Source of the DNA: a virus | DNA length: 42,550 bases | IMG/VR virus record: IMGVR_UViG_3300018875_000010 | Coordinates: 1-42,550 of that record | Reading direction: 5' to 3' (one strand) | Part shown: piece after piece, positions 1 to 42,550 of the stretch | How the letters are laid out: every line of letters starts with the position of its first letter | Numbering within the stretch: the stretch's first letter is position 1 | Made by a program: the position numbers and the translations under genes | Notes under the pieces: generated by a model | The model's database searches: none | What the model was told of the DNA's origin: nothing | The model's input: only the letters and a program-made list of their open reading frames with translations

Positions 1-479
1 GGGAGAAGCCGGAACACGCCGAGGTCGTCACGCTCCTCATCGACACCGGAATGAGGCCCAAGGAACTCTATAGCTTGGCCCCTCGGGACGTGGACCTGAA
101 GCACGACACCATCACTATCTGGAAGACGAAAACCGACCACCCTCGCACGGTCTACATGACCAAGCGGGTCAAGGACATCGTCTCGCGTCGTGTAAGTGCA
201 GTCACTGCACCGACCGCCAAGCTGTTCCCCTATAACAACGCTTGGCTGCGGCACACATGGGATCGAGCGAAGCTGCAACTTGGGTACGCCCACGACAAGC
301 AGTTCATCCCGTACATCTGCCGCCACACATGCGCGTCCCGGCTGGTTCAGCGCGGGGTGCCGATCAACGTGGTCAAGGAGTGGATGGGTCACAAGACCGT
401 CCAGATGACCATGCGTTACGCCCACCTAGCTCCGCAGAACCTGAAGGCTGCGGCAAGTGTCTTGGAGGCTGCTGAATGA
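1..479 (+). CDS. int: tyrosine integrase, C-terminal part (same gene as 41859..42550; the contig is circular)
   Basis: In-frame continuation of the ORF opening at 41859 through the 127-bp end overlap. Combined length is 1044 nt, 347 aa. Carries the tyrosine-recombinase signature CRHTCASR ... GH ... MRYAHL. Stop TGA at 477-479. Confidence 0.9.
   Translation, partial: EKPEHAEVVTLLIDTGMRPKELYSLAPRDVDLKHDTITIWKTKTDHPRTVYMTKRVKDIVSRRVSAVTAPTAKLFPYNNAWLRHTWDRAKLQLGYAHDKQFIPYICRHTCASRLVQRGVPINVVKEWMGHKTVQMTMRYAHLAPQNLKAAASVLEAAE
196..210. repeat. 15-bp palindrome GTGCAGTCACTGCAC, exact
   Basis: Inside the integrase; reads SAVTAP. Confidence 0.95.
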
Positions 480-706
480 TCCGAGAGGAACAACAGCGTT
501 CGTGGGTCGCCAAGCTCCAATACCCCGGCAAGAAACCGTGCTGGTTCGGTACGGTCCTGACGCGGGTAGACGCCCCACTCCATGAGGTTGAGGCCGAGGT
601 CTGGAAGAGATGGGACGAAATCTTCCCATCAGACACCCCTCGCCCCGGCCTCGTAGAACTGAAACCGGGAGCAATCTTCTTCGTCCCTGAAAAGGAGGCC
701 GCTTGA
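476..706 (+). CDS. hypothetical protein (76 aa)
   Basis: ATGA start/stop overlap with the integrase. Codon usage resembles neighbouring genes. No recognisable motif. Confidence 0.5.
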   Translation: MIREEQQRSWVAKLQYPGKKPCWFGTVLTRVDAPLHEVEAEVWKRWDEIFPSDTPRPGLVELKPGAIFFVPEKEAA

Positions 707-1083
707 TGAAACGTAGACCACCTGTCCCTGTCGTCCGGTACTTCGCCTTCGTGATGCCGGTCTATGATCGAGGCGCGGACGATGACGAACACCACGTCTA
801 CTCGCCTGCCGAGGAATGGGCCTTGGCCGAGAGCTTCCTCGTCCTCGGATGGGACCTAGATGCTCAAGAGTGGGTCACTCTCGGGACCTATGAGGACACC
901 GAGTTCAAGACCGCCAAGCGCCACGCTCGGGAGCATCATGAGAGTGTCTGCGAGAGGTTGGGGATGCTCCCCTACTTCTCTCGTAGAAGTGCAGTGACTG
1001 CACCACAGATCGACCAACTAGACACAATGTCTAGCATAGTCTATCAGAGCAGCGATGTGACGGGGAATGTCTCAAAGCTGTGA
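703..1083 (+). CDS. hypothetical protein (126 aa)
   Basis: ATGA overlap with the previous ORF. Contains one in-frame copy of the 15-bp palindrome (RRSAVTAPQ). Confidence 0.55.
   Translation: MMKRRPPVPVVRYFAFVMPVYDRGADDDEHHVYSPAEEWALAESFLVLGWDLDAQEWVTLGTYEDTEFKTAKRHAREHHESVCERLGMLPYFSRRSAVTAPQIDQLDTMSSIVYQSSDVTGNVSKL
989..1003. repeat. 15-bp palindrome, exact (G centre)
   Basis: Inside ORF 703..1083; reads SAVTAP. Confidence 0.95.
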
Positions 1084-1104
1084 CGGAGACCCTTTCCCGG
1101 TGAC

Positions 1105-1192
1105 GCGGGTGTGGCGGAATTGGTAGACGCGGCGGATTCAAAATCCGTTGTCCCTCAAAGACTTGCCGGTTCGAGTCCGGCCACCCGTACCA
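1105..1192 (+). tRNA. tRNA-Leu: tRNA-Leu (anticodon CAA), type II with long variable arm, CCA encoded
   Basis: Cloverleaf folded by hand. Acceptor GCGGGTG/CACCCGT (G1-U72 wobble). Leu-type D arm GTGGCGGAATTGGTAGACGC. Anticodon stem GCGGA/TCCGT with loop TTCAAAA. 16-nt variable arm. T arm GCCGG-TTCGAGT-CCGGC, then ACCA. Confidence 0.85.
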
Positions 1193-1252
1193 ATCCGCAC
1201 TAGTCTCAAAAGAGACCGTGTGACGGTGCGTCCCGAGGAACAGTTCTCGAAA

Positions 1253-1294
1253 CCCTTGCTGGATAAGGCTTTCCGGCAAGGGTTTTTCTTTTCC
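1253..1294 (+). terminator. rho-independent terminator after the tRNA
   Basis: CCCTTGC (1253-1259) pairs with GCAAGGG (1276-1282), followed by TTTTTCTTTT. Confidence 0.7.
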
Positions 1295-1295
1295 C

Positions 1296-1336
1296 CAATT
1301 AGTTCCTTGACCGCAACAGTTCCTGTGACGTAACGT
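1296..1336 (+). promoter_or_regulatory. sigma70-type promoter candidate upstream of the RNAP gene (copy A of a duplicated 28-bp cassette)
   Basis: -35 TTGACC (1307-1312), 18-nt spacer, -10 TAACGT (1331-1336). Bases 1296-1323 match 38584-38611 at 25/28. Confidence 0.5.
1302..1317. promoter_or_regulatory. GTTCC-N6-GGAAC element (GTTCC TTGACC GCAAC)
   Basis: One mismatch. The N6 spacer is the -35 box of promoter copy A. Confidence 0.55.
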
Positions 1337-1360
1337 CGTGTGACGTGACGGGGCGGAAAC

Positions 1361-1384
1361 CTGTGACCGAAAAACCCTCACCCT
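1361..1384 (+). repeat. 24-bp direct repeat, copy 1 (CTGTGACCGAAAAACCCTCACCCT)
   Basis: 23/24 identical to 1435-1458. Contains a TGTGACCG element and a degenerate phage-promoter core. Confidence 0.8.
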
Positions 1385-1388
1385 CAGT
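1369..1388 (+). promoter_or_regulatory. degenerate T3-like phage promoter
   Basis: GAAAAACCCTCACCCTCAGT shares the ACCCTCACC core with the consensus AATAAACCCTCACCTTCAC. Confidence 0.45.
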
Positions 1389-1434
1389 GTTTCGGACCCT
1401 TCGGTCCCCCTCTCCCGTCACAAGGCGCGGCCCT

Positions 1435-1458
1435 CTGTGACCGAAAAACCCTCACCTT
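1435..1458 (+). repeat. 24-bp direct repeat, copy 2 (CTGTGACCGAAAAACCCTCACCTT)
   Basis: See 1361-1384. Confidence 0.8.
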
Positions 1459-1462
1459 TAGC
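1443..1462 (+). promoter_or_regulatory. degenerate T3-like phage promoter just upstream of the RNAP gene
   Basis: GAAAAACCCTCACCTTTAGC. Lies 36 nt upstream of the RNAP ATG. Confidence 0.45.
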
Positions 1463-1497
1463 CATGCCCTAGAGGCCCAACCAAAGGAGAAAGACCT

Positions 1498-4047
1498 ATG
1501 GATACCATCCTTGAGACCTCCTCTAATGAAGTCTCCATCTCTCTGTTCGACCGTCAGATTGAGCTTGAAGAGAAGATGCTCGTTGCTGGTAGGGAGAACT
1601 TCTACAAGGCCATTGAACAGGCCAAGGAGCGGGGAGAAGAGGCAGGGACCACCTATGGTCAGCGTATCCTGCGTAAGCTGGTCCTTCCCATGACGAAGGC
1701 CATTGAAGGCTTCGTGTCTGAGGCGTCTTCCGGCAAGGCCGGTCGCCGTCACACGGCTCTGAAGTACATCGACCTCCTTGAACCCGAGGTCGTCTCCTAT
1801 CTCACCCTCAAGACGGTCCTCGATAGCATCACCAAACAGGATACGTTGCAGCGTACCGCTATCCGCATCTCCAATGCGATCCAAGACGAGGTGCGTATGC
1901 TCAAGTTCAAGGAGGCGAACCCGGAGCGTTTCAAGATTACGATGAGCAAGGTCGATGCTGCGACCACTCGTCGCCACAAGCAGCGGGTCGCCCGCATCAT
2001 GGCGAACCGTGCAGGCGTCCACCTCGATTGGCCGGATGCTGACATGATCCACCTCGGAACCAAGCTGGTCGAGCTTCTCCGTGCCTCGACGGGGCTGGTG
2101 GACATCCAGCATCAGACGGTCGGGCCGAAGGACACCCAAATCTTCGTGGTCGCTACGGCCTCCACGATGAAGTGGATCGACAACGCGAACGAGCAAATGG
2201 AAATCCTCGCTCCCGCCTACTATCCGACCATCATCCCGCCGAAGCCTTGGGTCTCCCCTTGGGATGGCGGCTACTGGTCGGGATTGGTGCAGCGACTCCC
2301 CCTAGTGAAGACCCGCAATCAGAACTACCTTGAGGAGCTTTCCAACCGGGACCTCTCTCAGGTTTACGATGCGGTCAACGCCATGCAGGACACCCCTTGG
2401 CAGATCAACAAGGCTGTCTTGCGGGTCCTGAAGGAGGCGTGGGAGACCGGAGCGCGGATCAAGAACATGCCGCCTCGGGAGAACGACGCCCTCCCCTCCA
2501 AGCCCGACAACTTCGACACCAACGAAGCCGCTCGGAAGGAGTGGAAGAAGGCTGCGGCCAGGGTCCATGAGAGGAACGCGAAGCTGAAGTCCAAGCGCAT
2601 CCAGCTTCGCAAGATCATCCAGCTTGCGGATCAGTTCAGCGAGTACGAGGAAATCTTCTTCCCGTATCAGCTTGACTTTCGGGGCCGGGTGTATGCGGTC
2701 CCCATGTTCCTCAACCCGCAGGGACCCGACCACGCTAAGGCCCTACTGACGTTCGCCAATGGGAAGAAGATCGGGGATGGCGTAGCCGCTGGCTGGCTGG
2801 CGATCCACGGTGCCAACACCTACGGCTATGACAAGGTCTCGCTTGAGGACCGGATCGAGTGGATCGAGGAGCGCCGGGACCTGATCGTCGCCGCTGCCGA
2901 GGACCCGCTCGGGGAAGGCTTCGAGTTCTGGACGAAGGCCGACAAGCCGTGGCAGTTCCTCGCGTTCTGCTTCGAGTGGGCTGGCTTCCAGAAGGAAGGC
3001 TTCGACTTCGTGTCCTCCCTTCCCATCGCCCTCGACGGGTCCTGCAACGGGCTTCAGCATTACAGCGCGGCCCTGCGTGATCCGGTGGGAGGCGCTGCGG
3101 TGAACCTCCTCCCGGCGGACAAGCCCAACGACATCTACGGCACGGTCGCAGGCGTTACGTTGCAGCTTGTGCAGGCTTTCGCTTGCCCTAATGGTTCCTC
3201 TATCGGAACCGTTTCGGACAAACAGCTTGCCAAGTGGCGGAAGACTTGGACCGAGCATGGGATTGACGAGGTCGAGATGGCGAACCGCTGGCTGGCCTTC
3301 GGCATCGACCGTAAGGTGACGAAGCGTTCCGTCATGACCCTCCCCTACGGGTCCACTCAATACTCCTGCCGGGAGTTCCTTGAGGAGGCCGTGAGGGACA
3401 AGCTCGATGAGGGCAAGGGCAATGTCTTCGCCAACGGAGACAGCGACGGGGTCTTCAAGGCTACCATGTGGCTTCAGCCGCTGGTCTGGTACGCTATCGG
3501 AGAGGTAGTGAAGGCCGCTCGGATCGGTATGGATTGGCTCAAGGAGTGCGCCCGCTTGGCGGCTGCGGAAGGACTGCCTGTCACTTGGCAGACCCCCGAT
3601 GGCTTCCTTGTGCAGCAGTCCTACCATGACACCAAGCCGCGCCGGATCGACACCCACCTCGACGGTCGCATCCAGTTGGTCATCAGGGAGCAGAAGCCGG
3701 AAATCGACAAGCGGCGTCAGCAGCAGGGCATCGCGCCGAATTGGGTTCACTCGATGGACGCCACCGCTATGCGGAAGTTCATCAACCTCGCCTATGCTAA
3801 CGGCATCGAGCATTTCGCTCTGGTGCATGACAGCTACGGCACGGTGGCTGCGGACGTGGAGATGATGACGGCCTGCCTGAAGAAGGCGTTCGTCCAACTC
3901 TACACCGAGCGTGACCCGCTGGCCGAGTTCCGGGTGGACATTGCGGAACTCCTCTCGGATGCAGCCTTGGCGATGCTGCCCGAGTTGCCCGAGAAGGGCA
4001 CGTTGGATGTCGCTTTGGTGGAGGAGTCCGACTTTTTCTTTGCCTAA
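1498..4047 (+). CDS. single-subunit DNA-directed RNA polymerase (T7 gp1-like)
   Basis: 849 aa. SD AAAGGAGA precedes the ATG. C-terminal region aligns with remembered T7 RNAP (QQGIAPNWVHSMDA, FALVHDSYGT, terminal ESDFFFA versus T7 ESDFAFA). Confidence 0.97.
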   Translation: MDTILETSSNEVSISLFDRQIELEEKMLVAGRENFYKAIEQAKERGEEAGTTYGQRILRKLVLPMTKAIEGFVSEASSGKAGRRHTALKYIDLLEPEVVSYLTLKTVLDSITKQDTLQRTAIRISNAIQDEVRMLKFKEANPERFKITMSKVDAATTRRHKQRVARIMANRAGVHLDWPDADMIHLGTKLVELLRASTGLVDIQHQTVGPKDTQIFVVATASTMKWIDNANEQMEILAPAYYPTIIPPKPWVSPWDGGYWSGLVQRLPLVKTRNQNYLEELSNRDLSQVYDAVNAMQDTPWQINKAVLRVLKEAWETGARIKNMPPRENDALPSKPDNFDTNEAARKEWKKAAARVHERNAKLKSKRIQLRKIIQLADQFSEYEEIFFPYQLDFRGRVYAVPMFLNPQGPDHAKALLTFANGKKIGDGVAAGWLAIHGANTYGYDKVSLEDRIEWIEERRDLIVAAAEDPLGEGFEFWTKADKPWQFLAFCFEWAGFQKEGFDFVSSLPIALDGSCNGLQHYSAALRDPVGGAAVNLLPADKPNDIYGTVAGVTLQLVQAFACPNGSSIGTVSDKQLAKWRKTWTEHGIDEVEMANRWLAFGIDRKVTKRSVMTLPYGSTQYSCREFLEEAVRDKLDEGKGNVFANGDSDGVFKATMWLQPLVWYAIGEVVKAARIGMDWLKECARLAAAEGLPVTWQTPDGFLVQQSYHDTKPRRIDTHLDGRIQLVIREQKPEIDKRRQQQGIAPNWVHSMDATAMRKFINLAYANGIEHFALVHDSYGTVAADVEMMTACLKKAFVQLYTERDPLAEFRVDIAELLSDAALAMLPELPEKGTLDVALVEESDFFFA

Positions 4048-4050
4048 ATA

Positions 4051-4066
4051 GTTCCTCAGAAGGAAC
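4051..4066. promoter_or_regulatory. GTTCC-N6-GGAAC element, perfect
   Basis: GTTCC TCAGAA GGAAC, 4 nt after the RNAP stop. Confidence 0.6.
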
Positions 4067-4076
4067 AGTTCTGAGA

Positions 4077-4113
4077 GGGGATCGAGTGCAGTCACTGCAC
4101 CGGTCCCCTTTTT
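4077..4113 (+). terminator. rho-independent terminator after the RNAP gene, built around a palindrome copy
   Basis: GGGGATC (4077-4083) pairs with GGTCCCC (4102-4108). This encloses GTGCAGTCACTGCAC and is followed by TTTTT. Confidence 0.7.
4086..4100. repeat. 15-bp palindrome, exact
   Basis: Intergenic; forms the core of the RNAP terminator hairpin. Confidence 0.95.
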
Positions 4114-4115
4114 CC

Positions 4116-4134
4116 ATTTCCCCTCACCTTCACT
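4116..4134 (+). promoter_or_regulatory. variant T3-like phage promoter
   Basis: ATTTCCCCTCACCTTCACT: core CCCTCACCTTCACT is intact, the upstream AT part diverges. Confidence 0.5.
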
Positions 4135-4164
4135 GCGAAGAACGCAGCCAACACAGGAGGTCTC

Positions 4165-4308
4165 ATGAAACTACCGTTCACTGTCCTCTTCGTCGGCGGC
4201 AAGGCTGTCGAAGTCGAAGCTGTCACCGACACCGGAGCAGGCCGCTTCTACTGGATTCGTAGCCCGCAGGGCGAACTCCTCAAGTTCCCGGCTTGGGCCT
4301 TCCAATAA
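4165..4308 (+). CDS. hypothetical small protein (47 aa)
   Basis: Below the ORF-track cutoff. Strong SD AGGAGG sits 6 nt upstream of the ATG. Fills the gap between two promoters. Confidence 0.5.
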   Translation: MKLPFTVLFVGGKAVEVEAVTDTGAGRFYWIRSPQGELLKFPAWAFQ

Positions 4309-4323
4309 ACCCTCACCTTCACT
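4304..4323 (+). promoter_or_regulatory. T3-like phage RNAP promoter
   Basis: AATAAACCCTCACCTTCACT. The 20-mer is identical to 5040-5059. Compare the T3 promoter AATTAACCCTCACTAAAGGGAGA. Confidence 0.8.
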
Positions 4324-4337
4324 CAGGAGAACCGCTC

Positions 4338-4514
4338 ATGAGAATGACCATTCGCATTGGTGCGGCATACGACGATGTCATCATCGACGGGCATCGTTTC
4401 GACCGCAGCAAACTCGACAAGCATCAGCGTCGTGCGATGTCCGAACTGATTGTCGAGACCCTCTTCCCGAAACCTCAAACCCGCAAGCCTCGTAGGAGAA
4501 AGGCCCATGCGTAA
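4338..4514 (+). CDS. hypothetical small basic protein (58 aa)
   Basis: Internal ATG of ORF 4293..4514, preceded by SD AGGAGA and placed downstream of the promoter. Confidence 0.55.
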   Translation: MRMTIRIGAAYDDVIIDGHRFDRSKLDKHQRRAMSELIVETLFPKPQTRKPRRRKAHA

Positions 4515-4785
4515 GGACGTTGTTTACGAGCAACTCATCAACGCAGATCGTCAGCAGACTGCACTCGCTACCTTCCATCTTCTCGATACGCTGCAAGCGT
4601 TCCACCATAACCGGGGACTTCAGATCAACGCAGCGTTCCTCCTGGCTGTCCTCATGGCCGAACACCTCGGCGTCGAAGTACAGGAGGCCATGACCACCGC
4701 GAAGAACTTGCTCCGCACTCATGACGACAAGCTCGCCACCGAGTTCGAGGCAATCCGCTGGTATCTGCGGGAGGAAGTGAAGTGA
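4507..4785 (+). CDS. hypothetical protein (92 aa)
   Basis: ATG at 4507 after SD AGGAGA. Overlaps the previous stop (ATGCGTAA). Confidence 0.6.
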   Translation: MRKDVVYEQLINADRQQTALATFHLLDTLQAFHHNRGLQINAAFLLAVLMAEHLGVEVQEAMTTAKNLLRTHDDKLATEFEAIRWYLREEVK

Positions 4786-5150
4786 TCCGTCATGTGGTGG
4801 GTCTGTCTCTTGCTCTTTGTCTTGCTGTCCTCCCGGCGCAAGCAAAGGGGGTGAGCGTCTCCGCTCGACCCTCCGTCTCTGTCGCTCGACCGTCTGTGCC
4901 GAACGTCCGTCCTTCGGTCCCATCCGTGCCGCGTACAGTCACTGCACCGACACCTCCACCGGCACCGAAGGTCAACCCGTATGTCAAGCCGAGTGAACCA
5001 TCCGGTTCCGAGCGCAAGCCGACATACGCACCTGTCCTGAATAAACCCTCACCTTCACTGTCGAAGCCATCCGATCCCAAGACCCATTCGTGGTTCTGGT
5101 TCTGGTGGTTTTGGGATGACGACGACGATGACGAAGAGGACGACGACTAA
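4782..5150 (+). CDS. secreted proline-rich protein with WFWFWWFW patch and poly-acidic C-terminus
   Basis: N-terminal signal-peptide-like MIRHVVGLSLALCLAVLPAQAKG. RPSV repeats. Ends HSWFWFWWFWDDDDDDEEDDD. GTGA overlap with the previous gene. Confidence 0.6.
   Translation: MIRHVVGLSLALCLAVLPAQAKGVSVSARPSVSVARPSVPNVRPSVPSVPRTVTAPTPPPAPKVNPYVKPSEPSGSERKPTYAPVLNKPSPSLSKPSDPKTHSWFWFWWFWDDDDDDEEDDD
4933..4947. repeat. 15-bp palindrome, 14/15
   Basis: GTaCAGTCACTGCAC in ORF 4782..5150; reads TVTAP. Confidence 0.85.
5040..5059 (+). promoter_or_regulatory. T3-like phage RNAP promoter located inside ORF 4782..5150
   Basis: AATAAACCCTCACCTTCACT, the exact 20-mer of 4304-4323. Confidence 0.7.
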
Positions 5151-5332
5151 TGGCTCAGTCTCTTCTCATCATCGTCGCTCTCTACTTCGGACAGCCCGTC
5201 GCCACGATGGAGTTCGTGGACAGTGAAACGTGCATGGACAAGGCCCGCTCAGTGGTCCGCGTCCTCAACACAATGGAAGGCTTCACCGATGCAGAAGGAT
5301 TTTGCAAAGCCACAGACCAACGAAGCGCCTGA
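5150..5332 (+). CDS. hypothetical small membrane or secreted protein (60 aa)
   Basis: TAATG overlap with the previous gene. Hydrophobic N-terminus. Confidence 0.45.
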   Translation: MAQSLLIIVALYFGQPVATMEFVDSETCMDKARSVVRVLNTMEGFTDAEGFCKATDQRSA

Positions 5333-5480
5333 CCTTCCGGTCTTCGACAGCAACAAGTCCGCTCTCGCAACCGCCATCTCCCTTTGGAGAGCCGGTAAGA
5401 AGATCGACCTCACGCTCTACGCGGAGTTGGTCGAACAGGGGTACGACGTTCCGTCCCTTGAGCGGTTTTATCGTAAGTAA
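5289..5480 (+). CDS. hypothetical protein (start uncertain; ORF is open from 5223)
   Basis: In-frame ATGs at 5223 and 5289. The later start minimises overlap with 5150..5332. Confidence 0.4.
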   Translation: MQKDFAKPQTNEAPDLPVFDSNKSALATAISLWRAGKKIDLTLYAELVEQGYDVPSLERFYRK

Positions 5481-5483
5481 TCG

Positions 5484-5499
5484 GTCCCTTGAAAGGAAC
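5484..5499. promoter_or_regulatory. GTTCC-N6-GGAAC element (GTCCC TTGAAA GGAAC)
   Basis: One mismatch. Intergenic, 5481-5504. Confidence 0.5.
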
Positions 5500-5504
5500 T
5501 AATC

Positions 5505-5762
5505 ATGACCGACCTGAACACCCTCGACGCTCTCGAAATCCCCACTGAGGTTGTCACCGTCACTGCCGCTCAGGACGGACAGCACATCGTCCTCGGTCTG
5601 CGTGACCGCTCGGGCGACACCGCTGCCGTGGTTCTGAATGAGGATCAGATCATCGCTCTCTGTGACCTCATTCGCCAAGCCTACCTCTCGTCGCTGGCTG
5701 GCGTCCCCTTCTTCAAGGGTATGGCGCGTCCGGTCTTCGAGAACCCCTCCGTCAAGAACTAA
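5505..5762 (+). CDS. hypothetical protein (85 aa)
   Basis: Clean ORF with codon usage like its neighbours. Confidence 0.6.
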   Translation: MTDLNTLDALEIPTEVVTVTAAQDGQHIVLGLRDRSGDTAAVVLNEDQIIALCDLIRQAYLSSLAGVPFFKGMARPVFENPSVKN

Positions 5763-5765
5763 CCG

Positions 5766-5780
5766 GTGCAGTCACTGCAC
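5766..5780. repeat. 15-bp palindrome, exact
   Basis: 3 nt after a stop codon. The 26-mer TAACCGGTGCAGTCACTGCACTAATC is shared with the copy at 33019. Confidence 0.95.
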
Positions 5781-5826
5781 TAATCCTCCGCTTCCTCCAA
5801 TCACTCTCATTCAAAGGATCAAGACA

Positions 5827-6105
5827 ATGGCTGCTACCGCTTCCGAAATCCGTGCTTATGCCGAGGCCAACGGCATCAACGTCCAGCAACTGACGGACCT
5901 CGACATCTTCGTTGAGGGCGTCCAGGTCGAGAGCCTGAAGGATGTCGGCCCTTCCGAGGCCGGTCCCTACCTGATGGCTGCGAACCTGTCTGCCGCTATC
6001 GGCATGAAGGTCGAACTCCGGTTCTCCGACATCGGCGTCTACGAGATGGCGAACATGGCCTTCGCAGACCGCACGAACATCTCCGTGACCCTGCGGGACG
6101 CTTAA
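5827..6105 (+). CDS. hypothetical protein (92 aa)
   Basis: Internal ATG of ORF 5638..6105 (MAATASEIRAY...), downstream of a palindrome copy and the previous stop. Confidence 0.6.
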   Translation: MAATASEIRAYAEANGINVQQLTDLDIFVEGVQVESLKDVGPSEAGPYLMAANLSAAIGMKVELRFSDIGVYEMANMAFADRTNISVTLRDA

Positions 6106-6118
6106 TCGCGTCCCCTTG

Positions 6119-6134
6119 GTTCCTTCATCGCAAC
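6119..6134. promoter_or_regulatory. GTTCC-N6-GGAAC element (GTTCC TTCATC GCAAC)
   Basis: One mismatch. Intergenic, upstream of the SSB gene. Confidence 0.5.
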
Positions 6135-6157
6135 TGTCTCTTCACTGGAACTATGCA

Positions 6158-6907
6158 ATGGCTGACAATAAGCGTCCGAAACTGCCCTCGTTCATCACCC
6201 CGAAGCTGGTCTTCAAGTTCCCGAAGCTGATCGAGCCGGACTACGGTTCGACCGAGTATCCGAAACCGGATGGTGAGTTCTCCACCAAGGGCATCGCCAA
6301 GTTGAGCGATCCCGCCGTGCAGGCTTTCCTCCAGAAGCTGAACCCTCTGCATGAAGAGGCCATCGCCAAGGCCGAGGAGGAGTTCAAGAAGCTGAAGGTG
6401 GAGACCCGCAAGAAGCTCGGCAAGGTTCAGGTCAACGACCTCTTCACGACCCTCTACGATCAGGAGACCGAGGAGCCTACTGGCGACATCGAGTTCAAGT
6501 TCGCCATGAAGCACCGGATCGAGATTAAGAAGGGTCCGAACGCGGGTAAGGTCATCACCAAGTACCCGGCTCTCTTCGACGCGAAGGGCAAGCCGATCAT
6601 CGTCCGTGACAAGCAGGGCAAGACCCTCGCCAACGCTCCGCAGATTTGGGGCGGCACGGTCGGCAAGGTCTCATTCGAGGCTTCCCCGTATTTCATCCCC
6701 GGCACCGGTGCGGCTGGCCTGAAGCTGGCGCTCACCGCTGTCCAGATCATCGACCTTGTGTCCGGTGGTCAGCGTTCCGCATCGAGCTACGGCTTCGGTG
6801 AGGAAGACGGCTACGAAGCGGAAGACTTCGACAACGAGACCTCGGAGGATACCGAGGCAGAAGGTAATGGCGACGAGGCGTCGAACGACGAAGACGACGA
6901 CTTCTAA
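6158..6907 (+). CDS. single-stranded DNA-binding protein (T7 gp2.5-like)
   Basis: T7 synteny. Acidic C-terminal tail ends in Phe (NDEDDDF), as in T7 gp2.5. Start taken at MADNKRPKLP. Confidence 0.8.
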   Translation: MADNKRPKLPSFITPKLVFKFPKLIEPDYGSTEYPKPDGEFSTKGIAKLSDPAVQAFLQKLNPLHEEAIAKAEEEFKKLKVETRKKLGKVQVNDLFTTLYDQETEEPTGDIEFKFAMKHRIEIKKGPNAGKVITKYPALFDAKGKPIIVRDKQGKTLANAPQIWGGTVGKVSFEASPYFIPGTGAAGLKLALTAVQIIDLVSGGQRSASSYGFGEEDGYEAEDFDNETSEDTEAEGNGDEASNDEDDDF

Positions 6908-7349
6908 GCGCAAGCCTCGCCTATGGGGCGGTCCCCTCAGTGGGACCGATCCCGGCCTAGAACATGGGTTCCGTAGTGGCCTTGAAGACAAGGTCGCTGC
7001 GGAGCTTGAGGCGGCTGGCGTCCCGGTTGTCTACGAGAACCCGGACAGTGTGATCCACTACGTCAAGCCCGCGACCAAGTCTCGATACACCCCCGACTTC
7101 GTCCTCCCCAACGGCATCATCGTTGAGACCAAAGGACGGTTCATCACGGCGGATCGTAAGAAGCACCTTCTCATCAAGCAGCAGCATCCCGAGAAGGACA
7201 TCCGGTTCGTCTTCTCCAATTCCCGTCAGCGTATCTCGAAGCAATCGAAGACCACCTACGGAATGTGGTGCGAGAAGTACGGCTTCCAGTACGCGGACAA
7301 GAGCATCCCCGAGGAGTGGCTGAAAGAGCCACCCAAGAGAAATGCGTAA
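6867..7349 (+). CDS. endonuclease I / Holliday-junction resolvase (T7 gp3-like)
   Basis: SGLEDKV...YTPDFVLPNGIIVETKG...DRKKHLLIKQQHPE.DIRFVFS...EKYGFQYADK.IPEEWLKEP matches the remembered T7 gp3 closely. Start is approximate. Confidence 0.9.
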   Translation: MATRRRTTKTTTSKRKPRLWGGPLSGTDPGLEHGFRSGLEDKVAAELEAAGVPVVYENPDSVIHYVKPATKSRYTPDFVLPNGIIVETKGRFITADRKKHLLIKQQHPEKDIRFVFSNSRQRISKQSKTTYGMWCEKYGFQYADKSIPEEWLKEPPKRNA

Positions 7350-7923
7350 GATCACCCACATCGTAATCCACTGCACCGCAACGCCTGCGGGCAAGGAGGT
7401 GACTGTCAAAGAGATAGATCGTTGGCACCGTGCCCGTGGCTTTGCGAAGATCGGCTACCACTATGTCATCCACCTCGACGGCTCCGTCTCTGTTGGACGT
7501 AAGGAGTCCGAGGCGGGCGCTCATGTGGCAGGCCATAACGCAACCACCATCGGCATCTCCTATGTCGGTGGCGTCGATGCAAACGACATCAACAAGGCTC
7601 GGGACACCCGCACTCCCGCACAGAAGGCAGCGATGGAGAAGCTCGTTCGTGAGTTGCTCACTCGCTATCCTGGCGCTGAAGTCCTCGGCCATCGTGACTT
7701 CCCCGGCGTAGCCAAAGCCTGCCCGTCATTCGACGCTCGGGCATGGTGGAAGTCCGTCGATAAGGTTGTCCCTGAAATGGGACCGGTCGAGTTCGTGCAG
7801 GCTGTCGAGGGGGACACCCTCTCGAAGATCGCCCGCGAACACGGCATGAGCCTCACTGAAATTCGCAAGCTCAATCCCGGCGTGGAGGAGCTTCGGATCG
7901 GACAGAAGGTCCGCGTGGTGTAG
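7342..7923 (+). CDS. N-acetylmuramoyl-L-alanine amidase (T7 gp3.5 lysozyme-like) with C-terminal LysM domain
   Basis: IVIHCTATP...GYHYVI...GHN...HRD....KACPSF amidase_2 pattern. C-terminal LysM-like GDTLSKIAREHGMSLTEIRKLNP. Confidence 0.9.
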   Translation: MRKITHIVIHCTATPAGKEVTVKEIDRWHRARGFAKIGYHYVIHLDGSVSVGRKESEAGAHVAGHNATTIGISYVGGVDANDINKARDTRTPAQKAAMEKLVRELLTRYPGAEVLGHRDFPGVAKACPSFDARAWWKSVDKVVPEMGPVEFVQAVEGDTLSKIAREHGMSLTEIRKLNPGVEELRIGQKVRVV

Positions 7924-7937
7924 TGCAGTCACTGCAC
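7923..7937. repeat. 15-bp palindrome, exact
   Basis: Overlaps the last base of the amidase stop codon; a promoter follows 1 nt later. Confidence 0.95.
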
Positions 7938-7938
7938 C

Positions 7939-7957
7939 CTTAACCCTCACCTTCACC
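7939..7957 (+). promoter_or_regulatory. T3-like phage RNAP promoter
   Basis: CTTAACCCTCACCTTCACC, 1 nt after a palindrome copy. Confidence 0.7.
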
Positions 7958-7962
7958 CTGAA

Positions 7963-7996
7963 CCCCTCGGGCCTCCGCTCGGGGGGTTTTGTTTTT
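7963..7996 (+). terminator. hairpin plus T-run (terminator-like)
   Basis: CCCCTCG (7963-7969) pairs with CGGGGGG (7980-7986, one G-U), followed by TTTTGTTTTT. Confidence 0.55.
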
Positions 7997-8034
7997 CCAG
8001 CTTCTAAGCATCCAACATCAGGAAAGGAAAGACG

Positions 8035-8283
8035 ATGAACGGTCTCGCAAGAGCCATCAACCTCTCGCCTCTCGCCAAGACGATCTTCGCCCACATCGAG
8101 CGGGCTGGTTCCATCTCGGCGCGTGAGGCAATGGCCGACTACGGCATCACCTCTGCCACCCTCTCCCGTCGCATCGTGGACATCGAGCGGGCTGGCTTCA
8201 CGGTCGTTCGTGAACGGAAGAAGCATCCGATCACCGGACGCCACTACACCCGCTACTCCATCGCTCAAGAGGAGGCTGCGTAA
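8035..8283 (+). CDS. winged-helix DNA-binding protein (82 aa)
   Basis: SD GGAAAGGAAAG upstream. HTH-like SAREAMADYGITSATLSRRIVDIERAGF. Confidence 0.6.
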   Translation: MNGLARAINLSPLAKTIFAHIERAGSISAREAMADYGITSATLSRRIVDIERAGFTVVRERKKHPITGRHYTRYSIAQEEAA

Positions 8284-8450
8284 TGCTGCACCCTCTGACG
8301 GAACACTTCGTCCAGCTTCGCACGATCCGCTGGAACACCCTCGTCGGCAAGATGCAGTTCGTCCGCGAGGAGAAGAACCACATGGTCTTCCTGCACCCCA
8401 CCAAAGGCTACCGGAAGATCGCCAAGAAGAGGCTCGGGATCAGTGAGTAG
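8283..8450 (+). CDS. hypothetical small protein (55 aa)
   Basis: TAATG overlap with the previous gene. Below the ORF-track cutoff; translated by hand. Confidence 0.4.
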   Translation: MLHPLTEHFVQLRTIRWNTLVGKMQFVREEKNHMVFLHPTKGYRKIAKKRLGISE

Positions 8451-8534
8451 CCGCGAATACTACCCCGAGTACACCATCGTCCCGGCCATCCTGGCGGTCG
8501 GTCTCATTCTCGCAATCATCATCGGAGTTTTCTC

Positions 8535-8717
8535 ATGACCGTTGGTCTCATCCTCCTCGCTGGCCTCGTCTCGTTCCTCATTGAGGTCGCCATCGCGGCT
8601 GGTCTGGTCGGTGGCATTACTTGGCTGATCGGCGCGGAAGTCACCGTGAGCGCAGCCATCGGCTTCGGCCTCGCTATCATCATCGGGCGGAACCTTCTGG
8701 CTAGTGCCTTCAAGTAA
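8535..8717 (+). CDS. small membrane protein (60 aa, two hydrophobic helices)
   Basis: Hydrophobic throughout. Stop overlaps the primase start (TAATG). Confidence 0.5.
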   Translation: MTVGLILLAGLVSFLIEVAIAAGLVGGITWLIGAEVTVSAAIGFGLAIIIGRNLLASAFK

Positions 8718-10363
8718 TGTCCGACGACAGCGAGTTTCTCGAACACATTCCGTGCGAGAACTGCGGTAGCTCAGACGCCAACTCGCTGTACTCGGACGGT
8801 CATCAGTATTGCTTCGCCTGTGAGGCTTATGTGCCTCCGGGCGAAGACGCTCCAACGAACCAAAGGAGGACGAAGCGCATGGCAGGCTTCGTGTCAGGTG
8901 CAGTCACTGCACTTGGCAAGCGTAAGATCAACGAAGCGACGTGTCGTAAGTTCAACTACCAAGTCGGTGAGTACAGTGGTCAGAAGGTCCAGATCGAGAA
9001 CTTCCTCGATGACGCTGGCAACCTGATCGCGCAGCACCTCCGGTTCCCCAACAAGGACTTCGTGTGGCTCGGAGACAGCAAGAACGCTGGTCTCTTCGGT
9101 CAGCACCTGTGGCGCGACAAGGGCCGCATGGTGGTTATCACCGAGGGAGCCATCGACTGTCTCACCGTGTCGCAGCTACAGGACAACAAGTGGCCGGTGG
9201 TGTCCCTCCCCTCTGGCGCAAGCCGTGCGAAGAAGGACATCGCTCGGGCGCTTGAGTGGCTCCTCGGCTTCGAGGAAATCGTTCTGTTCTTCGACAACGA
9301 CGAGGCAGGCCGGAAGGCCGTCGAGGAGTGTGCCCCTCTGTTCCCTCCGGGTCGATGCAAGATCGCCCGCATGGCTGACTTCAAGGACGCCAATGAGGCG
9401 CATCAGGCGGGCCGGTCGAAGGACATCATCGACGCTATTTGGGGAGCCAAGGTCTATCGCCCTGACGGGGTCATCAACGGTGCCGAGATGTGGGACAGCC
9501 TCACCTCGGACGATGAAATCCTCGACAGCGCCGACTACCCTTGGGACGGACTAAACACCATCACCCACGGCTTGCGCTGCGGGGAGCTGGTCACGATCAC
9601 CGCTGGTTCCGGCATCGGTAAGTCCGCGCTGGTCCGCGAGATTGCTCACTTCCTTCTCATGAATGGTGAGACGGTCGGGATGCTCATGCTTGAGGAAAGC
9701 ACGAAGCGTACCGCGAAGGGCCTCATGGGTATCACCATGAACAAGCCCATCCACCTCGACCTGACCCCTTGGTCGGAACTCCCGCCCGAGGAGAAGGAAG
9801 CCCGCAAGGCTGCGTATGATGCAACGGTCGGCTCCGGTCGGCTGTACCTCTATGACCACTTCGGCTCGACTGAGGTGGACAACCTACTCAACCGTATCCG
9901 CTACCTCGCTAAGGGGTGCGGGTGCAAATACATCGTCCTCGATCACCTCTCGATTGTGGTGTCTGGTCTGGATGACGGTGACGAGCGCAAGGCCATCGAC
10001 GTTGCGATGACCAAGCTCCGCACCCTTGTTCAGGAGACCGGCATCTGCCTCATCATGGTTTCCCACCTGAAGCGTCCCTCCGGGGACCGGGGCCATGAGC
10101 AAGGCGCTGAGACCTCCCTCGCTCAACTGCGTGGTTCGCACTCCATCGCCCAACTGTCGGACATCGTCATCGGCCTGGAGCGCAATCAGCAGGACGAGAA
10201 GACCAAGAACATCGTCACAGTCCGCATCCTGAAGAACCGCTTCTCCGGTGAGACCGGGATCGCTTGCCATCTCCACTACGACAAGGAGACCGGGCGGCTG
10301 GCGGAAGTCAGCATCGAGTTCCTTCAGGGAGAGGACGAGGACAACGAACCCTCTGAGTTTTGA
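8717..10363 (+). CDS. DNA primase-helicase (T7 gp4-like)
   Basis: Zn ribbon CENCGSSD..N15..CFAC. TOPRIM EGAIDCLT and DNDEAGRKA. Walker A GSGIGKS. Acidic C-terminus ends in Phe (EPSEF). Confidence 0.95.
   Translation: MSDDSEFLEHIPCENCGSSDANSLYSDGHQYCFACEAYVPPGEDAPTNQRRTKRMAGFVSGAVTALGKRKINEATCRKFNYQVGEYSGQKVQIENFLDDAGNLIAQHLRFPNKDFVWLGDSKNAGLFGQHLWRDKGRMVVITEGAIDCLTVSQLQDNKWPVVSLPSGASRAKKDIARALEWLLGFEEIVLFFDNDEAGRKAVEECAPLFPPGRCKIARMADFKDANEAHQAGRSKDIIDAIWGAKVYRPDGVINGAEMWDSLTSDDEILDSADYPWDGLNTITHGLRCGELVTITAGSGIGKSALVREIAHFLLMNGETVGMLMLEESTKRTAKGLMGITMNKPIHLDLTPWSELPPEEKEARKAAYDATVGSGRLYLYDHFGSTEVDNLLNRIRYLAKGCGCKYIVLDHLSIVVSGLDDGDERKAIDVAMTKLRTLVQETGICLIMVSHLKRPSGDRGHEQGAETSLAQLRGSHSIAQLSDIVIGLERNQQDEKTKNIVTVRILKNRFSGETGIACHLHYDKETGRLAEVSIEFLQGEDEDNEPSEF
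8898..8912. repeat. 15-bp palindrome, exact
   Basis: Inside the primase-helicase; reads GAVTAL. Confidence 0.95.
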
Positions 10364-10370
10364 CCTAACG

Positions 10371-10386
10371 GTTCCCTTCGGGGAAC
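10371..10386. promoter_or_regulatory. GTTCC-N6-GGAAC element, perfect
   Basis: GGTTCCC-TTCG-GGGAACC, located after the helicase stop. Confidence 0.6.
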
Positions 10387-10388
10387 CA

Positions 10389-10679
10389 ATGGAGTTTCAC
10401 ATGAACTGGATGGAACGCGCAAAGGAGTTCGACCGCAAGAACCCTCACGTCTACGCACTCTTCAAGAAGTTCGCCTTTGAACTCATTGAGGCTGGCGTCA
10501 AGCGCACCTCGGCGGACGTGGTCTACAACCGCATCCGGTGGGAGACCGCGATCCAGACCAAGGGCGACACCTTCAAGATCAACGAGAACTTCAAGGCGTA
10601 CTTCGCTCGGCGGTTCATCAAGGAACACCCGCAGTATGAGGGGTTCTTTGCGTTCCGCCGGTTAAGGTCCGTCGCATGA
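10389..10679 (+). CDS. hypothetical protein (about 96 aa)
   Basis: Internal ATG of ORF 10248..10679, after the helicase stop and a stem-loop. 10401 is an alternative start. Confidence 0.55.
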   Translation: MEFHMNWMERAKEFDRKNPHVYALFKKFAFELIEAGVKRTSADVVYNRIRWETAIQTKGDTFKINENFKAYFARRFIKEHPQYEGFFAFRRLRSVA

Positions 10680-10957
10680 ACTACGCCGAGGCCATCCGTG
10701 CGCTGAAGGAGGCGGGCGAGCTTGAGGCCGTCCGCATCCTGAAGGAACTCCGCGAGAGCAAGAAGGCGAAGGGTGTCGAGCGCAGAGCGCGTGTCGCCAA
10801 ACGCCTTACCGCAGAACTCAAGGAGGAGGTGTGGGACCTCTACACCTCCACCAACCTCACCATCAGCAAGATAGCGAACATGGTCGGCGCTCCCGAGAAA
10901 CTCGTCAGCGAGTTCATCAACGGGCGACAGCGCGACCCCCGCTTCCACGACAACTGA
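10676..10957 (+). CDS. hypothetical protein (93 aa), possible HTH
   Basis: ATGA overlap with the previous gene. LTISKIANMVGAPEKLVSEFI resembles an HTH. Confidence 0.55.
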   Translation: MNYAEAIRALKEAGELEAVRILKELRESKKAKGVERRARVAKRLTAELKEEVWDLYTSTNLTISKIANMVGAPEKLVSEFINGRQRDPRFHDN

Positions 10958-10961
10958 ACCG

Positions 10962-10976
10962 GTGCAGCCACTGCAC
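10962..10976. repeat. 15-bp palindrome, 14/15 (CC centre)
   Basis: 4 nt after the stop of 10676..10957. Confidence 0.85.
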
Positions 10977-11002
10977 CTTCCGTAGCTTTCTAAGGGAGAG
11001 CG

Positions 11003-12844
11003 ATGAGGCTTGTATTTGACATCGAAACCAATGGGCTATTGGACGAGACTTCCCTCGTTCACAGCCTCTGCATCAAGGACGTAGACACCGGGAAGATTTG
11101 GTCATGCGCTGACCATGAGGGTTACGTCCCTGTCGAGCAAGGCGTTCGGATGCTGATGAACGCCGAACTCATCATCGGACACAACATCATCAAGTTCGAC
11201 CTTCCGGCCCTACAGAAGGTCTACCCTTGGTTCACCTACGACCGTCACAAGGTCTTCGACACTATCGTCATCTCTCGCCTCATCTGGCCCAAAGACGACC
11301 TCAAGCAGCGGGACTTCAGGCTGACCAAGGATGGCAAGCTCCCCGGTAAACTGATCGGGCGCTACTCCCTTGAGGCTTGGGGCTACCGGCTTGGGAACTA
11401 CAAGGGCGACTACAAGGGTCCTTGGGACCGCTGGTCTAAGGAGATGCAGGACTACTGCGAACAGGACATCGAGGTCACTCATACCCTGTTCCAGCGGATC
11501 GAGAAGAAGGAGTGGGACCAACGGTCCATCACTCTTGAGCATCAGGTCCAGTTCATCATCGCCCGTCAGGAACGCTACGGCTTCCTCTTCGATCAGCAGG
11601 GCGCAGCCGCCCTCTATGCCACTCTCGTTCAACGCAAGACCGAGCTAGAGGCCGAGCTTCAATCCGCGTTCCCACCGTGGACCGTGGAGACCGTCTTCAT
11701 CCCGAAGGTCAATAACAAGACCCGAGGGTATGTGAAGGGTGTCCCCTTCATCAAACGCAAGACGGTTCACTTCAAGCCGTCCAGCCGTCAGCACATCTCG
11801 AAGGTCCTGAAGGACAAGTACGGATGGGAGCCGCAGGAGTTCACCGACAACGGTGAGCCGAAGGTGGACGATGATGTCCTCTCCGAGCTTCCCTACCCGG
11901 AGGCCAAGGTTCTCTCTGAGTTCCTTATGGTCGAGAAGCGGCTCGGGCAACTGGCGACCGGCAAGGAGGCGTGGCTCAAGCACGTCAAGGCCGATGGACG
12001 TATCCACGGCGAAGTGACCACCAACGGTGCAGTCACTGGACGTATGACCCATGCCAAGCCGAACATCGCCCAGGTGCCAGGTCTGACAGACAAGAAGACC
12101 GGGAAGCCCATGCCCTATGGCAAGGAGTGCCGTTCCCTCTTCATCGTCCCCAAAGGCAAGAAGCTGGTCGGCTGCGATGCTGACGCTTTGGAGCTTCGGT
12201 GCCTCGCCGGATACATGGCGAAGTACGATGGTGGCGCGTACATCAAGACCGTCCTCGAAGGAAAGAAAGAACTCGGGACGGACATGCACACCGTCAATGC
12301 GAAGGCTCTCGGCACAACCCGAGACATCGCAAAGGTGTGGTTCTATGCGTTCATCTACGGGGCCGGTGACTTCAAGCTCGGCACCATCCTTGGTGCGCCC
12401 AAGGGCAAGGAGATTGAGTGGGGCAAGCGTTCCCGCGCCCGCTTCCTCAAGAACCTCCCGGCGCTCGGGACCATCGTGGAGAAGGTCAAGAAGGCCGTGC
12501 AGAAGCGCGGCTACCTCAAGGGCCTCGATGGTCGTCAACTGCGTGTGCGTTCGTCGCACTCGGCATTTAACACTCTGCTTCAGTCTGCTGGCGCTGTGCT
12601 GATGAAGGCCGCTCTCGTCATCCTAGACGAGGACCTTCAGGCGGCGGGCTATGTCCCCGGTAAGAACTACGAGTTCGTCGCCAACGTGCATGACGAGTTC
12701 CAGATCGAAGCCGACGAGGAGATAGCTGACGATGTCGGCAAACGTGCAGTCACTGCAATTATCAGAGCAGGAGAGTTCTTCAGCTTCGGATGTCCACTCA
12801 ACGGAAACGCAGACGCTGGAGGCTCTTGGGCCGCAACTCACTAA
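11003..12844 (+). CDS. family A DNA polymerase with 3'-5' exonuclease (T7 gp5-like)
   Basis: Exo I FDIETNGL. NGAVTGRMTHAKPNIAQVPG matches T7 NGAVTGRATHAFPNLAQIPG. Motifs DADALELRCLA, KVWFYAFIYGAG and HDEFQIE present. Ends in H like other Pol A enzymes. Confidence 0.95.
   Translation: MRLVFDIETNGLLDETSLVHSLCIKDVDTGKIWSCADHEGYVPVEQGVRMLMNAELIIGHNIIKFDLPALQKVYPWFTYDRHKVFDTIVISRLIWPKDDLKQRDFRLTKDGKLPGKLIGRYSLEAWGYRLGNYKGDYKGPWDRWSKEMQDYCEQDIEVTHTLFQRIEKKEWDQRSITLEHQVQFIIARQERYGFLFDQQGAAALYATLVQRKTELEAELQSAFPPWTVETVFIPKVNNKTRGYVKGVPFIKRKTVHFKPSSRQHISKVLKDKYGWEPQEFTDNGEPKVDDDVLSELPYPEAKVLSEFLMVEKRLGQLATGKEAWLKHVKADGRIHGEVTTNGAVTGRMTHAKPNIAQVPGLTDKKTGKPMPYGKECRSLFIVPKGKKLVGCDADALELRCLAGYMAKYDGGAYIKTVLEGKKELGTDMHTVNAKALGTTRDIAKVWFYAFIYGAGDFKLGTILGAPKGKEIEWGKRSRARFLKNLPALGTIVEKVKKAVQKRGYLKGLDGRQLRVRSSHSAFNTLLQSAGAVLMKAALVILDEDLQAAGYVPGKNYEFVANVHDEFQIEADEEIADDVGKRAVTAIIRAGEFFSFGCPLNGNADAGGSWAATH
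12027..12041. repeat. 15-bp palindrome, 14/15
   Basis: In the DNA polymerase, across the conserved NGAVTGR motif. Confidence 0.8.
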
Positions 12845-13031
12845 CGTCGTTCGTGAGGCGTGGCTCAGACCGTTTCTGACCAAATCCAACTTCGCAAAAT
12901 ACGAGGCCGATTGGATCGCCGCTGCGGCGTCCCTCGGTCTCATCACCACTTGCGTCAGTCCGATCCGCGTAGGTCGGACATGGCGCGTCACCCCTAAAGG
13001 CTTGTCCTTACTGTTCCCCGAGGAGAACTAA
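12732..13031 (+). CDS. hypothetical ORF overlapping the DNA polymerase 3' end (start unresolved)
   Basis: The only open frame across the 186-bp gap between DNAP and ThyX. No start codon lies after the DNAP stop. Confidence 0.3.
   Translation: MSANVQSLQLSEQESSSASDVHSTETQTLEALGPQLTNVVREAWLRPFLTKSNFAKYEADWIAAAASLGLITTCVSPIRVGRTWRVTPKGLSLLFPEEN
12744..12758. repeat. 15-bp palindrome, 14/15
   Basis: In the DNA polymerase; reads RAVTAI. Confidence 0.85.
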
Positions 13032-13798
13032 TGTCTGACATTCGTGCTGAATACATCGACCACATGGGAAATGATCTTGGCATCGTGAACGACGCTCGGG
13101 TCTCCTTCGGGAAACGGAGCGAGTACGAGTACGACCGGATCAACGACACTTGGTATCTGAAGGAGGCCGACAAGCGCCTCATCAAGTTCCTTGCCCGAGG
13201 TGTCGAGAGCAAGGATTGGGAAGGTGCCGTCAACGAACTCATCTGCGCTGTCGATAAGGATGAGATTGAGGATGTCCTGAAGTGGGCCAAGCGGCTCCCT
13301 GAACACTGGACGCCCTTCGCTCAGACCTCGATCAAGCTGCGGGAGTTCTACCCGATCCCGATTGCTCGGCAGCGGTTCAAGCACAAGATCGGCATGGTCG
13401 AGAACGAAATCTCTCGACGCTATGTCGATAACGGCTTGGAGTTCTATCAGCCAACTTGGCGTAAACGCGCCGAGAACAAGAAGCAGGGTTCCGGCGAAGA
13501 GTTCGATCCGGCTGCTCAGGCCATGCTCGATGACGAGTATTGGTGGCTGATGAACAAGGCCGAGGAGATGTATGGCCGGTTCATCCAGAACGGTGTTTGC
13601 CCCGAGCAAGCGCGGTTCCTTCTCCCGCAGTCGATGATGACGGAAGTGGTCATCACCGGGAACCTCTACTCGTTCGCTCAGGCGTACATCAAACGCCGCG
13701 ACAGTCACGCCCAAAAGGAAATCCAACTCCTCGCTGCGGAGTGGGACCGGATCATCCGTCCCCTGTTCCCCGTCGCGTGGTCAGCTTTGGTGGACTAA
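13031..13798 (+). CDS. thyX: FAD-dependent thymidylate synthase (ThyX-like)
   Basis: N-terminal VNDARVSFGK. ThyX-motif-like HKIGMVENEISRRYV. C-terminal SHAQKEIQLLA. Confidence 0.8.
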   Translation: MSDIRAEYIDHMGNDLGIVNDARVSFGKRSEYEYDRINDTWYLKEADKRLIKFLARGVESKDWEGAVNELICAVDKDEIEDVLKWAKRLPEHWTPFAQTSIKLREFYPIPIARQRFKHKIGMVENEISRRYVDNGLEFYQPTWRKRAENKKQGSGEEFDPAAQAMLDDEYWWLMNKAEEMYGRFIQNGVCPEQARFLLPQSMMTEVVITGNLYSFAQAYIKRRDSHAQKEIQLLAAEWDRIIRPLFPVAWSALVD

Positions 13799-13800
13799 TC

Positions 13801-14004
13801 ATGGAAGACGATGTTTTTGATGGTGACGTTTGGCGTCCTGACGTTGTTGTGCAACGTGCTGACGCCCTCCGCGATCTTGCTGCACAGGTTGACGCGACCA
13901 AGGACAGCAAGGCCAAGGCCCTCCTGATCCGCGCAATGGAGCGTATCGTGGACCGCCTGTCCGACCCTCGGGACAACGTGAGGGAGGTCGGCAATGAAGG
14001 ATAG
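13801..14004 (+). CDS. hypothetical protein (67 aa)
   Basis: ATG immediately follows the ThyX stop. Overlaps the next start. Confidence 0.5.
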   Translation: MEDDVFDGDVWRPDVVVQRADALRDLAAQVDATKDSKAKALLIRAMERIVDRLSDPRDNVREVGNEG

Positions 14005-14239
14005 GTGGGTCATCCTCACGCAGCCGAACTGCACCCCCTGTAAGGAGGCGAAGCAGATGTTGTGGGATCGGGAAATCCCGTATGCCGAGTTCGACATCAC
14101 GCTTCACCACGACCTGAAGTCCTTCTTGGTGCAGTCACTACACAAGCCAACCACTCCTCAAGTGTTCCTCAATGGCTACCGTATCGGTGGCCGTGACGAA
14201 CTCCGTGAGTATTTCCGCAACCTGGAGAACACCGACTGA
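13994..14239 (+). CDS. glutaredoxin/NrdH-like redoxin
   Basis: CTPC active site and TTPQVFLNGYRIGGRDEL, a typical Grx fold signature. Lies close to the RNR gene. Confidence 0.8.
   Translation: MKDRWVILTQPNCTPCKEAKQMLWDREIPYAEFDITLHHDLKSFLVQSLHKPTTPQVFLNGYRIGGRDELREYFRNLENTD
14129..14143. repeat. 15-bp palindrome, 14/15
   Basis: In the glutaredoxin; alternative frame reads VQSLH. Confidence 0.8.
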
Positions 14240-14355
14240 TGAGCAAGCCCACCAAGAAGCCCGAGCCTCTTCGGTGCCAGTGTGGGAAGCCTCTTGTGGA
14301 GGGGGATTACTGCCCCCTCCCGGTCGGCAAACCCTGCCCGAGGATCGCCCGATGA
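14239..14355 (+). CDS. possible 38-aa Cys-rich peptide
   Basis: TGATG overlap upstream and ATGA overlap downstream. Four Cys residues. Hand-translated; below the cutoff. Confidence 0.35.
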   Translation: MSKPTKKPEPLRCQCGKPLVEGDYCPLPVGKPCPRIAR

Positions 14356-14519
14356 TTTGGGAAGTCTTCAGGAAGGACGGCTTCGAGGGTGTCTTCGTCC
14401 TCCTCCGTACCGAGGAACGTAAGAGCGCCTGTTGCTACGTCCACAACCCGAGCCTCTCGCTCGGCATCGCGGAACTCCGCAAGCTCCTCCGAGAAGAACT
14501 CAAGAAATCACTCCAATGA
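14352..14519 (+). CDS. hypothetical protein (55 aa)
   Basis: Internal ATG of ORF 14172..14519, coupled to both neighbours. Confidence 0.45.
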   Translation: MIWEVFRKDGFEGVFVLLRTEERKSACCYVHNPSLSLGIAELRKLLREELKKSLQ

Positions 14520-15277
14520 GAACACTCCTGATCGACGCTGACGTTGTCGCGTACAACGCAGCCTTTGCCTGTGAGAAGGCCGTCGAGTTGGAGCCGGGAT
14601 ACTGGACGTGGTTCGTCCATGAGGATGAGGTCATTGCCGCGTTCGACGGTGAGGTCCAGCGTATGATGGACACCCTCAACGCCGATGACTTCAAGCTCTG
14701 CCTGACGGACAGCGAAGGTAACTTCCGGCTCGGCATCCACGGCGACTACAAGGGTGGACGTAAGAGCGTCCGCAAGCCGATCATCCTGAAGCATTTCAAG
14801 CAGTGGCTGATTGACGAGCGGGGAGCCTACTGGCGTCCCGGCCTCGAAGGCGACGATGTCATGGGCATCTTCGCAACGCACCCGAAGCTGGTCCCCGGTG
14901 AGAAGATCATCGTGTCCATCGACAAGGACATGAAGACGATCCCCGGTAAGTTCATCCGGTGGGGAACCGAGGACGCCGAGGTGGTCGAGGTCTCCGAGAA
15001 GGAGGCCGACTACTGGCACCTCTACCAGACCCTGACGGGTGACGTGACGGACGGCTACAAAGGCTGTCCCGGTATCGGCCCGAAGAACGCCGAGAAAATC
15101 CTCGCTGACTTCTACGAGGACGGCTTCGACGCTTGGGGCGCTGTCGTGAAGACCTACGAGAGCAAGGGCCTCACCGAGGATGACGCAATCGTCCAGGCGC
15201 GAATGGCCCGCATCCTGAGAGCATCGGACTACGACTTCAAGAACAAGCGTCCGATCCTCTGGAATCCGCCTTCCTAA
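14516..15277 (+). CDS. 5'-3' exonuclease (T7 gp6-like)
   Basis: LEGDDVMG, DKDMKTIPG, DYWHLYQTLTGDVTDGY and QARMARILR align with the remembered T7 gp6. Confidence 0.9.
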   Translation: MRTLLIDADVVAYNAAFACEKAVELEPGYWTWFVHEDEVIAAFDGEVQRMMDTLNADDFKLCLTDSEGNFRLGIHGDYKGGRKSVRKPIILKHFKQWLIDERGAYWRPGLEGDDVMGIFATHPKLVPGEKIIVSIDKDMKTIPGKFIRWGTEDAEVVEVSEKEADYWHLYQTLTGDVTDGYKGCPGIGPKNAEKILADFYEDGFDAWGAVVKTYESKGLTEDDAIVQARMARILRASDYDFKNKRPILWNPPS

Positions 15278-15295
15278 TAAACCCTCACCTTCACC
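15276..15295 (+). promoter_or_regulatory. T3-like phage RNAP promoter
   Basis: AATAAACCCTCACCTTCACC, overlapping the exonuclease stop codon. Confidence 0.8.
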
Positions 15296-15316
15296 CTGAA
15301 GAACCTGAAAGGAGAA

Positions 15317-15331
15317 GTGCAGTGACTGCAC
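15317..15331. repeat. 15-bp palindrome, exact (G centre)
   Basis: Its central GTG is the start codon of 15322..15708. Confidence 0.95.
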
Positions 15332-15708
15332 CGAACCCTTCCGCTTACCCCGACGACAACCCGAAGACCATCTTCGGTCTCGCCAAGCCGGGTATCCGCT
15401 TTATCCCCAACTCGGCTCTCATCTACCTCGGTCAGGCTATGGCCGAGGGTGCCCGCAAGTATGGGCCGATGAACTGGCGCGAGAAGAAGGTCTCCACGTC
15501 AGTCTACTACGACGCCGGTATGCGTCACCGGATGCGCTTTTGGGATGGCGAGGACTTCGACCCCGAGAGTGGCTTCCATCACCTCGCTCACTCGATGGCG
15601 TGTGACGCGATCATCCTCGACGCCCTGACGGTCGGCAACCTCAACGATGACAGGTTCGCCCCCGGCAACGTCTCCGAACTCATCCAGCAACTGACGAAGA
15701 AGGACTAA
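15322..15708 (+). CDS. DUF5664-type dATP/dGTP diphosphohydrolase-like protein
   Basis: GTG start lies inside a palindrome copy, with SD AAGGAG 7 nt upstream. AMAEGARKYGPMNWRE...RHRMRFWDGEDFDPESGFHHLAH matches the family pattern as remembered. Confidence 0.65.
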   Translation: MTAPNPSAYPDDNPKTIFGLAKPGIRFIPNSALIYLGQAMAEGARKYGPMNWREKKVSTSVYYDAGMRHRMRFWDGEDFDPESGFHHLAHSMACDAIILDALTVGNLNDDRFAPGNVSELIQQLTKKD

Positions 15709-15710
15709 CC

Positions 15711-16184
15711 ATGCCCGGAATTAGCGAACTCGCCCGCGAAGAGGCCGAGAACGGCCAGCTTCAGCTTGACCTCAACGACAACCCTCTGACCGCAGCGGTG
15801 CGGGAGTTCCGCGAGACGTTCGACGCTTCGACGGACCCTGCCCTGTGGGAGAAGCTGATCCGCGAGGAGGAGAAGGAAGTGGCCGATGCGTTCGCCGCTC
15901 TCCTGAAGGAAATCGCTGACCTCGACTACGTCATGGAAGGCTACACGCAGGTCGGCGGAAATCTGGAGGCTCTCGGCTCCATGCGCCTGACCCCGCTGGT
16001 CCTCTCCTTCATCTCGATCCTGCCGCCGCCGATCCGCTTGGAGGCCCTCAACCGCACTCATGCGTCCAACATGAGCAAGCTCGGGGAGGACGGCAAGCCG
16101 ATCCGCCGCGAGGACGGAAAGGTTCTGAAGGGACCCAACTACAAACCCGCTGATCTTTCAGACCTAACGTACATCAAGGACTAA
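15711..16184 (+). CDS. MazG-like nucleoside triphosphate pyrophosphohydrolase
   Basis: EEEKEVADAFAALLKEIADLDYV and HASNMSKLGEDGKPIRREDGKVLKGPNYKPADL are typical of small MazG-family enzymes. Confidence 0.7.
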   Translation: MPGISELAREEAENGQLQLDLNDNPLTAAVREFRETFDASTDPALWEKLIREEEKEVADAFAALLKEIADLDYVMEGYTQVGGNLEALGSMRLTPLVLSFISILPPPIRLEALNRTHASNMSKLGEDGKPIRREDGKVLKGPNYKPADLSDLTYIKD

Positions 16185-18166
16185 TGACTACTCCATCCAC
16201 TCGGGCCGAGGTTATCGCCCGTCGCACCTACAACAGGCCCCTCGATGAGAGGGGCTTTCTTTTTGAGACGTGGGGCCAAACGGTCGCCCGCGTCATCGGC
16301 CACCAACGGTGGCTTTGGGAACGCGCCAAGGGCGCTCCCCTGAACGAAGAGGAAGAGGAGGAGCTTGCCGAACTCGACCTCCTCATGTTGTCGCGCAAGG
16401 CGCTCCCCTCGGGTCGTACCCTCTGGCTCGGTGGAACGGACATCGCTAAGACCCGCGAGGCTTCGCAGTTCAACTGCTCCTTCCTCCGGGTCGAGACGGT
16501 TCACGACGTTGTCGATTCCATGTGGCTCTTGCTGCAAGGCTGTGGCGTCGGTTTCGAGCCGGTTGTCGGCACCCTCAACGGGTTCACGCAGCCGGTCGAG
16601 ATTGAGGTCATCCGGTCCCCTAACCGGACCACCAAAGGCGTTGAGCATAACGTCGAGACGGTGATCGACGGGGTCTGGACGATCCGGCTCGGTGACAGCG
16701 CCGAGGCTTGGGCCAAGGCCGCAGGCAAGCTCCTGGCGCAGAAGAAGCCGGTCAAGAAGCTGGTCCTCGACTTCTCCGAAATCCGTGCCCCCGGTATCCG
16801 CCTGAAGGGTTACGGCTGGATTAGCTCGGGCGATCAGACCATCAGCCGTGCGTTCGTCGCCATTGCGGAACTCCTCAACCGGAGAGCCGGCCAGCTCCTC
16901 ACCCGCATCGACATCCTCGACATTCTCAACTGGCTCGGGACGACCCTCTCGTCTCGCCGCTCGGCTGAGATTGCCGTGGTCCCATTCGATGACCGGGAGT
17001 GGCAGGAGTTCGCCACCGCGAAGAAGGACCACTGGATCGACAACCCGCAGCGGGCACAGTCGAACAACTCGCTCCTGTTCTACCGCAAGCCTACCCGCGA
17101 GGAACTGAAGAACATCTTCGACCTCATGCAGGATGCCGGTGGATCGGAGCCGGGGTTCATCAACGCGCAGGCCGCGCTCAAGCGGGCACCTTGGTTCAAG
17201 GGTGTCAATCCGTGCGCGGAAATCATGCTCGGTAACAAGAGCTTCTGTAACCTTGTAGAGGTCAACCTTGGCGCGTTTAATGGCGACCTTGCTGGTCTGC
17301 ATCGGGCTATCTATCTCGTCGCCCGAGCGAACTACCGGCAGACGTGCGTATCCTTCCTCGATGGTATCCTTCAGAGGTCTTGGCACGAACTCAATGAGTT
17401 CCTTCGTCTCTGCGGCGTGGGCCTCACTGGCATTGTCGCGTGGGAGCATAGCGATAGTGCAGTGGCCTTCGCGGAGCTTCGTCGCCTAGCCCGAGAGGGT
17501 GCCTTCTCGATGGCCGATGAACTCGGCCTTCCGCGTCCCAAAGCGGTCACAACGGTCAAACCCTCGGGAACCCTCTCGAAGGTGATGGACACCACCGAAG
17601 GCGTCCACAAGCCGTTGGGTCGCTACATCTTCAACAACGTGAGGTTCAGTGAACATGACCCGCTGGTTCCGCTCCTTCAAGCGGCTGGCTATCGGACTTT
17701 CCGAGACCCTTACGGCGGTGACGCTATTCTGGCTACCTTTCCCGTTGAATACCCTGACGTTGAGTTCGATACTGTCACTGTCCTTCGGGATGGTCAGTTG
17801 GTCAATGTCGAGGTCAACACCGAAAGTGCCATCACTCAGCTAGAGCGTTACAAGCTCCTGATGGACAACTACGTCGATCACAACTGCTCCATTACGGTCA
17901 GCTACAGTCCCGATGAGGTGGAAGACATCATCGACTGGATTGACCGGAATTGGGACAGCTACGTCGGCGTGAGCTTCATCTATCGGAACGATCCGACCAA
18001 GACCGCAGCCGACCTTGGCTACCCCTACCTCCCGCAGGAAGTGGTGACTGAGGAGGTCTTCAGAGAGTACGTCGCCGGTCTCAAGCCGGTGGACATCAAC
18101 GCTGGCAACAGCTTCGATGAGCTTTCTGAGGACGGTTGCGCGACGGGTGCCTGCCCGATCCGCTAA
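16184..18166 (+). CDS. ribonucleotide reductase, probably class II (B12-dependent)
   Basis: 660-aa single-chain RNR with active-site NPCAEI and a C-terminal Cys pair (CATGACPIR). No separate beta subunit is present. Confidence 0.8.
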   Translation: MTTPSTRAEVIARRTYNRPLDERGFLFETWGQTVARVIGHQRWLWERAKGAPLNEEEEEELAELDLLMLSRKALPSGRTLWLGGTDIAKTREASQFNCSFLRVETVHDVVDSMWLLLQGCGVGFEPVVGTLNGFTQPVEIEVIRSPNRTTKGVEHNVETVIDGVWTIRLGDSAEAWAKAAGKLLAQKKPVKKLVLDFSEIRAPGIRLKGYGWISSGDQTISRAFVAIAELLNRRAGQLLTRIDILDILNWLGTTLSSRRSAEIAVVPFDDREWQEFATAKKDHWIDNPQRAQSNNSLLFYRKPTREELKNIFDLMQDAGGSEPGFINAQAALKRAPWFKGVNPCAEIMLGNKSFCNLVEVNLGAFNGDLAGLHRAIYLVARANYRQTCVSFLDGILQRSWHELNEFLRLCGVGLTGIVAWEHSDSAVAFAELRRLAREGAFSMADELGLPRPKAVTTVKPSGTLSKVMDTTEGVHKPLGRYIFNNVRFSEHDPLVPLLQAAGYRTFRDPYGGDAILATFPVEYPDVEFDTVTVLRDGQLVNVEVNTESAITQLERYKLLMDNYVDHNCSITVSYSPDEVEDIIDWIDRNWDSYVGVSFIYRNDPTKTAADLGYPYLPQEVVTEEVFREYVAGLKPVDINAGNSFDELSEDGCATGACPIR

Positions 18167-18167
18167 T

Positions 18168-18182
18168 GTGCAGTGACTGCAC
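18168..18182. repeat. 15-bp palindrome, exact (G centre)
   Basis: 1 nt after the RNR stop and 5 nt before a promoter. Confidence 0.95.
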
Positions 18183-18187
18183 CAAAC

Positions 18188-18207
18188 GATTAACCCTCAC
18201 CTTCAGC
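18188..18207 (+). promoter_or_regulatory. T3-like phage RNAP promoter (start of the structural module)
   Basis: GATTAACCCTCACCTTCAGC. Followed by an 8-bp stem-loop AACCCCTC/GAGGGGTT. Confidence 0.75.
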
Positions 18208-18251
18208 CAAATAGGGAACCCCTCGGTGAACAACTGAGGGGTTATTCACTC

Positions 18252-18458
18252 ATGGCTCTACCAAAGATTCCTCCGCTGTCCCCTGAGTTGGTGGATGCCC
18301 TCGACAAGCGGTTCCCCGAACGCTGCCCCGAACCCACATGGAGCGACCGTGAAGTGTGGCGAAGGGTGGGTCAGCGCGAGGTCGTCCGGCTCCTGATCGA
18401 GGAGCTTAAACGCCAACAAGAGAACATTCTGAGGGACACTCGAATTGTGCAAAAGTAG
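18252..18458 (+). CDS. hypothetical protein (68 aa)
   Basis: First ORF after the promoter. Confidence 0.5.
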   Translation: MALPKIPPLSPELVDALDKRFPERCPEPTWSDREVWRRVGQREVVRLLIEELKRQQENILRDTRIVQK

Positions 18459-18846
18459 CAACCGTGCGCTCCGCGTGATGATTGCGGAGCAGCAGAAGCA
18501 GGCCGAAGAAGCCCGCAAGCAGGCTGACAAGGCACTCAAGAAGCAGTCTGAACTTCAGACCAAGGCTATCAAGCTCCAAGAAAAGAACCTGAAGTTCCAG
18601 AAGGATCAGGCCGAGTACGTCAAGCAGACTGAGGCGAAGATTTCAGAACTGGCTAACCGGCCCGCTCCCCCGCCTCCCCCGCCTGCCGCTGTCGTCGTGA
18701 CCGGTGGTAACGCTGGTATGGCCGAGGCTGCGACTGAGGCTGAGACCAACCTTGAGAGCCGCAAGAAGGGACGTGCTGCCCTTCGCATCGACCTCAATGC
18801 CCCGCAGATGGCGGGTAACACCGGACTGAACGTCCCCCGAGGCTAA
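18445..18846 (+). CDS. coiled-coil / poly-Pro protein, possible small virion protein (start uncertain)
   Basis: Lys/Glu/Gln-rich, then PAPPPPPPAA. Sits just before the portal gene. Confidence 0.5.
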   Translation: MCKSSNRALRVMIAEQQKQAEEARKQADKALKKQSELQTKAIKLQEKNLKFQKDQAEYVKQTEAKISELANRPAPPPPPPAAVVVTGGNAGMAEAATEAETNLESRKKGRAALRIDLNAPQMAGNTGLNVPRG

Positions 18847-18848
18847 TC

Positions 18849-20381
18849 GTGGCGAAGCCTGCCTCTACTGCGGCGGGTCGCTATACGCAGCTTGCATCTC
18901 AGCGCAGTCCCTACCTTGAACGGGCAAGGGACTGTGCAGAGCTTACGATCCCCTCCCTCATGCCGAGGGCGGGTCATGGGGCTGCGAACGACCTCCCTAC
19001 CCCGTTTCAGGGCATGGGAGCTAGAGGCGTCAACAATCTCGCCTCGAAGCTACTCCTCGCCCTAATGCCCCCGAACCAAGCCTTCTTCCGGCTGATGCTG
19101 GATGACTTCGCCATGACGGAACTCGCCGGTTCCCCGGAGAAGAAGACCGAAGTGGAGAAGGGTCTTGGTCAGATCGAGCGGGCAGTTCAAACCGAAGTCG
19201 AAACAACTGCAATCCGCGTCTCCGCGTTCGAGGCTTTCAAGCAACTCCTCGTCTCCGGTAACGTGTGCGTCTATGTGCAGCCCGAAGGTGGACTGAAGGT
19301 CTACCGCTTGGACCGCTATGCGGTGAAGCGAGACCCGATGGGTAATGTCCTCGAAGGAATTATCCATGAGAAGGTGTCCCCGCTTGCACTCCCTGAAGAC
19401 CTTCAGAAGAAGCTCGGTGAGACCTCCAAGGGTCTTCAGGACAGCGTTGATCTTTACACTTGGATCAAGCGCAAGGGCGCTCACTTCGAGGTGCATCAGG
19501 AAGTCAAGGGCAACGTCGTCCCCGGCTCCAAAGGCAAGTGGCCCGTAGACAAGACCCCGTTCATCTTCCTCCGTTGGGCGAAGATCGACGGTGAGGACTA
19601 CGGACGTGGTCACGTCGAGGAGTACATTGGCGACCTCCGGTCCCTTGAAGGTCTCCAGAGAGCCATCGTTGAAGGCTCCGCTGCGGCTGCGAAGGTTCTC
19701 TTCCTCGTCAACCCGAATGGTGTGACGCAGGAGCGGACCATCTCGGAAGCCCCTAACTGTGCCGTCCGCACCGGTAACAAGGAGGACGTTGGTGTCCTTC
19801 AGGTCGAGAAGTACAACGACTTCCGGGTCGCTCTCGACACGATCAACCGGATCGAGCTTCGTCTAGCTCAGGCTTTCCTCCTGACCTCCTCTGTCCAGCG
19901 TGACGCCGAGCGTGTCACGGCTGAAGAAATCCGGGTCATGGCGAGTGAGCTTGAGGACGCCCTCGGTGGTGTCTACTCGATCCTGGCGCAGGAGTTCCAA
20001 CTCCCGCTGGTGCGTCGTCTCCTCCATCAACTGACCGAAGCTGGACGCCTGCCGCAACTGCCGCAGGATGTCGTCAAGCCTTCGATCATCACCGGCATGG
20101 AGGCCCTCGGTCGTGGTCATGATCTTCAGCGGCTGACGATGTTCGCCAATGTGGTGAACTCGCTCCTCGGCCCCAACGCTCTTGCCACCTACGGCAAGCC
20201 CACGAAGGTCATCATGAAGGCCGCGACGGCTCTGTCCATCGACGCTGCCGAAATCACCAAGACAGAAGACGAACTCGCCCAAGAGGCCGCTCAGGCTCGT
20301 CAGGACGCAATGCTTGAGAAGCTCGGTCCTGAAGTGATGCGGCAGGGCATGGCACAGGAGAACCCGAATGGCGCGGCGTAA
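18849..20381 (+). CDS. portal (head-tail connector) protein (T7 gp8-like)
   Basis: 510 aa, GTG start. T7 synteny and the DGEDYGRGHVEEYIGDL motif. Confidence 0.9.
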   Translation: MAKPASTAAGRYTQLASQRSPYLERARDCAELTIPSLMPRAGHGAANDLPTPFQGMGARGVNNLASKLLLALMPPNQAFFRLMLDDFAMTELAGSPEKKTEVEKGLGQIERAVQTEVETTAIRVSAFEAFKQLLVSGNVCVYVQPEGGLKVYRLDRYAVKRDPMGNVLEGIIHEKVSPLALPEDLQKKLGETSKGLQDSVDLYTWIKRKGAHFEVHQEVKGNVVPGSKGKWPVDKTPFIFLRWAKIDGEDYGRGHVEEYIGDLRSLEGLQRAIVEGSAAAAKVLFLVNPNGVTQERTISEAPNCAVRTGNKEDVGVLQVEKYNDFRVALDTINRIELRLAQAFLLTSSVQRDAERVTAEEIRVMASELEDALGGVYSILAQEFQLPLVRRLLHQLTEAGRLPQLPQDVVKPSIITGMEALGRGHDLQRLTMFANVVNSLLGPNALATYGKPTKVIMKAATALSIDAAEITKTEDELAQEAAQARQDAMLEKLGPEVMRQGMAQENPNGAA

Positions 20382-20547
20382 GCCCACCGTAAAGGACCCG
20401 CGTGAGACCCCGCAGGCCCCCTCAGTCGAGGAAGCGACGAGTGCAGTGACTGCACCGAAGCCGACCCCGCCTGCGTCCCCTTCACCTCCCAAGGCCGAGG
20501 ACAAAGAAGTTGTCCAGCTTTGGGGTTTCACTCGTATTGACCACTAA
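20368..20547 (+). CDS. possible 59-aa Pro-rich ORF between portal and scaffold
   Basis: Hand-translated. The ATG overlaps the portal 3' end. Contains a palindrome copy in frame (TSAVTAPKP). Confidence 0.3.
   Translation: MARRKPTVKDPRETPQAPSVEEATSAVTAPKPTPPASPSPPKAEDKEVVQLWGFTRIDH
20441..20455. repeat. 15-bp palindrome, exact (G centre)
   Basis: Between the portal and scaffold genes. Confidence 0.95.
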
Positions 20548-20553
20548 GGACTT

Positions 20554-21306
20554 ATGACAGTCACCGTTCAGATGCCCGCAGAGGTAGCTGGACCGAACCC
20601 ACCGGAGGGCGGGAACAACCTCCCGTCCTCCAACCCCAATTCGGCTCCTGCCCCTGCACAAACCCAAGAGCGCCCCGCTTGGCTCCCCGAGAAGTTCAAC
20701 TCCCCGGAAGACCTGGCTAAGGCGTATGGCGAACTAGAGAGCAAGCTCGGTTCGCAGTCACAACAGCAACCCTCCGTCCCGGCCTCTGAGGAACAGGCTG
20801 CTACGCAGCTTCAGTCTGCCGGTCTGGACATGGCTGAGTTCCAGAAGGAATGGGCCGAGAAGGGTTCGCTGTCCGAGGAAAGCTACGCCAAACTCGCACA
20901 GGCGGGCTTCTCGAAAGACTTCGTCAACGACTTCATCCGTGGACAGGAGGCCCTTGCAGCGCAGGAGGCCGAGGCTGTCTTCAAGGAGGTCGGTGGCGAA
21001 GCGGAGTTCCAGAAGATCGCCGCATGGGCGCGGGCTAACTTACCGGCTCATGAGGTCGCCGCTTTCAACGCGGTCGTTGACTCCGCTCCTGTCGATGTCC
21101 TGCGGTTCGCCGTCGCCGGTCTTCATGCGAAGTACGTCGCGGCTAACGGTCAGGAACCCCGCCTCGTCAACGGTACGCCGGGATCGGCTGTCGCTGGCTT
21201 CGCCTCTCGCTACGAGATTGTCCAGGCGATGAGCGACCCCCGGTACAAGAAGGACGAGGCTTACCGCGAGTTGGTCACGCAGCGTCTCGCCGTGACGAAC
21301 TTCTAA
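20554..21306 (+). CDS. scaffolding protein (T7 gp9 position)
   Basis: Acidic and Ala/Gln-rich. Lies between the portal and capsid genes. SD AAGGA. Confidence 0.75.
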   Translation: MTVTVQMPAEVAGPNPPEGGNNLPSSNPNSAPAPAQTQERPAWLPEKFNSPEDLAKAYGELESKLGSQSQQQPSVPASEEQAATQLQSAGLDMAEFQKEWAEKGSLSEESYAKLAQAGFSKDFVNDFIRGQEALAAQEAEAVFKEVGGEAEFQKIAAWARANLPAHEVAAFNAVVDSAPVDVLRFAVAGLHAKYVAANGQEPRLVNGTPGSAVAGFASRYEIVQAMSDPRYKKDEAYRELVTQRLAVTNF

Positions 21307-21322
21307 TCACGAAAGGATCACG

Positions 21323-21505
21323 ATGCTCGACTTCGTTTCCAGCATTGGCGTTGGCAACTGGCTTGAGATTGCTTTCGCTGTCCACGCCCTTGCTCTCGCT
21401 ATCGTCAACCTGACGCCGACCCCGAAGGACAACGAGTGGGTCGCTAAGGGTTATCGCGTTCTCGAAATCGCTGCGGGTCTTCTGTCGAAGAAGGCCAAGC
21501 AGTAA
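21323..21505 (+). CDS. small membrane protein (60 aa)
   Basis: Hydrophobic core. SD AAAGGA. Confidence 0.5.
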   Translation: MLDFVSSIGVGNWLEIAFAVHALALAIVNLTPTPKDNEWVAKGYRVLEIAAGLLSKKAKQ

Positions 21506-21508
21506 GGG

Positions 21509-21548
21509 GTCAGGTTAACGCCTGACGGGGGAGGTTAGCGCCTCCCCC
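21509..21548 (+). other. two tandem stem-loops with near-identical apices (AGGTTARCGCCT)
   Basis: GTCAGG-TTAACG-CCTGAC (21509-21526) and GGGGGAGG-TTAGCG-CCTCCCCC (21527-21548). No T-run follows. Confidence 0.6.
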
Positions 21549-21732
21549 AAACCCTCCTTTCTGTCCCTGTGAAGCAATAGAGCCGCCTCTTCTTAGAGGG
21601 GCACTACAGGTGTCACCAAGAACAACCACACGCAAACACTTGGCCCTCTGCGGAGGACAACCTTGCGTGAGCGGTGAGTAGTTCGCGGAAGCCTAACCAA
21701 CTTCTTCAACTCTCACAGGACAAACAGAAAGC

Positions 21733-22701
21733 ATGTCTGACATTACTCCGTCCCGCCTCGGTATGATTAACGGCACCGGGGCCGACGATGCACTCTTCCT
21801 GAAGCAGTTCTCGGGCGAGGTTCTGACGAGCTTCGCAGAGGTCAACGTGATGATGGAGCGCCACTACGTCCGCACCATCTCGCAGGGTAAGTCTGCTCAG
21901 TTCCCGGCCACTTGGAAGATCGACAGCTACTACCATGTTCCCGGCACCGAGCTTGCTGGTCAGACCATCAAGCACGGCGAGCGGGTCATCACGATTGACG
22001 ACCTTCTGGTGTCCCCGGTCTTCATCGCTCAGATCGACGAGGCGAAGAACCACTACGACGTTCGCTCGATCTACACGACCGAGTGCGGTCACTCCCTGTC
22101 CAACACCGCTGACAAGAACATCCTTCAGACGGCTGTTCTCGCTGCCCGCGCTTCGGCCACGGTCGAGGGCGCTCCGGGTGGCTCCACGATCAACGGTGGC
22201 GCTGACCTTGTGACCAACGCCAACGGTGCCCTCGTCAACGCTCTGTATGCTGCCGCTCAGACGCTGGACGAGAAGGACATCCCCGAGGCTGGCCGCTTCT
22301 CCGTCTTCAAGCCCGCTCAGTATTACAAGCTGGTTCTGGACGACAAGGCGATCAACCGCGACTTCACCGCTGGTAACGGCGACATTCGCACCGGTAAGGT
22401 GTTCGACATCGCTGGTATCAACGTAGTGAAGTCCAACCACCTGCCGACGACCAACATCGTCGCTCCGGTGGGGGCCGTTGGTCCGCGTCCGCTGGCTAAG
22501 TACGCTGGCGACTTCACCAACACCGTTGGTCTCGTCATGACCCCTGCCGCTGTCGGTACGGTGAAGCTGATGGACCTCCAGGTGGAGGGTGAGTACCAGA
22601 TCAGCCGTCAGGGCACCCTGATCGTCGCTAAGTACGCGATGGGTCACGGCATCCTGCGTCCTGAGTGCGCTGTCGAACTCAGCAAGGCCGCTGCGGTCTA
22701 A
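21733..22701 (+). CDS. major capsid protein (T7 gp10-like)
   Basis: LFLKQFSGEVLTSFA, SQGKSAQFP, ERVITIDDLL and AKNHYDVRS match the remembered T7 gp10A. Confidence 0.92.
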   Translation: MSDITPSRLGMINGTGADDALFLKQFSGEVLTSFAEVNVMMERHYVRTISQGKSAQFPATWKIDSYYHVPGTELAGQTIKHGERVITIDDLLVSPVFIAQIDEAKNHYDVRSIYTTECGHSLSNTADKNILQTAVLAARASATVEGAPGGSTINGGADLVTNANGALVNALYAAAQTLDEKDIPEAGRFSVFKPAQYYKLVLDDKAINRDFTAGNGDIRTGKVFDIAGINVVKSNHLPTTNIVAPVGAVGPRPLAKYAGDFTNTVGLVMTPAAVGTVKLMDLQVEGEYQISRQGTLIVAKYAMGHGILRPECAVELSKAAAV

Positions 22702-22710
22702 TTCTCCATA

Positions 22711-22746
22711 GGGGAGGTCTCTTAACAGGGGCCTCCCCTTTTTTTC
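22711..22746 (+). terminator. rho-independent terminator after the capsid gene (T-phi position)
   Basis: GGGGAGGT (22711-22718) pairs with GCCTCCCC (22731-22738), followed by TTTTTTT. Confidence 0.85.
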
Positions 22747-22752
22747 GTTCAA

Positions 22753-22767
22753 GTGCAGTCACTGCAC
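22753..22767. repeat. 15-bp palindrome, exact
   Basis: Between the capsid terminator and gp11. Confidence 0.95.
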
Positions 22768-22783
22768 CAAGAGAAGGAACTCG

Positions 22784-23380
22784 ATGAGCCTCCTACTGAC
22801 TACCGAACTGGACGCCATCAACACCATGCTTTCCATCATCGGTGAAGCTCCGGTGAACACCGTCGAGGATAACGGTGTGGTCGATGCAGTGATGGCGCGA
22901 CAAATCCTCAACGAGACAATGCGTGAGGTCCAAGCCCGAGGCTGGCATTGGAACACCGATAAAGGTGTGATCCTCACCCCCACGTTCCCCGCTCCGGGTG
23001 AAGTCTACGTCCCCGCAAACACCCTTCAGGTGGACGCCACTGAGAGCCGCCCTGATGTTGTCCAGCGTGGGACCCGCTTGTGGGACCGGAGGGAGAACAC
23101 GTTCAAGTTCCGTGAGCCTCTGAAGGTGGACATCGTTCGCCTACTCCCCTTCGATGAAATCCCACAGGTCGCCCGCAACTACGTCATGGTTCGCGCAGGC
23201 CGCATCTTCCAAGACCGAGTGGTCGGTAGCTCGACCCTGTCGGGTTTCAGCAAGGAGGACGAGGTTCGCGCTCTGGTGGCTCTCCGCAACGCAGAGGCCG
23301 AGAACGCCGACTACAACATGGTCGATGACAATTGGGCGGTAGGCCGCATCCTGAATAGGCGCTTCGGACGCATCCTCTAA
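22784..23380 (+). CDS. tail tubular protein A (T7 gp11-like)
   Basis: 198 aa. AINTMLSIIGEAPVNTVED...RGWHWN parallels T7 gp11. Confidence 0.85.
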   Translation: MSLLLTTELDAINTMLSIIGEAPVNTVEDNGVVDAVMARQILNETMREVQARGWHWNTDKGVILTPTFPAPGEVYVPANTLQVDATESRPDVVQRGTRLWDRRENTFKFREPLKVDIVRLLPFDEIPQVARNYVMVRAGRIFQDRVVGSSTLSGFSKEDEVRALVALRNAEAENADYNMVDDNWAVGRILNRRFGRIL

Positions 23381-25719
23381 TGGCTGTCATCTCTGGCTCC
23401 ATCCCGAACCTTATCAACGGGGTCAGCCAACAGCCGTTCGCTCTCAGGCTTGCCTCGCAGGCCGAGGAACAGATCAACGGCTTCTCCTCCATCGTGGAGG
23501 GGCTGACCAAGCGTCCCCCGACGAAGCATGTGGCGAAGCTCATGGCGTCCCTACCGGACAACGCCTTCGTCCACATCATCAACCGTGATGTCAACGAGCG
23601 GTACGTTGTGGTCGCCACGAACGGGGACCTGAAGGTCTACGACTTCAACGGCAACGAGAAGGTCGTCAACTTCCCCTCGGGGAAAGGCTACCTGTCCTCC
23701 GCTCTGTGCAACTTCGGTGCAGTCACTGTCGCTGACTATACGTTCTTCCTGAACAAGGACGTGGTCACTCAGATGACCGGGGAGGTCTATGGTGCCCGAG
23801 GGAATGAGGCTCTCGTCTACATCCGTCAGGGTAACTACTCGACCACCTACAACATCGTCATCAACGGGTCGTGGGTCCTTCAGAAGATCACCTCTCAGAC
23901 TGACCCCAACGACATCAAGTCCGACAACATCGCAGAGTTCTTCCGGGTCGCTCTGAACAACAGCGGCTGGCCCACCTACCGTGTCGGCTCGACGTTGCTC
24001 ATCACGGCTCCCGGTGGGGCTGGCTTCAACATTCGCACCGAGGATAGCCTTGGCGACACGGCTATGGTCTGCATCACCAAGAAGACGCAGACCTTCACCA
24101 ACCTCCCGGCCCGCTGCTTCAACGGCTATCAGGTCGAGATTGAGGGCGCTCCCGGTACGAACCTCGACAACTACTACCTTCAGTACGACGACACGCAGTC
24201 GCAGGGGAATAATGGCGTGTGGCGGGAAATCCCGCGCCCCGGCAGGCAGATCGCCTTCAATGCCGCGACCATGCCCCATACGTTGATCCGTAACGCTGAC
24301 GGTACGTTCACCTTCGGTCCCGCCACATGGGACAAGTGCGAGGCCGGTAGCGAGACCATCTCGCCTCCTCCGTCCTTCGTGGGGAAGAGGATCGCTGACA
24401 TCTTCTTCTACCGGAACCGGCTCGGGTTCATCGCTGACGAGAGCGTGTGCTTCTCCCGCTCCTCGAAGTTCTTCAACTTCTGGCGTGAGACGGCAACCGA
24501 CATCCTCGACACGGACCCGATTGACCTGACCACCTCGCACGTCAAGGTCTCGATCCTTCGTCACGCAATCCCGTTCAACGAGAGCCTGCTTCTGTTCTCC
24601 GATCAGACGCAGTTCATGTTGGGCGCGGGCGAGGTGCTGACCCCTGGAGGCGCCTCTCTCGACCAAGTGACCGAGTTCGAGACTTCGGACAAGGTGAGGC
24701 CGGTGGGTGCCGGATCGTATGTCTACTTCGCCACTCAGAAGGGCGAGTTCACCGGTATCCGTGAATACTACATGGATGGTCAGACCCGGACGAACAACGC
24801 CAACGATGTGACCTCCCACGTTCCCCGATACATCAAGGGCAATGTGTTCAAGATGACTGCCTCGACCAACGAGGACATCCTGATCGCCCTTGCGGACGAG
24901 AACCGGCATACGGCCTACGTCTACAAGTATTTCTACTCGGGCCAGGAGAAGGTTCAGTCGTCGTGGTCGAAGTGGGTCTTCGATGAAGGGGCCTCGATCC
25001 TCAATGCGGAGTTCATCGAAAGCTCCCTCTGGCTTGTCGTTAAGCGGGCCGATGGGGTCTACCTTGAGCGCCTCGACATTGAGATTGGCAAGACCGATCC
25101 GGGTCTCGACTTCGTCGTCCACGTTGACCGGAGGGTCACTCAGGCACAGGTGCAGTCACTGCACTTCGATGGTGCCAAGACGACCTTCCGCCTCCCCTAT
25201 GTCCTGCCCGATCCGAGCAAGCTCCTGATCGTCGCAGGCGCGGGAGACCCGACCTACCGTCCCGGTCAGGTGGTTCCCTACACGGTTGCCGATGGCGTCT
25301 ACACCGTGAAGGGCAACCTCGCCTCGTTCTACGCGGGTATCAGCTACGAGCTACGCTACACGTTCTCGCCCTTGCTGGTCCGTGAGGATGCCCCCGGTGG
25401 TGGTCGAGTGGCGAACACCGAAGGCCGTATTCAGGTCCGTCGCTGCCTCATCAACTACGCCGACAGTGGCTACTTCAGGATTGAGGTGACGCCCGAGAGA
25501 CGGAGCAAGTACGAGTACGTCTTCACCGGTCGCATCGTCGGTTCTGGTCGCAACACAGTCGGCAAGTCCTCGGTCGAGACAGGGTCCTTCAAGTTCCCCG
25601 TCATGACCAACAACATGACCGTCAAGATCGAGCTTGTGAACGACAACCACATGCCCTCCCGCCATCTGAACATGGATTGGGAGGCCGACTACACAGTCAG
25701 AACACAAAGGATGATGTAA
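23380..25719 (+). CDS. tail tubular protein B (T7 gp12-like)
   Basis: 779 aa. N-terminal GSIPNLINGVSQQP. T7 synteny. Confidence 0.88.
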   Translation: MAVISGSIPNLINGVSQQPFALRLASQAEEQINGFSSIVEGLTKRPPTKHVAKLMASLPDNAFVHIINRDVNERYVVVATNGDLKVYDFNGNEKVVNFPSGKGYLSSALCNFGAVTVADYTFFLNKDVVTQMTGEVYGARGNEALVYIRQGNYSTTYNIVINGSWVLQKITSQTDPNDIKSDNIAEFFRVALNNSGWPTYRVGSTLLITAPGGAGFNIRTEDSLGDTAMVCITKKTQTFTNLPARCFNGYQVEIEGAPGTNLDNYYLQYDDTQSQGNNGVWREIPRPGRQIAFNAATMPHTLIRNADGTFTFGPATWDKCEAGSETISPPPSFVGKRIADIFFYRNRLGFIADESVCFSRSSKFFNFWRETATDILDTDPIDLTTSHVKVSILRHAIPFNESLLLFSDQTQFMLGAGEVLTPGGASLDQVTEFETSDKVRPVGAGSYVYFATQKGEFTGIREYYMDGQTRTNNANDVTSHVPRYIKGNVFKMTASTNEDILIALADENRHTAYVYKYFYSGQEKVQSSWSKWVFDEGASILNAEFIESSLWLVVKRADGVYLERLDIEIGKTDPGLDFVVHVDRRVTQAQVQSLHFDGAKTTFRLPYVLPDPSKLLIVAGAGDPTYRPGQVVPYTVADGVYTVKGNLASFYAGISYELRYTFSPLLVREDAPGGGRVANTEGRIQVRRCLINYADSGYFRIEVTPERRSKYEYVFTGRIVGSGRNTVGKSSVETGSFKFPVMTNNMTVKIELVNDNHMPSRHLNMDWEADYTVRTQRMM
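25150..25164. repeat. 15-bp palindrome, exact
   Basis: In gp12; reads VQSLH. Confidence 0.95.
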
Positions 25720-26186
25720 TGCCCTCTGTCCGTCCCGCGACGATGGAGGACTTGGAGTACCTGGCTCCACGCCTCCGCGAGGCGGACGTTCGTGAAATGA
25801 AGGCTCTCGACGGGAGTGACCCCTACCCCGCTCTTGTCGAGAGCTTCAACGCCTCCGTCTACGCTCGCGTCATGGTCGATGATGAGGGGAACCCCTTCGG
25901 TGTCTTCGGAGTGGCTCCCCAAGAAGAGTGCAGTGACTGCACCTCTGGCGTCTCATGGATGCTCGGGACCGAAGACCTCAAGAGACACACTCTCTGGTTC
26001 TGTCGGGAACATGAGCGGTATCTCAACGAGATGCACGAACACTTCCCCATCTACGGGAACTACGCCGATGTTCGTAACACCGTCCACATTCGCTGGCTGA
26101 AGTGGGCTGGCTTCAAGTTCGGCAGGAAGGTTCCCCACGGTGGAACCTACTTTTGGGAACATTGGAGAACTAAGGAATGTGCGTAA
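25719..26186 (+). CDS. internal virion protein A-like (gp13 position)
   Basis: TAATG overlap with gp12. Call rests on position and size. Confidence 0.55.
   Translation: MPSVRPATMEDLEYLAPRLREADVREMKALDGSDPYPALVESFNASVYARVMVDDEGNPFGVFGVAPQEECSDCTSGVSWMLGTEDLKRHTLWFCREHERYLNEMHEHFPIYGNYADVRNTVHIRWLKWAGFKFGRKVPHGGTYFWEHWRTKECA
25928..25942. repeat. 15-bp palindrome, exact (G centre)
   Basis: In 25719..26186; reads CSDCT. Confidence 0.95.
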
Positions 26187-26944
26187 CCGCAGCAGCAGCG
26201 GTGATCGGTGCTGGTTCTTCCATCGCTGGCTCCATCATGGGCTACAACGATGCGAAGAAGCAGGCTTATCAACAGATGCTCTACAACGCGACGGTTGAGC
26301 GTAAGAACGAAGAGTATCGCGTTGAGGTCATCAAGTACCAGAACAAGACCTACAATCAGGACATCAACTACAACAATCGGGTTCTCAGTTGGCAGAAGTC
26401 CGAGTTCAACCGTCAGAAGGAGATGGTTGGGAACGCGGTCAACTCCATCGAGCAGAACCGCTTCACGCAGTACGCTACCCTCTTGCAGCGTCAGGTCGAG
26501 GAGCAGATTGCCTCCGCTCTGAACATGGAGACTGTTGGCAAGGAGGCTCGGAAGATGAGGGCCTCGGCTCAGGCTCAGGCCGACTCCAAGGGCGCTGCCG
26601 GTCGGTCCATCGAGCAAGTCATCAACGACGCAAGCCGACAGGAAGGTGACGCCGTCTCGGTCCTTGAGATGAACCGTAGCGCCACCATGCGTCAGCTTAA
26701 TCTCGAAATGCTCGGGCTGAAGGCTTCCGCCGATCAGGCCCTCTACAACATCCCGATCCAGACCTACGCCCCGAACGCTCCGGTGCAGCCTCCGTCTCCG
26801 GTCTCCCCGGTGCAGCCGTCACCTCCGGTCGCAATGCCGAGCCGTGGTGCGATGGTCACGAACGTCATCGGTGGCGTCATTCAGGGGATGCAGAACTACG
26901 CCTCTTGGTCTGGTCAGAGCATGAGGCAGGCTTTCAGACTGTAA
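26177..26944 (+). CDS. internal virion protein B-like (gp14 position)
   Basis: Call rests on position. Gly/Ala-rich N-terminal hydrophobic segment and Gln/Asn-rich body. Confidence 0.6.
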   Translation: MCVTAAAAVIGAGSSIAGSIMGYNDAKKQAYQQMLYNATVERKNEEYRVEVIKYQNKTYNQDINYNNRVLSWQKSEFNRQKEMVGNAVNSIEQNRFTQYATLLQRQVEEQIASALNMETVGKEARKMRASAQAQADSKGAAGRSIEQVINDASRQEGDAVSVLEMNRSATMRQLNLEMLGLKASADQALYNIPIQTYAPNAPVQPPSPVSPVQPSPPVAMPSRGAMVTNVIGGVIQGMQNYASWSGQSMRQAFRL

Positions 26945-26953
26945 GGATCATTC

Positions 26954-29407
26954 ATGGCAAAACTAGACGACCTCCTGAAGCAACTCGGAGGCCGAGGCGG
27001 GATTAGTCGTCCCGCCTTCACGCCTACCGCTTCGCCGGTCAGAACGGTCGCCACTGACCTCACCTTCAACGAGCTTCCGCGTCCGGTGGAGATGCCAAAG
27101 CCGCAGGCTCCGATGGCTCCCCGGATGCCACAGGCCCCGGCTCCGTCGAACGTCGATCAGCTTGTCTCCGCTCTGGCGTCCCTGAACCCGCAACTCAACC
27201 GGTTCATGGGGAGCTACTTCGAGGAGCAGAACAAGCAGGACCGGCTGGACGCCGAGGTGAAGTACCTTCAGGACAACTCCCCGGCCTCCTGGTCGGAAGC
27301 TGTCAAGCGTGACCCCACGCTCCTCGACCGTTCCCCGGTCTTCCGTCAGGTGTATGAGAGCCGAGTGGCCCGGACTGCCGTGCAGCAGCGGGCGGCTTCC
27401 CTCATCTCTGAATACCACAACTCCCCCATTGCCGCTTCTGAGGACCCGAGCGCCATTACCGGCTGGCTTCAGGAGCGCATGAAGGACCTCCTCGATGTGG
27501 ACGCCTCGCCTGCCGCGAAGGAAGCCTTGGTCGAGGAAATCCAGACCATCGCTCACCGCTTCCAACAGGCACACGCCGAGGTCGCCCGTAAGAACCTTTG
27601 GGAGAAGAACCAACAGTCCCTCTCGGTTCGCTATCAGACGACCTTCGACGGCTACCGTGCGCTTGGCCCTGCCGTCCCCTACCAGACGGATGACCCTGTC
27701 ATTGCCGCCAATGTTGGCAAGGATGGGGACCCTCGGGCTGCGATGAAGGCTGCGTTCCTCAATGCCGTGGCCGGTGGTGAGAGCGCGGGCAAGTACAACA
27801 TTCGCTACGATGGCGGCGCGGGTTCGCTGTTCGACATCAACGGGATGCACCCTCGCATCTTCGTGCCGACCAAGGGCGGTGAAGTGTCGTCCGCTGCGGG
27901 TCGCTACCAATTCGTTTGGACGACTTGGAACGAACTCGGGTTCGGCAACAAGCCGATGACCCCGGAGAACCAAGACAAGGCGGCTCTGATGCTGGCCGAG
28001 CGGGACTACAAGGCCCGTACCGGTCGGAACCTGTGGGACGACATGGAGAAGGAAGGCTTCAGCCCCCGTATCCAAGCTGTCCTTACCCCAACGTGGCAGG
28101 CCCTCAAGGGCAACCGTGGTCGCCACCTCGCCACCTATAACGCTTCCCTTCAGAAGTACGGTGGCAAGCCTACCGGCCCCGGTGTCCAGAACGCCCACAT
28201 CCCCGAGATGGTCGAGGAGGTTCGGAAGATCGAGCAGGAGGCGTCCGCACAGGGCATGACCTTCAGCCAGATCAACGAGCTTACCCTCAACGCGGTCATC
28301 AACAACGCCATCACCAATCAGGACGAAAGCATCCTTGAGGTGGCGACGTTGAGCCGTCCGCACGGTCTCTCGGTGGATCAGGCCAAGCAGATCGAGGACG
28401 CCCGCGCCCGTATCCGCAACCTTCGGGTCCAAGCGGAGAACGACCGGAAGAAGATCGAGGACGCTGCGAAGGAGGCACGGCAGGCCGATGTCACTCAGAA
28501 GGTGGCTGCGGCGATGCTGGCTCAGATGAAGCCCGGTCCCAACGGTGAACCTCCCAAGTCCCCCACGATCCCGACCGAAATCCTTGAGGCGGCGAACGCG
28601 GAGGACCCGGAGTTGTTCAAGGAGCTGGTCGATCTTCAGAAGAACCTCGACACGGTCCACAAGATCGAGGACCCCAACGCTGTCGCTGACCTGACGGCTC
28701 GGGTCTACGCCGGTCGTGCGGATCAGAGGGAAGTCCTTCAGGCTGTCTCTCGGGGCACCCTGAAGAACCAGATCACGATGGGTCAGCTTCTTGAGTTCGC
28801 TGGTCGCGGGTCGAACGACAACCCGCTCAACGATCCCGGCGTGGACAAGATCATCTCGTCCATCGAGACCGTCGTGGGACAGAAGGACAACCTTCAGGTT
28901 CTCCGCAACCCGACCGCTGCCGGTCAGGCTCTCGCTCACTTCTCGGGCGGGCTGATGCGGTTCAAGCAGTTGAACCCCACGGCAAGCCCCATGCAAATCT
29001 TCGAGGAAGCCCGCAAGCTCCAGGCCGAGGTGATGGAACTCTACGCCTCACCGGGAGACCTCAAGAAGTTCAAGGAGAACTCCCCTGAAGCTCGGATGGC
29101 GAAGAAGGCGCAGGGCGGCACAAGTGCAGTCACTGCACCGACCACGCCGCAGCCGAGCAAGCCGGGAGAGCAGAAGGCCGAGGCCGCTCCCCCGATTGAA
29201 CCCCGTAAGGTCGAGTACACGAAGGTTCCTGTCTATCCCGACAGAGGCACCCTCGATAGCGACTTCGCGGCGTACATGAAGGGTGCGACCGACAACAACT
29301 TCGCCCGCTGGCTGAAGGCCAACGGCATCCTCGGAAATCCGCAGGCGACCGTTGAGTTCCTCCAGGCTCAGAGGCGCTTGCTCGAAACAAACACTAGCAA
29401 AGGTTAA
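26954..29407 (+). CDS. internal virion protein with lytic transglycosylase domain
   Basis: GGESAGKYN...HP....SSAAGRYQFVWTTW resembles lambda-R-type transglycosylases. Occupies the gp15/16 position. Confidence 0.8.
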   Translation: MAKLDDLLKQLGGRGGISRPAFTPTASPVRTVATDLTFNELPRPVEMPKPQAPMAPRMPQAPAPSNVDQLVSALASLNPQLNRFMGSYFEEQNKQDRLDAEVKYLQDNSPASWSEAVKRDPTLLDRSPVFRQVYESRVARTAVQQRAASLISEYHNSPIAASEDPSAITGWLQERMKDLLDVDASPAAKEALVEEIQTIAHRFQQAHAEVARKNLWEKNQQSLSVRYQTTFDGYRALGPAVPYQTDDPVIAANVGKDGDPRAAMKAAFLNAVAGGESAGKYNIRYDGGAGSLFDINGMHPRIFVPTKGGEVSSAAGRYQFVWTTWNELGFGNKPMTPENQDKAALMLAERDYKARTGRNLWDDMEKEGFSPRIQAVLTPTWQALKGNRGRHLATYNASLQKYGGKPTGPGVQNAHIPEMVEEVRKIEQEASAQGMTFSQINELTLNAVINNAITNQDESILEVATLSRPHGLSVDQAKQIEDARARIRNLRVQAENDRKKIEDAAKEARQADVTQKVAAAMLAQMKPGPNGEPPKSPTIPTEILEAANAEDPELFKELVDLQKNLDTVHKIEDPNAVADLTARVYAGRADQREVLQAVSRGTLKNQITMGQLLEFAGRGSNDNPLNDPGVDKIISSIETVVGQKDNLQVLRNPTAAGQALAHFSGGLMRFKQLNPTASPMQIFEEARKLQAEVMELYASPGDLKKFKENSPEARMAKKAQGGTSAVTAPTTPQPSKPGEQKAEAAPPIEPRKVEYTKVPVYPDRGTLDSDFAAYMKGATDNNFARWLKANGILGNPQATVEFLQAQRRLLETNTSKG
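29124..29138. repeat. 15-bp palindrome, exact
   Basis: In 26954..29407; reads SAVTAP. Confidence 0.95.
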
Positions 29408-29409
29408 GA

Positions 29410-32400
29410 ATGGAACCCGTTGAACTGACACCGGAGGACCTTCTTCAGGCTGAGAAGACCCGTTTGGAGCTTCAGAAGCTGATGGAGCAGGACCCCTCCA
29501 TGTTGGAAAGCGTCGGGTCCGGTATTGTGGAGGGGGCCAAGGAAGCCCCCTTCCAAGCCGCCCGAGGCGTACAGGAGGGAATGAACGAGGTCTCCGACAC
29601 GTCATTCTCGATTGCCAAGTGGCTCAACGATAACGTCATTGACCTCGGGCACCTCAAGTTCGGTGGTGACGCCAAGGGAGGTGCGGGACCGGAAGGCTTC
29701 GTCCAGTGGTTCCCCGGTATGCCCGAGCAGAACAATCTCAAGTTCGGTGAGGACACCCTTGTCGGTGAAGCTCCGAAGACCGTCATCGGCAACCTGACGA
29801 ATGACATCGCTCAGTTCGTGGGCGGCTATGCCACTCTCGGTCGCTTGTTCAAGACGACCTCGGTTGCCGGTGGTGTGGCGCATGGCATGGTCAAGGGTGC
29901 AATCGTGGACGCCGCTGCGTTCGATCCCCATGAGGAGCGCCTTGCGAACCTGATCGAGCAGCACACCGACTTCGCTAAACCCGTCACCGACTTCCTCGCT
30001 GCACGGCCCGACGATACGGAAGCTGAAGGTCGCTTCAAGAACGCCCTCGAAGGTCTCGTCCTCGGTGGCATGACGGACGCTGTCTTCCACGCTGTTCGTG
30101 CCGTCCGGTTCAAGCAGATGGGGAAGATGGACGAAGCTGCCGCCGCTCTCGATGAGGTCGAGAAGGCCGAGGCTGCGGCGAAGGCCAAGCCTACCGAGGA
30201 AAGTGCAGCCACTGCACCGAAGGAGGAGGCCAAGCCCGAGGAGCCGAAGAAGGAAGAGGAGCAACTCAACCTCGACCTCGGGGACACCCCGCAGGACACC
30301 TTCACTGGCACCCGAGGGGAGAACGGTAAGCTCAAGCCCGAAGACCTGGCACCCGACGTGCCCCCGAAGACCGGACCCTTCAAGGACATCAAGCCGGTCG
30401 TGAAGCTCTCCGAAGAAGACCTTCAGCACCTCGACAACATGAGGACCGCTGAGTTGGGCTTCGGTCAGGGCCGCAACCTCTCCGGTATCCGCACGGACCT
30501 GTGGGAGGTGGACGAGGACATCAACCAGAACGTCAGCGCAATCGCCCGTCAGTACGGGGACCGGATGCGCCGGATGATGGGCGGCAACGCCGATGGTGTC
30601 CGCTCATGGGATCGCACAAGGGCCAACGCCGAGAAGTTCGCTGACCTCATTGGTGAGGACCCCCGTATCCTCTTCCAGCGTATGAGGGCCATGCACAAAG
30701 AGAACTTCATGGCCGACGCCGAGATGCTGGCCTATCGGGATGTGATGGCGACCGCCAACGCCCGCCTCGAAGAGGCTGCGGAGGCGATTGCGAACTCCAA
30801 CTACAACTACGCTACCGGCAAGTTCAAGTCAGTGGCGGAAGCTCGGGAGGCGTTCGCAAAGCATTGGGAAATCCTCGCCAACACGCAGCTTATGTATAAG
30901 GGGCTTCAGACCTCGTTCGCTCGGACGATGAACTCCTTCAAGATCGCCGCTAAGGCCCGTAATGGTCTCCTCGAAGGGGCCGACCCTGACGCCATGTGGA
31001 AGGGTGGACCGGAAGCGATGCAGAAGATGGCCCGTCAGGTTCTGGCAAATAGGGGCAACCTCGCTGCGAACGCTAAGGCCGCTCGTAGGGGCTTCGTCCA
31101 GAAGTTCTTCGACGTGGTGCAGGAGTTCCAGATCAACTCCCTTCTGTCCGGTCCCAAGACCCACCTCGTCAACATGGTCTCGGGTGTCTTCAACTCGGCC
31201 TTCCTGCCTGCCGAGAAGATGCTCTACGGTGCCGCGAAGCTGGATTTGGCTACGGCCCGAGAGGCAGCCGAGCAGTATTGGGGTATGGTCATGAGCGCCC
31301 GCGAGGCAGCGCAGCTTGCCGCCAAGGCGTTCAAGGCTGGTGATCCGGTCCTCGATCCTACCCACGGTGGGGCCGAGCATCGTGCAGCTATCTCGGCTGC
31401 GAACTTCAACATCACCGACCCGGTTGCTTCTGCGGTGGTCAACGGTCTCGGCAACCTCGTTCGCATCCCGTCGCGGTTCCTCGCTGCGGAAGACGAGTTC
31501 CTCAAGCAGATCAACTACCGTGCAGCCATTCGCGCCCAGGCGTGGCGTGAGGCTCGGGCTGAAGGGAAAGAGGGCAAGGCGTTCTCCGAGCATGTCGCCA
31601 CTCGGCTCAATGAGGCTATCTCCCCGACCGGCTCTGCCTTCAATGCGAAGGGTGAGGCACTCAACGAGCGGGCATTGAGACAGGCCCGAGAGGCAACCTA
31701 TACGCAAGACCTCGGGGCTGAGAGCGGGACTTGGTTCGGTAATCAGACCCTCGGTCAGAGCATCCAGAACTTCGCTGCGGCTCATCCGTATCTGCGAACC
31801 ATCGTGCCCTTCATCCGTACACCGACGAACCTCTTCCGGTTCGTCCACAACCGCACCCCTGTCCTCAACCTCCTGCGGAAGCAGTACGCTTACGATTTCA
31901 TGGGGAAGAACGGCCAGGAGGCGGCTGACCGTGCGCGGGCACAGTTCCTCTCTGGTGGCTTACTGTGGGCTGGCGCTATCTCCTACGTCCACTCAGGAGA
32001 CGTGACCGGCGCAGGCCCGACCGATCCTGACATCAGGAAGGCCCTCATGGACACCGGCTGGCGTCCCTACTCGATCCGCGTCGAGAAGGAAGACGGAACG
32101 GTCCAGTACGTCCAGTACAACCGGTTCGACCCCTTCGGCATGTTCCTCGGCCTCGCTGCGGACTTCGCTGAAGTGTCCGGTGCGTATCCCGAGCGTGATC
32201 TTGACGAGACCGCCCTTGCGATGACAACGGCCCTCGCCAAGAACCTGAACAACAAGTCCTACCTCACCGGTATCATCAACGGCCTCGGCGCGATGGCTGA
32301 ACCGGAGCGGAGGGGCGAGTTCTTCCTTCAGGGGCTTGCCTCGGGCTTCGTGCCGAACTTCATGCAGCAGTCCCTCAACGACGATCCTTACTTCCGTGAG

Positions 32401-33015
32401 GCTCGGTCGGTGATCGAGGCGATGCGGCGGAAGGTCCCCGGATACTCGGACGACCTCGATCCTCGCCGGAACGTCCTCGGTGAGAAGCAGTACATTCCCC
32501 CGGCGCTCGGTCCTGATTGGCTGTCCCCGGTGGTGACGGGCTACAACAAGAACGACACACAGCCCATCACTGAGGAATGGAAGCGGACCCCGAAGGAGGA
32601 CGTTTACGACGAACTCTCTCGGGTCACGTTCCTGAACAACAGCCCGATCCGTCAGCCGGCCCGTATGCAGTACGGCGTTGACCTCACACAGTACCGCTCC
32701 CCGGACACTGGCTACACAGCCTATGACCGCTATCAGGAGCTTGTAGGTGTCGTGAAGGACAACGATGGGCTGACCCTGAAGGAGCGACTTGGGGAACTCT
32801 TCAAGTCGGACGAGTACAAGAACGTCCTCGGGGACGGTGACATCGGCGTGGATGGTGGACGTATCGAAGCTATCCGCAACGTCGTTGGTGCCTTCCGTCA
32901 GATGGCGCTTGACCAACTCCGTCAGGAAATCCCGCAACTGCACTACGACCTGATCGAGGGACAACGCAAGGAGTTCCTCTCGAAGGTCCAAGAGCAGTAT
33001 CGACCAACTGAATAA
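29410..33015 (+). CDS. large internal virion (ejection) protein (gp16 position)
   Basis: 1201 aa. Call rests on position and size. Confidence 0.75.
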   Translation: MEPVELTPEDLLQAEKTRLELQKLMEQDPSMLESVGSGIVEGAKEAPFQAARGVQEGMNEVSDTSFSIAKWLNDNVIDLGHLKFGGDAKGGAGPEGFVQWFPGMPEQNNLKFGEDTLVGEAPKTVIGNLTNDIAQFVGGYATLGRLFKTTSVAGGVAHGMVKGAIVDAAAFDPHEERLANLIEQHTDFAKPVTDFLAARPDDTEAEGRFKNALEGLVLGGMTDAVFHAVRAVRFKQMGKMDEAAAALDEVEKAEAAAKAKPTEESAATAPKEEAKPEEPKKEEEQLNLDLGDTPQDTFTGTRGENGKLKPEDLAPDVPPKTGPFKDIKPVVKLSEEDLQHLDNMRTAELGFGQGRNLSGIRTDLWEVDEDINQNVSAIARQYGDRMRRMMGGNADGVRSWDRTRANAEKFADLIGEDPRILFQRMRAMHKENFMADAEMLAYRDVMATANARLEEAAEAIANSNYNYATGKFKSVAEAREAFAKHWEILANTQLMYKGLQTSFARTMNSFKIAAKARNGLLEGADPDAMWKGGPEAMQKMARQVLANRGNLAANAKAARRGFVQKFFDVVQEFQINSLLSGPKTHLVNMVSGVFNSAFLPAEKMLYGAAKLDLATAREAAEQYWGMVMSAREAAQLAAKAFKAGDPVLDPTHGGAEHRAAISAANFNITDPVASAVVNGLGNLVRIPSRFLAAEDEFLKQINYRAAIRAQAWREARAEGKEGKAFSEHVATRLNEAISPTGSAFNAKGEALNERALRQAREATYTQDLGAESGTWFGNQTLGQSIQNFAAAHPYLRTIVPFIRTPTNLFRFVHNRTPVLNLLRKQYAYDFMGKNGQEAADRARAQFLSGGLLWAGAISYVHSGDVTGAGPTDPDIRKALMDTGWRPYSIRVEKEDGTVQYVQYNRFDPFGMFLGLAADFAEVSGAYPERDLDETALAMTTALAKNLNNKSYLTGIINGLGAMAEPERRGEFFLQGLASGFVPNFMQQSLNDDPYFREARSVIEAMRRKVPGYSDDLDPRRNVLGEKQYIPPALGPDWLSPVVTGYNKNDTQPITEEWKRTPKEDVYDELSRVTFLNNSPIRQPARMQYGVDLTQYRSPDTGYTAYDRYQELVGVVKDNDGLTLKERLGELFKSDEYKNVLGDGDIGVDGGRIEAIRNVVGAFRQMALDQLRQEIPQLHYDLIEGQRKEFLSKVQEQYRPTE
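30203..30217. repeat. 15-bp palindrome, 14/15 (CC centre)
   Basis: In 29410..33015; reads SAATAP. Confidence 0.85.
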
Positions 33016-33018
33016 CCG

Positions 33019-33033
33019 GTGCAGTCACTGCAC
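33019..33033. repeat. 15-bp palindrome, exact
   Basis: 3 nt after a stop codon; a terminator follows. Confidence 0.95.
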
Positions 33034-33040
33034 TAATCGT

Positions 33041-33074
33041 GGCCCTCGGAGCGATCCGGGGGCCTTTCTCTTTT
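33041..33074 (+). terminator. rho-independent terminator before the tail-fibre gene
   Basis: GGCCCTCGG (33041-33049) pairs with CCGGGGGCC (33056-33064, one G-U), followed by TTTCTCTTTT. Confidence 0.65.
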
Positions 33075-33085
33075 AGAGGAGACTG

Positions 33086-35185
33086 ATGGCTCTTTCCTAC
33101 GTTCAGTACGAAGGTAATGGCACCCAAGAGACATTCGCCATTCCCTTCCCGTACCTCGACAAGTCCCACGTTGAGGTGCGCGTAGCTCTCGACGTACATC
33201 CGTACACTTGGGACGATCCTCAGACCATTCGTATCTCCCCGGCTCCCGCTCCTGGCGCGGTGGTCGAGGCACGGCGCATCACTCCGCGTGAGACCCGTAT
33301 GGTGGACTTCGTGGACGGCTCGGTCCTCACCGAGAGCGACCTCGACCTTGCCACCGTCCAGACCTTCTACATCGTGCAGGAGGCTATCGACATCGCAGGC
33401 GGTACGCTGGAACTCCTGCCTGACGGGTCCTACGGTGCCGGTGGTCGGCGCATCAAGGAGGTGGGTACGCCCATCGAGGCCCGCGATGCGGTGACGAAGG
33501 AGTACCATGACGGGACGTGGATTCCGCAGATGAACGCGATCCTGTCCTCCACAACGACCGAAAGGCAGAACGCTCAGACTGCCCGTCAGGGTGCGGAAGC
33601 TGCCCGCGATGCGGCGATTGCTGCCCGCACGGCGGCTGAAGCTGCCCGCGATGCAGCGAGGACTTCGGAGACCAACAGCGCCAACAGCGCCTCGGCCTCG
33701 CAGTCTTCCCGGCTGGCGTCCGAAGCTGCCCGCGATCTGGCCCGCGATTGGGCCGAGAAGGCTGACAATACGGACGTGAACGGCTCGGGCACTCGCTCGG
33801 CTCGTCACCACGCCCGCCAAGCGGCCACCTCCGCGACCAATGCGGCGAACTCCGCTGCAACCGCCAACACCCACAAGGACACCGCTGCGGGTCACGCCAC
33901 GACGGCCACCAACAAGGCCGCAGAGGCGACCACTCAGGCGAACCTTGCGAAGGATTGGGCGACCAAGACGGACGGTGAGGTTGTCGCCGGTCAGGGTTAC
34001 TCCGCGAAGAAGTACGCGCTCGACGCTGCGGCCTCGGCTGAAGCGGCTAAGACCTGGGACCCGTCGCTGTACTATCAGAAGACGGAGGTGGACGGCTTCC
34101 TGGCCGGTAAGGCGAACCTCTCCGGGGCGAGCTTCTCGGGCGAGGTAACGGCCCCTCACCTGAACACCACCGGTCGCGTGAGGGTCGGTCAGGGGCAGGC
34201 TGATAGCTGGATCGAGATGCACGACTCCGACAACGGGGTCCGCTACATCCACAACAACAGCGGCTACATCGGCTTCGTTGGAAACCACGGCGGGTGGACC
34301 TTCCAGGTCAACGACAACGGCGACATCGTTGCTCCCCGAGGTGGCGTGACGTGGCGCAATGACGGTAACGTCTACATGCCGTGGGCTGGTATGTGGCTGT
34401 CGGATCGACTGAACGGTCGTCACGACACCTCGCACTCGGCCTATCGCTACAACTGCTACGAAATCCTCTACTGGCCGAACACCGGTACGCAGCACACCTC
34501 GGACGGTAACATCTACGCAACGTGGATGGGTGACTGGTACTCGAACCAGATGGTCCGCGTGTCGCCTAACCAAGTCATCTACGGCTACAAATACTTCGAC
34601 GGTCGCCTCTATGCGCGTGGTCCGGCGTACCTCGAAGACGCCTACAACCGGACGACTTCCTCGGCGGCGAACGTCACCATCACGTCCTCCGGTCTCGTCT
34701 ATCGGTACTCCTCGTCTAAGGAATACAAGAAGGACATCGAGCCTCTGGACGCGGCGATTGCCGATAGGGTCGTGGATGAGCTTCAGCCCATCTGGTATCG
34801 CCCGAGCAACGCTTCGTCGGATGACCCGAACCTGTCGTTCTACGGTCTCCTCGCTGAAGACGTGGCGAAGGTCGATCCGCGCCTTGTCATGTGGGACTAC
34901 AAGACCCTGCGTGACGAGAAGGGTCAGGTTAGGCGCAAGCCGAAGAAGTCCAAGAAGGAACCCAAGTTCACCAAGGAAGGTGCCCCGATCCCCGAGGAGT
35001 TCGATCCCGAGGATGGGGCCGTCGAGCGGGCGAAGGAGAAGTCCCCTGAAGGTGTCTTCTACGACCGCATCGCTCTCTTCATGCTGCCTGTCGTGAAGCG
35101 TCAGAAGGCGCAGATCAAGGAGCTTGAGGACAAGGTCTCGACCCTCGAAGCCCGCCTCGCTGCCCTCGAAGCGAAGTTGGCATAA
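33086..35185 (+). CDS. tail fibre (T7 gp17-like N-terminus) with C-terminal S74 intramolecular-chaperone domain
   Basis: N-terminal FAIPFPYLDKSHVEV...RMVDFVDGSVLTESDLD parallels T7 gp17. C-terminal SSSKEYKKDIEPLD...FYGLLAEDVAKVDP is S74-like. Terminal coiled coil. Confidence 0.9.
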   Translation: MALSYVQYEGNGTQETFAIPFPYLDKSHVEVRVALDVHPYTWDDPQTIRISPAPAPGAVVEARRITPRETRMVDFVDGSVLTESDLDLATVQTFYIVQEAIDIAGGTLELLPDGSYGAGGRRIKEVGTPIEARDAVTKEYHDGTWIPQMNAILSSTTTERQNAQTARQGAEAARDAAIAARTAAEAARDAARTSETNSANSASASQSSRLASEAARDLARDWAEKADNTDVNGSGTRSARHHARQAATSATNAANSAATANTHKDTAAGHATTATNKAAEATTQANLAKDWATKTDGEVVAGQGYSAKKYALDAAASAEAAKTWDPSLYYQKTEVDGFLAGKANLSGASFSGEVTAPHLNTTGRVRVGQGQADSWIEMHDSDNGVRYIHNNSGYIGFVGNHGGWTFQVNDNGDIVAPRGGVTWRNDGNVYMPWAGMWLSDRLNGRHDTSHSAYRYNCYEILYWPNTGTQHTSDGNIYATWMGDWYSNQMVRVSPNQVIYGYKYFDGRLYARGPAYLEDAYNRTTSSAANVTITSSGLVYRYSSSKEYKKDIEPLDAAIADRVVDELQPIWYRPSNASSDDPNLSFYGLLAEDVAKVDPRLVMWDYKTLRDEKGQVRRKPKKSKKEPKFTKEGAPIPEEFDPEDGAVERAKEKSPEGVFYDRIALFMLPVVKRQKAQIKELEDKVSTLEARLAALEAKLA

Positions 35186-35200
35186 GTGCAGTCACTGCAC
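35186..35200. repeat. 15-bp palindrome, exact
   Basis: Starts the base after the tail-fibre stop and ends 2 nt before the next ATG. Confidence 0.95.
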
Positions 35201-35202
35201 CG

Positions 35203-35424
35203 ATGGACGAGCAGAACCAACTCTACCTGATGTTGGGCCGGATCGACGGTAAACTCGACCACGCCCTCCAGCGTCAGGACAAGTCCGATAAGGAAGTGGA
35301 GGCCCTCTCAAAGAGGGTCTCCGCCCTCGAAAGCAGCAAGGCGTGGGTGATAGGTGCAGCCACTGCACTTTCCTCCCTTGTCGCCACCTCCATCCCATTC
35401 CTAAAGGATTGGCTTCTGAAGTAA
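35203..35424 (+). CDS. small protein with C-terminal TM helix, possible holin (gp17.5 position)
   Basis: Call rests on position and the single TM AWVIGAATALSSLVATSIPFL. Confidence 0.45.
   Translation: MDEQNQLYLMLGRIDGKLDHALQRQDKSDKEVEALSKRVSALESSKAWVIGAATALSSLVATSIPFLKDWLLK
35354..35368. repeat. 15-bp palindrome, 14/15 (CC centre)
   Basis: In 35203..35424; reads GAATAL. Confidence 0.85.
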
Positions 35425-35648
35425 TGGCAAAGGCAAAAGACGAACTCCTCGAAATGCTTCACGGCGCATTGGCTGAAGAGTTCTTGCGCCGGATCAAGGA
35501 CGGCACGGCTACCGCTGCCGACCTCTCCGCTGCCCGTCAGTTCCTCAAGGACAACGGCATCGACGCGGCTCCGAAGGAGGGTTCCCCCATGAACAACCTC
35601 ATGGAGAACCTGCCCTTCGAGGCCAATGAAGATCACATCTACAACTAA
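35424..35648 (+). CDS. terminase small subunit (T7 gp18-like)
   Basis: 74 aa. TAATG overlap with the previous gene. LLEML..A.....L.AARQFLKDNGI resembles T7-type small terminases. Confidence 0.6.
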   Translation: MAKAKDELLEMLHGALAEEFLRRIKDGTATAADLSAARQFLKDNGIDAAPKEGSPMNNLMENLPFEANEDHIYN

Positions 35649-35681
35649 CGCGAAACAGGCCCGTAGAGGGCCGTTCTAGGG

Positions 35682-35716
35682 CCTCGGCTAGGGTAACACC
35701 TGCCGGGGCTTTTTTG
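35682..35716 (+). terminator. hairpin plus T-run between the terminase subunit genes
   Basis: CCTCGGC (35682-35688) pairs with GCCGGGG (35702-35708, one G-U), followed by CTTTTTTG. Confidence 0.5.
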
Positions 35717-35737
35717 CGTCTCCTACCCCGTTTTCTG

Positions 35738-37441
35738 ATGAAAGAAGACCTCCTTTCTTCCACCCACTTATCCTCGCAGAAGGACCCGATCAGAGGTGAC
35801 TTCCGTAACTTCCTTTACCTCGTCTGGAAGCACCTCAATCTCCCCGATCCGACACCCATCCAGTACGACATTGCGTCGTTCCTACAGCATGGCCCGAAGC
35901 GTTCGATCATCGAGGCGTTCCGTGGTGTCGGCAAATCGTGGGTAACTTCTGCCTACGTCATCTGGCTCCTACTTCGTGACCCCGATCACAAAATCCTTGT
36001 GGTCTCTGCGTCGAAGATCAGGGCCGACGACTTCACCACATTCACGCTGCGGCTCATCAACGAAATGCCGATCCTTCAGCATCTCAAGCCGAGGGCCGAT
36101 CAGCGTTGCTCGAAGGTGTCCTTTGACGTGGGACCCGCGAAGGCGTCTCACTCCCCGAGCGTGAAATCAGTCGGCATCACCGGTCAGCTTGCGGGTTCTC
36201 GCGCTGACACCATCATTGCCGACGACATCGAAATCCCCAACAACTCCCAAACGCAGGCCATGCGGGACAAGCTGTCTGAACTCGTCAAGGAGTTCGACGC
36301 TATCCTCAAGCCAGGTGGTCGCATCGTCTACCTCGGCACCCCGCAGACCGAACAGTCTCTCTACAACCTCCTCCCCGAGCGCGGCTATCAGGTTCGCGTT
36401 TGGCCCGCCCGTATCCCCGACGAGAAGCAACGGATGGTGTATGGCGAGCGTCTCGCTCCGTACATCGAGGAGCTGATCGACAAAGGCTGGAAGGCGGGTT
36501 CCTCTACGGACCCTCGACGGTTCAACGACGACGACCTCTTCGAGCGTGAAGCCTCTTACGGTAAGGCAGGCTTCGCCCTTCAGTTCATGCTCGACACTCG
36601 CCTCTCGGACGCCGACCGGTATCCGCTGAAGGTCTCCGATCTGATCGTCATGAACATCAACCCGGAGATGGCCCCTCTCAAGTTGGTGTGGGCTGCATCC
36701 CCTGAGTTGGTCCTGAACGAGCTACCGAACGTGGCCTTTGCGGGCGACCGCTATCACCGGCCTATGTTCGTGGAGAAGGATTGGGCACCGTTCACCGGGA
36801 CGGTCATGGCTATCGACCCCTCCGGTCGTGGTGGTGACGAGACCGGCTATGCCATCATCAAGTTCCTCCACGGCTACCTGTATGTGGTCGCTGCGGGAGG
36901 TCTCCCCGGTGGCTACGACGATGAGACCCTCCTGAAGCTGGCACAGATGGCGAAGCTCTATGGGGTCAATCATGTGGTCGTTGAGGCGAACTTCGGTGAC
37001 GGTATGTGGACGAAGCTGTTCACCCCTGTCCTCAACCGCGTCCACCCCTGCATGATCGAGGAGGTCAAACACTCCATGCAGAAGGAGAAGCGGATCATCG
37101 ACACCCTGGAACCGGTCATGATGCGGCACAAGCTCATCATCGACCCCAAGGTCATCGAGCAGGACTACAAGACCGTCTCTCAGTACCCACCGGAGAAGCA
37201 GCAACACTACATGCTCATGCACCAGATGACCCGGATCACGAAGGACCGTGGCGCTCTGGTGAAGGACGACCGCCTCGACGCTCTGGCTATCGCTGTCGCC
37301 TACTGGACAGAACAGATGGCGAGGGACGAGGACAAGGCGGCTGCGGCTCATCGGGAGAAGATGCTGCAAGAGGAGCTAGACAAGTTCCTCGCAGGCTTCG
37401 GCAAGAAGGGTCCAGCAAGGAACCTGTGGGTGCGGGTATAA
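35738..37441 (+). CDS. terminase large subunit (T7 gp19-like)
   Basis: FRGVGKSW, SPSVKSVGITGQLAGSRADTIIADDIE, YLGTPQTE, IDPSGRGGDETGY and DDRLDALA align with the remembered T7 gp19. Start taken at MKEDLL. Confidence 0.95.
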   Translation: MKEDLLSSTHLSSQKDPIRGDFRNFLYLVWKHLNLPDPTPIQYDIASFLQHGPKRSIIEAFRGVGKSWVTSAYVIWLLLRDPDHKILVVSASKIRADDFTTFTLRLINEMPILQHLKPRADQRCSKVSFDVGPAKASHSPSVKSVGITGQLAGSRADTIIADDIEIPNNSQTQAMRDKLSELVKEFDAILKPGGRIVYLGTPQTEQSLYNLLPERGYQVRVWPARIPDEKQRMVYGERLAPYIEELIDKGWKAGSSTDPRRFNDDDLFEREASYGKAGFALQFMLDTRLSDADRYPLKVSDLIVMNINPEMAPLKLVWAASPELVLNELPNVAFAGDRYHRPMFVEKDWAPFTGTVMAIDPSGRGGDETGYAIIKFLHGYLYVVAAGGLPGGYDDETLLKLAQMAKLYGVNHVVVEANFGDGMWTKLFTPVLNRVHPCMIEEVKHSMQKEKRIIDTLEPVMMRHKLIIDPKVIEQDYKTVSQYPPEKQQHYMLMHQMTRITKDRGALVKDDRLDALAIAVAYWTEQMARDEDKAAAAHREKMLQEELDKFLAGFGKKGPARNLWVRV

Positions 37442-37456
37442 GTGCAGTCACTGCAC
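37442..37456. repeat. 15-bp palindrome, exact
   Basis: Starts the base after the terminase stop. Confidence 0.95.
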
Positions 37457-37481
37457 CGGTAGCGTCCGCGCCTTTTTAGAA

Positions 37482-37498
37482 GTGCAGTATCACTGTAC
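37482..37498. repeat. spacer-expanded palindrome variant GTGCAGT-ATC-ACTGtAC
   Basis: Same 7-nt arms (one mismatch) with a 3-nt centre. Confidence 0.7.
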
Positions 37499-37507
37499 CT
37501 GTCATAA

Positions 37508-37524
37508 GTGCAGTGGTACTGCAC
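37508..37524. repeat. spacer-expanded palindrome variant GTGCAGT-GGT-ACTGCAC
   Basis: Perfect arms with a 3-nt centre. Lies 3 nt before the promoter. Confidence 0.8.
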
Positions 37525-37527
37525 CTT

Positions 37528-37547
37528 AATTAACCCTCACCTTCAGG
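37528..37547 (+). promoter_or_regulatory. T3-like phage RNAP promoter after the terminase gene (phi-OR position)
   Basis: AATTAACCCTCACCTTCAGG. The first 13 nt are identical to the T3 promoter AATTAACCCTCAC. Confidence 0.8.
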
Positions 37548-37669
37548 GGGGACCGGAGGTCCCCATCCTATAGGGTATTCAAATAAGTGTACTTAAAGGT
37601 TACATAGGGGTCTCGGGGGTCCTGCTTCGCAGGCCCTCCCTTCGACCCCTACTACCTTGGTTATGCCCT

Positions 37670-37927
37670 ATGAGACTGACCTCCTCACTTCTCCTCCTCC
37701 CCCTCCTCTCCTCCCCGGTCCTTGCCTGCCCCTCCTATGACGTGGGCTGCATCAACCGGGAGAACTCCTATAGGTACTCTCAGCAATCCCAGGAGTGGGC
37801 CTATAGGGAGCAGCAGAAGATGCAGCAGTGGCAAACACAGAACCAGCTTCGCCACATGCAGGACCAGATGACCCACATGAACCACCAATACGGTCATCGT
37901 ATAGGAAGCCCGTACAGGCCCTTCTAG
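37670..37927 (+). CDS. possible Gln-rich lipoprotein (85 aa)
   Basis: Lipobox-like LLLLPLLSSPVLAC. Weak RBS and atypical codons (AGG, ATA). Confidence 0.35.
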   Translation: MRLTSSLLLLPLLSSPVLACPSYDVGCINRENSYRYSQQSQEWAYREQQKMQQWQTQNQLRHMQDQMTHMNHQYGHRIGSPYRPF

Positions 37928-38179
37928 TGGCCTCGGGTACTTCCCTACTCTTGGGGTCTTCTTTGGCCGTCTACGGCCTCCGTAGGCCATCCTACGGGGG
38001 TTTCTTTGGGGACACTTGGGGTTTACTGAGGGGACCTGGATGTTTTGGTGCAAAAATCTGAGAGCCTTCCCCACGCTACGGCGAGGCCCTAGTCCCCCAT
38101 AGCCCCCAAACTGGCCGATCCTCGACCCTTCGGGTCGGCCCAAAGCTGACCTTCGGTCACAACTCCGGTCACAGCCTTC

Positions 38180-38193
38180 GGCTAAGTCATTGA
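38180..38193 (+). repeat. 14-bp direct repeat GGCTAAGTCATTGA, copy 1
   Basis: Identical to 38535-38548. Confidence 0.8.
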
Positions 38194-38282
38194 AATCATT
38201 AGCATTGCAATAGATTAAAGATGGGGTGGACTGCCCTATCGGGGCCTTTGAGGGGACCTTGAGGGGCCTCTATGGGGCATTG

Positions 38283-38297
38283 GTGCAGTCACTGCAT
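38283..38297. repeat. 15-bp palindrome, 14/15
   Basis: In the non-coding end region. Confidence 0.85.
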
Positions 38298-38316
38298 GTT
38301 TCCTGCCTTCGTTTTG

Positions 38317-38332
38317 CATCTATTGTTTTCGA
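38317..38332 (+). repeat. 16-bp direct repeat CATCTATTGTTTTCGA, copy 1
   Basis: Identical to 38505-38520. Confidence 0.8.
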
Positions 38333-38386
38333 CTCCATCCACCTCAGTCCACCTCAAGGGACACCATCGGTCCACCATCGGGACCG

Positions 38387-38401
38387 GTGCAGTGGCTGCA
38401 C
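38387..38401. repeat. 15-bp palindrome, 14/15 (GG centre)
   Basis: In the non-coding end region, flanked by CCG on the left. Confidence 0.85.
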
Positions 38402-38434
38402 CTATAGGCTAGGGCCGTTGGCCCATTGGACACC

Positions 38435-38489
38435 AAATCAGTCCACCAAATCAGCCCGCAAATCAGTCCAAATCAGCTACCCAAATCAG
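38435..38489 (+). repeat. iteron-like array, 5 x AAATCAG spaced 10-13 bp
   Basis: AAATCAG at 38435, 38448, 38460, 38470 and 38483. Three copies extend to CAAATCAGTCCA. Confidence 0.7.
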
Positions 38490-38504
38490 TCCACCAAACG
38501 GGAC

Positions 38505-38520
38505 CATCTATTGTTTTCGA
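38505..38520 (+). repeat. 16-bp direct repeat CATCTATTGTTTTCGA, copy 2
   Basis: Identical to 38317-38332. Confidence 0.8.
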
Positions 38521-38534
38521 GGTGACTGTGACGG

Positions 38535-38548
38535 GGCTAAGTCATTGA
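38535..38548 (+). repeat. 14-bp direct repeat GGCTAAGTCATTGA, copy 2
   Basis: Identical to 38180-38193. Confidence 0.8.
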
Positions 38549-38583
38549 GACACAAGGCAAATCAAAAAAGTTCAAAAAAAGTG

Positions 38584-38623
38584 CAATTAGTCCCTTGACG
38601 GGAACAGTTCCCTCGATTAGCTT
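38584..38623 (+). promoter_or_regulatory. sigma70-type early promoter (copy B of the duplicated cassette) with upstream A-tracts
   Basis: -35 TTGACG (38595-38600), 17-nt spacer, -10 TAGCTT (38618-38623). AAAAAAGTTCAAAAAAA upstream resembles an UP element. Confidence 0.6.
38590..38605. promoter_or_regulatory. GTTCC-N6-GGAAC element (GTCCC TTGACG GGAAC)
   Basis: One mismatch. The N6 spacer is the -35 box of promoter copy B. Confidence 0.55.
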
Positions 38624-38804
38624 AATGACCATCGACGGACGCCAAACGGCCTCCCGAGATGGTCGGAGCGAAGAAAGCCCGAACGCCACATAAGGCCCGC
38701 GAGGGGCACAAGGCTAAGGCTCGATCCTCCTACCGCTCTTTGACAAGTAAATCCGCTCCCTACTGATCCGCATGAAGCGGGATCGAGGCCGAAGCCGAGG
38801 TCAT

Positions 38805-38819
38805 GTGCAGTGACTGCAC
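38805..38819. repeat. 15-bp palindrome, exact (G centre)
   Basis: In the early leader, 65 nt upstream of HH-A. Confidence 0.95.
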
Positions 38820-38883
38820 CATACGAGGCGACAGCAGAGCCAAGTCAAGCGAGGCGAAGCACGGCAAGCGATCCAAGGTAGGG

Positions 38884-38943
38884 CCTTAGCGTAGAGGGAA
38901 TGGTCCCTCCTGAAGAGACCCGCGACGGGTCGAAACGCTAAGG
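38884..38943 (+). ncRNA. hammerhead ribozyme HH-A (type III), predicted cleavage after A38893
   Basis: Stem III CCUUAGCGU/ACGCUAAGG. GUA triplet. Stem I GAGGGA-AUGG-UCCCUC. Core CUGAAGA. Stem II GACCCG-CGA-CGGGUC. GAAA. Confidence 0.8.
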
Positions 38944-38952
38944 AGAAGCATC

Positions 38953-39753
38953 ATGTTCGATACGGTCAACGAAGCCGAAGCCTTCACCAAGGAAGAGACC
39001 AAGTCCGGTTATGACTGGACCGGCGATAACTTCCTGAAGGATTGCGCCGAGACCATCAACGAACGCTATGCCCGAGCCAAGGCTGCGACCCGCAACTCGC
39101 TCGAAGACCTCCGGGTCGTCGGTGAGAGACTGAACGAAGCCAAGGAGTTCTTCAGCGACAAGGGCAAGGGTGCGTTCGGTGGATGGGTCGAAGCCCAAGG
39201 CTTCCCGTTCGATAAGACTTGGCGGGCACGTCTCATGAAGCTGGCTGCTAACTGGGACGCCATCATGGAGGCTGTCGAAGCCTTGCCTGAAGACAAGCGC
39301 AAGTGGTCGGTGGATGGCGTCTTGGCTATCTGGGCCGCTGCGGAAAAGGCCAAGGCACAGCCCGAAGGTGACACCCAAGGTGAAGCCGAAGGTGAAACCG
39401 AAGGCGAACCCAAGGCCAAGGCTAAGAAAGAGACCGAAGCCGAGCGGCTGCGTCGGGAACTGGCTGAAGCTCTCGAACTGATCGAGAAGCTGAAGGCAGA
39501 GAACGAGGCACTCAAGGCCAAGGCTGACGGTGGAGCCAAGGCGAAGGCCAAGGCGAAGCCCGAGGAACCCAAGGCAGGCAACACTGGCACAGTCGATGCC
39601 GTCACCAAGAAGCGGGCCTCTAAGGTGTGGGGTCTCTACACCCGAGGCGCTACCGATGGTGAGAAAGACGCTGCAAAGGCACGTCTCGAAGAGATGGCCG
39701 CGAAGTTCGGTCTGGACTTCGACGCCTTCGTCAAAGCCTGCGGGCTTGCTTAA
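38953..39753 (+). CDS. early protein, DUF3102-like N-terminal domain plus Lys/Ala/Glu-rich coiled coil
   Basis: SD AAGGAG. VGERLNEAKEFF....GAFGGWVEAQGF...TWRARLMKLA resembles DUF3102 as remembered. Confidence 0.65.
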   Translation: MFDTVNEAEAFTKEETKSGYDWTGDNFLKDCAETINERYARAKAATRNSLEDLRVVGERLNEAKEFFSDKGKGAFGGWVEAQGFPFDKTWRARLMKLAANWDAIMEAVEALPEDKRKWSVDGVLAIWAAAEKAKAQPEGDTQGEAEGETEGEPKAKAKKETEAERLRRELAEALELIEKLKAENEALKAKADGGAKAKAKAKPEEPKAGNTGTVDAVTKKRASKVWGLYTRGATDGEKDAAKARLEEMAAKFGLDFDAFVKACGLA

Positions 39754-39765
39754 TTTGCGCGGACG

Positions 39766-39781
39766 GTTCCGTAACAGGAAC
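39766..39781. promoter_or_regulatory. GTTCC-N6-GGAAC element, perfect
   Basis: GTTCC GTAACA GGAAC, after the stop at 39753. The extended hairpin's 3' arm (GTCCCGCG) reaches the HH-B stem III strand GCGU (39788-39791). Confidence 0.6.
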
Positions 39782-39787
39782 TGTCCC

Positions 39788-39839
39788 GCGTCTTGGACTG
39801 ATGCCGTCCAACTGATGAGGCCAAGGCAGGCCGAAACGC
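39788..39839 (+). ncRNA. hammerhead ribozyme HH-B (type III), predicted cleavage after C39792
   Basis: Stem III GCGU/ACGC (4 bp). GUC triplet. Stem I UUGGAC-UGAUGCC-GUCCAA. Core CUGAUGA. Stem II GGCC-AAGGCA-GGCC. GAAA. Confidence 0.8.
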
Positions 39840-39863
39840 AAATCAACGCTAAGGAGAAGTGAC

Positions 39864-40208
39864 ATGCGCGAAGCTCGTATCATCCTCCCTCTCGCTGACA
39901 ACGACGGGAAGCCGGTTGATACCGCTCATGAGTACCTGAAGGGTCGCCTCTGCCGTCTCTTTGGCGGCTTCACGGCTACTCCGGTTATGGGCGGCTGGAT
40001 GGATGACAGCGGGCGGCTCTATGAAGACCGCTCAATCGCCTATGACGTGGCGATGGAAGACACCTACGAGAACGCCCGCAAGGTCGGCTCGATTGCCGAG
40101 ATTGCAGGTCAGATGGCGAAGCAACTCGCCATGTATGTGCGGCTCCCGAATGGGAACGTCCAAATCCTCAACATCGAACCCGCAGCCGAAGCCGCAAAGG
40201 CTGCTTAA
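39864..40208 (+). CDS. early hypothetical protein (114 aa)
   Basis: SD AAGGAG. Clean ORF. Confidence 0.65.
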   Translation: MREARIILPLADNDGKPVDTAHEYLKGRLCRLFGGFTATPVMGGWMDDSGRLYEDRSIAYDVAMEDTYENARKVGSIAEIAGQMAKQLAMYVRLPNGNVQILNIEPAAEAAKAA

Positions 40209-40221
40209 TCGCGCCCCTACG

Positions 40222-40237
40222 GTTCCCCTTCAGGAAC
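40222..40237. promoter_or_regulatory. GTTCC-N6-GGAAC element, perfect
   Basis: ACGGTTCC-CCTTCA-GGAACCGT. The 3' arm overlaps the HH-C stem III strand. Confidence 0.6.
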
Positions 40238-40297
40238 CGTTCGGTCTTCCCCTGAAGCCGGGGAACTGATGAGCCGAAGGCACGGCGAAACCGAACG
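40238..40297 (+). ncRNA. hammerhead ribozyme HH-C (type III), predicted cleavage after C40246
   Basis: Stem III CGUUCGGU/ACCGAACG. GUC triplet. Stem I UUCCCC-UGAAGCC-GGGGAA. Core CUGAUGA. Stem II GCCG-AAGGCA-CGGC. GAAA. Confidence 0.85.
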
Positions 40298-40311
40298 CTA
40301 AGGAGACAGCT

Positions 40312-40656
40312 ATGGAACTGCTTACCGATGCCATCAAGGAAGCCTTGCTTGCCAATGGACGCCGCACGGCCCAAGGCGAGACCATAGACCCGCATCCGGT
40401 CTGTAAACTCTTTACACCGGACGCCGGGGCTACCTGGCTCTTGACGGAATTGGACCCGCTCGATCCCGACATGGCCTTCGGTCTCTGTGACCTTGGGCTA
40501 GGCGAACCCGAGATTGGCTATGTGTCATTGACCGAAATCAAAGCCATCCGGGGACGCCTCGGGCTACCCGTTGAGCGGGACCTCTACTTCAACGCCACCC
40601 TGCCCTTGAGCCTCTACGCTGAGAGGGCACGACTCCAAGGGTGCATTGCAGCCTAA
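40312..40656 (+). CDS. DUF2958-family protein
   Basis: KLFTPDAGATWLLTELDP....AFGLCDLGLGEPEIGYVSLTEI...RGRLGLPVERDLYF is the DUF2958 pattern as remembered. Confidence 0.8.
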   Translation: MELLTDAIKEALLANGRRTAQGETIDPHPVCKLFTPDAGATWLLTELDPLDPDMAFGLCDLGLGEPEIGYVSLTEIKAIRGRLGLPVERDLYFNATLPLSLYAERARLQGCIAA

Positions 40657-40658
40657 AC

Positions 40659-40673
40659 GTGCAGTCACTGCAC
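40659..40673. repeat. 15-bp palindrome, exact
   Basis: 2 nt after the stop of 40312..40656; directly abuts HH-D. Confidence 0.95.
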
Positions 40674-40674
40674 C

Positions 40675-40753
40675 TATACACCGCCTGATGAGACCATAGG
40701 GTCGAAACCTAGAGAGGGTGCTTTAGTTTCCCTCTCGACGGTCGCGGTGGATA
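40675..40753 (+). ncRNA. hammerhead ribozyme HH-D (type I), predicted cleavage after C40743
   Basis: Stem I UAUACACCGC/GCGGUGGAUA (one mismatch). Core CUGAUGA. Stem II GACC-AUAG-GGUC. GAAA. Stem III ACC..GAGAGGG-loop-CCCUCUC..GGU. GUC triplet. Confidence 0.7.
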
Positions 40754-40783
40754 CCCCTTTTGAGCCTACGCCGCACCGATCAA

Positions 40784-40799
40784 ATTCCTGTCAAGGAAC
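40784..40799. promoter_or_regulatory. GTTCC-N6-GGAAC element (ATTCC TGTCAA GGAAC)
   Basis: One mismatch. Upstream of the first MarR-like gene. Confidence 0.45.
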
Positions 40800-40815
40800 A
40801 AACCCATTATTGACT

Positions 40816-40835
40816 TGAACCCAAAAATGGGTTCA
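40816..40835. promoter_or_regulatory. perfect 20-bp palindrome TGAACCCA-AAAA-TGGGTTCA, candidate operator upstream of the first MarR-like gene
   Basis: Abuts a TTGACT hexamer (40810-40815), 26 nt upstream of the ATG at 40861. Confidence 0.5.
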
Positions 40836-40860
40836 TCTCCGTGCGCCAAGGGCAATAAGA

Positions 40861-41175
40861 ATGAGAATCCACCAACAGCTTTGGGACATGGGACAAGCCG
40901 TCCGTGCCGTAGACCCGAAATTCGATGTCACGGCATGGCTGGTCTTTCTTTATGTCGCCAAGAACCCTGGCACAGGTTCAGCGTCCATCGTCAAGGAACT
41001 CGACCTGTCCCAAAGCACGCTCTCTCGGACAGTGATTTACCTGTCCAATCTGCCTAACGGCTTAAACCTGATAGCGATGGAGCCGAACCCGGAGGATCGG
41101 AGACAGCACCGTCTTTATCTGACCGAGAAAGGTGAGGCTTTCCTAAAGTCGCTGCGTAAAATCATTGGGGGCTAA
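40861..41175 (+). CDS. MarR-like winged-helix regulator (104 aa)
   Basis: GTGSASIVKELDLSQSTLSRTVIYL....EPNPEDRRQHRLYLTEKGEAF shows the MarR HTH-plus-wing pattern. Confidence 0.7.
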   Translation: MRIHQQLWDMGQAVRAVDPKFDVTAWLVFLYVAKNPGTGSASIVKELDLSQSTLSRTVIYLSNLPNGLNLIAMEPNPEDRRQHRLYLTEKGEAFLKSLRKIIGG

Positions 41176-41217
41176 GACCCTCAGATCACCTCAGAACTCG
41201 ATGTGTGTGTCCGTTGG

Positions 41218-41232
41218 GTGCAGTGACTGCAC
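41218..41232. repeat. 15-bp palindrome, exact (G centre)
   Basis: Intergenic, after the first MarR-like gene. Confidence 0.95.
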
Positions 41233-41330
41233 CTGACGCGGGAGGTCGCATCCCAAAGCTGCCTCCCACTTGGTCGCCTAACTTGGGACGAAGGATAAAC
41301 CGTACAGAATAAACGGGGACTACAAAAACC

Positions 41331-41702
41331 ATGACAACTAAGTTCGCTAAAGGCTTAACCATTCCGTCTTATGCCGAACTGTTCCTTGAGTGGAACGGTG
41401 ACATGCGCTCTCCGTTTCGCTATACGAAGGACGAGGAAGGTACTGTCGAGGTGCAGTTTGGCCCGATGTATCTGTCCATTGACATCGTCCGTAACAAGAA
41501 ACGACTGACCCTAGAAAGGACATTCAATGGCTATGAAGCCGCTCTCCCGAGCGATCATGTTCGTCGAGGAGTTCCGCAAAGTAGACCCGGAGCTTCCGAT
41601 GCACTCGGCCTTGATCCTCCTTCTGATAGCTCAGAAGCCGGGGATCAACCTCAAGGAACTCGTTCAAGCGACCGGGCTGGTGAAGTCGAGCGTGTCGCGT
41701 AA
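41331..41702 (+). CDS. questionable ORF; only the first ~65 codons look protein-like
   Basis: Overlaps 41527..41859 by 176 nt in another frame. The tail is R/S/G/P-rich, as expected for off-frame reading. Confidence 0.25.
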   Translation: MTTKFAKGLTIPSYAELFLEWNGDMRSPFRYTKDEEGTVEVQFGPMYLSIDIVRNKKRLTLERTFNGYEAALPSDHVRRGVPQSRPGASDALGLDPPSDSSEAGDQPQGTRSSDRAGEVERVA

Positions 41703-41859
41703 TGTTGCCGCCCTCTCAAAAGAGTACGGGGGCAAGGGCCTCATCACCATGACCGAAGACCCTGCGGATCGTCGGAACAAGGTCGTGAAGCTCACTCTTG
41801 AGGGCGAACGTATGGTGCGTTCGCTCCTTCACTACATCGGAGAAGAGGAGACCGTCTAA
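41527..41859 (+). CDS. MarR-like winged-helix regulator (110 aa), paralogue of 40861..41175
   Basis: SD AAAGGA. GINLKELVQATGLVKSSVSRNVAAL....EDPADRRNKVVKLTLEGERM. Stop overlaps the integrase start (TAATG). Confidence 0.7.
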   Translation: MAMKPLSRAIMFVEEFRKVDPELPMHSALILLLIAQKPGINLKELVQATGLVKSSVSRNVAALSKEYGGKGLITMTEDPADRRNKVVKLTLEGERMVRSLLHYIGEEETV

Positions 41860-42550
41860 TGGCAGTAAGGCCAAGAGGCAAAGGCTGGCAAGCCGACATC
41901 ACGGTCAAGGGTCGAAGGTACAGAGAGACCTTCGAGACCGAGGCCGCAGCTAAGGCTTGGGAGCATGAGGCAAGGGCCGCAGTCCTACGCGGGGACCCTT
42001 TACCACGCGCTAACGGTTCCTCTGACGGGACCCCTCCTGAAGGCGAACAGATCGACAGAGGGAACAATACCCTTGGGGCGATCCTCGACCGCACCTTCCA
42101 AAGGTTCTGGAAAGGCGGCGCATCCGAGAAAACCATGCTGATCTACATGAGGCAGTTGGAGGCTTACTTCGGGGCCGCAACCCCGATCCATCAGATCGAC
42201 ACGAACGCCATCGACGGGTTCATCGACTACAACATCGCCAATCACAACTCGAATGGCTCCGTGAACCGGAAGCTGGCTTGTCTGTCCAAGGCGCTCCGCT
42301 ACGCCCGAGACCGAGGGATCATCCAGTTCATCCCGAAGATCGAGCGCAAGAAGGAGGGCATCGGTCGTATCCGCTGGCTGACCCCGGAGGAAGAGAAGGC
42401 TCTGCTAGACCTCCTCCGCTCCTGGGAGAAGCCGGAACACGCCGAGGTCGTCACGCTCCTCATCGACACCGGAATGAGGCCCAAGGAACTCTATAGCTTG
42501 GCCCCTCGGGACGTGGACCTGAAGCACGACACCATCACTATCTGGAAGAC
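41859..42550 (+). CDS. int: tyrosine integrase, N-terminal part (continues at 128..479 after circular closure)
   Basis: ATG at 41859. The frame stays open to the window end and is in phase with 1..479. Confidence 0.9.
   Translation, partial: MAVRPRGKGWQADITVKGRRYRETFETEAAAKAWEHEARAAVLRGDPLPRANGSSDGTPPEGEQIDRGNNTLGAILDRTFQRFWKGGASEKTMLIYMRQLEAYFGAATPIHQIDTNAIDGFIDYNIANHNSNGSVNRKLACLSKALRYARDRGIIQFIPKIERKKEGIGRIRWLTPEEEKALLDLLRSWEKPEHAEVVTLLIDTGMRPKELYSLAPRDVDLKHDTITIWK
42424..42550 (+). repeat. 127-bp terminal overlap, identical to 1-127 (assembly circularisation)
   Basis: Base-by-base identity checked by eye. Confidence 0.95.

Follow-up and report, generated by a model that had tools for sequence, protein, structure and literature searches.

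The window, the whole 42,550-nucleotide stretch of DNA analysed here (IMG/VR record IMGVR_UViG_3300018875_000010), belongs to a temperate T7-like phage that carries an integrase gene and MarR-like genes and has prophage relatives in Azorhizobium, Chelatococcus and Roseomonas. Throughout the window a 15-bp palindrome, GTGCAGTSACTGCAC, recurs in 19 exact copies, against none in 100 dinucleotide shuffles, and in nine further copies that match at 14 of 15 positions (Table 1). Both the counts and the positions agree with a preliminary description of this DNA, and shuffled sequence yields practically none; allowing up to two mismatches, 28 copies are seen where 0.11 would be expected. Two 17-bp variants accompany the 15-bp copies, and these had been described as keeping the same arms around a 3-nt centre, which holds for the variant at 37508 (GTGCAGTGGTACTGCAC, exact arms), whereas the one at 37484 (GTGCAGTATCACTGTAC) has the 3-nt centre and one arm mismatch. 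Isolated half-sites are practically absent, as 29 GTGCAGT and 28 ACTGCAC heptamers stand in the window against the 19 exact and 9 near palindromes. The copies at 5766 and 33019 do have an identical 26-mer in common (TAACCGGTGCAGTCACTGCACTAATC), but the 21-mer to which some copies were said to extend, CCGGTGCAGTCACTGCACCGG, is complete on none of the window copies; CCG precedes some copies and CGG follows others, never both on one copy. The copies are more evenly spaced than chance, as had been noted from their spread: no gap exceeds 3196 bp, where random placement would give a largest gap of 5814 bp (P = 0.002), and the coefficient of variation of the gaps is 0.62 (P = 0.004).

Table 1. Copies of the palindrome in the window, with their surroundings and orthologues.
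Position	Copy	Surroundings	Orthologues in relatives
196..210	exact, C centre	inside integrase gene, encodes SAVTAP	retained in L212, L049, L301, L303 and L302
989..1003	exact, G centre	inside ORF 703-1083, encodes SAVTAP	
4086..4100	exact	apex of long terminator hairpin after RNAP gene; 14 nt upstream of -17 edge, promoter 4119	L019 and L022
4933..4947	14/15 (G3>A)	within low-complexity ORF 4782-5150	
5766..5780	exact	3 nt past stop codon of ORF 5505-5762	
7923..7937	exact	overlaps amidase TAG stop codon; abuts -17 edge of promoter 7942	
8898..8912	exact	primase-helicase linker (GAVTAL)	
10962..10976	14/15 (T7>C)	4 nt past stop codon; DNA polymerase gene 26 nt on	
12027..12041	14/15	on conserved DNA polymerase motif GAVTGR	
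12744..12758	14/15 (C15>A)	DNA polymerase C-terminus (RAVTAI)	retained in five relatives
14129..14143	14/15	inside glutaredoxin gene	
15317..15331	exact	~24 nt downstream of promoter 15280 start; overlaps ORF 15322 start codon	
18168..18182	exact	1 nt past ribonucleotide reductase stop codon; 5 nt upstream of -17 edge, promoter 18192	
20441..20455	exact	small ORF after portal gene (SAVTAP); 0 nt from LUZ100 transcript end T12	
22753..22767	exact	just downstream of T-run after capsid gene; gp11 gene 16 nt on	
25150..25164	exact	inside gp12-like gene (VQSLH)	
25928..25942	exact	inside gp13-like gene (ECSDCT); 12 nt from LUZ100 transcript end T17	
29124..29138	exact	internal virion protein gene (SAVTAP)	
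30203..30217	14/15 (T7>C)	inside gp16-like gene (SAATAP)	
33019..33033	exact	3 nt past gp16-like stop codon	L305 and L306, 4-nt centre
35186..35200	exact	fills gap between tail-fibre TAA stop and next ATG (TAA-copy-CG-ATG)	
35354..35368	14/15 (T7>C)	junction of ORF 35203 and small terminase gene	
37442..37456	exact	abuts large terminase stop codon (0 nt); opens a tandem of three copies	
37484..37500	17-bp variant GTGCAGT-ATC-ACTGTAC	one arm mismatch	
37508..37524	17-bp variant GTGCAGT-GGT-ACTGCAC	3 nt upstream of AATTAACCC promoter at 37532	
38283..38297	14/15	non-coding repeat region	
38387..38401	14/15 (A9>G)	non-coding repeat region	L061, L004 and L028
38805..38819	exact	early-region leader, 133 nt before ORF 38953	
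40659..40673	exact	2 nt past stop codon of DUF2958 gene	
41218..41232	exact	42 nt past stop codon of first MarR-like gene	

Many copies mark the borders of transcription and translation units. Eight lie 0-4 nt past stop codons, as previously listed, the one at 7923 being counted although it overlaps its TAG. Phage promoters (AACCCTCACCTTCA) adjoin the copies at 7923, 15317, 18168 and 37508, which had been recognised before, and also the copy at 4086. At four of the nine window promoters a copy ends 0-14 nt upstream of position -17, where simple arithmetic gives an expectation of about 0.1, and a copy sits just upstream of most promoters of the relatives too. The copy at 4086, earlier taken for the core of the RNAP terminator hairpin, indeed forms the apex of a hairpin of -28.5 kcal/mol that lies immediately behind the RNAP gene and leads into a U run; the flanks of this longer hairpin with its U run differ between relatives, and the palindrome core folded alone reaches -7.5 kcal/mol. 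Most copies are without a U tract and therefore are not intrinsic terminators. For the related phage LUZ100, transcript 3' ends have been mapped by ONT-cappable-seq, a long-read transcript-end method (PMC10134795), and six of the 15 mappable ends lie within 66 bp of a copy (P = 0.037 with a 150-bp window; ends from PMC10134795), three of them intragenic, at 0, 12 and 66 bp. LUZ100 has 22 transcript ends with sequential read-through (PMC10134795), a number similar to the 30 copies found here.

Other copies are built into genes, including those for integrase, primase-helicase, DNA polymerase (two copies), the gp12-like protein and internal virion proteins, in line with the preliminary description. 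A codon-aware null model does not reproduce their number: there are 13 coding copies, whereas synonymous-codon shuffling leaves 0.73 on average and never more than 3. Each of the six AVTA peptides is spelled with the same rare codons, GCA GTS ACT GCA (codon usage gives P = 0.0016 for each). Compared with relatives, the copy at 12027 arose by synonymous codon changes alone and that at 8898 by amino-acid changes, and it was through point substitutions rather than insertions that coding copies were formed. The nucleotides themselves are under selection, and the data support the palindrome being a selected, functional cis-element and not a product of chance. As had been stated before, a methyltransferase or HNH gene is not present among the ORFs scanned.

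Copies are found at orthologous positions in relatives with 67-81% nucleotide identity, which include prophages of Azorhizobium and Chelatococcus. Contigs assembled independently, as well as the finished genome of Azorhizobium caulinodans ORS 571, have the motif in multiple copies at such positions, and it is therefore not an assembly artefact. The arms are kept in hosts that belong to different orders (Hyphomicrobiales, Acetobacterales); other T7-like phages lack the palindrome. A host-wide iterated palindrome, raised earlier as a possibility, was not seen in 47 kb of host flanking DNA, where the half-site heptamer is not over-represented either (2 seen, 5.2 expected). The same palindrome-promoter module is carried by chromosomal islands that have no protein in common with the phage; the promoters of these islands are those of this phage clade, and the shared dependence is therefore on the phage, not the host.

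What form does the element take? The arms, GTGCAG(T)/(A)CTGCAC, enclose a centre of 3-5 nt when counted between the 6-mers. Of the 74 copies of the 15-bp class that have T at position 7 and A at position 9, 72 are centred on C or G, and the centre flips between the two at orthologous sites. Throughout the clade the copy upstream of the post-terminase promoter belongs without exception to the 7+3+7 class, and its centre is free (GGT, GAT, GAG, CTG); in the Roseomonas prophage L305 and the contig L306 orthologous copies keep the arms around a centre of 4 or 5 nt that varies in sequence. The spacing between 7-bp half-sites ranges from 1 to 3 bp, both within single genomes and at orthologous sites. 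Invariant arms around a centre that varies in length and sequence in deeper relatives point to a stem-loop. As the best reading, we tentatively propose that transcripts are punctuated by the palindrome in the form of a sequence-specific RNA stem-loop, a clade-specific one that is conserved in sequence as well as in shape. Among the four candidate roles between which the preliminary description did not choose, an RNA pause or processing hairpin is the most supported, by the variable centre, the LUZ100 3' ends and the 4086 hairpin, while a MarR-like binder and a recombination linker have lost ground.

Several properties count against an RNA reading. What is conserved is the sequence and not the pairing, no fully compensatory arm variants having been seen, and complementarity stops at the core (0.42 pairs beyond it, 0.76 in the shuffled control). 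The flanks are roughly dyad-symmetric in composition, with R at -1 and Y at +1 but without pairwise correlation, a pattern more in keeping with two DNA half-sites read independently than with a helix. The selection-built copy at 12027 has a mid-arm mismatch, which suits the behaviour of a protein operator better than hairpin stability, and the flipping of the C/G centre resembles a two-fold symmetric duplex site. In addition, the stem is short (6-7 bp), a U tract is mostly missing, and wobble-preserving variants are, by our count, no commoner on the transcribed strand than on the other.

It is also conceivable, although rather unlikely, that the copies are duplex-DNA sites for a dimeric sequence-specific protein, akin to stoperators or insulators, which when bound would block elongation or occlude adjacent phage promoters, for example to silence a T7-like prophage, or alternatively would serve as transcription roadblocks in lytic growth. 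The perfect dyad symmetry with invariant 7-bp arms, the restricted and flipping centre, the symmetric yet uncorrelated flanks and the continued selection of one-mismatch copies all agree with such sites, as do the three tandem copies beside the post-terminase promoter and the copies that abut the -17 edge of promoters. Even spacing and copies built into long genes would suit genome-wide roadblocks, and the phage is temperate, with its integrase, MarR-like genes and prophage relatives. Precedents are the L5 stoperators and the Cluster O repeat (PMC4351075); the latter, a 17-bp repeat in Cluster O mycobacteriophages that is itself unexplained, comes closest to the palindrome as a precedent, and its authors predicted binding by a dimeric protein (PMC4351075). 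True stoperators, however, are asymmetric and oriented with transcription (PMC4351075), unlike the symmetric palindrome, and a rigid dimer should not tolerate half-site spacings of 1 to 3 bp. Nor did a cognate protein emerge among the conserved MarR, the second MarR paralogue and HTH_39, the proteins that had been put forward as binders. The conserved MarR, encoded next to the integrase gene, is associated with GGAAC-N-GTTCC and not with the 15-mer; this other palindrome lies inside sigma70-type promoter spacers upstream of both the early region and the RNAP gene, and probably is the different operator that the MarR-like repressor uses. The second MarR paralogue occurs in the window alone and is not conserved in motif-carrying relatives, and the wHTH protein at 8035 (HTH_39) is an unlikely reader, its helix-turn-helix region being essentially identical in prophages without any palindrome. 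While the arms of the palindrome remain the same between clades, the presumed lysogeny operator is GGAAC-N-GTTCC in one and TCCCA-N4-TGGGA in another.

Three further explanations seem improbable. The copies might act as single-stranded-DNA hairpins in replication, where a T7-type primase-helicase would load on or recognise them, their regular spacing setting lagging-strand priming positions, or where they would form origin modules with adjacent promoters. GTC is the recognition triplet of T7 primase, and each S-centred copy has exactly one central 5'-GTC-3', on one strand, whereas an A/T centre gives none; the absence of any gap above 3.2 kb, the proximity to promoters, as in the T7 primary origin, and the shared module in chromosomal islands also fit. 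However, the centres are oriented without polarity along the genome and change orientation at orthologous sites, the variants CCA, TTGC, TTCG and CCTA have no GTC on either strand, a trinucleotide suffices for a T7-type primase without a 15-mer, and the copies lie upstream, not downstream, of promoters and hence outside an R-loop. Slightly less probable still are targets of a host system, for example of a transcription factor or nucleoid protein, of a system using Chi-like or uptake signals, or of a restriction-type enzyme recognising GTGCAG, a BsgI-type site. Conservation of the arms across host orders and the presence of the motif in islands unrelated in protein content would agree with this, but host DNA shows no over-representation in the 47 kb of flanks, the phage-clade promoters of the islands indicate dependence on the phage, and half-sites practically never occur singly, unlike Chi or uptake signals. 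Least probable of all, and very unlikely, is a mobile or recombinogenic micro-element, either a REP/MITE-like repeat or linkers that promote gene-cassette exchange between phages. Many copies lie beside variable genes (early genes, the tail fibre gene), two have the 26-mer in common and the motif occurs in unrelated islands, but coding copies did not arise by insertion, copies are stable at orthologous positions and are missing from the host flanks, and no RAYT or transposase gene was present among the ORFs scanned. A copy built by synonymous changes inside the DNA polymerase gene would moreover be useless for cassette exchange, and a recombination linker cannot explain it.

Returning to the RNA stem-loop, all genes of the phage lie on one strand, and all copies are therefore transcribed into polycistronic phage mRNAs. 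We infer that the active form is RNA, that a pause, end or cut occurs at the site, and that a reader exists: the arm sequence is constant without compensatory changes, so that a factor reading the stem would be needed. In phage T7, RNase III site/promoter modules and terminators occupy matching positions. Each copy could be a punctuation mark in a polycistronic phage mRNA, placed at cistron ends, just upstream of phage-RNAP promoter units and every ~3 kb or less in long genes. At each mark the transcript would pause, end or be cut, with a trans-acting factor reading the stem sequence, and the stem-loop may afterwards protect the upstream RNA.

A single 15-bp palindrome, GTGCAGT(C/G)ACTGCAC, recurs about 30 times in the window, as 19 exact copies, nine single-mismatch copies and a pair of 17-bp variants whose 7-nt arms, exact at 37508 and one base off at 37484, enclose a 3-nt centre (the 7+3+7 class), against 0–0.1 copies in shuffled sequences. 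The counts and positional statements of the preliminary description are correct save for one, as the full CCGG...CCGG extension that it mentioned is carried by no copy in the window. The copies are spaced more evenly than random placement would give, with a largest gap of 3196 bp versus 5814 bp expected (P = 0.002) and a gap coefficient of variation of 0.47 between 196 and 37442 (P about 1e-4). Between 14 and 17 of the 30 copies lie within the non-coding ~9% of the genome, half-sites are present almost only as inverted pairs, and the centre of the exact copies is C in 12 cases and G in seven.

What does selection see in the copies that lie within genes? Ten of the 12 clearly intragenic copies use the reading frame x-A-V-T-A-x, and the peptide AVTA is found six times versus 0.47 expected. 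All six are coded GCA GTS ACT GCA, despite the rarity of GCA and ACT (12% and 14% usage). The preliminary description had held that a codon-aware null model was very unlikely to reproduce such counts, and this is borne out, with synonymous-codon shuffles giving 0.73 coding copies compared with 13 observed. The nucleotides are thus the target of selection on the palindrome. Insertion as the source of the coding copies is ruled out by protein and nucleotide alignments. The copy in the primase linker arose through amino-acid changes (EVQ or ETQ to AVT), and one relative gained its own copy 16 codons upstream instead. At the GAVTGR motif of DNA polymerase, the window and one relative have reached 14 of 15 positions through synonymous changes alone, while the other relatives are still four to five mismatches away from the palindrome.

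The genome is that of a T7-like podophage, complete and circularly permuted, with a G+C content of 59% and every gene on the + strand (see the table). An identical protein is also encoded on a metagenome contig of 42,564 bp; no close cultured phage was found, the best matches being patches that are roughly 70–80% identical. The genome has nine T3-like phage promoters that share the core AACCCTCACCTTCA. Two phage-type promoters, at 1373 and 1447 (region 1340–1460), directly precede the phage RNA polymerase (RNAP) gene, each with CTGTGACCGAAA before it and more TGTGAC repeats farther upstream; they would make a positive feedback loop like that proposed for LUZ100, a T7-like phage with transcript ends mapped by ONT-cappable-seq (PMC10134795). 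The complete tRNA-Leu(CAA) gene follows the integrase gene at a distance of about 600 nt; the integrase ORF spans the window junction (42497–42550/1–479). Because the RNAP gene adjoins attL in the Azorhizobium prophage, attP probably lies at or near this tRNA gene. The non-coding region that separates late from early genes holds six AAATCAG iteron-like repeats (38436–38500) and the direct repeats CTATTGTTTTCGA (about 38320 and 38509) and GCTAAGTCATTGA (38182 and 38537), and is probably the site of the genome ends, a terminal repeat or an origin; CCTATAGG motifs occur at 37567–38401. The ORFs at 41331–41702 and 41527–41859 (the conserved MarR) overlap by 176 nt in different frames and both have homologues in relatives, and one of their start codons is probably miscalled.

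Genes and sequence features of the phage genome (window positions unless a relative is named)
Feature	Position	Strand	Remark
Integrase, C-terminal part	51–479	+	ORF wraps round window end
tRNA-Leu(CAA)	1105–1192	+	
RNA polymerase (RNAP)	1498–4047	+	
Single-stranded DNA-binding protein	6116–6907	+	
Endonuclease I	6756–7349	+	
Amidase	7342–7923	+	
HTH_39 winged-helix protein	8035–8283	+	
Primase-helicase	8717–10363	+	
DNA polymerase	11003–12844	+	
ThyX, glutaredoxin, exonuclease, dGTP diphosphohydrolase-like protein, ribonucleotide reductase	13031–18166	+	
Portal through tail fibre	18849–35185	+	
Large terminase subunit	35714–37441	+	
Non-coding repeat region	about 37940–38950		
Early region	38953 onwards	+	includes two MarR-like paralogues (40861–41175, 41527–41859)
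GGAAC-N-GTTC(C/T)	1237–1247, 1313–1323, 4062–4072, 38601–38611, 39777–39787, 41375–41385		in relatives: L303 6615, 11975; L301 9867

The palindrome is a feature of a phage clade and not of the host. The same 15-mer is present in multiple copies in about ten IMG/VR contigs that are 67–81% identical to the window, at orthologous positions with diverged flanks and a centre base that flips between C and G, and in prophages of Azorhizobium caulinodans ORS 571 and Chelatococcus sambhunathii. In Azorhizobium, the copies end where the prophage (AP009384.1, roughly 4.09–4.14 Mb) ends. A host-wide repeat finds no support: 47 kb of host flanks from several lysogens, a limited sample, hold no copy and two half-site heptamers versus 5.2 expected, and the genome-collection matches listed are mostly single chance matches. 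No iterated palindrome was found in LUZ100, CRP-118, SIO1, a Bosea prophage or the prophage in GCA_000517005, nor in 76 of 80 loci retrieved by terminase similarity; of these 80, solely the already known relative has the motif. The three other loci (L233, L234 and L235) carry a different 15-bp palindrome, CGTTACA-C-TGTAACG, in two to three copies confined to the early promoter region, upstream of the first post-terminase genes of a T7-like lineage with 47–49% G+C (L235 5634, 5660 and 6726; L233 and L234 about 12166–12326); this looks like an ordinary operator. Among cultured phages, none with the repeat was found, Agrobacterium phage Atu_ph02 having just one copy, and a literature search for the palindrome sequence itself retrieved no paper. 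In a Zetaproteobacteria MAG (L188, PEAA01000045), a near-copy recurs about every 1.1 kb; because its flanks are identical, it belongs to a long tandem repeat unrelated to the phage element.

Eight copies lie 0–4 nt after a stop codon, and at four of the nine window promoters a copy ends 0–14 nt upstream of the −17 edge; in the Azorhizobium prophage and the relatives L303 and L212, a copy lies 3–11 nt upstream of most AATTAACCCCCAC promoters. Copy 4086 forms the top of a hairpin followed by a U run behind the RNAP gene. Transfer of the experimentally mapped LUZ100 transcript 3′ ends to the window, with tblastx matches as anchors, placed six of 15 at most 66 bp from a copy, three of them intragenic (0, 12 and 66 bp; P = 0.037 for a 150-bp window). 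The palindrome lacks the signature of an intrinsic terminator, a G+C-rich hairpin directly followed by a U tract: a U run is found only at copy 4086, within a longer hairpin, C follows the core in 90 of 120 copies, and a terminator scan of 37400–42550 detected none at any copy. In a comparison with the covariance models of Rfam 15, only the tRNA-Leu gene reaches a gathering score.

The anatomy of the site was compared in more distant relatives. The Roseomonas prophage L305, with 12 copies, and contig L306, with six, keep the GTGCAG/CTGCAC arms around centres of 4 or 5 nt that vary in sequence, with orthologous copies after gp16, beside the post-terminase promoter and within the integrase gene. 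In a survey of 120 copies with exact arms, counting the centre between GTGCAG and CTGCAC, 90 have a 3-nt centre (TCA 39, TGA 33, CGA 8, CCA 5, TAA 2, TCG 2 and TGG 1), 13 have 4 nt and 17 have 5 nt. At the post-terminase promoter, the copy standing directly upstream belongs in every case to the 7+3+7 class, and its centre is free. Complementarity does not continue past the palindrome core, and the flanks favour R at −1 and Y at +1, pairwise uncorrelated. In the prophage remnant of Bosea sp. MMO-172 (L304), the copies at the orthologous positions 1524 and 3598 both read (G/C)TGGAGTGACTTCAC; their shared double change, C4>G with G12>T, would keep a G-U pair in the coding-strand RNA and is the sole hint of a compensatory change among the copies examined. 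Strand-specific wobble tolerance was uninformative as a test for RNA, because similar numbers of variants fit the transcribed strand (about five) and the other strand (six). A variant, GTGGAGTGACTGCAC, stands directly before ATG in the early regions of relatives (L301 8847 and 9192; L303 6414, 7927 and 8403; L212/L067 10559 and 12139), where its GGAG may act as a ribosome-binding site.

Is the site read as a folded strand or as duplex DNA? Tentatively, and with less than full conviction, we favour a stem-loop that is read sequence-specifically and punctuates transcripts. A protein-bound, stoperator-like site on duplex DNA, which we consider unlikely, would account for the lack of covariation and of helix extension, the symmetric flank preferences, the restriction of the centre to C or G, and the continued selection of a copy with a mid-arm mismatch. 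Two observations are harder to reconcile with a dimer bound rigidly to duplex DNA: the centre differs in length although the arms stay invariant, and the loop is free in the 7+3+7 class. These features point to a stem-loop, most simply of RNA, as do the copy at the apex of a terminator hairpin, the persistence of the arms where the repressor operator changes, and the coincidence of copies with LUZ100 transcript ends. Replication, recombination and host-factor readings seem less probable still. Both the stem-loop and the duplex reading need a sequence-specific reader.

The search for such a reader covered several candidates and did not find it. The HTH_39 protein is conserved in every relative covering its region, and no PDB relative was found for it; it is unlikely to be the reader, as ~65% identical homologues with a near-identical helix-turn-helix occur in the palindrome-less Bosea and GCA_000517005 prophages, which have no other repeated k-mer either, and distant homologues occur in LUZ100, CRP-118 and SIO1, likewise without the repeat. 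One of the two MarR-like proteins had been named in the preliminary description as an example of a possible binder, a suggestion that is now weaker: the paralogue at 40861 is not conserved, and the one at 41527, beside the integrase gene and 78% identical in Azorhizobium, is associated with a different, operator-placed motif, GGAAC-N-GTTCC. The family GGAAC-N-GTTC(C/T) has eight matches versus 1.2 expected, falls inside the −35/−10 spacers of sigma70-type promoters preceding the early region and the RNAP gene, and in Azorhizobium also precedes the MarR gene; the MarR-like lysogeny repressor probably uses it as its operator. In the Roseomonas clade it is replaced by TCCCA-N4-TGGGA, with the GTGCAG arms unchanged. 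In L305 this motif (9598, 9844, 10700, 11272, 12312 and 13254) lies in the early-promoter spacer and again after nearly every early gene, 25–45 nt from a GTGCAG copy, and looks like a real multi-copy repressor operator. A 266-aa protein encoded by the first early gene (38953–39753) is the only non-structural protein common to all motif-bearing genomes (44–86% identity) and absent from LUZ100 and CRP-118. It has a low-complexity centre, no Pfam or PHROG match, and an all-helical AlphaFold model (pLDDT 82) without a PDB fold match; the Bosea remnant, with a 60% identical homologue, has degenerate palindrome copies only. A scan of window ORFs turned up no gene for a methyltransferase, HNH, ParB or RAYT protein.

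Cluster O mycobacteriophages offer the precedent that comes nearest in kind, a 17-bp dyad repeat (TGTTCGG-NNN-CCGAACA) whose function is not known (Cresawn et al, 2015; PMC4351075). In this repeat and in the palindrome alike, inverted 7-bp arms that do not change flank a short, variable centre and there is no meaningful orientation, and the Cluster O repeat is spread genome-wide in more than 30 copies per genome, about a third of them coding (PMC4351075). The resemblance is one of kind and not homology, because there is no sequence relationship; host and phage type (Mycobacterium siphoviruses) also differ. Cluster O phages are not obviously temperate and lack a phage RNAP, and their repeats are unlinked to promoters or rearrangements, whereas the palindrome described here is tied to stop codons and phage-RNAP promoters, is evenly spaced and varies in centre length. 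The stoperators of L5 and Cluster A, thought to stop transcription (summarised in PMC4351075), are likewise tens of one short site across a temperate genome, enriched in short gaps by stop and start codons, and the palindrome shares the high copy number and the intergenic enrichment. They are, in contrast, asymmetric 13-mers oriented with transcription, whereas the window site is palindromic, has both centre orientations and flips its centre at orthologous sites. Moreover, the L5 immunity repressor binds the stoperators, whereas the likely repressor operator of this phage is a different motif.

On the T7 map, intercistronic hairpins paired with phage promoters correspond in position to the copies after the RNAP, lysozyme, exonuclease, capsid, gp16 and terminase genes. 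The hairpins that serve RNase III as substrates are irregular, extend over about 20 bp or more and differ in sequence from one another. The T7 sites are thus alike in map position only: instead of about two helical turns of double-stranded RNA with an internal loop, the window reuses one stem of 6–7 bp, not extended, about 30 times. LUZ100 has 22 read-through transcript ends (PMC10134795) and itself no repeated motif. REP/REPIN elements resemble the palindrome as short hairpin-capable sites in many copies just past stop codons, but they are host-chromosomal, extragenic and paired with RAYT; a third or more of the window copies are intragenic, the 47 kb of host flanks have none of the hundreds of extragenic copies typical of REPs, and no RAYT (Y1 transposase) domain was found in the window ORFs scanned. 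Chi and uptake sequences are single oriented sites enriched in host DNA; here the half-sites are almost only inverted pairs, and the heptamer is not enriched in the host flanks. KorB OB sites on plasmid RK2 and parS/NBS-type sites are 13–16-bp palindromes (with a central S in OB) that exert global control from about a dozen sites dispersed over a mobile genome, require a ParB-family protein and have fixed spacing; the window ORFs scanned lack a ParB-family domain.

Chromosomal islands in Pseudochelatococcus, Microvirga, Aureimonas and Tianweitania carry one to four palindrome copies each, including 16- and 17-bp variants, and have no protein in common with the window. L185 has a 22-nt match to window promoter 1447 and an array of about six promoter-like repeats; in L181 and L106, a copy lies 8–25 nt upstream of AATTATCCCTCAC-type promoters, before an RNase H-like gene. 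Palindrome and T3-like promoter sites were located at L181 1700–1765 and L106 3440–3660 (both minus strand), L185 5770–7100, L169 4430–4520 and L094 6297. The Microvirga, Tianweitania and Pseudochelatococcus islands encode serine recombinase, RNase H-like, ParB-like nuclease, HNH-like and Bro-N proteins. Since the islands carry the promoters of this phage clade, they share a dependence on the phage transcription system and not on a host regulon, and they may represent satellites or defence islands that the phage RNA polymerase activates.

A broader proposal, which we regard as doubtful, is that the palindrome is the cis half of an undescribed sequence-specific system of transcript punctuation or control in temperate T7-like phages of Alphaproteobacteria, with a new trans-acting reader, and that its module with the phage promoter has been copied by the Microvirga, Tianweitania and Pseudochelatococcus islands. 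The reader might be an endoribonuclease that recognises the stem, a protein that binds RNA or a roadblock protein with some flexibility, and the nuclease-type genes of the islands would fire only once the RNA polymerase of this phage appears. If this is true, the islands are phage-RNAP-triggered satellites or defence islands; the shared module suggests that their circuitry is set up to detect one particular phage RNA polymerase.

In conclusion, temperate Autographiviridae-like phages are newly seen to have a genome-wide iterated palindrome that is coupled to phage promoters and that chromosomal islands have copied. As one 15-bp signal is repeated some 30 times, is selected even inside the DNA polymerase gene and is coupled to promoters, it points to a regulatory layer undescribed for the family. 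One relative is a prophage in the cultivable, fully sequenced A. caulinodans ORS 571, which puts the question within direct reach of a test; an answer would bear on the unexplained Cluster O repeats and could yield a compact, portable punctuation element for T7-type-polymerase circuits. T7-type phages serve in textbooks as the example of a transcription programme that is simple and fully lytic, and their temperate relatives have only lately been recognised. The palindrome may bear on how these temperate T7-like phages restrain a self-amplifying RNA polymerase circuit.

Follow-up and report, generated by a model that had tools for sequence, protein, structure and literature searches.

In phage T7, the polycistronic early RNA made by the host polymerase is cut between its cistrons by host RNase III, as described by Dunn and Studier; the enzyme acts on long imperfect double-stranded RNA hairpins and leaves 5'-phosphate and 3'-OH ends. 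Hammerhead ribozymes have been engineered as insulators (RiboJ), where trimming of the 5' untranslated region (UTR) insulates the downstream gene from its upstream context, and as synthetic switches, designed by Ogawa and Maeda and by Wieland and Hartig, in which cleavage frees a Shine-Dalgarno sequence buried in a stem. The closest natural systems were described in 2011 by Perreault et al., who reported clustered hammerheads that flank single prophage genes (Fig. 3 and Figs S1 to S3 of PMC3088659), found that the flanked genes are not constant, and proposed the function that we consider here, cleavage into per-gene RNAs (PMC3088659). Prophage transcripts of approximately 2 kb were tested and all of the ribozymes cleaved; for Azorhizobium caulinodans, where two ribozymes were tested, in vitro cleavage was complete and full-length RNA was undetectable (PMC3088659). 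The triple hammerhead of Agrobacterium tumefaciens C58 cleaves in vitro and in Escherichia coli, and in haloviruses HF1 and HF2 the HHphage hammerhead precedes the opening gene of a polycistronic early transcript by 13 nt, counted to the start codon, with the 5' end mapped for this transcript falling within 3 nt of the hammerhead cleavage site (PMC3088659).

In this study, we analyzed a 42,550-nt stretch of viral DNA (the window), which represents a temperate T7-like phage with a circular genome of 42,423 bp. Four hammerheads, HH-A to HH-D, bracket three single genes, all on the coding (+) strand (Table 1). We consider it probable, at roughly 0.8, that this is an early operon with four cis-acting hammerheads that cut the early transcript into single-gene mRNAs. 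The original prediction described three complete type III hammerheads; every sequence detail was confirmed to the base, and a re-reading of the structures placed cleavage after the same nucleotides (38893, 39792, and 40246). However, it missed a fourth, HH-D, which is of type I. Two MarR genes and an integrase lie within 1.5 kb downstream of the cluster; the integrase, which follows the MarR-type genes, spans the circular junction and is followed by tRNA-Leu and a T7-type RNA polymerase, and this context defines the region as the early/lysogeny region.

Table 1. Features of the hammerhead-punctuated early region (positions in the window)
Feature	Position	Strand	Detail
Candidate host-RNA-polymerase early promoter	38595..38623	+	A-tract UP element, TTGACG, 17-nt spacer, TAGCTT
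HH-A, leader hammerhead, type III	38884..38943	+	Cleavage predicted after A38893
Early gene A	38953..39753	+	266 aa; no known family; kept in all related loci
Hairpin, gene A 3' UTR	39757..39791	+	Core GGACGGUUCC/GGAACUGUCC
HH-B, intercistronic hammerhead, type III	39788..39839	+	Cleavage predicted after C39792
Early gene 2	39864..40208	+	114 aa; PHROG 3543, function unknown (E 1.6e-11)
Hairpin, gene 2 3' UTR	40215..40244	+	ACGGUUCC/GGAACCGU
HH-C, intercistronic hammerhead, type III	40238..40297	+	Cleavage predicted after C40246
Early gene 3	40312..40656	+	114 aa; DUF2958, PF11171 (E 3e-42)
Palindrome GTGCAGTCACTGCAC	40659..40673	+	One copy of a genome-wide repeat; between gene 3 stop codon and HH-D
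HH-D, terminal hammerhead, type I	40679..40749	+	Downstream of gene 3; cleavage predicted after C40743
Downstream regulatory module	40861..41859	+	Two MarR-type genes, 40861-41175 and 41527-41859

The original prediction knew of no described cistron-by-cistron arrangement in a T7-like early operon; however, clustered gene-flanking hammerheads were published in 2011, albeit without a T7-like label (PMC3088659). The window has the layout of the published prophage clusters, with several gene-co-oriented hammerheads flanking single genes near an integrase. Moreover, one of the related loci, L092, is the A. caulinodans ORS571 prophage itself, as judged from five exact matches to the primers of Perreault et al. 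2011, and the published amplicon spans the L092 orthologues of HH-A and HH-B, the latter at L092:6823-6876. The arrangement is therefore not new: it was described in 2011, and an orthologous pair was cleaved in vitro. In this prophage (L092 and L004, which come from one contig, IMGVR_UViG_641228476_000004), gene A is 66% and the RNA polymerase 73% identical to the window's. As in the window, a type III hammerhead with a 9-bp stem III precedes gene A, a type III hammerhead with UGCC/GGCA loops follows it, a type I hammerhead of the HH-D kind lies further on, and the same GTGCAGTGACTGCAC palindrome is present; however, the prophage has one intercistronic hammerhead fewer than the window, and different genes lie between its hammerheads.

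Transcription of the first operon probably depends on host RNA polymerase and starts from the conserved promoter in Table 1, whose spacer holds the inverted repeat GGGAACAGTTCCC. A strict sigma-70 consensus scan called no promoter, so this assignment is a candidate whose sole support is conservation: the same layout is also present upstream of gene A in L092, L098, and L001. A transcript that started near 38630 would carry a leader of approximately 264 nt before the HH-A cleavage site. Gene A shares 64 to 67% amino acid identity with its counterparts in L012 and L001, and best-segment tblastn identity to the remaining related loci is 61 to 79%. Searches of Pfam, PHROGs, and NCBIfam yielded no function for gene A or gene 2, an IMG/VR search with gene 2 yielded no relatives, and positions 38000 to 42550 had no match in the INPHARED phage collection by blastn in distant mode. 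The 15-nt palindrome upstream of HH-D forms a hairpin of only 6 bp.

The core strand C3-U4-G5-A6-N7-G8-A9 is intact in all four motifs (CUGAAGA in HH-A and CUGAUGA in HH-B, HH-C, and HH-D); the published acceptance rule allows any base at N7 (PMC3088659). All four also have G12-A13-A14, the A15.1-U16.1 pair, and a non-G nucleotide at N17 (A in HH-A and C elsewhere), and the core-adjacent pairs are standard (1.1-2.1, G-C or U-A; 10.1-11.1, G-C; 15.1-16.1, A-U). The lengths of stems I/II/III are 6/6/9 bp in HH-A, 6/4/4 bp in HH-B, 6/4/8 bp in HH-C, and 6/4/3+7 bp in HH-D. HH-A pairs GAGGGA/UCCCUC in stem I, GACCCG/CGGGUC (followed by GAAA) in stem II, and CCUUAGCGU/ACGCUAAGG in stem III; HH-B has UUGGAC/GUCCAA, GGCC/GGCC, and GCGU/ACGC, respectively. 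Stems I and II are UUCCCC/GGGGAA and GCCG/CGGC in HH-C and CACCGC/GCGGUG and GACC/GGUC in HH-D, which has a long stem III (ACC..GAGAGGG/CCCUCUC..GGU). Since HH-D is predicted to be cut near its 3' end, the ribozyme body would stay on the 3' end of the upstream RNA.

Might these motifs be chance matches, or decayed and inactive relics of hammerheads? We scanned both strands of the whole window with our own descriptor (core, GAA, A15.1-U16.1 pair, non-G N17, and three helices) and obtained exactly four matches in 42.5 kb, namely HH-A to HH-D, with all core positions intact, against a mean of 0.01 in 100 dinucleotide-preserving shuffles; other T7-like loci, approximately 850 kb in all, yielded a single additional hammerhead. 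At the gathering threshold, the Rfam scan reported tRNA only, and hammerheads surfaced when an E-value threshold was used. Hammerhead_3 (RF00008) then matched HH-C at 42.8 bits (E 3.6e-6) and HH-B at 37.8 bits (E 9.7e-5) over the whole window, both below the gathering score of 48.5; HH-A had no match in the Rfam scan, and HH-D matched HH9 weakly (17.2 bits against a cut-off of 52). These results would favor chance or decay, as would the apparent loss of the consensus at the HH-A and HH-B positions of L001; however, the gathering cut-off is an operational filter and not a property that defines hammerheads. Two covariance models whose alignments contained relatives but not the window matched HH-B (75.2 bits, E 3e-22) and HH-C (70.4 bits, E 1e-20; both R1) and HH-A (64.4 bits, E 1e-19; R2). 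The covariance-model check suggested with the original prediction thus succeeded only for HH-B and HH-C, below the cut-off, with RF00008 and for all three type III motifs with the relatives-only models. Given the shuffle count, these models, and the strong covariation outlined below, together with orthologues that are experimentally active (PMC3088659), we regard chance or decay as effectively refuted. Both covariance models also gave a weak match at 6327 to 6381, which is coding sequence where CAUGAAGA and GAGG replace the core; we rejected it as a chance match.

Core conservation in homologous phages, on which the original prediction depended, was borne out, with hammerheads in the same intergenic slots in L092, L012, L098, L099, and L100. 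All five of these loci carry HH-A orthologues, and the leader class, taken over six loci, shows compensatory changes in all three stems. In the intercistronic class (10 hammerheads), 99.4% of cells form standard pairs and 10 of the 18 pairs have changed on both sides; none of 500 shuffles reached the observed covariation score, and slid controls paired at 29 to 42%. One of the double changes falls in the loop I/loop II pseudoknot. Orthologues of HH-D with covarying stems were found at L092:7975-8042, L099:2747-2815, and L012:15337-15409, along with a type II permutation at L001:7593-7660; L001 appears to be without the hammerhead consensus at the HH-A and HH-B positions. The helix covariation first noticed between the copies in the window therefore extends to relatives, and homologues at the same intergenic positions, with compensatory changes in their stems and pseudoknot, support the structural reading. 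By core, helices, and covariation, the four motifs are hammerheads (Rfam clan CL00010). A descriptor match at L012:14225-14307, with a 42-nt "loop I," was an artifact overlapping the true hammerhead at 14256 to 14309.

The original prediction also proposed a GGCA/UGCC contact between loops, and this is kept in relatives. Loop II is AAGGCA in both intercistronic hammerheads of the window; with loop I it would form a 4-bp UGCC/GGCA pseudoknot in HH-B (loop I UGAUGCC) and a 3-bp GCC/GGC contact in HH-C (loop I UGAAGCC). The contact is preserved in 10 homologues, with a compensatory C-G to U-A change in L099 and L100, which are closely related, so that this is probably a single event. No tertiary contact between stems I and II is evident in HH-D. 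Likewise, none is evident in HH-A, the loops of which are very short (AUGG and CGA); HH-A may for these reasons be slow at physiological Mg2+. For HH-A and HH-D, energy minimization returns the hammerhead fold. For HH-C, that fold is less stable than the minimum-free-energy fold by 3.4 kcal/mol under a nearest-neighbor energy model alone, with a diffuse ensemble, and the minimum-free-energy fold of HH-B uses a different closing helix, UUUGCG/CGCAAA. These unfavorable fold predictions for HH-B and HH-C, like the below-cut-off Rfam scores, weigh against processing of the transcript into per-gene mRNAs.

From these structures, we infer that HH-A to HH-D would cleave themselves and that cleavage may affect mRNA stability and translation. 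Each ribozyme would fold and cut itself as the RNA is made: HH-A would remove the leader, HH-B and HH-C would split the three cistrons apart, and HH-D would trim the operon tail before the MarR/integrase module. Cleavage at all four sites would yield RNAs of 899 nt (38894-39792), 454 nt (39793-40246), and 497 nt (40247-40743). All three mRNAs would start with a 5'-OH, after which would come the two hairpins (stems I and II) of the type III ribozyme and then CGCUAAGGAG, a consensus Shine-Dalgarno sequence; each would end in a 2',3'-cyclic phosphate just past a stable hairpin, the 3' end of the third being the whole of HH-D. The outcome would resemble that of host RNase III on the T7 early transcript, with no need for the host enzyme, and would make every early gene independent of its neighbors and of the leader in stability and translation.

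The elements follow one another in a fixed cassette: a stop codon, 29 to 35 nt with a hairpin, a 52-nt hammerhead, the Shine-Dalgarno sequence, and ATG, with a predicted 5' UTR of 59 to 71 nt after cleavage. An equivalent hairpin precedes eight of the nine intercistronic hammerheads in the window and its relatives. The GCGC at the base of the gene A hairpin has a second possible partner, the 5' strand of HH-B stem III (GCGU), and the outer CC/GG pairs of the gene 2 hairpin extend into the 5' strand of HH-C stem III. The extended hairpin and stem III compete for the same 4 nt, a further point against per-gene processing. According to single-sequence folds, on which this idea rests, a segment upstream of the hairpin would mimic the 3' strand of stem III and capture its 5' strand after cleavage, making cleavage irreversible and capping the upstream mRNA with a flush hairpin; after HH-B cleavage, for example, the gene A hairpin would become a nearly flush 3'-terminal hairpin. 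The leader differs from the intercistronic class in its Shine-Dalgarno sequence. That of gene A lies inside the 3' strand (ACGCUAAGG in HH-A) of the unusually long stem III in all six leader orthologues, and its predicted accessibility rises from 0.06-0.34 to 0.32-0.70 once the 5' fragment is removed; in the intercistronic class, predicted accessibility is unchanged by cleavage. On these models, we tentatively suggest that HH-A may be a natural cleavage-gated translational switch and that the intercistronic cassettes may hold a conformational switch, which together would amount to a host-independent replacement for RNase III.

It is also conceivable that active ribozymes lower or time-limit early expression instead of making stable monocistronic mRNAs: the 5'-OH and 2',3'-cyclic phosphate ends would be exposed to host nucleases, and this could help to keep the early genes quiet in the lysogen or to shut them off quickly after infection. 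There is a precedent in the glmS ribozyme, the 5'-OH cleavage product of which is reportedly degraded by RNase J1, a finding attributed to Collins et al. in 2007 and listed in a review (PMC6765202). An integrase and two MarR genes lie directly downstream in this temperate phage; cleavage could be modulated, since the extended upstream hairpin competes with stem III; and regulated cleavage was raised as a possibility for phage hammerheads by Perreault et al. (PMC3088659). However, the products keep structure at their ends, 5' ribozyme hairpins and a flush 3' hairpin, which suggests protection rather than exposure. Furthermore, a strong consensus Shine-Dalgarno sequence lies at a fixed distance downstream of each hammerhead, and in the leader class it is predicted to become more accessible on cleavage; we therefore consider dampened expression unlikely.

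The genes between the hammerheads vary: the window has PHROG 3543 and DUF2958, L099 has open reading frames of 54, 53, 148, and 47 aa, and L012 has others. Cassettes that stay alike while the intervening genes differ, in line with the inconstant flanked genes of Perreault et al. (PMC3088659), would be expected if the approximately 110-nt cassettes acted mainly as DNA linkers for the swapping of accessory genes by homologous recombination, with the ribozyme secondary. We think this improbable, because the stems vary between copies yet stay complementary, which points to selection on RNA pairing and lowers the DNA identity available for recombination, and because the invariant positions are exactly those of the catalytic core. 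Linker and RNA-cleavage functions are not mutually exclusive. The cassettes also flank discrete segments, and hammerheads with tertiary contacts can ligate, so that pairs of ribozymes might excise a segment that is later ligated into circular or spliced RNA in the manner of viroids or retrozymes, as Perreault et al. mentioned; however, they sought such products from prophage clusters and found none (PMC3088659). Here, each segment is an ordinary protein-coding gene that has its own Shine-Dalgarno sequence, and the 3' end would be tied up in the post-cleavage hairpin; we judge this alternative very improbable. Per-gene processing of the early RNA remains our preferred reading.

The likeness to T7 is one of functional analogy, not membership. 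Processing would occur at the same genomic place and with the same outcome, and the upstream product would end in a hairpin in both; however, the ends predicted from self-cleavage of the window's RNA are 5'-OH and 2',3'-cyclic phosphate, and the window's intergenic hairpins are only 10 to 14 bp, whereas T7-type RNase III signals are hairpins of approximately 20 bp or longer. Two cultured temperate T7-like phages, Pseudomonas phage LUZ100 (OP329100) and Rhizobium phage Pasto (MT708545), share the window's synteny (early genes, MarR or helix-turn-helix regulator, integrase, tRNA-Leu, and RNA polymerase), and host promoters are annotated in the early region of LUZ100. A scan of both genomes with the hammerhead descriptor found none, and their RNA polymerases are only approximately 42% identical to the window's, which suggests that the ribozyme-punctuated operon is a trait of a narrower clade. 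In A. tumefaciens C58, the genes flanked by hammerheads are ardA and a hypothetical gene, and marR and an integrase follow shortly downstream, which is the module order of the window; however, that is a different prophage with different genes, ArdA is not encoded in the window, and the primer sequences suggest that its hammerheads are unlike the window's in sequence and topology. HHphage of HF1 and HF2 resembles HH-A as a leader-trimming ribozyme, but it occurs singly, has a variant core, and belongs to an archaeal virus. The design logic of the window is that of the engineered insulators and switches, with HH-A having the Shine-Dalgarno sequence in a stem, except that the engineered ones are synthetic. 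Literature searches turned up no natural counterpart of the Shine-Dalgarno-in-stem design, and the text of Perreault et al. 2011 has no T7-like label and no discussion of RNase III, Shine-Dalgarno sequences, or 3' hairpins (PMC3088659). The T7-like context, the Shine-Dalgarno sequence buried in the leader stem III, and the hairpin that would capture the cleaved 3' end may be new.

In conclusion, the purpose of the hundreds of hammerheads in bacteria and phages was still undefined according to a 2019 review (PMC6765202), and this locus adds no new principle but sharpens the question. Its hairpin, ribozyme, and Shine-Dalgarno sequence recur as a strict cassette, which provides ready-made natural insulator parts for alphaproteobacterial synthetic biology. 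A culturable model for the window is also at hand in the A. caulinodans ORS571 prophage, where the orthologous ribozymes are known to cleave, so that Shine-Dalgarno unmasking and capping of the 3' end by the post-cleavage hairpin become directly testable. Finally, the unit in which this ribozyme cluster sits is a defined one, the early operon, probably transcribed by the host polymerase, of a temperate T7-like phage, and this is where T7 relies on host RNase III.

In this analysis, we have confirmed that hammerhead ribozymes stand before successive genes of the phage early operon, and the observation has been extended by a fourth ribozyme; the arrangement itself is not new. The original prediction listed three type III hammerheads, HH-A, HH-B, and HH-C, which the sequence matches in every detail; absent from that list was HH-D, a type I hammerhead. 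The fourth element was added by a descriptor written for this analysis, which covers all three hammerhead topologies and demands a CUGANGA core, GAA, an A15.1-U16.1 pair, a non-G cleavage-site nucleotide (N17), at least 4 bp in stem I, and at least 3 bp in each of stems II and III. Across the whole window, with both strands scanned, it gave four matches, HH-A to HH-D, against a mean of 0.01 in 100 dinucleotide-preserving shuffles of the window. Folded in context, HH-A and HH-D have the hammerhead as their minimum-free-energy structure; HH-B and HH-C have rival folds of comparable energy in calculations that ignore tertiary contacts.

Positions of the features discussed
Feature	Position	Strand	Description
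tRNA-Leu(CAA)	1105-1192		between integrase and RNA polymerase
RNA polymerase	1498-4047	+	T7-type, single subunit
Large terminase	35714-37441	+	T7-type
Noncoding stretch	37442-38600		repeat rich, between terminase and early promoter
Iteron-like repeats	38340-38493		five, CAAATCAGTCCA type
Candidate early promoter	38595-38623		A-tract/TTGACG-N17-TAGCTT
Inverted repeat	38601-38613		GGGAACAGTTCCC, inside promoter spacer
Leader box	38731-38750		CGCTCTTTGACAAGTAAATC
HH-A	38884-38943	+	CCUUAGCGU-A-GAGGGA-AUGG-UCCCUC-CUGAAGA-GACCCG-CGA-CGGGUC-GAA-ACGCUAAGG
HH-B	39788-39839	+	GCGU-C-UUGGAC-UGAUGCC-GUCCAA-CUGAUGA-GGCC-AAGGCA-GGCC-GAA-ACGC
HH-C	40238-40297	+	CGUUCGGU-C-UUCCCC-UGAAGCC-GGGGAA-CUGAUGA-GCCG-AAGGCA-CGGC-GAA-ACCGAACG
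HH-D	40679-40749	+	type I, directly after third gene; descriptor match

As assembled, the window closes into a circle with a true length of 42,423 bp, since its first and last 127 nt (1-127 and 42424-42550) are identical; the circular junction falls within a 351-aa tyrosine integrase, and all long ORFs lie on the + strand. The terminase is followed by the early/lysogeny region of a temperate T7-like phage, in the order approximately 1.5 kb of noncoding DNA, HH-A, gene A (266 aa, no family), HH-B, a 114-aa PHROG 3543 gene, HH-C, a DUF2958 gene, HH-D, two MarR-type genes, the integrase, tRNA-Leu (likely the attP region), and RNA polymerase. This synteny is shared with the cultured phages LUZ100 and Pasto.

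An element whose position and form are kept upstream of gene A in relatives is the likely early promoter; it was not among the calls of a scan for the strict consensus. Transcription starting there would give a leader of approximately 264 nt, to be removed by HH-A. The inverted repeat inside its spacer, similar to repeats in the related loci L098 and L001, may be an operator, possibly one bound by the MarR-type proteins whose genes lie downstream. The leader also holds a conserved box, present in all relatives, that contains TTGACA without a recognizable -10 element; it directly adjoins the leader hammerhead in L092 and L012 and is separated from it in the window by approximately 130 nt that include a palindrome copy. 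The noncoding stretch after the terminase, which may be a replication or packaging end region of the T7-like genome, carries two copies each of CATCTATTGTTTTCGA and GGCTAAGTCATTGA besides the iteron-like repeats, and three palindrome variants cluster at 37442-37526.

The palindrome, the 15-nt GTGCAGTSACTGCAC, most often with C as the next base, is present at 28 sites in the window (approximately 0.6 expected), within and between genes, including 196, 4086, 7923, 18168, 33019, 35186, 37442, 38805, 40659, and 41218; read on the + strand, 20 copies have C at the center and 8 have G. The Azorhizobium caulinodans prophage, L098, and L099 carry it as well; in L095 it makes up the stem III of one type I hammerhead, and in L099 a prehammerhead hairpin. 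In L012, L098, and L099, several ATGs take their Shine-Dalgarno sequence from a one-base variant, GTGGAGTGACTGCACC. The palindrome could be an RNA hairpin (6-bp stem, 3-nt loop) or the binding site of a dimeric protein. One A. caulinodans primer of Perreault et al. 2011 includes GTGCAGTGACTGCAC, the palindrome dispersed across the window. The model of the Bradyrhizobiaceae sRNA BjrC68 gave weak matches at the same place in the window (33008-33074; 22.9 bits, E = 0.09) and L012 (7361-7428; 25.3 bits, E = 0.017), just after the gene for a 1201-aa internal virion protein; the match overlaps a palindrome copy.

The original prediction had proposed a search with the Rfam hammerhead models. At gathering thresholds, the sole match reported in the window was the tRNA, and no hammerhead was called. 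With E-value reporting, Hammerhead_3 (RF00008) matched HH-C (42.8 bits, whole-window E = 3.6e-6) and HH-B (37.8 bits, whole-window E = 9.7e-5), but both fall under the gathering score of 48.5, and HH-A was not matched; HH-D weakly matched HH9 (17.2 bits), and no other ribozyme class was detected in the whole window. Type III copies split into two classes, the leader class (the HH-A kind) and the intercistronic class (the HH-B and HH-C kind), and a covariance model was built for each from relatives alone, with the window excluded. The intercistronic model scored HH-B at 75.2 bits (E = 3e-22), HH-C at 70.4 bits (E = 1e-20), and HH-A at 28.8 bits; the leader model scored HH-A at 64.4 bits (E = 1e-19). 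A weak match common to both models, at 6327-6381, was rejected as coding sequence lacking a hammerhead core.

Related loci were gathered via RNA polymerase, terminase, and gene A, and the closest all carry hammerheads in the same operon. The types, in order, are III, III, I in L092 (the prophage of A. caulinodans ORS571); III, III, I, I, I, II in L012 (= L094 = L101); III, III, III in L098; III, III, III, III, I in L099; III, III, III, III in L100; III, I in L095; and I, II in L001 (Chelatococcus sambhunathii). Other loci with T7-like terminases, approximately 850 kb in all, yielded a single further hammerhead, and none was found in LUZ100 or Pasto. The leader class always stands immediately before gene A, with a 9-bp stem III whose 3' strand holds the Shine-Dalgarno sequence; members of the intercistronic class measure 52 nt and have YNNUGCC as loop I and ANGGCA as loop II. 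In L012, the closest relative, type I hammerheads at 15337-15409 and 15815-15872 overlap the end of the upstream ORF, whose stop codon is the UGA within the CUGACGA core. The L001 positions orthologous to HH-A and HH-B (5470-5560 and 6412-6560) lack a hammerhead core and an Rfam match and hold other GC-rich structured sequence between CUAAGCG and CGCUUAG, which could represent hammerheads that have decayed or some other element. The IMG/VR viral contigs L105, L106, L108, L109, and L110 each carry a single type III hammerhead with the UGCC/GGCA loop pair; therefore, this subtype is not confined to the clade of the window.

In an ungapped alignment of ten intercistronic copies, 99.4% of cells hold standard pairs, with changes on both sides in 10 of 18 pairs; the observed covariation score was reached by none of 500 shuffles, and pairing falls to 29-42% when the partner is slid by 1-3 columns. 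The UGCC/GGCA pseudoknot between loops I and II that had been proposed is conserved in this alignment, with one compensatory change, to UGUC/GACA, in the fourth hammerheads of L099 and L100, probably a single event because these loci are close relatives; HH-C retains three of the four pairs. The six leader copies differ in sequence in all three stems and keep complementarity. Covariation is also seen in the HH-D class, in stems I and II and the distal part of stem III; the L001 member of this class is circularly permuted to type II.

The original prediction knew of no described cistron-by-cistron arrangement in a T7-like early operon; Perreault et al. 2011 (PMC3088659) had already described such clusters in prophages, this lineage included. 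They reported that prophage genes near integrases are often individually flanked by multiple hammerheads, proposed that long phage transcripts become mRNAs of operon or single-gene length, and observed cleavage of native transcripts of approximately 2 kb from Clostridium scindens, A. caulinodans ORS571, and Agrobacterium tumefaciens C58. In C58, the three hammerheads surround ardA and one hypothetical gene, with marR and an integrase coming next, and these ribozymes are active in Escherichia coli too (PMC3088659). L092 contains exact matches to five of their A. caulinodans primers, and the orthologues of HH-A (5930-5990) and HH-B (6823-6876) both lie within the amplicon (5394 or 5625 to 7493). 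The RNA polymerase encoded on the same IMG/VR contig is 73% identical to that of the window. Both the arrangement and the phage lineage are therefore already on record and biochemically validated. Nothing is said in that paper of T7-like phages, RNase III, ribosome binding sites, or mRNA stability, our literature searches found no later papers tying hammerheads to T7-like phages, and a 2019 review still regarded the function of hammerheads in bacteria and phages as undefined (PMC6765202).

The interpretation that the early RNA is cut into per-gene RNAs is supported. The most likely mechanism, at a probability of roughly 80%, is that the hammerheads would cleave themselves constitutively during transcription, so that the polycistronic early RNA would yield three structured mRNAs of approximately 899, 454, and 497 nt, each with a single cistron and a 5'-OH end. 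This would be a counterpart, independent of the host, to the RNase III processing of T7. The strongest competing reading is that the purpose of cleavage is to destabilize early transcripts or limit them in time. The intercistronic cassettes are strikingly regular, consisting of a stop codon, 29-35 nt, the 52-nt hammerhead, a Shine-Dalgarno sequence (consensus CGCUAAGGAG or CGCUAGGGG), and ATG, and, alongside either reading of cleavage, they may act in modular gene exchange.

Under constitutive processing into monocistronic mRNAs, the intercistronic copies would leave 5' untranslated regions of 59-71 nt. The spacer is a hairpin (GGACGGUUCC...GGRACCGUCC) in eight of nine cases, and when the RNA upstream of the cut was folded alone, a short segment upstream of this hairpin paired with the 5' strand of stem III, over all four nucleotides in six cases and two in two; ahead of HH-B this segment is GCGC at 39757-39760, and one G-C to C-G exchange in this pairing tracks a change of stem III from GCGU to GGGU. 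From this single-sequence folding, which predicts a nearly flush 3'-terminal hairpin, we infer that capture may help product release and protect the 3' end. For the leader ribozymes, a thermodynamic model gives the Shine-Dalgarno sequence an unpaired probability of 0.06-0.34 in uncleaved RNA and 0.32-0.70 in the isolated 3' product, a rise predicted at all six loci, which suggests that leader cleavage may unmask it; in the intercistronic class, the predicted value is the same before and after cleavage. The placement of the Shine-Dalgarno sequence in stem III of the leader ribozyme and the postcleavage capture hairpin could both repay experiments.

What the first reader, a model, noticed from the sequence alone, without database searches (positions are those of the whole stretch)
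38884..40305. Ribozyme stem III involves the ribosome-binding region and competes with upstream hairpins
In HH-A the 3' strand of stem III (ACGCUAAGG, 38935-38943) includes the first four bases of the SD AAGGAG (38940-38945). The uncleaved fold would therefore partly mask the RBS, and loss of the 5' fragment after cleavage would expose it. All three genes share the leader (A)ACGCUAAGGAGA. In HH-B and HH-C the 5' strand of stem III (GCGU at 39788-39791; CGUUCGGU at 40238-40245) is also the 3' arm of a stronger upstream hairpin. That hairpin is CGCGGACGGTTCC...GGAACTGTCCCGCG for HH-B and ACGGTTCC-CCTTCA-GGAACCGT for HH-C. The active ribozyme fold and the terminator-like hairpin are mutually exclusive, which is the architecture of a co-transcriptional switch.
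Basis: inference. Interest (0 to 1): 0.6.

Follow-up and report, generated by a model that had tools for sequence, protein, structure and literature searches.

The report
Hammerhead ribozymes framing phage early genes
Self-cutting RNA motifs separate the early genes of a T7-like temperate phage. The first one hides the next gene's ribosome-binding site inside a conserved helix, but the "competing" hairpins in front of the other two look like end-caps for the upstream message rather than a regulatory switch.

Summary
All coordinates are correct and the three type III hammerheads are real. A fourth, type I, lies at 40679-40749. The arrangement is orthologous to the Azorhizobium caulinodans prophage cluster that Perreault et al. 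2011 showed to cleave.

RBS masking holds for HH-A only. Its 9-bp stem III contains 4 nt of the SD. In 10 orthologous loci the stem always runs 3-5 nt into the SD, and 7 of its 9 pairs show changes on both sides. In HH-B and HH-C the SD lies 11 and 2 nt beyond stem III. Across the class (20 instances with an identifiable SD and start) the SD is never inside stem III.

The hairpin overlap is real but small: 3-4 nt. It is not mutually exclusive with the ribozyme fold, since HH-C can keep a 6-bp hairpin alongside a 7-bp stem III. It is not above chance in a flank-shuffle control. The refolding barrier is about 7 kcal/mol, and there is no U-tract.

What is conserved is abutment. A strong hairpin ends 0-1 nt before a 3-5-bp stem III in 15 of 22 instances, against 1.3% of random positions.

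Most likely the ribozymes process the early polycistronic RNA constitutively, leaving hairpin-capped 3' ends. A switch is unsupported. This scan has noted SD-in-stem-III hammerheads in other phages before.

The parts
38884..38943 (+). HH-A, a type III hammerhead of 'class A'. Stem III pairs 38884-38892 with 38935-43 (9 bp); stem I is 38894-38909 and stem II 38917-38931. Cleavage is after A38893.
   Evidence: It is the MFE fold. Covariation in 10 orthologues. Rfam does not find it.
38940..38945 (+). SD AAGGAG of gene 1. Its first 4 nt lie inside stem III of HH-A.
38953..39753 (+). Gene 1 (266 aa, no Pfam match). It is an orthologue of AZC_3573 of A. caulinodans ORS 571.
39757..39791 (+). Gene-end hairpin. 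The 10-bp core pairs 39761-39770 with 39777-39786. A 3-4-bp extension pairs 39757-60 with 39788-91 across the bulged C39787.
   Evidence: The core is conserved with compensatory changes in L001, L007, L087, L088 and L093.
39788..39839 (+). HH-B, a type III hammerhead of 'class B/C'. It has a 4-bp stem III and a pseudoknot between loop I (UGCC) and loop II (GGCA). Cleavage is after C39792.
   Evidence: covariation.
39846..39857 (+). Shared leader, including the SD (39851-39856) of gene 2. It lies 11 nt beyond stem III.
39864..40208 (+). Gene 2 (114 aa, no family match).
40219..40240 (+). Gene-end hairpin (8 bp). Its last 3 nt are also the first 3 nt of the 5' strand of HH-C stem III.
40238..40297 (+). 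HH-C, a type III hammerhead of class B/C with an atypically long 8-bp stem III. Cleavage is after C40246.
40295..40306 (+). Shared leader with the SD (40300-40305) of gene 3. The SD starts 2 nt beyond stem III.
40312..40656 (+). Gene 3, a DUF2958 protein.
   Evidence: PF11171, E 3e-42.
40679..40749 (+). HH-D, a type I hammerhead that closes the block. Cleavage is after C40743.
   Evidence: It was noted separately by the scan.

Best explanation
The three type III hammerheads, plus the type I HH-D, are constitutive self-processing sites. They cut the early polycistronic transcript of a T7-like temperate phage into single-gene mRNAs. The job is the one host RNase III does on the T7 early transcript.

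Two designs are used.
- Class A (HH-A) is the first in the operon. It has a long 7-9-bp stem III whose 3' strand is the front of the SD. Gene 1 can therefore be translated well only after cleavage and loss of the non-coding 5' leader fragment.
- Class B/C (HH-B, HH-C) lie between coding genes. They have a minimal 3-5-bp stem III that starts 0-1 nt after a strong hairpin closing the upstream gene.

For class B/C, the short stem lets the products part at once after cleavage. The upstream mRNA is left ending in a GC-rich hairpin with a 1-2-nt overhang and a cyclic phosphate, which should resist 3' exonucleases. The downstream mRNA starts with a 5'-OH, two ribozyme hairpins and a standard leader and SD.

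The few nucleotides shared by hairpin and stem III in this window are a branch-migration zone. It favours product release after the cut; it is not a gate that decides whether the cut happens.

Shown here: the motifs, the covariation, the abutment and the energies. Inferred: cleavage in this phage, the effect on translation, and 3'-end protection.
For: Ribozymes:
- All four satisfy the consensus core and the adjacent pairs.
- Class A alignment of 10 sequences: 96.6% of cells paired, and 0/500 shuffles reach the covariation score.
- Class B/C alignment of 22 sequences: 91.8% of cells paired overall, stems I and II 100% paired, the pseudoknot 98.9% paired with two covarying pairs, 0/500 shuffles.
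- L093 encodes AZC_3573 exactly. It is therefore the A. caulinodans prophage whose tandem hammerheads cleaved in vitro (PMC3088659).

SD masking in class A:
- 10 of 10 orthologues have 3-5 SD nt inside stem III.
- The A15.1-to-AUG distance is fixed at 15-19 nt.
- Three unrelated stem sequences occur: CCUUAGCGU/ACGCUAAGG, UCCUCACGU/ACGUGAGGA and CUCUAUCGU/ACGAUAGAG.
- 7 of 9 stem III pairs change on both sides.
- P(SD unpaired) is 2e-4 before cleavage and 0.45 after.

End-cap reading for class B/C:
- Stem III is 3-5 bp in 21 of 22 instances, and its trans duplex is only -1 to -6 kcal/mol, against -11 to -14 for class A.
- A strong local hairpin ends 0-1 nt upstream in 15/22 instances, against 20/1500 random positions and 0/10 class A sites.
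- The folded 5' products of HH-B and HH-C have 1- and 2-nt unpaired tails.
- By their geometry, type I and II hammerheads in the same operons also leave a stem III hairpin plus 1 nt at the upstream 3' end.
- The hairpin is kept without a ribozyme in L001.

T7 parallel: the early RNA is cut at five RNase III sites, and this is needed for optimal translation (PMC4858673). Relatives carry T7-kinase-like early genes in these cassettes.
Against: - No cleavage, stability or translation data exist for this phage.
- After cleavage the 9-bp HH-A duplex (-13.8 kcal/mol) could hold the leader fragment for a long time, so unmasking is not automatic.
- In two orthologues the modelled SD stays mostly paired after cleavage (L087, L088).
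- Nearest-neighbour models put the HH-B active fold 4.4 kcal/mol above the hairpin state, so some real inhibition cannot be excluded.
- The strict 0-1-nt gap fits a coaxial-stacking clamp equally well.
- The early promoter, and hence the size of the HH-A 5' fragment, is only inferred.
Confidence: 0.55

Rival explanations
1. The upstream hairpin and the active ribozyme fold of HH-B and HH-C are alternative structures chosen during transcription, so cleavage, and with it downstream expression, is regulated. A specific version is possible: the 5' strand of the hairpin extension starts 3-4 nt after the gene-1 stop codon, so a terminating ribosome would melt it and license cleavage.
For: - The MFE folds of both spacers keep the hairpin and lack stem III.
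- The HH-B extension costs about 3.3 kcal/mol: +4.4 with it against +1.1 without.
- A 4-bp flank/tail pairing recurs in L087, L088, L007 and L093. It changes in step with stem III in L088:1669 (GCCU with GGGU).
- The hairpin starts about 7 nt after the stop codon in most orthologues.
Against: - Flank shuffles pair the tail as well as the real flank in 16 of 22 cases, including both window copies.
- The overlap is absent or at most 2 bp in L105, L107, L109, L110 and L104.
- Relatives without any overlap show the same low modelled stem III probability, so that is a property of 4-bp stems in the energy model.
- Barriers of 6.5-7.1 kcal/mol allow fast exchange, so there is no kinetic trap.
- HH-C prefers the ribozyme fold with a shortened hairpin.
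- The A. caulinodans orthologue cleaves efficiently in vitro.
- No ligand or sensor element is evident.
Confidence: 0.12
2. The abutting hairpin is a structural helper. It stacks coaxially on the 3-5-bp stem III and stabilises an otherwise too-short helix. It is then part of the ribozyme rather than a competitor or an mRNA end-cap.
For: - The gap is 0 or 1 nt in 20 of 22 instances.
- The hairpin is found only with short stem III: 15/22 in class B/C against 0/10 in class A.
- The 4-bp stem III is unfavourable on its own in the energy model, at +1.1 kcal/mol.
Against: - The hairpin is conserved without any hammerhead in L001, and similar gene-end hairpins occur elsewhere in this genome.
- Stacking cannot be evaluated with the tools at hand.
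- This reading is compatible with the end-cap reading, so it may be an added role rather than a rival.
Confidence: 0.2
3. The overlaps are by-products of tight packing and have no role. The SD lies in stem III of HH-A only because ribozyme and gene are adjacent, and the hairpins are ordinary gene-end structures next to which ribozyme cassettes happened to insert.
For: - Leaders and cassettes look modular and shuffled between phages: the gene content between ribozymes differs in every relative.
- The overlap in HH-B and HH-C is at chance level.
Against: - The SD overlap and spacing are kept in 10 of 10 class A orthologues through compensatory changes.
- The abutment is about 50-fold enriched over random positions, including five unrelated contigs found by a pattern that did not specify the flanks.
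Confidence: 0.13

Closest known systems
Clustered hammerhead ribozymes flanking genes next to marR and integrase in prophages of Azorhizobium caulinodans, Agrobacterium tumefaciens and Clostridium scindens (Perreault et al. 2011, PMC3088659)
   Same: The element is orthologous. Gene 1 is 66% identical to AZC_3573, and L093 is that prophage. Types I, II and III are mixed in the same orientation between early genes upstream of marR and int. Cleavage was shown in vitro and in E. coli for those clusters.
   Different: In the passages my term searches returned, that paper does not mention a Shine-Dalgarno site, a terminator or coaxial stacking, and it leaves the function open. The conserved SD-containing stem III (class A) and the hairpin abutting a minimal stem III (class B/C) are described here.
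RNase III processing of the phage T7 early polycistronic mRNA
   Same: Both involve a T7-like genome with an early region between the genome end and the RNA polymerase gene. [quoted passage not shown] That processed T7 3' ends carry hairpins is from my own knowledge of Dunn and Studier's work.
   Different: Here the cut would be made by the RNA itself rather than a host enzyme. It leaves 2',3'-cyclic phosphate and 5'-OH ends rather than 3'-OH and 5'-phosphate. The comparison is works-like only, not membership.
Engineered hammerhead RBS switches and ribozyme insulators in bacteria (Wieland and Hartig 2008, Ogawa and Maeda 2008, RiboJ; cited from my own knowledge, with the principle shown in PMC12192606)
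   Same: The SD is paired into a hammerhead stem and freed by self-cleavage. The ribozyme gives each gene a context-independent 5' end and a standard leader.
   Different: Those are synthetic and usually ligand-gated. HH-A is natural, shows no aptamer, and uses stem III.
Hammerheads in 5' UTRs of fungal and plant RNA viruses whose self-cleavage is required for translation initiation (PMC13725137, 2026)
   Same: A viral hammerhead sits just upstream of an ORF and couples self-cleavage to translation.
   Different: That is eukaryotic cap-independent initiation with type I motifs and no SD pairing. The mechanism differs.

Membership tests
Hammerhead ribozyme, type III (Rfam RF00008, clan CL00010) | Conserved core C3-U4-G5-A6-N7-G8-A9 ... 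G12-A13-A14, the A15.1-U16.1 pair, and H17 at the cleavage site | tested here: met
   All three match. HH-A has N7 = A and H17 = A.
Hammerhead ribozyme, type III (Rfam RF00008, clan CL00010) | Three helices around the core with stem III open, supported by covariation | tested here: met
   class A, 14 pairs with changes on both sides; class B/C, 14 pairs. In both, 0/500 shuffles reach the score and slid controls give 27-44% paired.
Hammerhead ribozyme, type III (Rfam RF00008, clan CL00010) | Score at or above the family's gathering threshold | tested here: not met
   HH-C scores 42.8 and HH-B 37.8 bits against a threshold of 48.5. HH-A has no hit at E <= 10. The local E-values of 2e-7 and 6e-6 are still significant.
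Hammerhead ribozyme, type III (Rfam RF00008, clan CL00010) | Self-cleavage activity | not testable with these tools
   Shown only for the orthologous A. caulinodans cluster (PMC3088659).
RBS-sequestering translational control element | SD nucleotides paired in a helix that is conserved through compensatory change | tested here: met
   Met for HH-A only: 10 of 10 orthologues. Not met for HH-B, HH-C or any other class B/C instance with an identifiable SD.
RBS-sequestering translational control element | Translation changes when the helix is opened or cleaved | not testable with these tools
   Only modelled: P(SD unpaired) goes from 2e-4 to 0.45.
Co-transcriptional RNA switch (riboswitch-like alternative folds) | Two mutually exclusive folds, both conserved | tested here: not met
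   The folds coexist after a 1-3-bp adjustment. The competing extension is not above shuffled flanks and is absent in about half of the orthologues.
Co-transcriptional RNA switch (riboswitch-like alternative folds) | A kinetic trap or a sensed signal that selects the fold | tested here: inconclusive
   Findpath barriers are 6.5-7.1 kcal/mol, so no trap is expected. No aptamer-like element was seen. The ribosome-termination idea is untested.
Intrinsic (Rho-independent) terminator | GC-rich hairpin followed by a U-tract | tested here: not met
   No U-run follows either hairpin, and neither is listed by the terminator scan.

The most novel reading that the evidence does not exclude
The short hairpin extension that shares nucleotides with stem III is a translation sensor. 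Its 5' strand lies 3-7 nt after the upstream stop codon, inside the footprint of a terminating ribosome. HH-B and HH-C would then cut efficiently only on messages whose upstream gene has been translated. This would couple mRNA processing, and the unmasking or stabilising of the next cistron, to ribosome traffic. Together with HH-A it would be a natural ribozyme-based circuit for translational control in a phage.
Probability: 0.12. Interest if true: 0.75.

Novelty: new variant of a known kind. Interest (0 to 1): 0.45.

Why it matters
Clusters of hammerheads between phage genes have been known since 2011, but what they are for is still described as open (PMC6765202). This locus and its relatives give two concrete, conserved design rules.

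- The first ribozyme of the operon pairs the ribosome-binding site into its own stem.
- Ribozymes that follow a coding gene use a minimal stem butted against a strong hairpin.

Both rules make simple predictions for translation and mRNA stability. These can be tested with reporters in the cultivable host Azorhizobium caulinodans. If they hold, these phages carry a host-independent equivalent of T7's RNase III processing and a natural counterpart of synthetic ribozyme insulators.

Tried and rejected
- Rfam at gathering thresholds finds none of the hammerheads.
- blastn of the region against the phage collection gave nothing.
- Single-protein locus searches with genes 2 and 3 gave nothing or only distant hits without useful context. 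Of 80 terminase-related loci, only L007 and L082 carried hammerheads.
- I first thought the hairpin/stem III overlap was unique to this window. I then thought a flank/tail helix was conserved. The flank-shuffle control shows the tail pairs just as well with shuffled flanks in most cases, so I treat that helix as unproven. Only 6 of 22 instances score <= 0.12.
- My first abutment control was too lax: 20% of random positions passed. I replaced it with a strict local-hairpin criterion.
- The intrinsic-terminator reading is rejected because there is no U-tract.
- In this window a 7-bp long-range pairing between 39753-39759 and 37837-43 of the same spacer (that is, 39837-39843) appears in the MFE of the growing transcript. 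By eye I found no equivalent pairing in three relatives, and it lies under the terminating ribosome, so I treat it as chance.
- The conserved 18-nt box in front of class A hammerheads is not a repeated phage promoter: it occurs once per locus.
Full report
**Setting.** The window is a complete 42.55-kb contig. It has a T7-type terminase at 35714-37441, two MarR-like genes, and an integrase running off the 3' end. It is therefore a T7-like temperate phage. The finding lies in the block between the terminase and marR-int, where three small genes follow one another on the + strand: gene 1 (266 aa, no family), gene 2 (114 aa), and gene 3 (DUF2958).

**The ribozymes are real.** Four matches to the hammerhead core pattern occur in the window, all on the + strand and all in this block.
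- My scanner for the three topologies finds type III motifs at 38884-38943, 39788-39839 and 40238-40297, and a type I motif at 40679-40749.
- Rfam at gathering thresholds reports none of them.
- A local search gives 42.8 and 37.8 bits for HH-C and HH-B against RF00008, and a weak hit for HH-D. It gives nothing for HH-A.
- The 12-nt leader is present exactly three times, and none of 100 shuffles reached three matches.

**Relatives.** Gene 1 has 45 database homologues. One is AZC_3573 of Azorhizobium caulinodans ORS 571 at 66% identity. Locus L093 encodes that protein exactly. This operon is thus orthologous to one of the tandem-hammerhead prophage clusters that Perreault et al. 2011 transcribed in vitro. 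They saw complete cleavage, and the paper places such clusters next to marR and integrase (PMC3088659). In the passages my term searches returned, that paper says nothing about ribosome-binding sites, terminators or alternative folds. A 2019 review still calls the purpose of these ribozymes undefined.

I fetched about 25 related loci through gene 1, the terminase and a flank-neutral DNA pattern. I scanned them all. The ribozymes fall into two designs.

**Class A (HH-A).** In 10 loci a type III hammerhead sits directly before the gene-1 orthologue.
- Stem III is 7-9 bp.
- The distance from A15.1 to the AUG is fixed at 15-19 nt.
- The last 3-5 nt of the 3' strand are always the first nucleotides of the SD.
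- Three unrelated stem sequences occur: CCUUAGCGU/ACGCUAAGG, UCCUCACGU/ACGUGAGGA and CUCUAUCGU/ACGAUAGAG.
- On the alignment, 7 of 9 stem III pairs change on both sides and 96.7% of its cells are paired.
- No shuffle out of 500 reaches the covariation score, and slid controls pair at 30-44%.

In the energy model the SD of gene 1 is unpaired with probability 2e-4 in the uncut RNA and 0.45 in the 3' product.

Two caveats apply. After cleavage the leader fragment is still held by a -13.8 kcal/mol duplex, so release is a separate step. And in two orthologues the model keeps the SD partly paired after cleavage.

**Class B/C (HH-B, HH-C).** Twenty-two instances share a loop I/loop II pseudoknot (UGCC with GGCA, which covaries to UGUC/GACA and UGCU/AGCA). 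Five of them come from unrelated viral contigs.
- Stems I and II are 100% paired.
- Stem III is only 3-5 bp: the fifth and sixth possible pairs are unpaired in 15-16 of 22 sequences. HH-C of this window, at 8 bp, is the exception.
- Among the 20 instances with an identifiable SD and start, the SD is never inside stem III and lies 0-39 nt downstream. In this window the gaps are 11 nt (HH-B) and 2 nt (HH-C).

RBS masking by stem III therefore does not apply to two of the three genes, although they share the leader.

**The hairpins.** What is conserved is abutment, not competition.
- A strong local hairpin (dG <= -14 kcal/mol, span <= 40 nt) ends 0-1 nt before stem III in 15 of 22 class B/C instances.
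- The same criterion is met at 20 of 1500 random positions in the same loci, and at 0 of 10 class A sites.
- The hairpin after gene 1 is homologous across relatives and keeps its pairing through compensatory changes. In the Chelatococcus relative (L001, the same contig as L091) it is present with no ribozyme behind it.
- Similar GTTCC-N6-GGAAC hairpins close other genes in this genome without ribozymes.

**The overlap is small.**
- In HH-B it is a 3-4-bp extension beyond a bulged C. It costs the ribozyme fold about 3.3 kcal/mol: +4.4 with it, +1.1 without.
- In HH-C it is 3 nt, and a fold with a 6-bp hairpin plus a 7-bp stem III beats the hairpin-only state by 2.5 kcal/mol.
- Barriers between the states are 6.5-7.1 kcal/mol, which is too low for a co-transcriptional trap.
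- Relatives with no overlap show the same low modelled probability for a 4-bp stem III. That low probability reflects the energy model, which ignores the pseudoknot and core tertiary contacts.
- A shuffle of the 12 nt upstream of each hairpin pairs the stem III 5' strand as well as the native flank in most cases. For the two window copies, 166/200 and 195/200 shuffles reach the observed value. Only 6 of 22 instances score <= 0.12.
- Neither hairpin has a U-tract.

**Interpretation.** The isolated 5' cleavage products of HH-B and HH-C fold into hairpins with 1-2 unpaired 3' nucleotides. The trans duplex left by a 4-bp stem III is only about -3.5 kcal/mol. By their geometry, type I and type II hammerheads in the same operons also leave the upstream RNA ending in the stem III hairpin plus one nucleotide. 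Class A follows a non-coding leader and has no abutting hairpin.

The simplest reading covers all of this. Each intercistronic ribozyme gives the upstream message a hairpin-capped 3' end. It gives the downstream message a 5'-OH, a structured 5' end and a standard leader. The shared nucleotides let the hairpin zip up after the cut, which drives product release.

This is the functional pattern of RNase III processing of the T7 early transcript, which is cut co-transcriptionally at five sites and is needed for optimal translation (PMC4858673). T7-kinase-like early genes sit in the orthologous cassettes of relatives. A stacking role for the hairpin on the short stem III is equally compatible and may coexist. 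A genuine switch is not excluded. The most interesting version has the terminating ribosome melt the extension, which starts 3-4 nt after the gene-1 stop codon. I rate that at about 0.12.

**Novelty.** The cluster itself is known, and synthetic biology has long used hammerheads that free an SD on cleavage. The conserved natural SD-in-stem-III design and the hairpin-abutted minimal stem III are, as far as the papers I could search show, undescribed for this lineage. Other follow-ups in this scan have noted SD-in-stem-III hammerheads in unrelated phages, so the theme recurs.

Noticed in passing
window 196-41232 (28 sites), e.g. 38805-38819 and 40659-40673: The 15-bp palindrome GTGCAGTSACTGCAC occurs 28 times at <= 1 mismatch, where none is expected. 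Two copies bracket the hammerhead operon. In relatives a 14/15 variant (GTGGAG...) lies directly before many start codons, where its mismatch creates the GGAG Shine-Dalgarno. In L088:2220 and L107:4549 the palindrome itself is the hairpin abutting a hammerhead.
   Followed up: partly
window 4051, 5484, 6119, 10371, 13013, 38590, 39766, 40222 and others: GTTCC-N6-GGAAC inverted repeats: 17 hits at <= 1 mismatch against about 2 expected. Several lie just after stop codons with no ribozyme. The copy at 6119 shares the preceding CTTAATCGCG...CCC context with the HH-C hairpin at 40222. The copies at 1302 and 38590 enclose TTGAC.
   Followed up: partly
window 38735-38745; L007:10275-10292, L093:2911-2928, L106:2416-2433, L110:1338-1355, L115:1050-1067, L001:2773-2790: An 18-nt box, GCTSTTTGACATCGTRAA, occurs once per related locus. 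It lies immediately 5' of the class A hammerhead in L007, L093, L106 and L110 and of a shorter-stem type III hammerhead in L115, and it is also present in L001, which has no class A hammerhead. In the window only the first 11 nt survive, about 140 nt upstream of HH-A. Its function is unknown: it is not a repeated promoter, and no sigma-70 -10 box follows.
   Followed up: partly
window 40679-40749: A fourth hammerhead, type I, follows gene 3 and cleaves after C40743. It is the MFE fold. Orthologous type I motifs lie before the marR region in L088 and L093 and further 3' in L112, and type II motifs lie before the marR region in L106, L107, L109, L111 and L115.
   Followed up: partly
window 39753-39759 with 39837-39843: A 7-bp long-range complementarity joins the sequence just after the gene-1 stop codon to the 3' strand of HH-B stem III plus the following bases. 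It dominates the MFE of the growing transcript. By eye I found no equivalent pairing in three relatives.
   Followed up: partly
L107:4090-4503, L110:2325-2918, L116:5088-5831: The cassettes between hammerheads differ in every relative. They include a T7 gp0.7-like kinase and a T4 Y00F-like protein. This suggests that ribozyme-bounded gene cassettes are exchanged between these phages.
   Followed up: no
window 38584-38620: A likely early promoter. TTGACG lies inside a GTCCC-N6-GGAAC repeat, is preceded by an A-rich stretch, and has TAGCTT 17 nt downstream. It fails the simple promoter scan. If it is used, the 5' fragment released by HH-A would be about 270 nt.
   Followed up: no

Follow-up and report, generated by a model that had tools for sequence, protein, structure and literature searches.

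The window, by which we mean the whole 42,550-nt stretch of DNA analysed, begins and ends with the same 127 nt and is accordingly circular, with a length of 42,423 bp; assemblies of this genome came from three samples. Its genes include those for a T7-type single-subunit RNA polymerase (1498-4047; phrog_414, E = 9e-273), a T7-type terminase (35714-37441), two winged-helix/MarR regulators and an integrase, from which we conclude that it represents a temperate T7-like phage. A DNA search of positions 38500-42550 against GenBank phages returned no match.

Four hammerhead ribozymes lie within 1.9 kb on the coding (+) strand and flank a cassette of three genes: a 266-aa DUF3102-like gene (38953-39753, +), a gene for a 114-aa protein, and a DUF2958 gene (40312-40656, +; Pfam PF11171, E = 3e-42), the last of the cassette, with its TAA stop at 40654-40656. 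A type III hammerhead stands ahead of each gene and runs up to the Shine-Dalgarno sequence (GCUAAGGAGA) of that gene. HH1 (38884-38943, +; core CUGAAGA) ends at the Shine-Dalgarno of the 266-aa gene and has an orthologous copy in loci L165 and L012, described below. HH2 (39788-39839, +) matches Rfam RF00008 with 37.8 bits (E = 1.2e-5), and with 52.7 bits its ortholog at the Azorhizobium caulinodans locus exceeds the gathering score of that model. HH3 (40238-40297, +) matches RF00008 with 42.8 bits (E = 4.2e-7). HH1, HH2 and HH3 were all found by descriptor scan, and HH2 and HH3 by Rfam as well, confirming the three other ribozymes of the initial annotation as type III. Hairpins of the form GGUUCC-N6-GGAAC (39763-84 and 40219-40) immediately precede the predicted cleavage sites of HH2 and HH3 and would become the 3' ends of the respective upstream products.

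Between the DUF2958 stop and the fourth hammerhead, HH4, lies a copy of a 15-bp palindrome, GTGCAGTCACTGCAC (GTGCAGTSACTGCAC), at 40659-40673 (+). A scan of 40656-40861 for terminator-like sites found none. A putative promoter/operator can be read from the sequence at 40810-40838 (+), where TTGACT is followed by the inverted repeat TGAACCCA-AAAA-TGGGTTCA, which overlaps the -35-like hexamer. A consensus promoter scan made no call at 40810-40838, and promoter/operator-like elements are similarly found downstream of the ribozyme in loci L011, L012 and L150.

The first gene past HH4 (40861-41175, +) encodes a winged-helix (wHTH), MarR-like regulator (phrog_9665, transcriptional regulator, E = 1.7e-18; weak Pfam MarR_2). 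This protein has no relatives in IMG/VR, and its sole match in a large protein collection is the same phage from other samples. There follow a MarR-family regulator gene (41527-41859, +; Pfam MarR_2 and MarR; phrog_9665) and a tyrosine integrase of 347 aa (41859-42550 and over the circular junction to 479, +), recognized from the 127-nt overlap and translation across the junction; the integrase gene is called Phage_integrase in L166. The MarR and integrase genes lie 0.1-1.1 kb downstream of the ribozyme cluster.

Structure and support of HH4

HH4 is a type I hammerhead with a conserved extent of 40679-40749 (+ strand, as for all its elements), delimited by its core, its fold, covariation and a family-specific covariance model (R1). 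Its elements run in the order stem I 5' strand, CUGANGA, stem II hairpin, GAAA, stem III hairpin, H17 and stem I 3' strand, with stem I open and stems II and III capped by loops. A type II or type III reading is excluded because the core has no abutting hairpin on its 5' side. A type III ribozyme with the palindrome as stem I was also considered and ruled out, the distance from hairpin to core being 11 nt.

The stem I 5' strand, UAUACACCGC (40675-84), contains the conserved portion CACCGC (40679-40684), whose partner is 40744-40749. It is followed by the core C3-A9, CUGAUGA (40685-40691), which reads CUGANGA in relatives except for a U4C variant in L012/L013, by the covarying stem II hairpin GACC-AUAG-GGUC (40692-40703), and by G12 A13 A14 A15.1 (GAAA, 40704-40707), without variation across relatives. 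Stem III (40707-40742) consists of an ACC/GGU base (40707-09/40740-42), a conserved 2x3 internal loop, UA/GAC (40710-11/40737-39), and a distal hairpin (40712-40736) in which GAGAGGG (40712-18) and CCCUCUC (40730-36) enclose an 11-nt loop. In hammerhead numbering, cleavage is predicted between C17 (40743) and G1.1 (40744), after the GGUC that precedes the cut in every family member. The stem I 3' strand, GCGGUGGAUA (40744-53), begins with the conserved portion GCGGUG (40744-40749), the predicted 5' end of the 3' product.

Every core position (C3 U4 G5 A6 N7 G8 A9, G12 A13 A14, A15.1-U16.1 and H17) agrees with the hammerhead consensus, U16.1 being U40742 and H17 being C40743, and the core-adjacent pairs G40692-C40703, G40744-C40684 and A40707-U40742 are standard. 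The coordinates and sequences given in the initial annotation are exact to the base. RNAfold of 40675-40753 (79 nt) returns the hammerhead three-way junction, with all three stems, as both the minimum free energy (MFE) fold and the centroid; its energy of -30.1 kcal/mol (z = -2.83) is equalled in 0 of 200 shuffles. Stem I had been drawn with ten positions. Its six core-proximal pairs (40679-84 with 40744-49) are backed by relatives; the four outer positions on each side have no such support, and a distal extension UAU/AUA past an A.G mismatch is not kept in relatives. Rapid hammerhead cleavage at low Mg2+ calls for a tertiary contact, or a pseudoknot, between stem I and loop II. A candidate for it, the complementarity of loop II (AUAG) to CUAU (40674-77), is limited to the window, with no equivalent in L011, L012, L025, L033, L035 or L150.

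With both strands scanned, the type I descriptor finds a single site in the window. A lenient descriptor gives 0.017 sites per shuffle in 300 dinucleotide shuffles and a strict one, with the stem lengths of HH4, gives 0 matches in 300; a chance origin of the motif is excluded. At gathering thresholds, Rfam reports only tRNA in the window. With E-value reporting, the best match of HH4 is RF02275 (Hammerhead_HH9, type I) at 17.2 bits (E = 1.8) against a gathering score of 52 bits, in an alignment that spans stem I, core, stem II, GAAACC and GGUC. The low score is attributable to a 28-nt insert in stem III relative to the model, and the miss is a gap in model coverage, not the lack of a defining feature: HH4 has the catalytic core and three-helix junction common to RF00163 (type I), RF02275 (HH9) and RF00008 (type III) of clan CL00010.

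Since the Rfam result is marginal, a family-specific covariance model was required. Model R1, built from 22 relatives' sequences with the window left out, scores 40677-40751 at 70.3 bits (E ~2e-17); its second-best match in the 42.5-kb window has 14.5 bits. In the covariance-model search advised in the initial annotation, HH4 stays below the cut-off with Rfam and is recovered with R1; it is a well-supported instance of type I outside the reach of current Rfam models.

Covariation was examined in the model alignment, with 28 distinct sequences and 15 modelled pairs. Standard pairing is present in 96.3% of cells, and 11 of the 15 pairs (83 cells) show compensatory changes on both sides, in an alignment that was itself fitted to the model. 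The covariation values were reached by 0 of 500 shuffles, and sliding the partner columns by 1-3 positions reduced pairing to 25-38% of cells. Both-side changes occur in 6 of 6 stem I pairs across the 28 distinct relatives. In stem II, where two of three scored pairs covary, G10.1-C11.1 is invariant and the next two pairs covary with 100% of cells paired. The stem III base pairs are invariant in this alignment; the distal helix covaries and ranges in length from 3 to >9 bp, and the internal loop is constant. The conservation of stem III is partly ascertained, since the family was partly gathered with an HH4-derived pattern; that pattern contained neither stems I and II nor the core. The full core, the covarying pairs of stems I and II and a position conserved in relatives together bear out the original type I call and the predicted cut after 40743.

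Relatives, topologies and published clusters

The closest DUF2958 homologs in metagenome assemblies are those of L011 and L012/L013. In L011, whose DUF2958 protein is 91% identical, a type I hammerhead lies ~50 nt past the stop codon, with stem II GGCC-AGAA-GGCC and stem III ACC-UA-GAG-GCAA-CUC-GAU-GGU. In L012/L013 (76% identical), a type I ribozyme with stem II GGUC-AGAA-GACC and a 9-bp distal stem III comes immediately after the same palindrome as in the window, which in L012 also abuts the ribozyme. Relative to CACCGC/GCGGUG in the window, stem I has changed in a compensatory manner to AUCCAC/GUGGAU in L011 and UGCCAC/GUGGCA in L012/L013; stem II has changed likewise from GACC/GGUC to GGCC/GGCC and GGUC/GACC, respectively. 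In L012/L013 all three helices are retained and the core has the U4C change, from which it follows that not every relative preserves catalysis; in the other members examined the core CUGANGA...GAAA...UH is intact. With Rfam models the L011 and L012 copies reach ~22 bits, and the A. caulinodans type I copy is not recovered as type I at all.

The stem III pattern GAAACCTAGAG...GAYGGTC identified 22 sites with a CUGANGA core, stem II and stem I in IMG/VR and metagenome contigs. Their signature, a stem III of the form ACC-UA-helix-GAY-GGU, is common to unrelated GC-rich and AT-rich phage contigs, and the sequences support HH4 as a member of a separate type I lineage. The initial argument against a recent duplication holds as well: HH4 did not arise in this way from a type III copy. 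Hammerhead cores are absent from DUF2958 loci L001-L010 (GTDB genomes, IMG/VR) and L014; judged from these loci, DUF2958 is not tied to ribozymes as such. A literature search found no co-mention of "hammerhead" and "DUF2958".

Seven further syntenic loci (L167-L173) were scanned for all three hammerhead topologies. The syntenic order is terminase, 266-aa gene, small genes, MarR, integrase, tRNA and RNA polymerase, and L150 and L170 keep the order ribozyme, wHTH, MarR, integrase, tRNA and RNA polymerase. HH4 lies, as correctly described at the outset, after the cassette genes and ahead of the wHTH/MarR/integrase module, and this position recurs in L165, L012, L170 and L150. The clusters mix topologies, as in L171 (III, III, I, I, I, II). 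The ribozyme nearest to the lysogeny module is of type I in the window, L165, L012, L170 and L033/L044, type II in L167, L168, L169 and L171, and type III in none of 10 loci, which are interrelated and give a pattern rather than a statistic. As a pattern in these sequences, type III, with which the entire ribozyme would stay attached to the RNA downstream, appears to go unused at the lysogeny-gene boundary in this phage group. A rule that type I is always 3'-most held in the first six loci and was broken by L167-L173. Type I occupies the first position in L170, L172 and L173 and is found at internal positions too; with the last place also open to type II, any link between topology and closing is loose. 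The earlier placement of HH4 at the cassette end stands, and among relatives this place is not reserved for type I.

Bacterial hammerheads are frequently found near integrase genes in prophages, where several type I, II or III ribozymes can flank single genes, as reported in 2011 (PMC3088659). The clusters of Clostridium scindens, A. caulinodans and Agrobacterium tumefaciens cleave (PMC3088659). The window resembles such prophage clusters, having several coding-strand hammerheads within a few kb, flanking genes and near an integrase. Mixed hammerhead clusters beside marR/integrase in prophages have accordingly been known since 2011 (PMC3088659), and the novelty initially seen in the mixed-topology cluster is not sustained, the window being a relative of a tested example. 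What may be new is the conserved stem III internal loop and, downstream, a repeat of the stem I 5' strand with which the 3' product can refold.

The tested relative is the A. caulinodans ORS571 prophage (L035/L165), where two type III ribozymes cleaved during in vitro transcription and the title of the figure on this organism mentions two ribozymes (PMC3088659). Four of the published primers match L035 exactly. The ribozyme-flanked AZC_3573 (262 aa) is 66% identical (E = 3e-111) to the product of 38953-39753 in the window, and the same 15-bp palindrome occurs in both, in the prophage inside primer JP109. The ribozyme order in the prophage is III, III, I, matching the window in ending with type I, and its type I copy belongs to the HH4 lineage (75.3 bits with model R1). 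The window differs in having one extra cassette gene and one extra type III ribozyme, and its last cassette gene encodes DUF2958, whereas that of A. caulinodans encodes a 134-aa coiled-coil protein. The amplicon from JP109 (2738) to JP124 (870) in L035 ends short of the type I copy (388-321), which therefore apparently lies outside the assay as far as the published primers define it. The A. caulinodans cluster is thereby extended by a candidate third ribozyme.

In A. tumefaciens C58, the cluster has a tail gene on one side and marR-integrase on the other, in the order tail gene, ribozyme, the small gene ardA, ribozyme, hypothetical gene, ribozyme, marR and integrase, and it cleaves both in vitro and in E. 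coli (PMC3088659). This order is like that of the window, but the cassette genes differ. Judging from the published mutagenesis primers, in which stem I is closed and stem II open, the three C58 ribozymes are probably type II. Our finding refines the 2011 picture and does not overturn current understanding.

Proposed role of the HH4 cut

Conversion of long phage transcripts into gene-length mRNAs is the role suggested for such clusters, as processing that was never proven (PMC3088659), and a 2019 review states that the purpose of phage and bacterial hammerheads needs more work (PMC6765202). As a complete circular genome of a temperate T7-like phage, the window offers a clean setting for testing that purpose. 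HH4 is probably a functional type I ribozyme that forms the 3' tail of the polycistronic cassette RNA, sets its 3' end and uncouples read-through. We infer cleavage from its homology to tested relatives and its perfect core, and infer the purpose of the cut likewise. The descriptions "early operon" and "closes", drawn from gene order, are plausible but overstated.

In this proposal, HH4 would be transcribed at the end of a three-gene RNA (266-aa, 114-aa and DUF2958 genes). On one short transcript, four ribozymes of two topologies would divide the read-through RNA into pieces of one gene each, just ahead of the lysogeny switch. After type III cleavage, the folded ribozyme would stay on the 5' end of the downstream mRNA, which would start with a 5'-OH. 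With a cut after C40743, the DUF2958 mRNA would instead keep at its 3' end the palindrome hairpin and nearly all of the ribozyme, stems II and III included. This mRNA would then end in a 2',3'-cyclic phosphate, and the RNA downstream would start with a 5'-OH. The cut would fall ~65 nt before the separate, putative promoter/operator of the wHTH-MarR-integrase genes. HH4 would thus define the 3' end of the cassette transcript, where an intrinsic terminator is absent, and uncouple read-through RNA from the lysogeny genes.

An alternative partner, CGCCGCACCGAUC (40769-40781, +), can pair with 40737-40749 over the predicted cleavage site. In a 116- or 161-nt context the MFE structure is this helix and not the hammerhead (-35.6 vs -30.9 kcal/mol for the enforced hammerhead, a difference of 4.7 kcal/mol), and the switch requires nt 40775-40782 to be included. 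Since the competing helix is the stabler one once 40769-40781 has been transcribed, cleavage may be partial or limited by folding kinetics. In the type I family, the stem I 5' strand often recurs downstream, giving a hairpin that starts exactly at +1, the first nucleotide after the cut. Of 27 distinct type I ribozymes, which as family members are not mutually independent, 14 have within 30 nt a Watson-Crick stem of 4 bp or more that begins at +1, vs 3.6 +/- 1.6 expected from shuffles (p < 1/3000). Such a hairpin could act as a timer of cleavage, prevent its reversal or shield the 5' end that it creates.

These structures give rise to the strongest alternative, namely that HH4 serves the downstream RNA. 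Its 5'-OH end would form a hairpin with the stem I copy, making the cut irreversible and protecting read-through RNA into wHTH/MarR/integrase, or the competing helix would act as a timer before cleavage. The excess of +1 hairpins, the GCGG-loop-CCGC found immediately 3' of the cut in independently gathered relatives, and the thermodynamic preference for the competing helix in the window all fit this explanation. The hairpin is missing, however, from the A. caulinodans copy (L165) and the AT-rich members, and the 12-bp window helix is atypical, with a 19-nt loop and one G.U pair, spanning the cleavage site and not starting at +1. The downstream genes, moreover, have a putative promoter of their own. 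We therefore regard a role for the downstream RNA as unlikely compared with one at the end of the cassette transcript.

Loss of activity would make HH4 a dead or decaying relic, kept as a structured 3' UTR or as a protein-binding element, for example through the stem III loop. L012/L013 provide a precedent, with three helices and U4C, and both the conservation of the UA/GAY loop of stem III past known catalytic needs and the availability of a stabler alternative fold are compatible with it. Every core position of HH4, however, matches the consensus for hammerhead acceptance (PMC3088659); the core is intact in all members examined except L012/L013, and neighbouring ribozymes of the homologous prophage cleave efficiently. 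A relic is, on this evidence, very unlikely.

Paired ribozyme ends might also feed an RtcB-type ligase of the host and yield circularised or spliced gene-length RNAs, a possibility raised by Perreault et al. (PMC3088659); HH3 and HH4 would bracket a DUF2958 RNA of ~500 nt with such ends. Yet spliced or circular products were sought in such clusters and none detected (PMC3088659). Type III and type I ends rebuild neither a ribozyme nor an obvious ligation splint, and no ligase gene was seen nearby, making this explanation highly improbable. That the likeness of HH4 to the consensus is an intergenic chance match, as its best Rfam match might suggest, has a negligible probability given the empty shuffles, the R1 score, the conserved position and the compensatory changes.

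The preferred reading, a cut that sets the 3' end of the cassette RNA, can be compared with a synthetic device. RiboJ is an insulator made of a hammerhead and a hairpin directly downstream of the cut; its source is the type III hammerhead of a satellite RNA, modified by engineering, and its place is the 5' end of a gene. Both RiboJ and HH4 stand between transcription units, where they would give defined RNA ends, and both have a hairpin immediately 3' of the cut, but HH4 is natural, type I and located at the 3' end of an operon. A more elaborate version of the preferred reading, which we find doubtful, would have the type I lineage as a purpose-built operon-end module, in which the stem III loop and the refolding copy set, kinetically, the fraction of read-through to the lysogeny genes. 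The loop (ACC-UA...GAY-GGU) would possibly be UA-handle-like or a protein-binding site, the copy would compete before cleavage and form a hairpin at the new 5' end after it, and the read-through would originate from an anti-defence or early cassette. A literature search with the palindrome sequence found nothing. The palindrome occurs in ~28 copies in the window vs ~1 expected, and this genome-wide 15-bp element may belong to the same regulatory layer as HH4.

Topology and stem III of the type I hammerheads

Single clusters of T7-like temperate phages can hold all three hammerhead topologies, as a comparison of the relatives L167-L173, L165 (the Azorhizobium caulinodans ORS571 prophage), L012 and L033/L044 showed. 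The ribozymes are ordered III, III, I, II in L168 and III, III, I, I, I, II in L171, and across all of these loci the one nearest before the MarR/integrase module is of type I or type II, never type III. The positional ortholog of HH4, the type I hammerhead 3' of the DUF2958 gene (window 40679-40749, plus strand), keeps all three helices and carries the core CCGAUGA (U4C) in two relatives (L012:1661-1728 and L013:1595-1662). U4C either weakens or inactivates this copy, or it is a change that the core tolerates.

The 2x3 internal loop of stem III does not vary in the type I lineage of HH4 (ACC-UA-[helix]-GAY-GGU) and is found at window 40707-40742, L165:6975-7042, L170:7468-7537 and L171:6974-7044, as well as in L066, L074, L042 and others; its conservation is partly ascertained by the search pattern with which some of the relatives were collected. 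The helix distal to the loop varies in length and covaries (GAG/CUC, GGC/GCC, ACC/GGU, GCC/GGC), and the GC content of the contigs carrying this stem III ranges from 40% to 69%. The loop presumably resembles a UA-handle with a sheared A.G pair. Arrays of five to eight type I hammerheads, spaced from ~300 nt to >1 kb apart, were observed in two AT-rich metagenome contigs (L074, L096) and in one IMG/VR contig (L030/L039/L042). Stems I and II are nearly identical among the array repeats, the stem III inserts differ, and the repeats appear to separate very small ORFs.

Hairpins at the cleavage products and the region upstream of HH1

The stem I 5' strand recurs a few nucleotides 3' of the cleavage site in the window (within 40744-40781) and in the 3' flanks of the type I ribozymes of L011, L025, L033, L039, L042, L150 and L168-L173. 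The 3' product can therefore start with a hairpin exactly at its own 5' end; 14 of 27 ribozymes show this arrangement, where 3.6 would be expected. The alternative helix in the window comprises 12 bp that extend across the cleavage site, and its stability exceeds that of the ribozyme fold.

Hairpins of 8 bp, ACGGUUCC-N6-GGAACYGU, are located at window 39763-39784 and 40219-40240, closely 5' of the cleavage sites of the type III hammerheads HH2 and HH3, which places them at the 3' end of each upstream product. The hairpin at 40219-40240 shares 3 nt with the start of HH3 stem III, and L011 and L012 have hairpins of a similar kind. No convincing gene was found in window 37600-38880, the stretch from the terminase gene to HH1, the first type III hammerhead. 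This region contains purine-rich GGAGG runs and two degenerate copies (38283 and 38387) of the palindrome described below, and at ~38595-38615 a -35-like TTGACG is followed by the inverted repeat GGGAACAGTTCCC, which together may be a promoter/operator of the ribozyme cassette.

A repeated palindrome in a circular genome

The first 127 nt of the window (1-127) are identical to the last (42424-42550), an overlap left by the assembly of a circular contig. The genome is really 42,423 bp long, with the integrase gene crossing the circular junction. The 15-bp palindrome GTGCAGTSACTGCAC occurs in the window in ~28 copies with at most one mismatch, where ~1 would be expected. Copies at 196, 989, 4086, 5766, 7923, 18168, 22753, 33019, 35186, 37442, 38805, 40659 and 41218 are examples. 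The palindrome is placed directly 3' of stop codons and also within ORFs, and the copy at 196 encodes the integrase residues SAVTAP. This palindrome is also present in the A. caulinodans prophage, within a published primer, as well as in L012 and, in six copies, in L150; a literature search with its sequence returned no match. In the type I hammerhead at L170:4897-4969, the palindrome constitutes the distal hairpin of stem III. The palindrome may be a genome-wide, stoperator-like repressor site for one MarR-type protein.

SymR-like matches in an alphaproteobacterial MAG

Three SymR-like matches were detected on the minus strand of L002, an alphaproteobacterial MAG (452-529, 2009-2085 and 3629-3706), with scores of 40.7-49.5 bits, short of the 61 bits set as gathering score. 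All three run antisense to a conserved 5' UTR and the first three codons behind it, a start codon plus ACT GAT/AAC (Met-Thr-Asp/Asn), a gene start that we take to resemble the beginning of Escherichia coli SymE. The matches may represent repeated type I toxin-antitoxin loci. One copy lies ~275 nt 3' of the DUF2958 gene, and the others are located 0.9 and 2.5 kb upstream.
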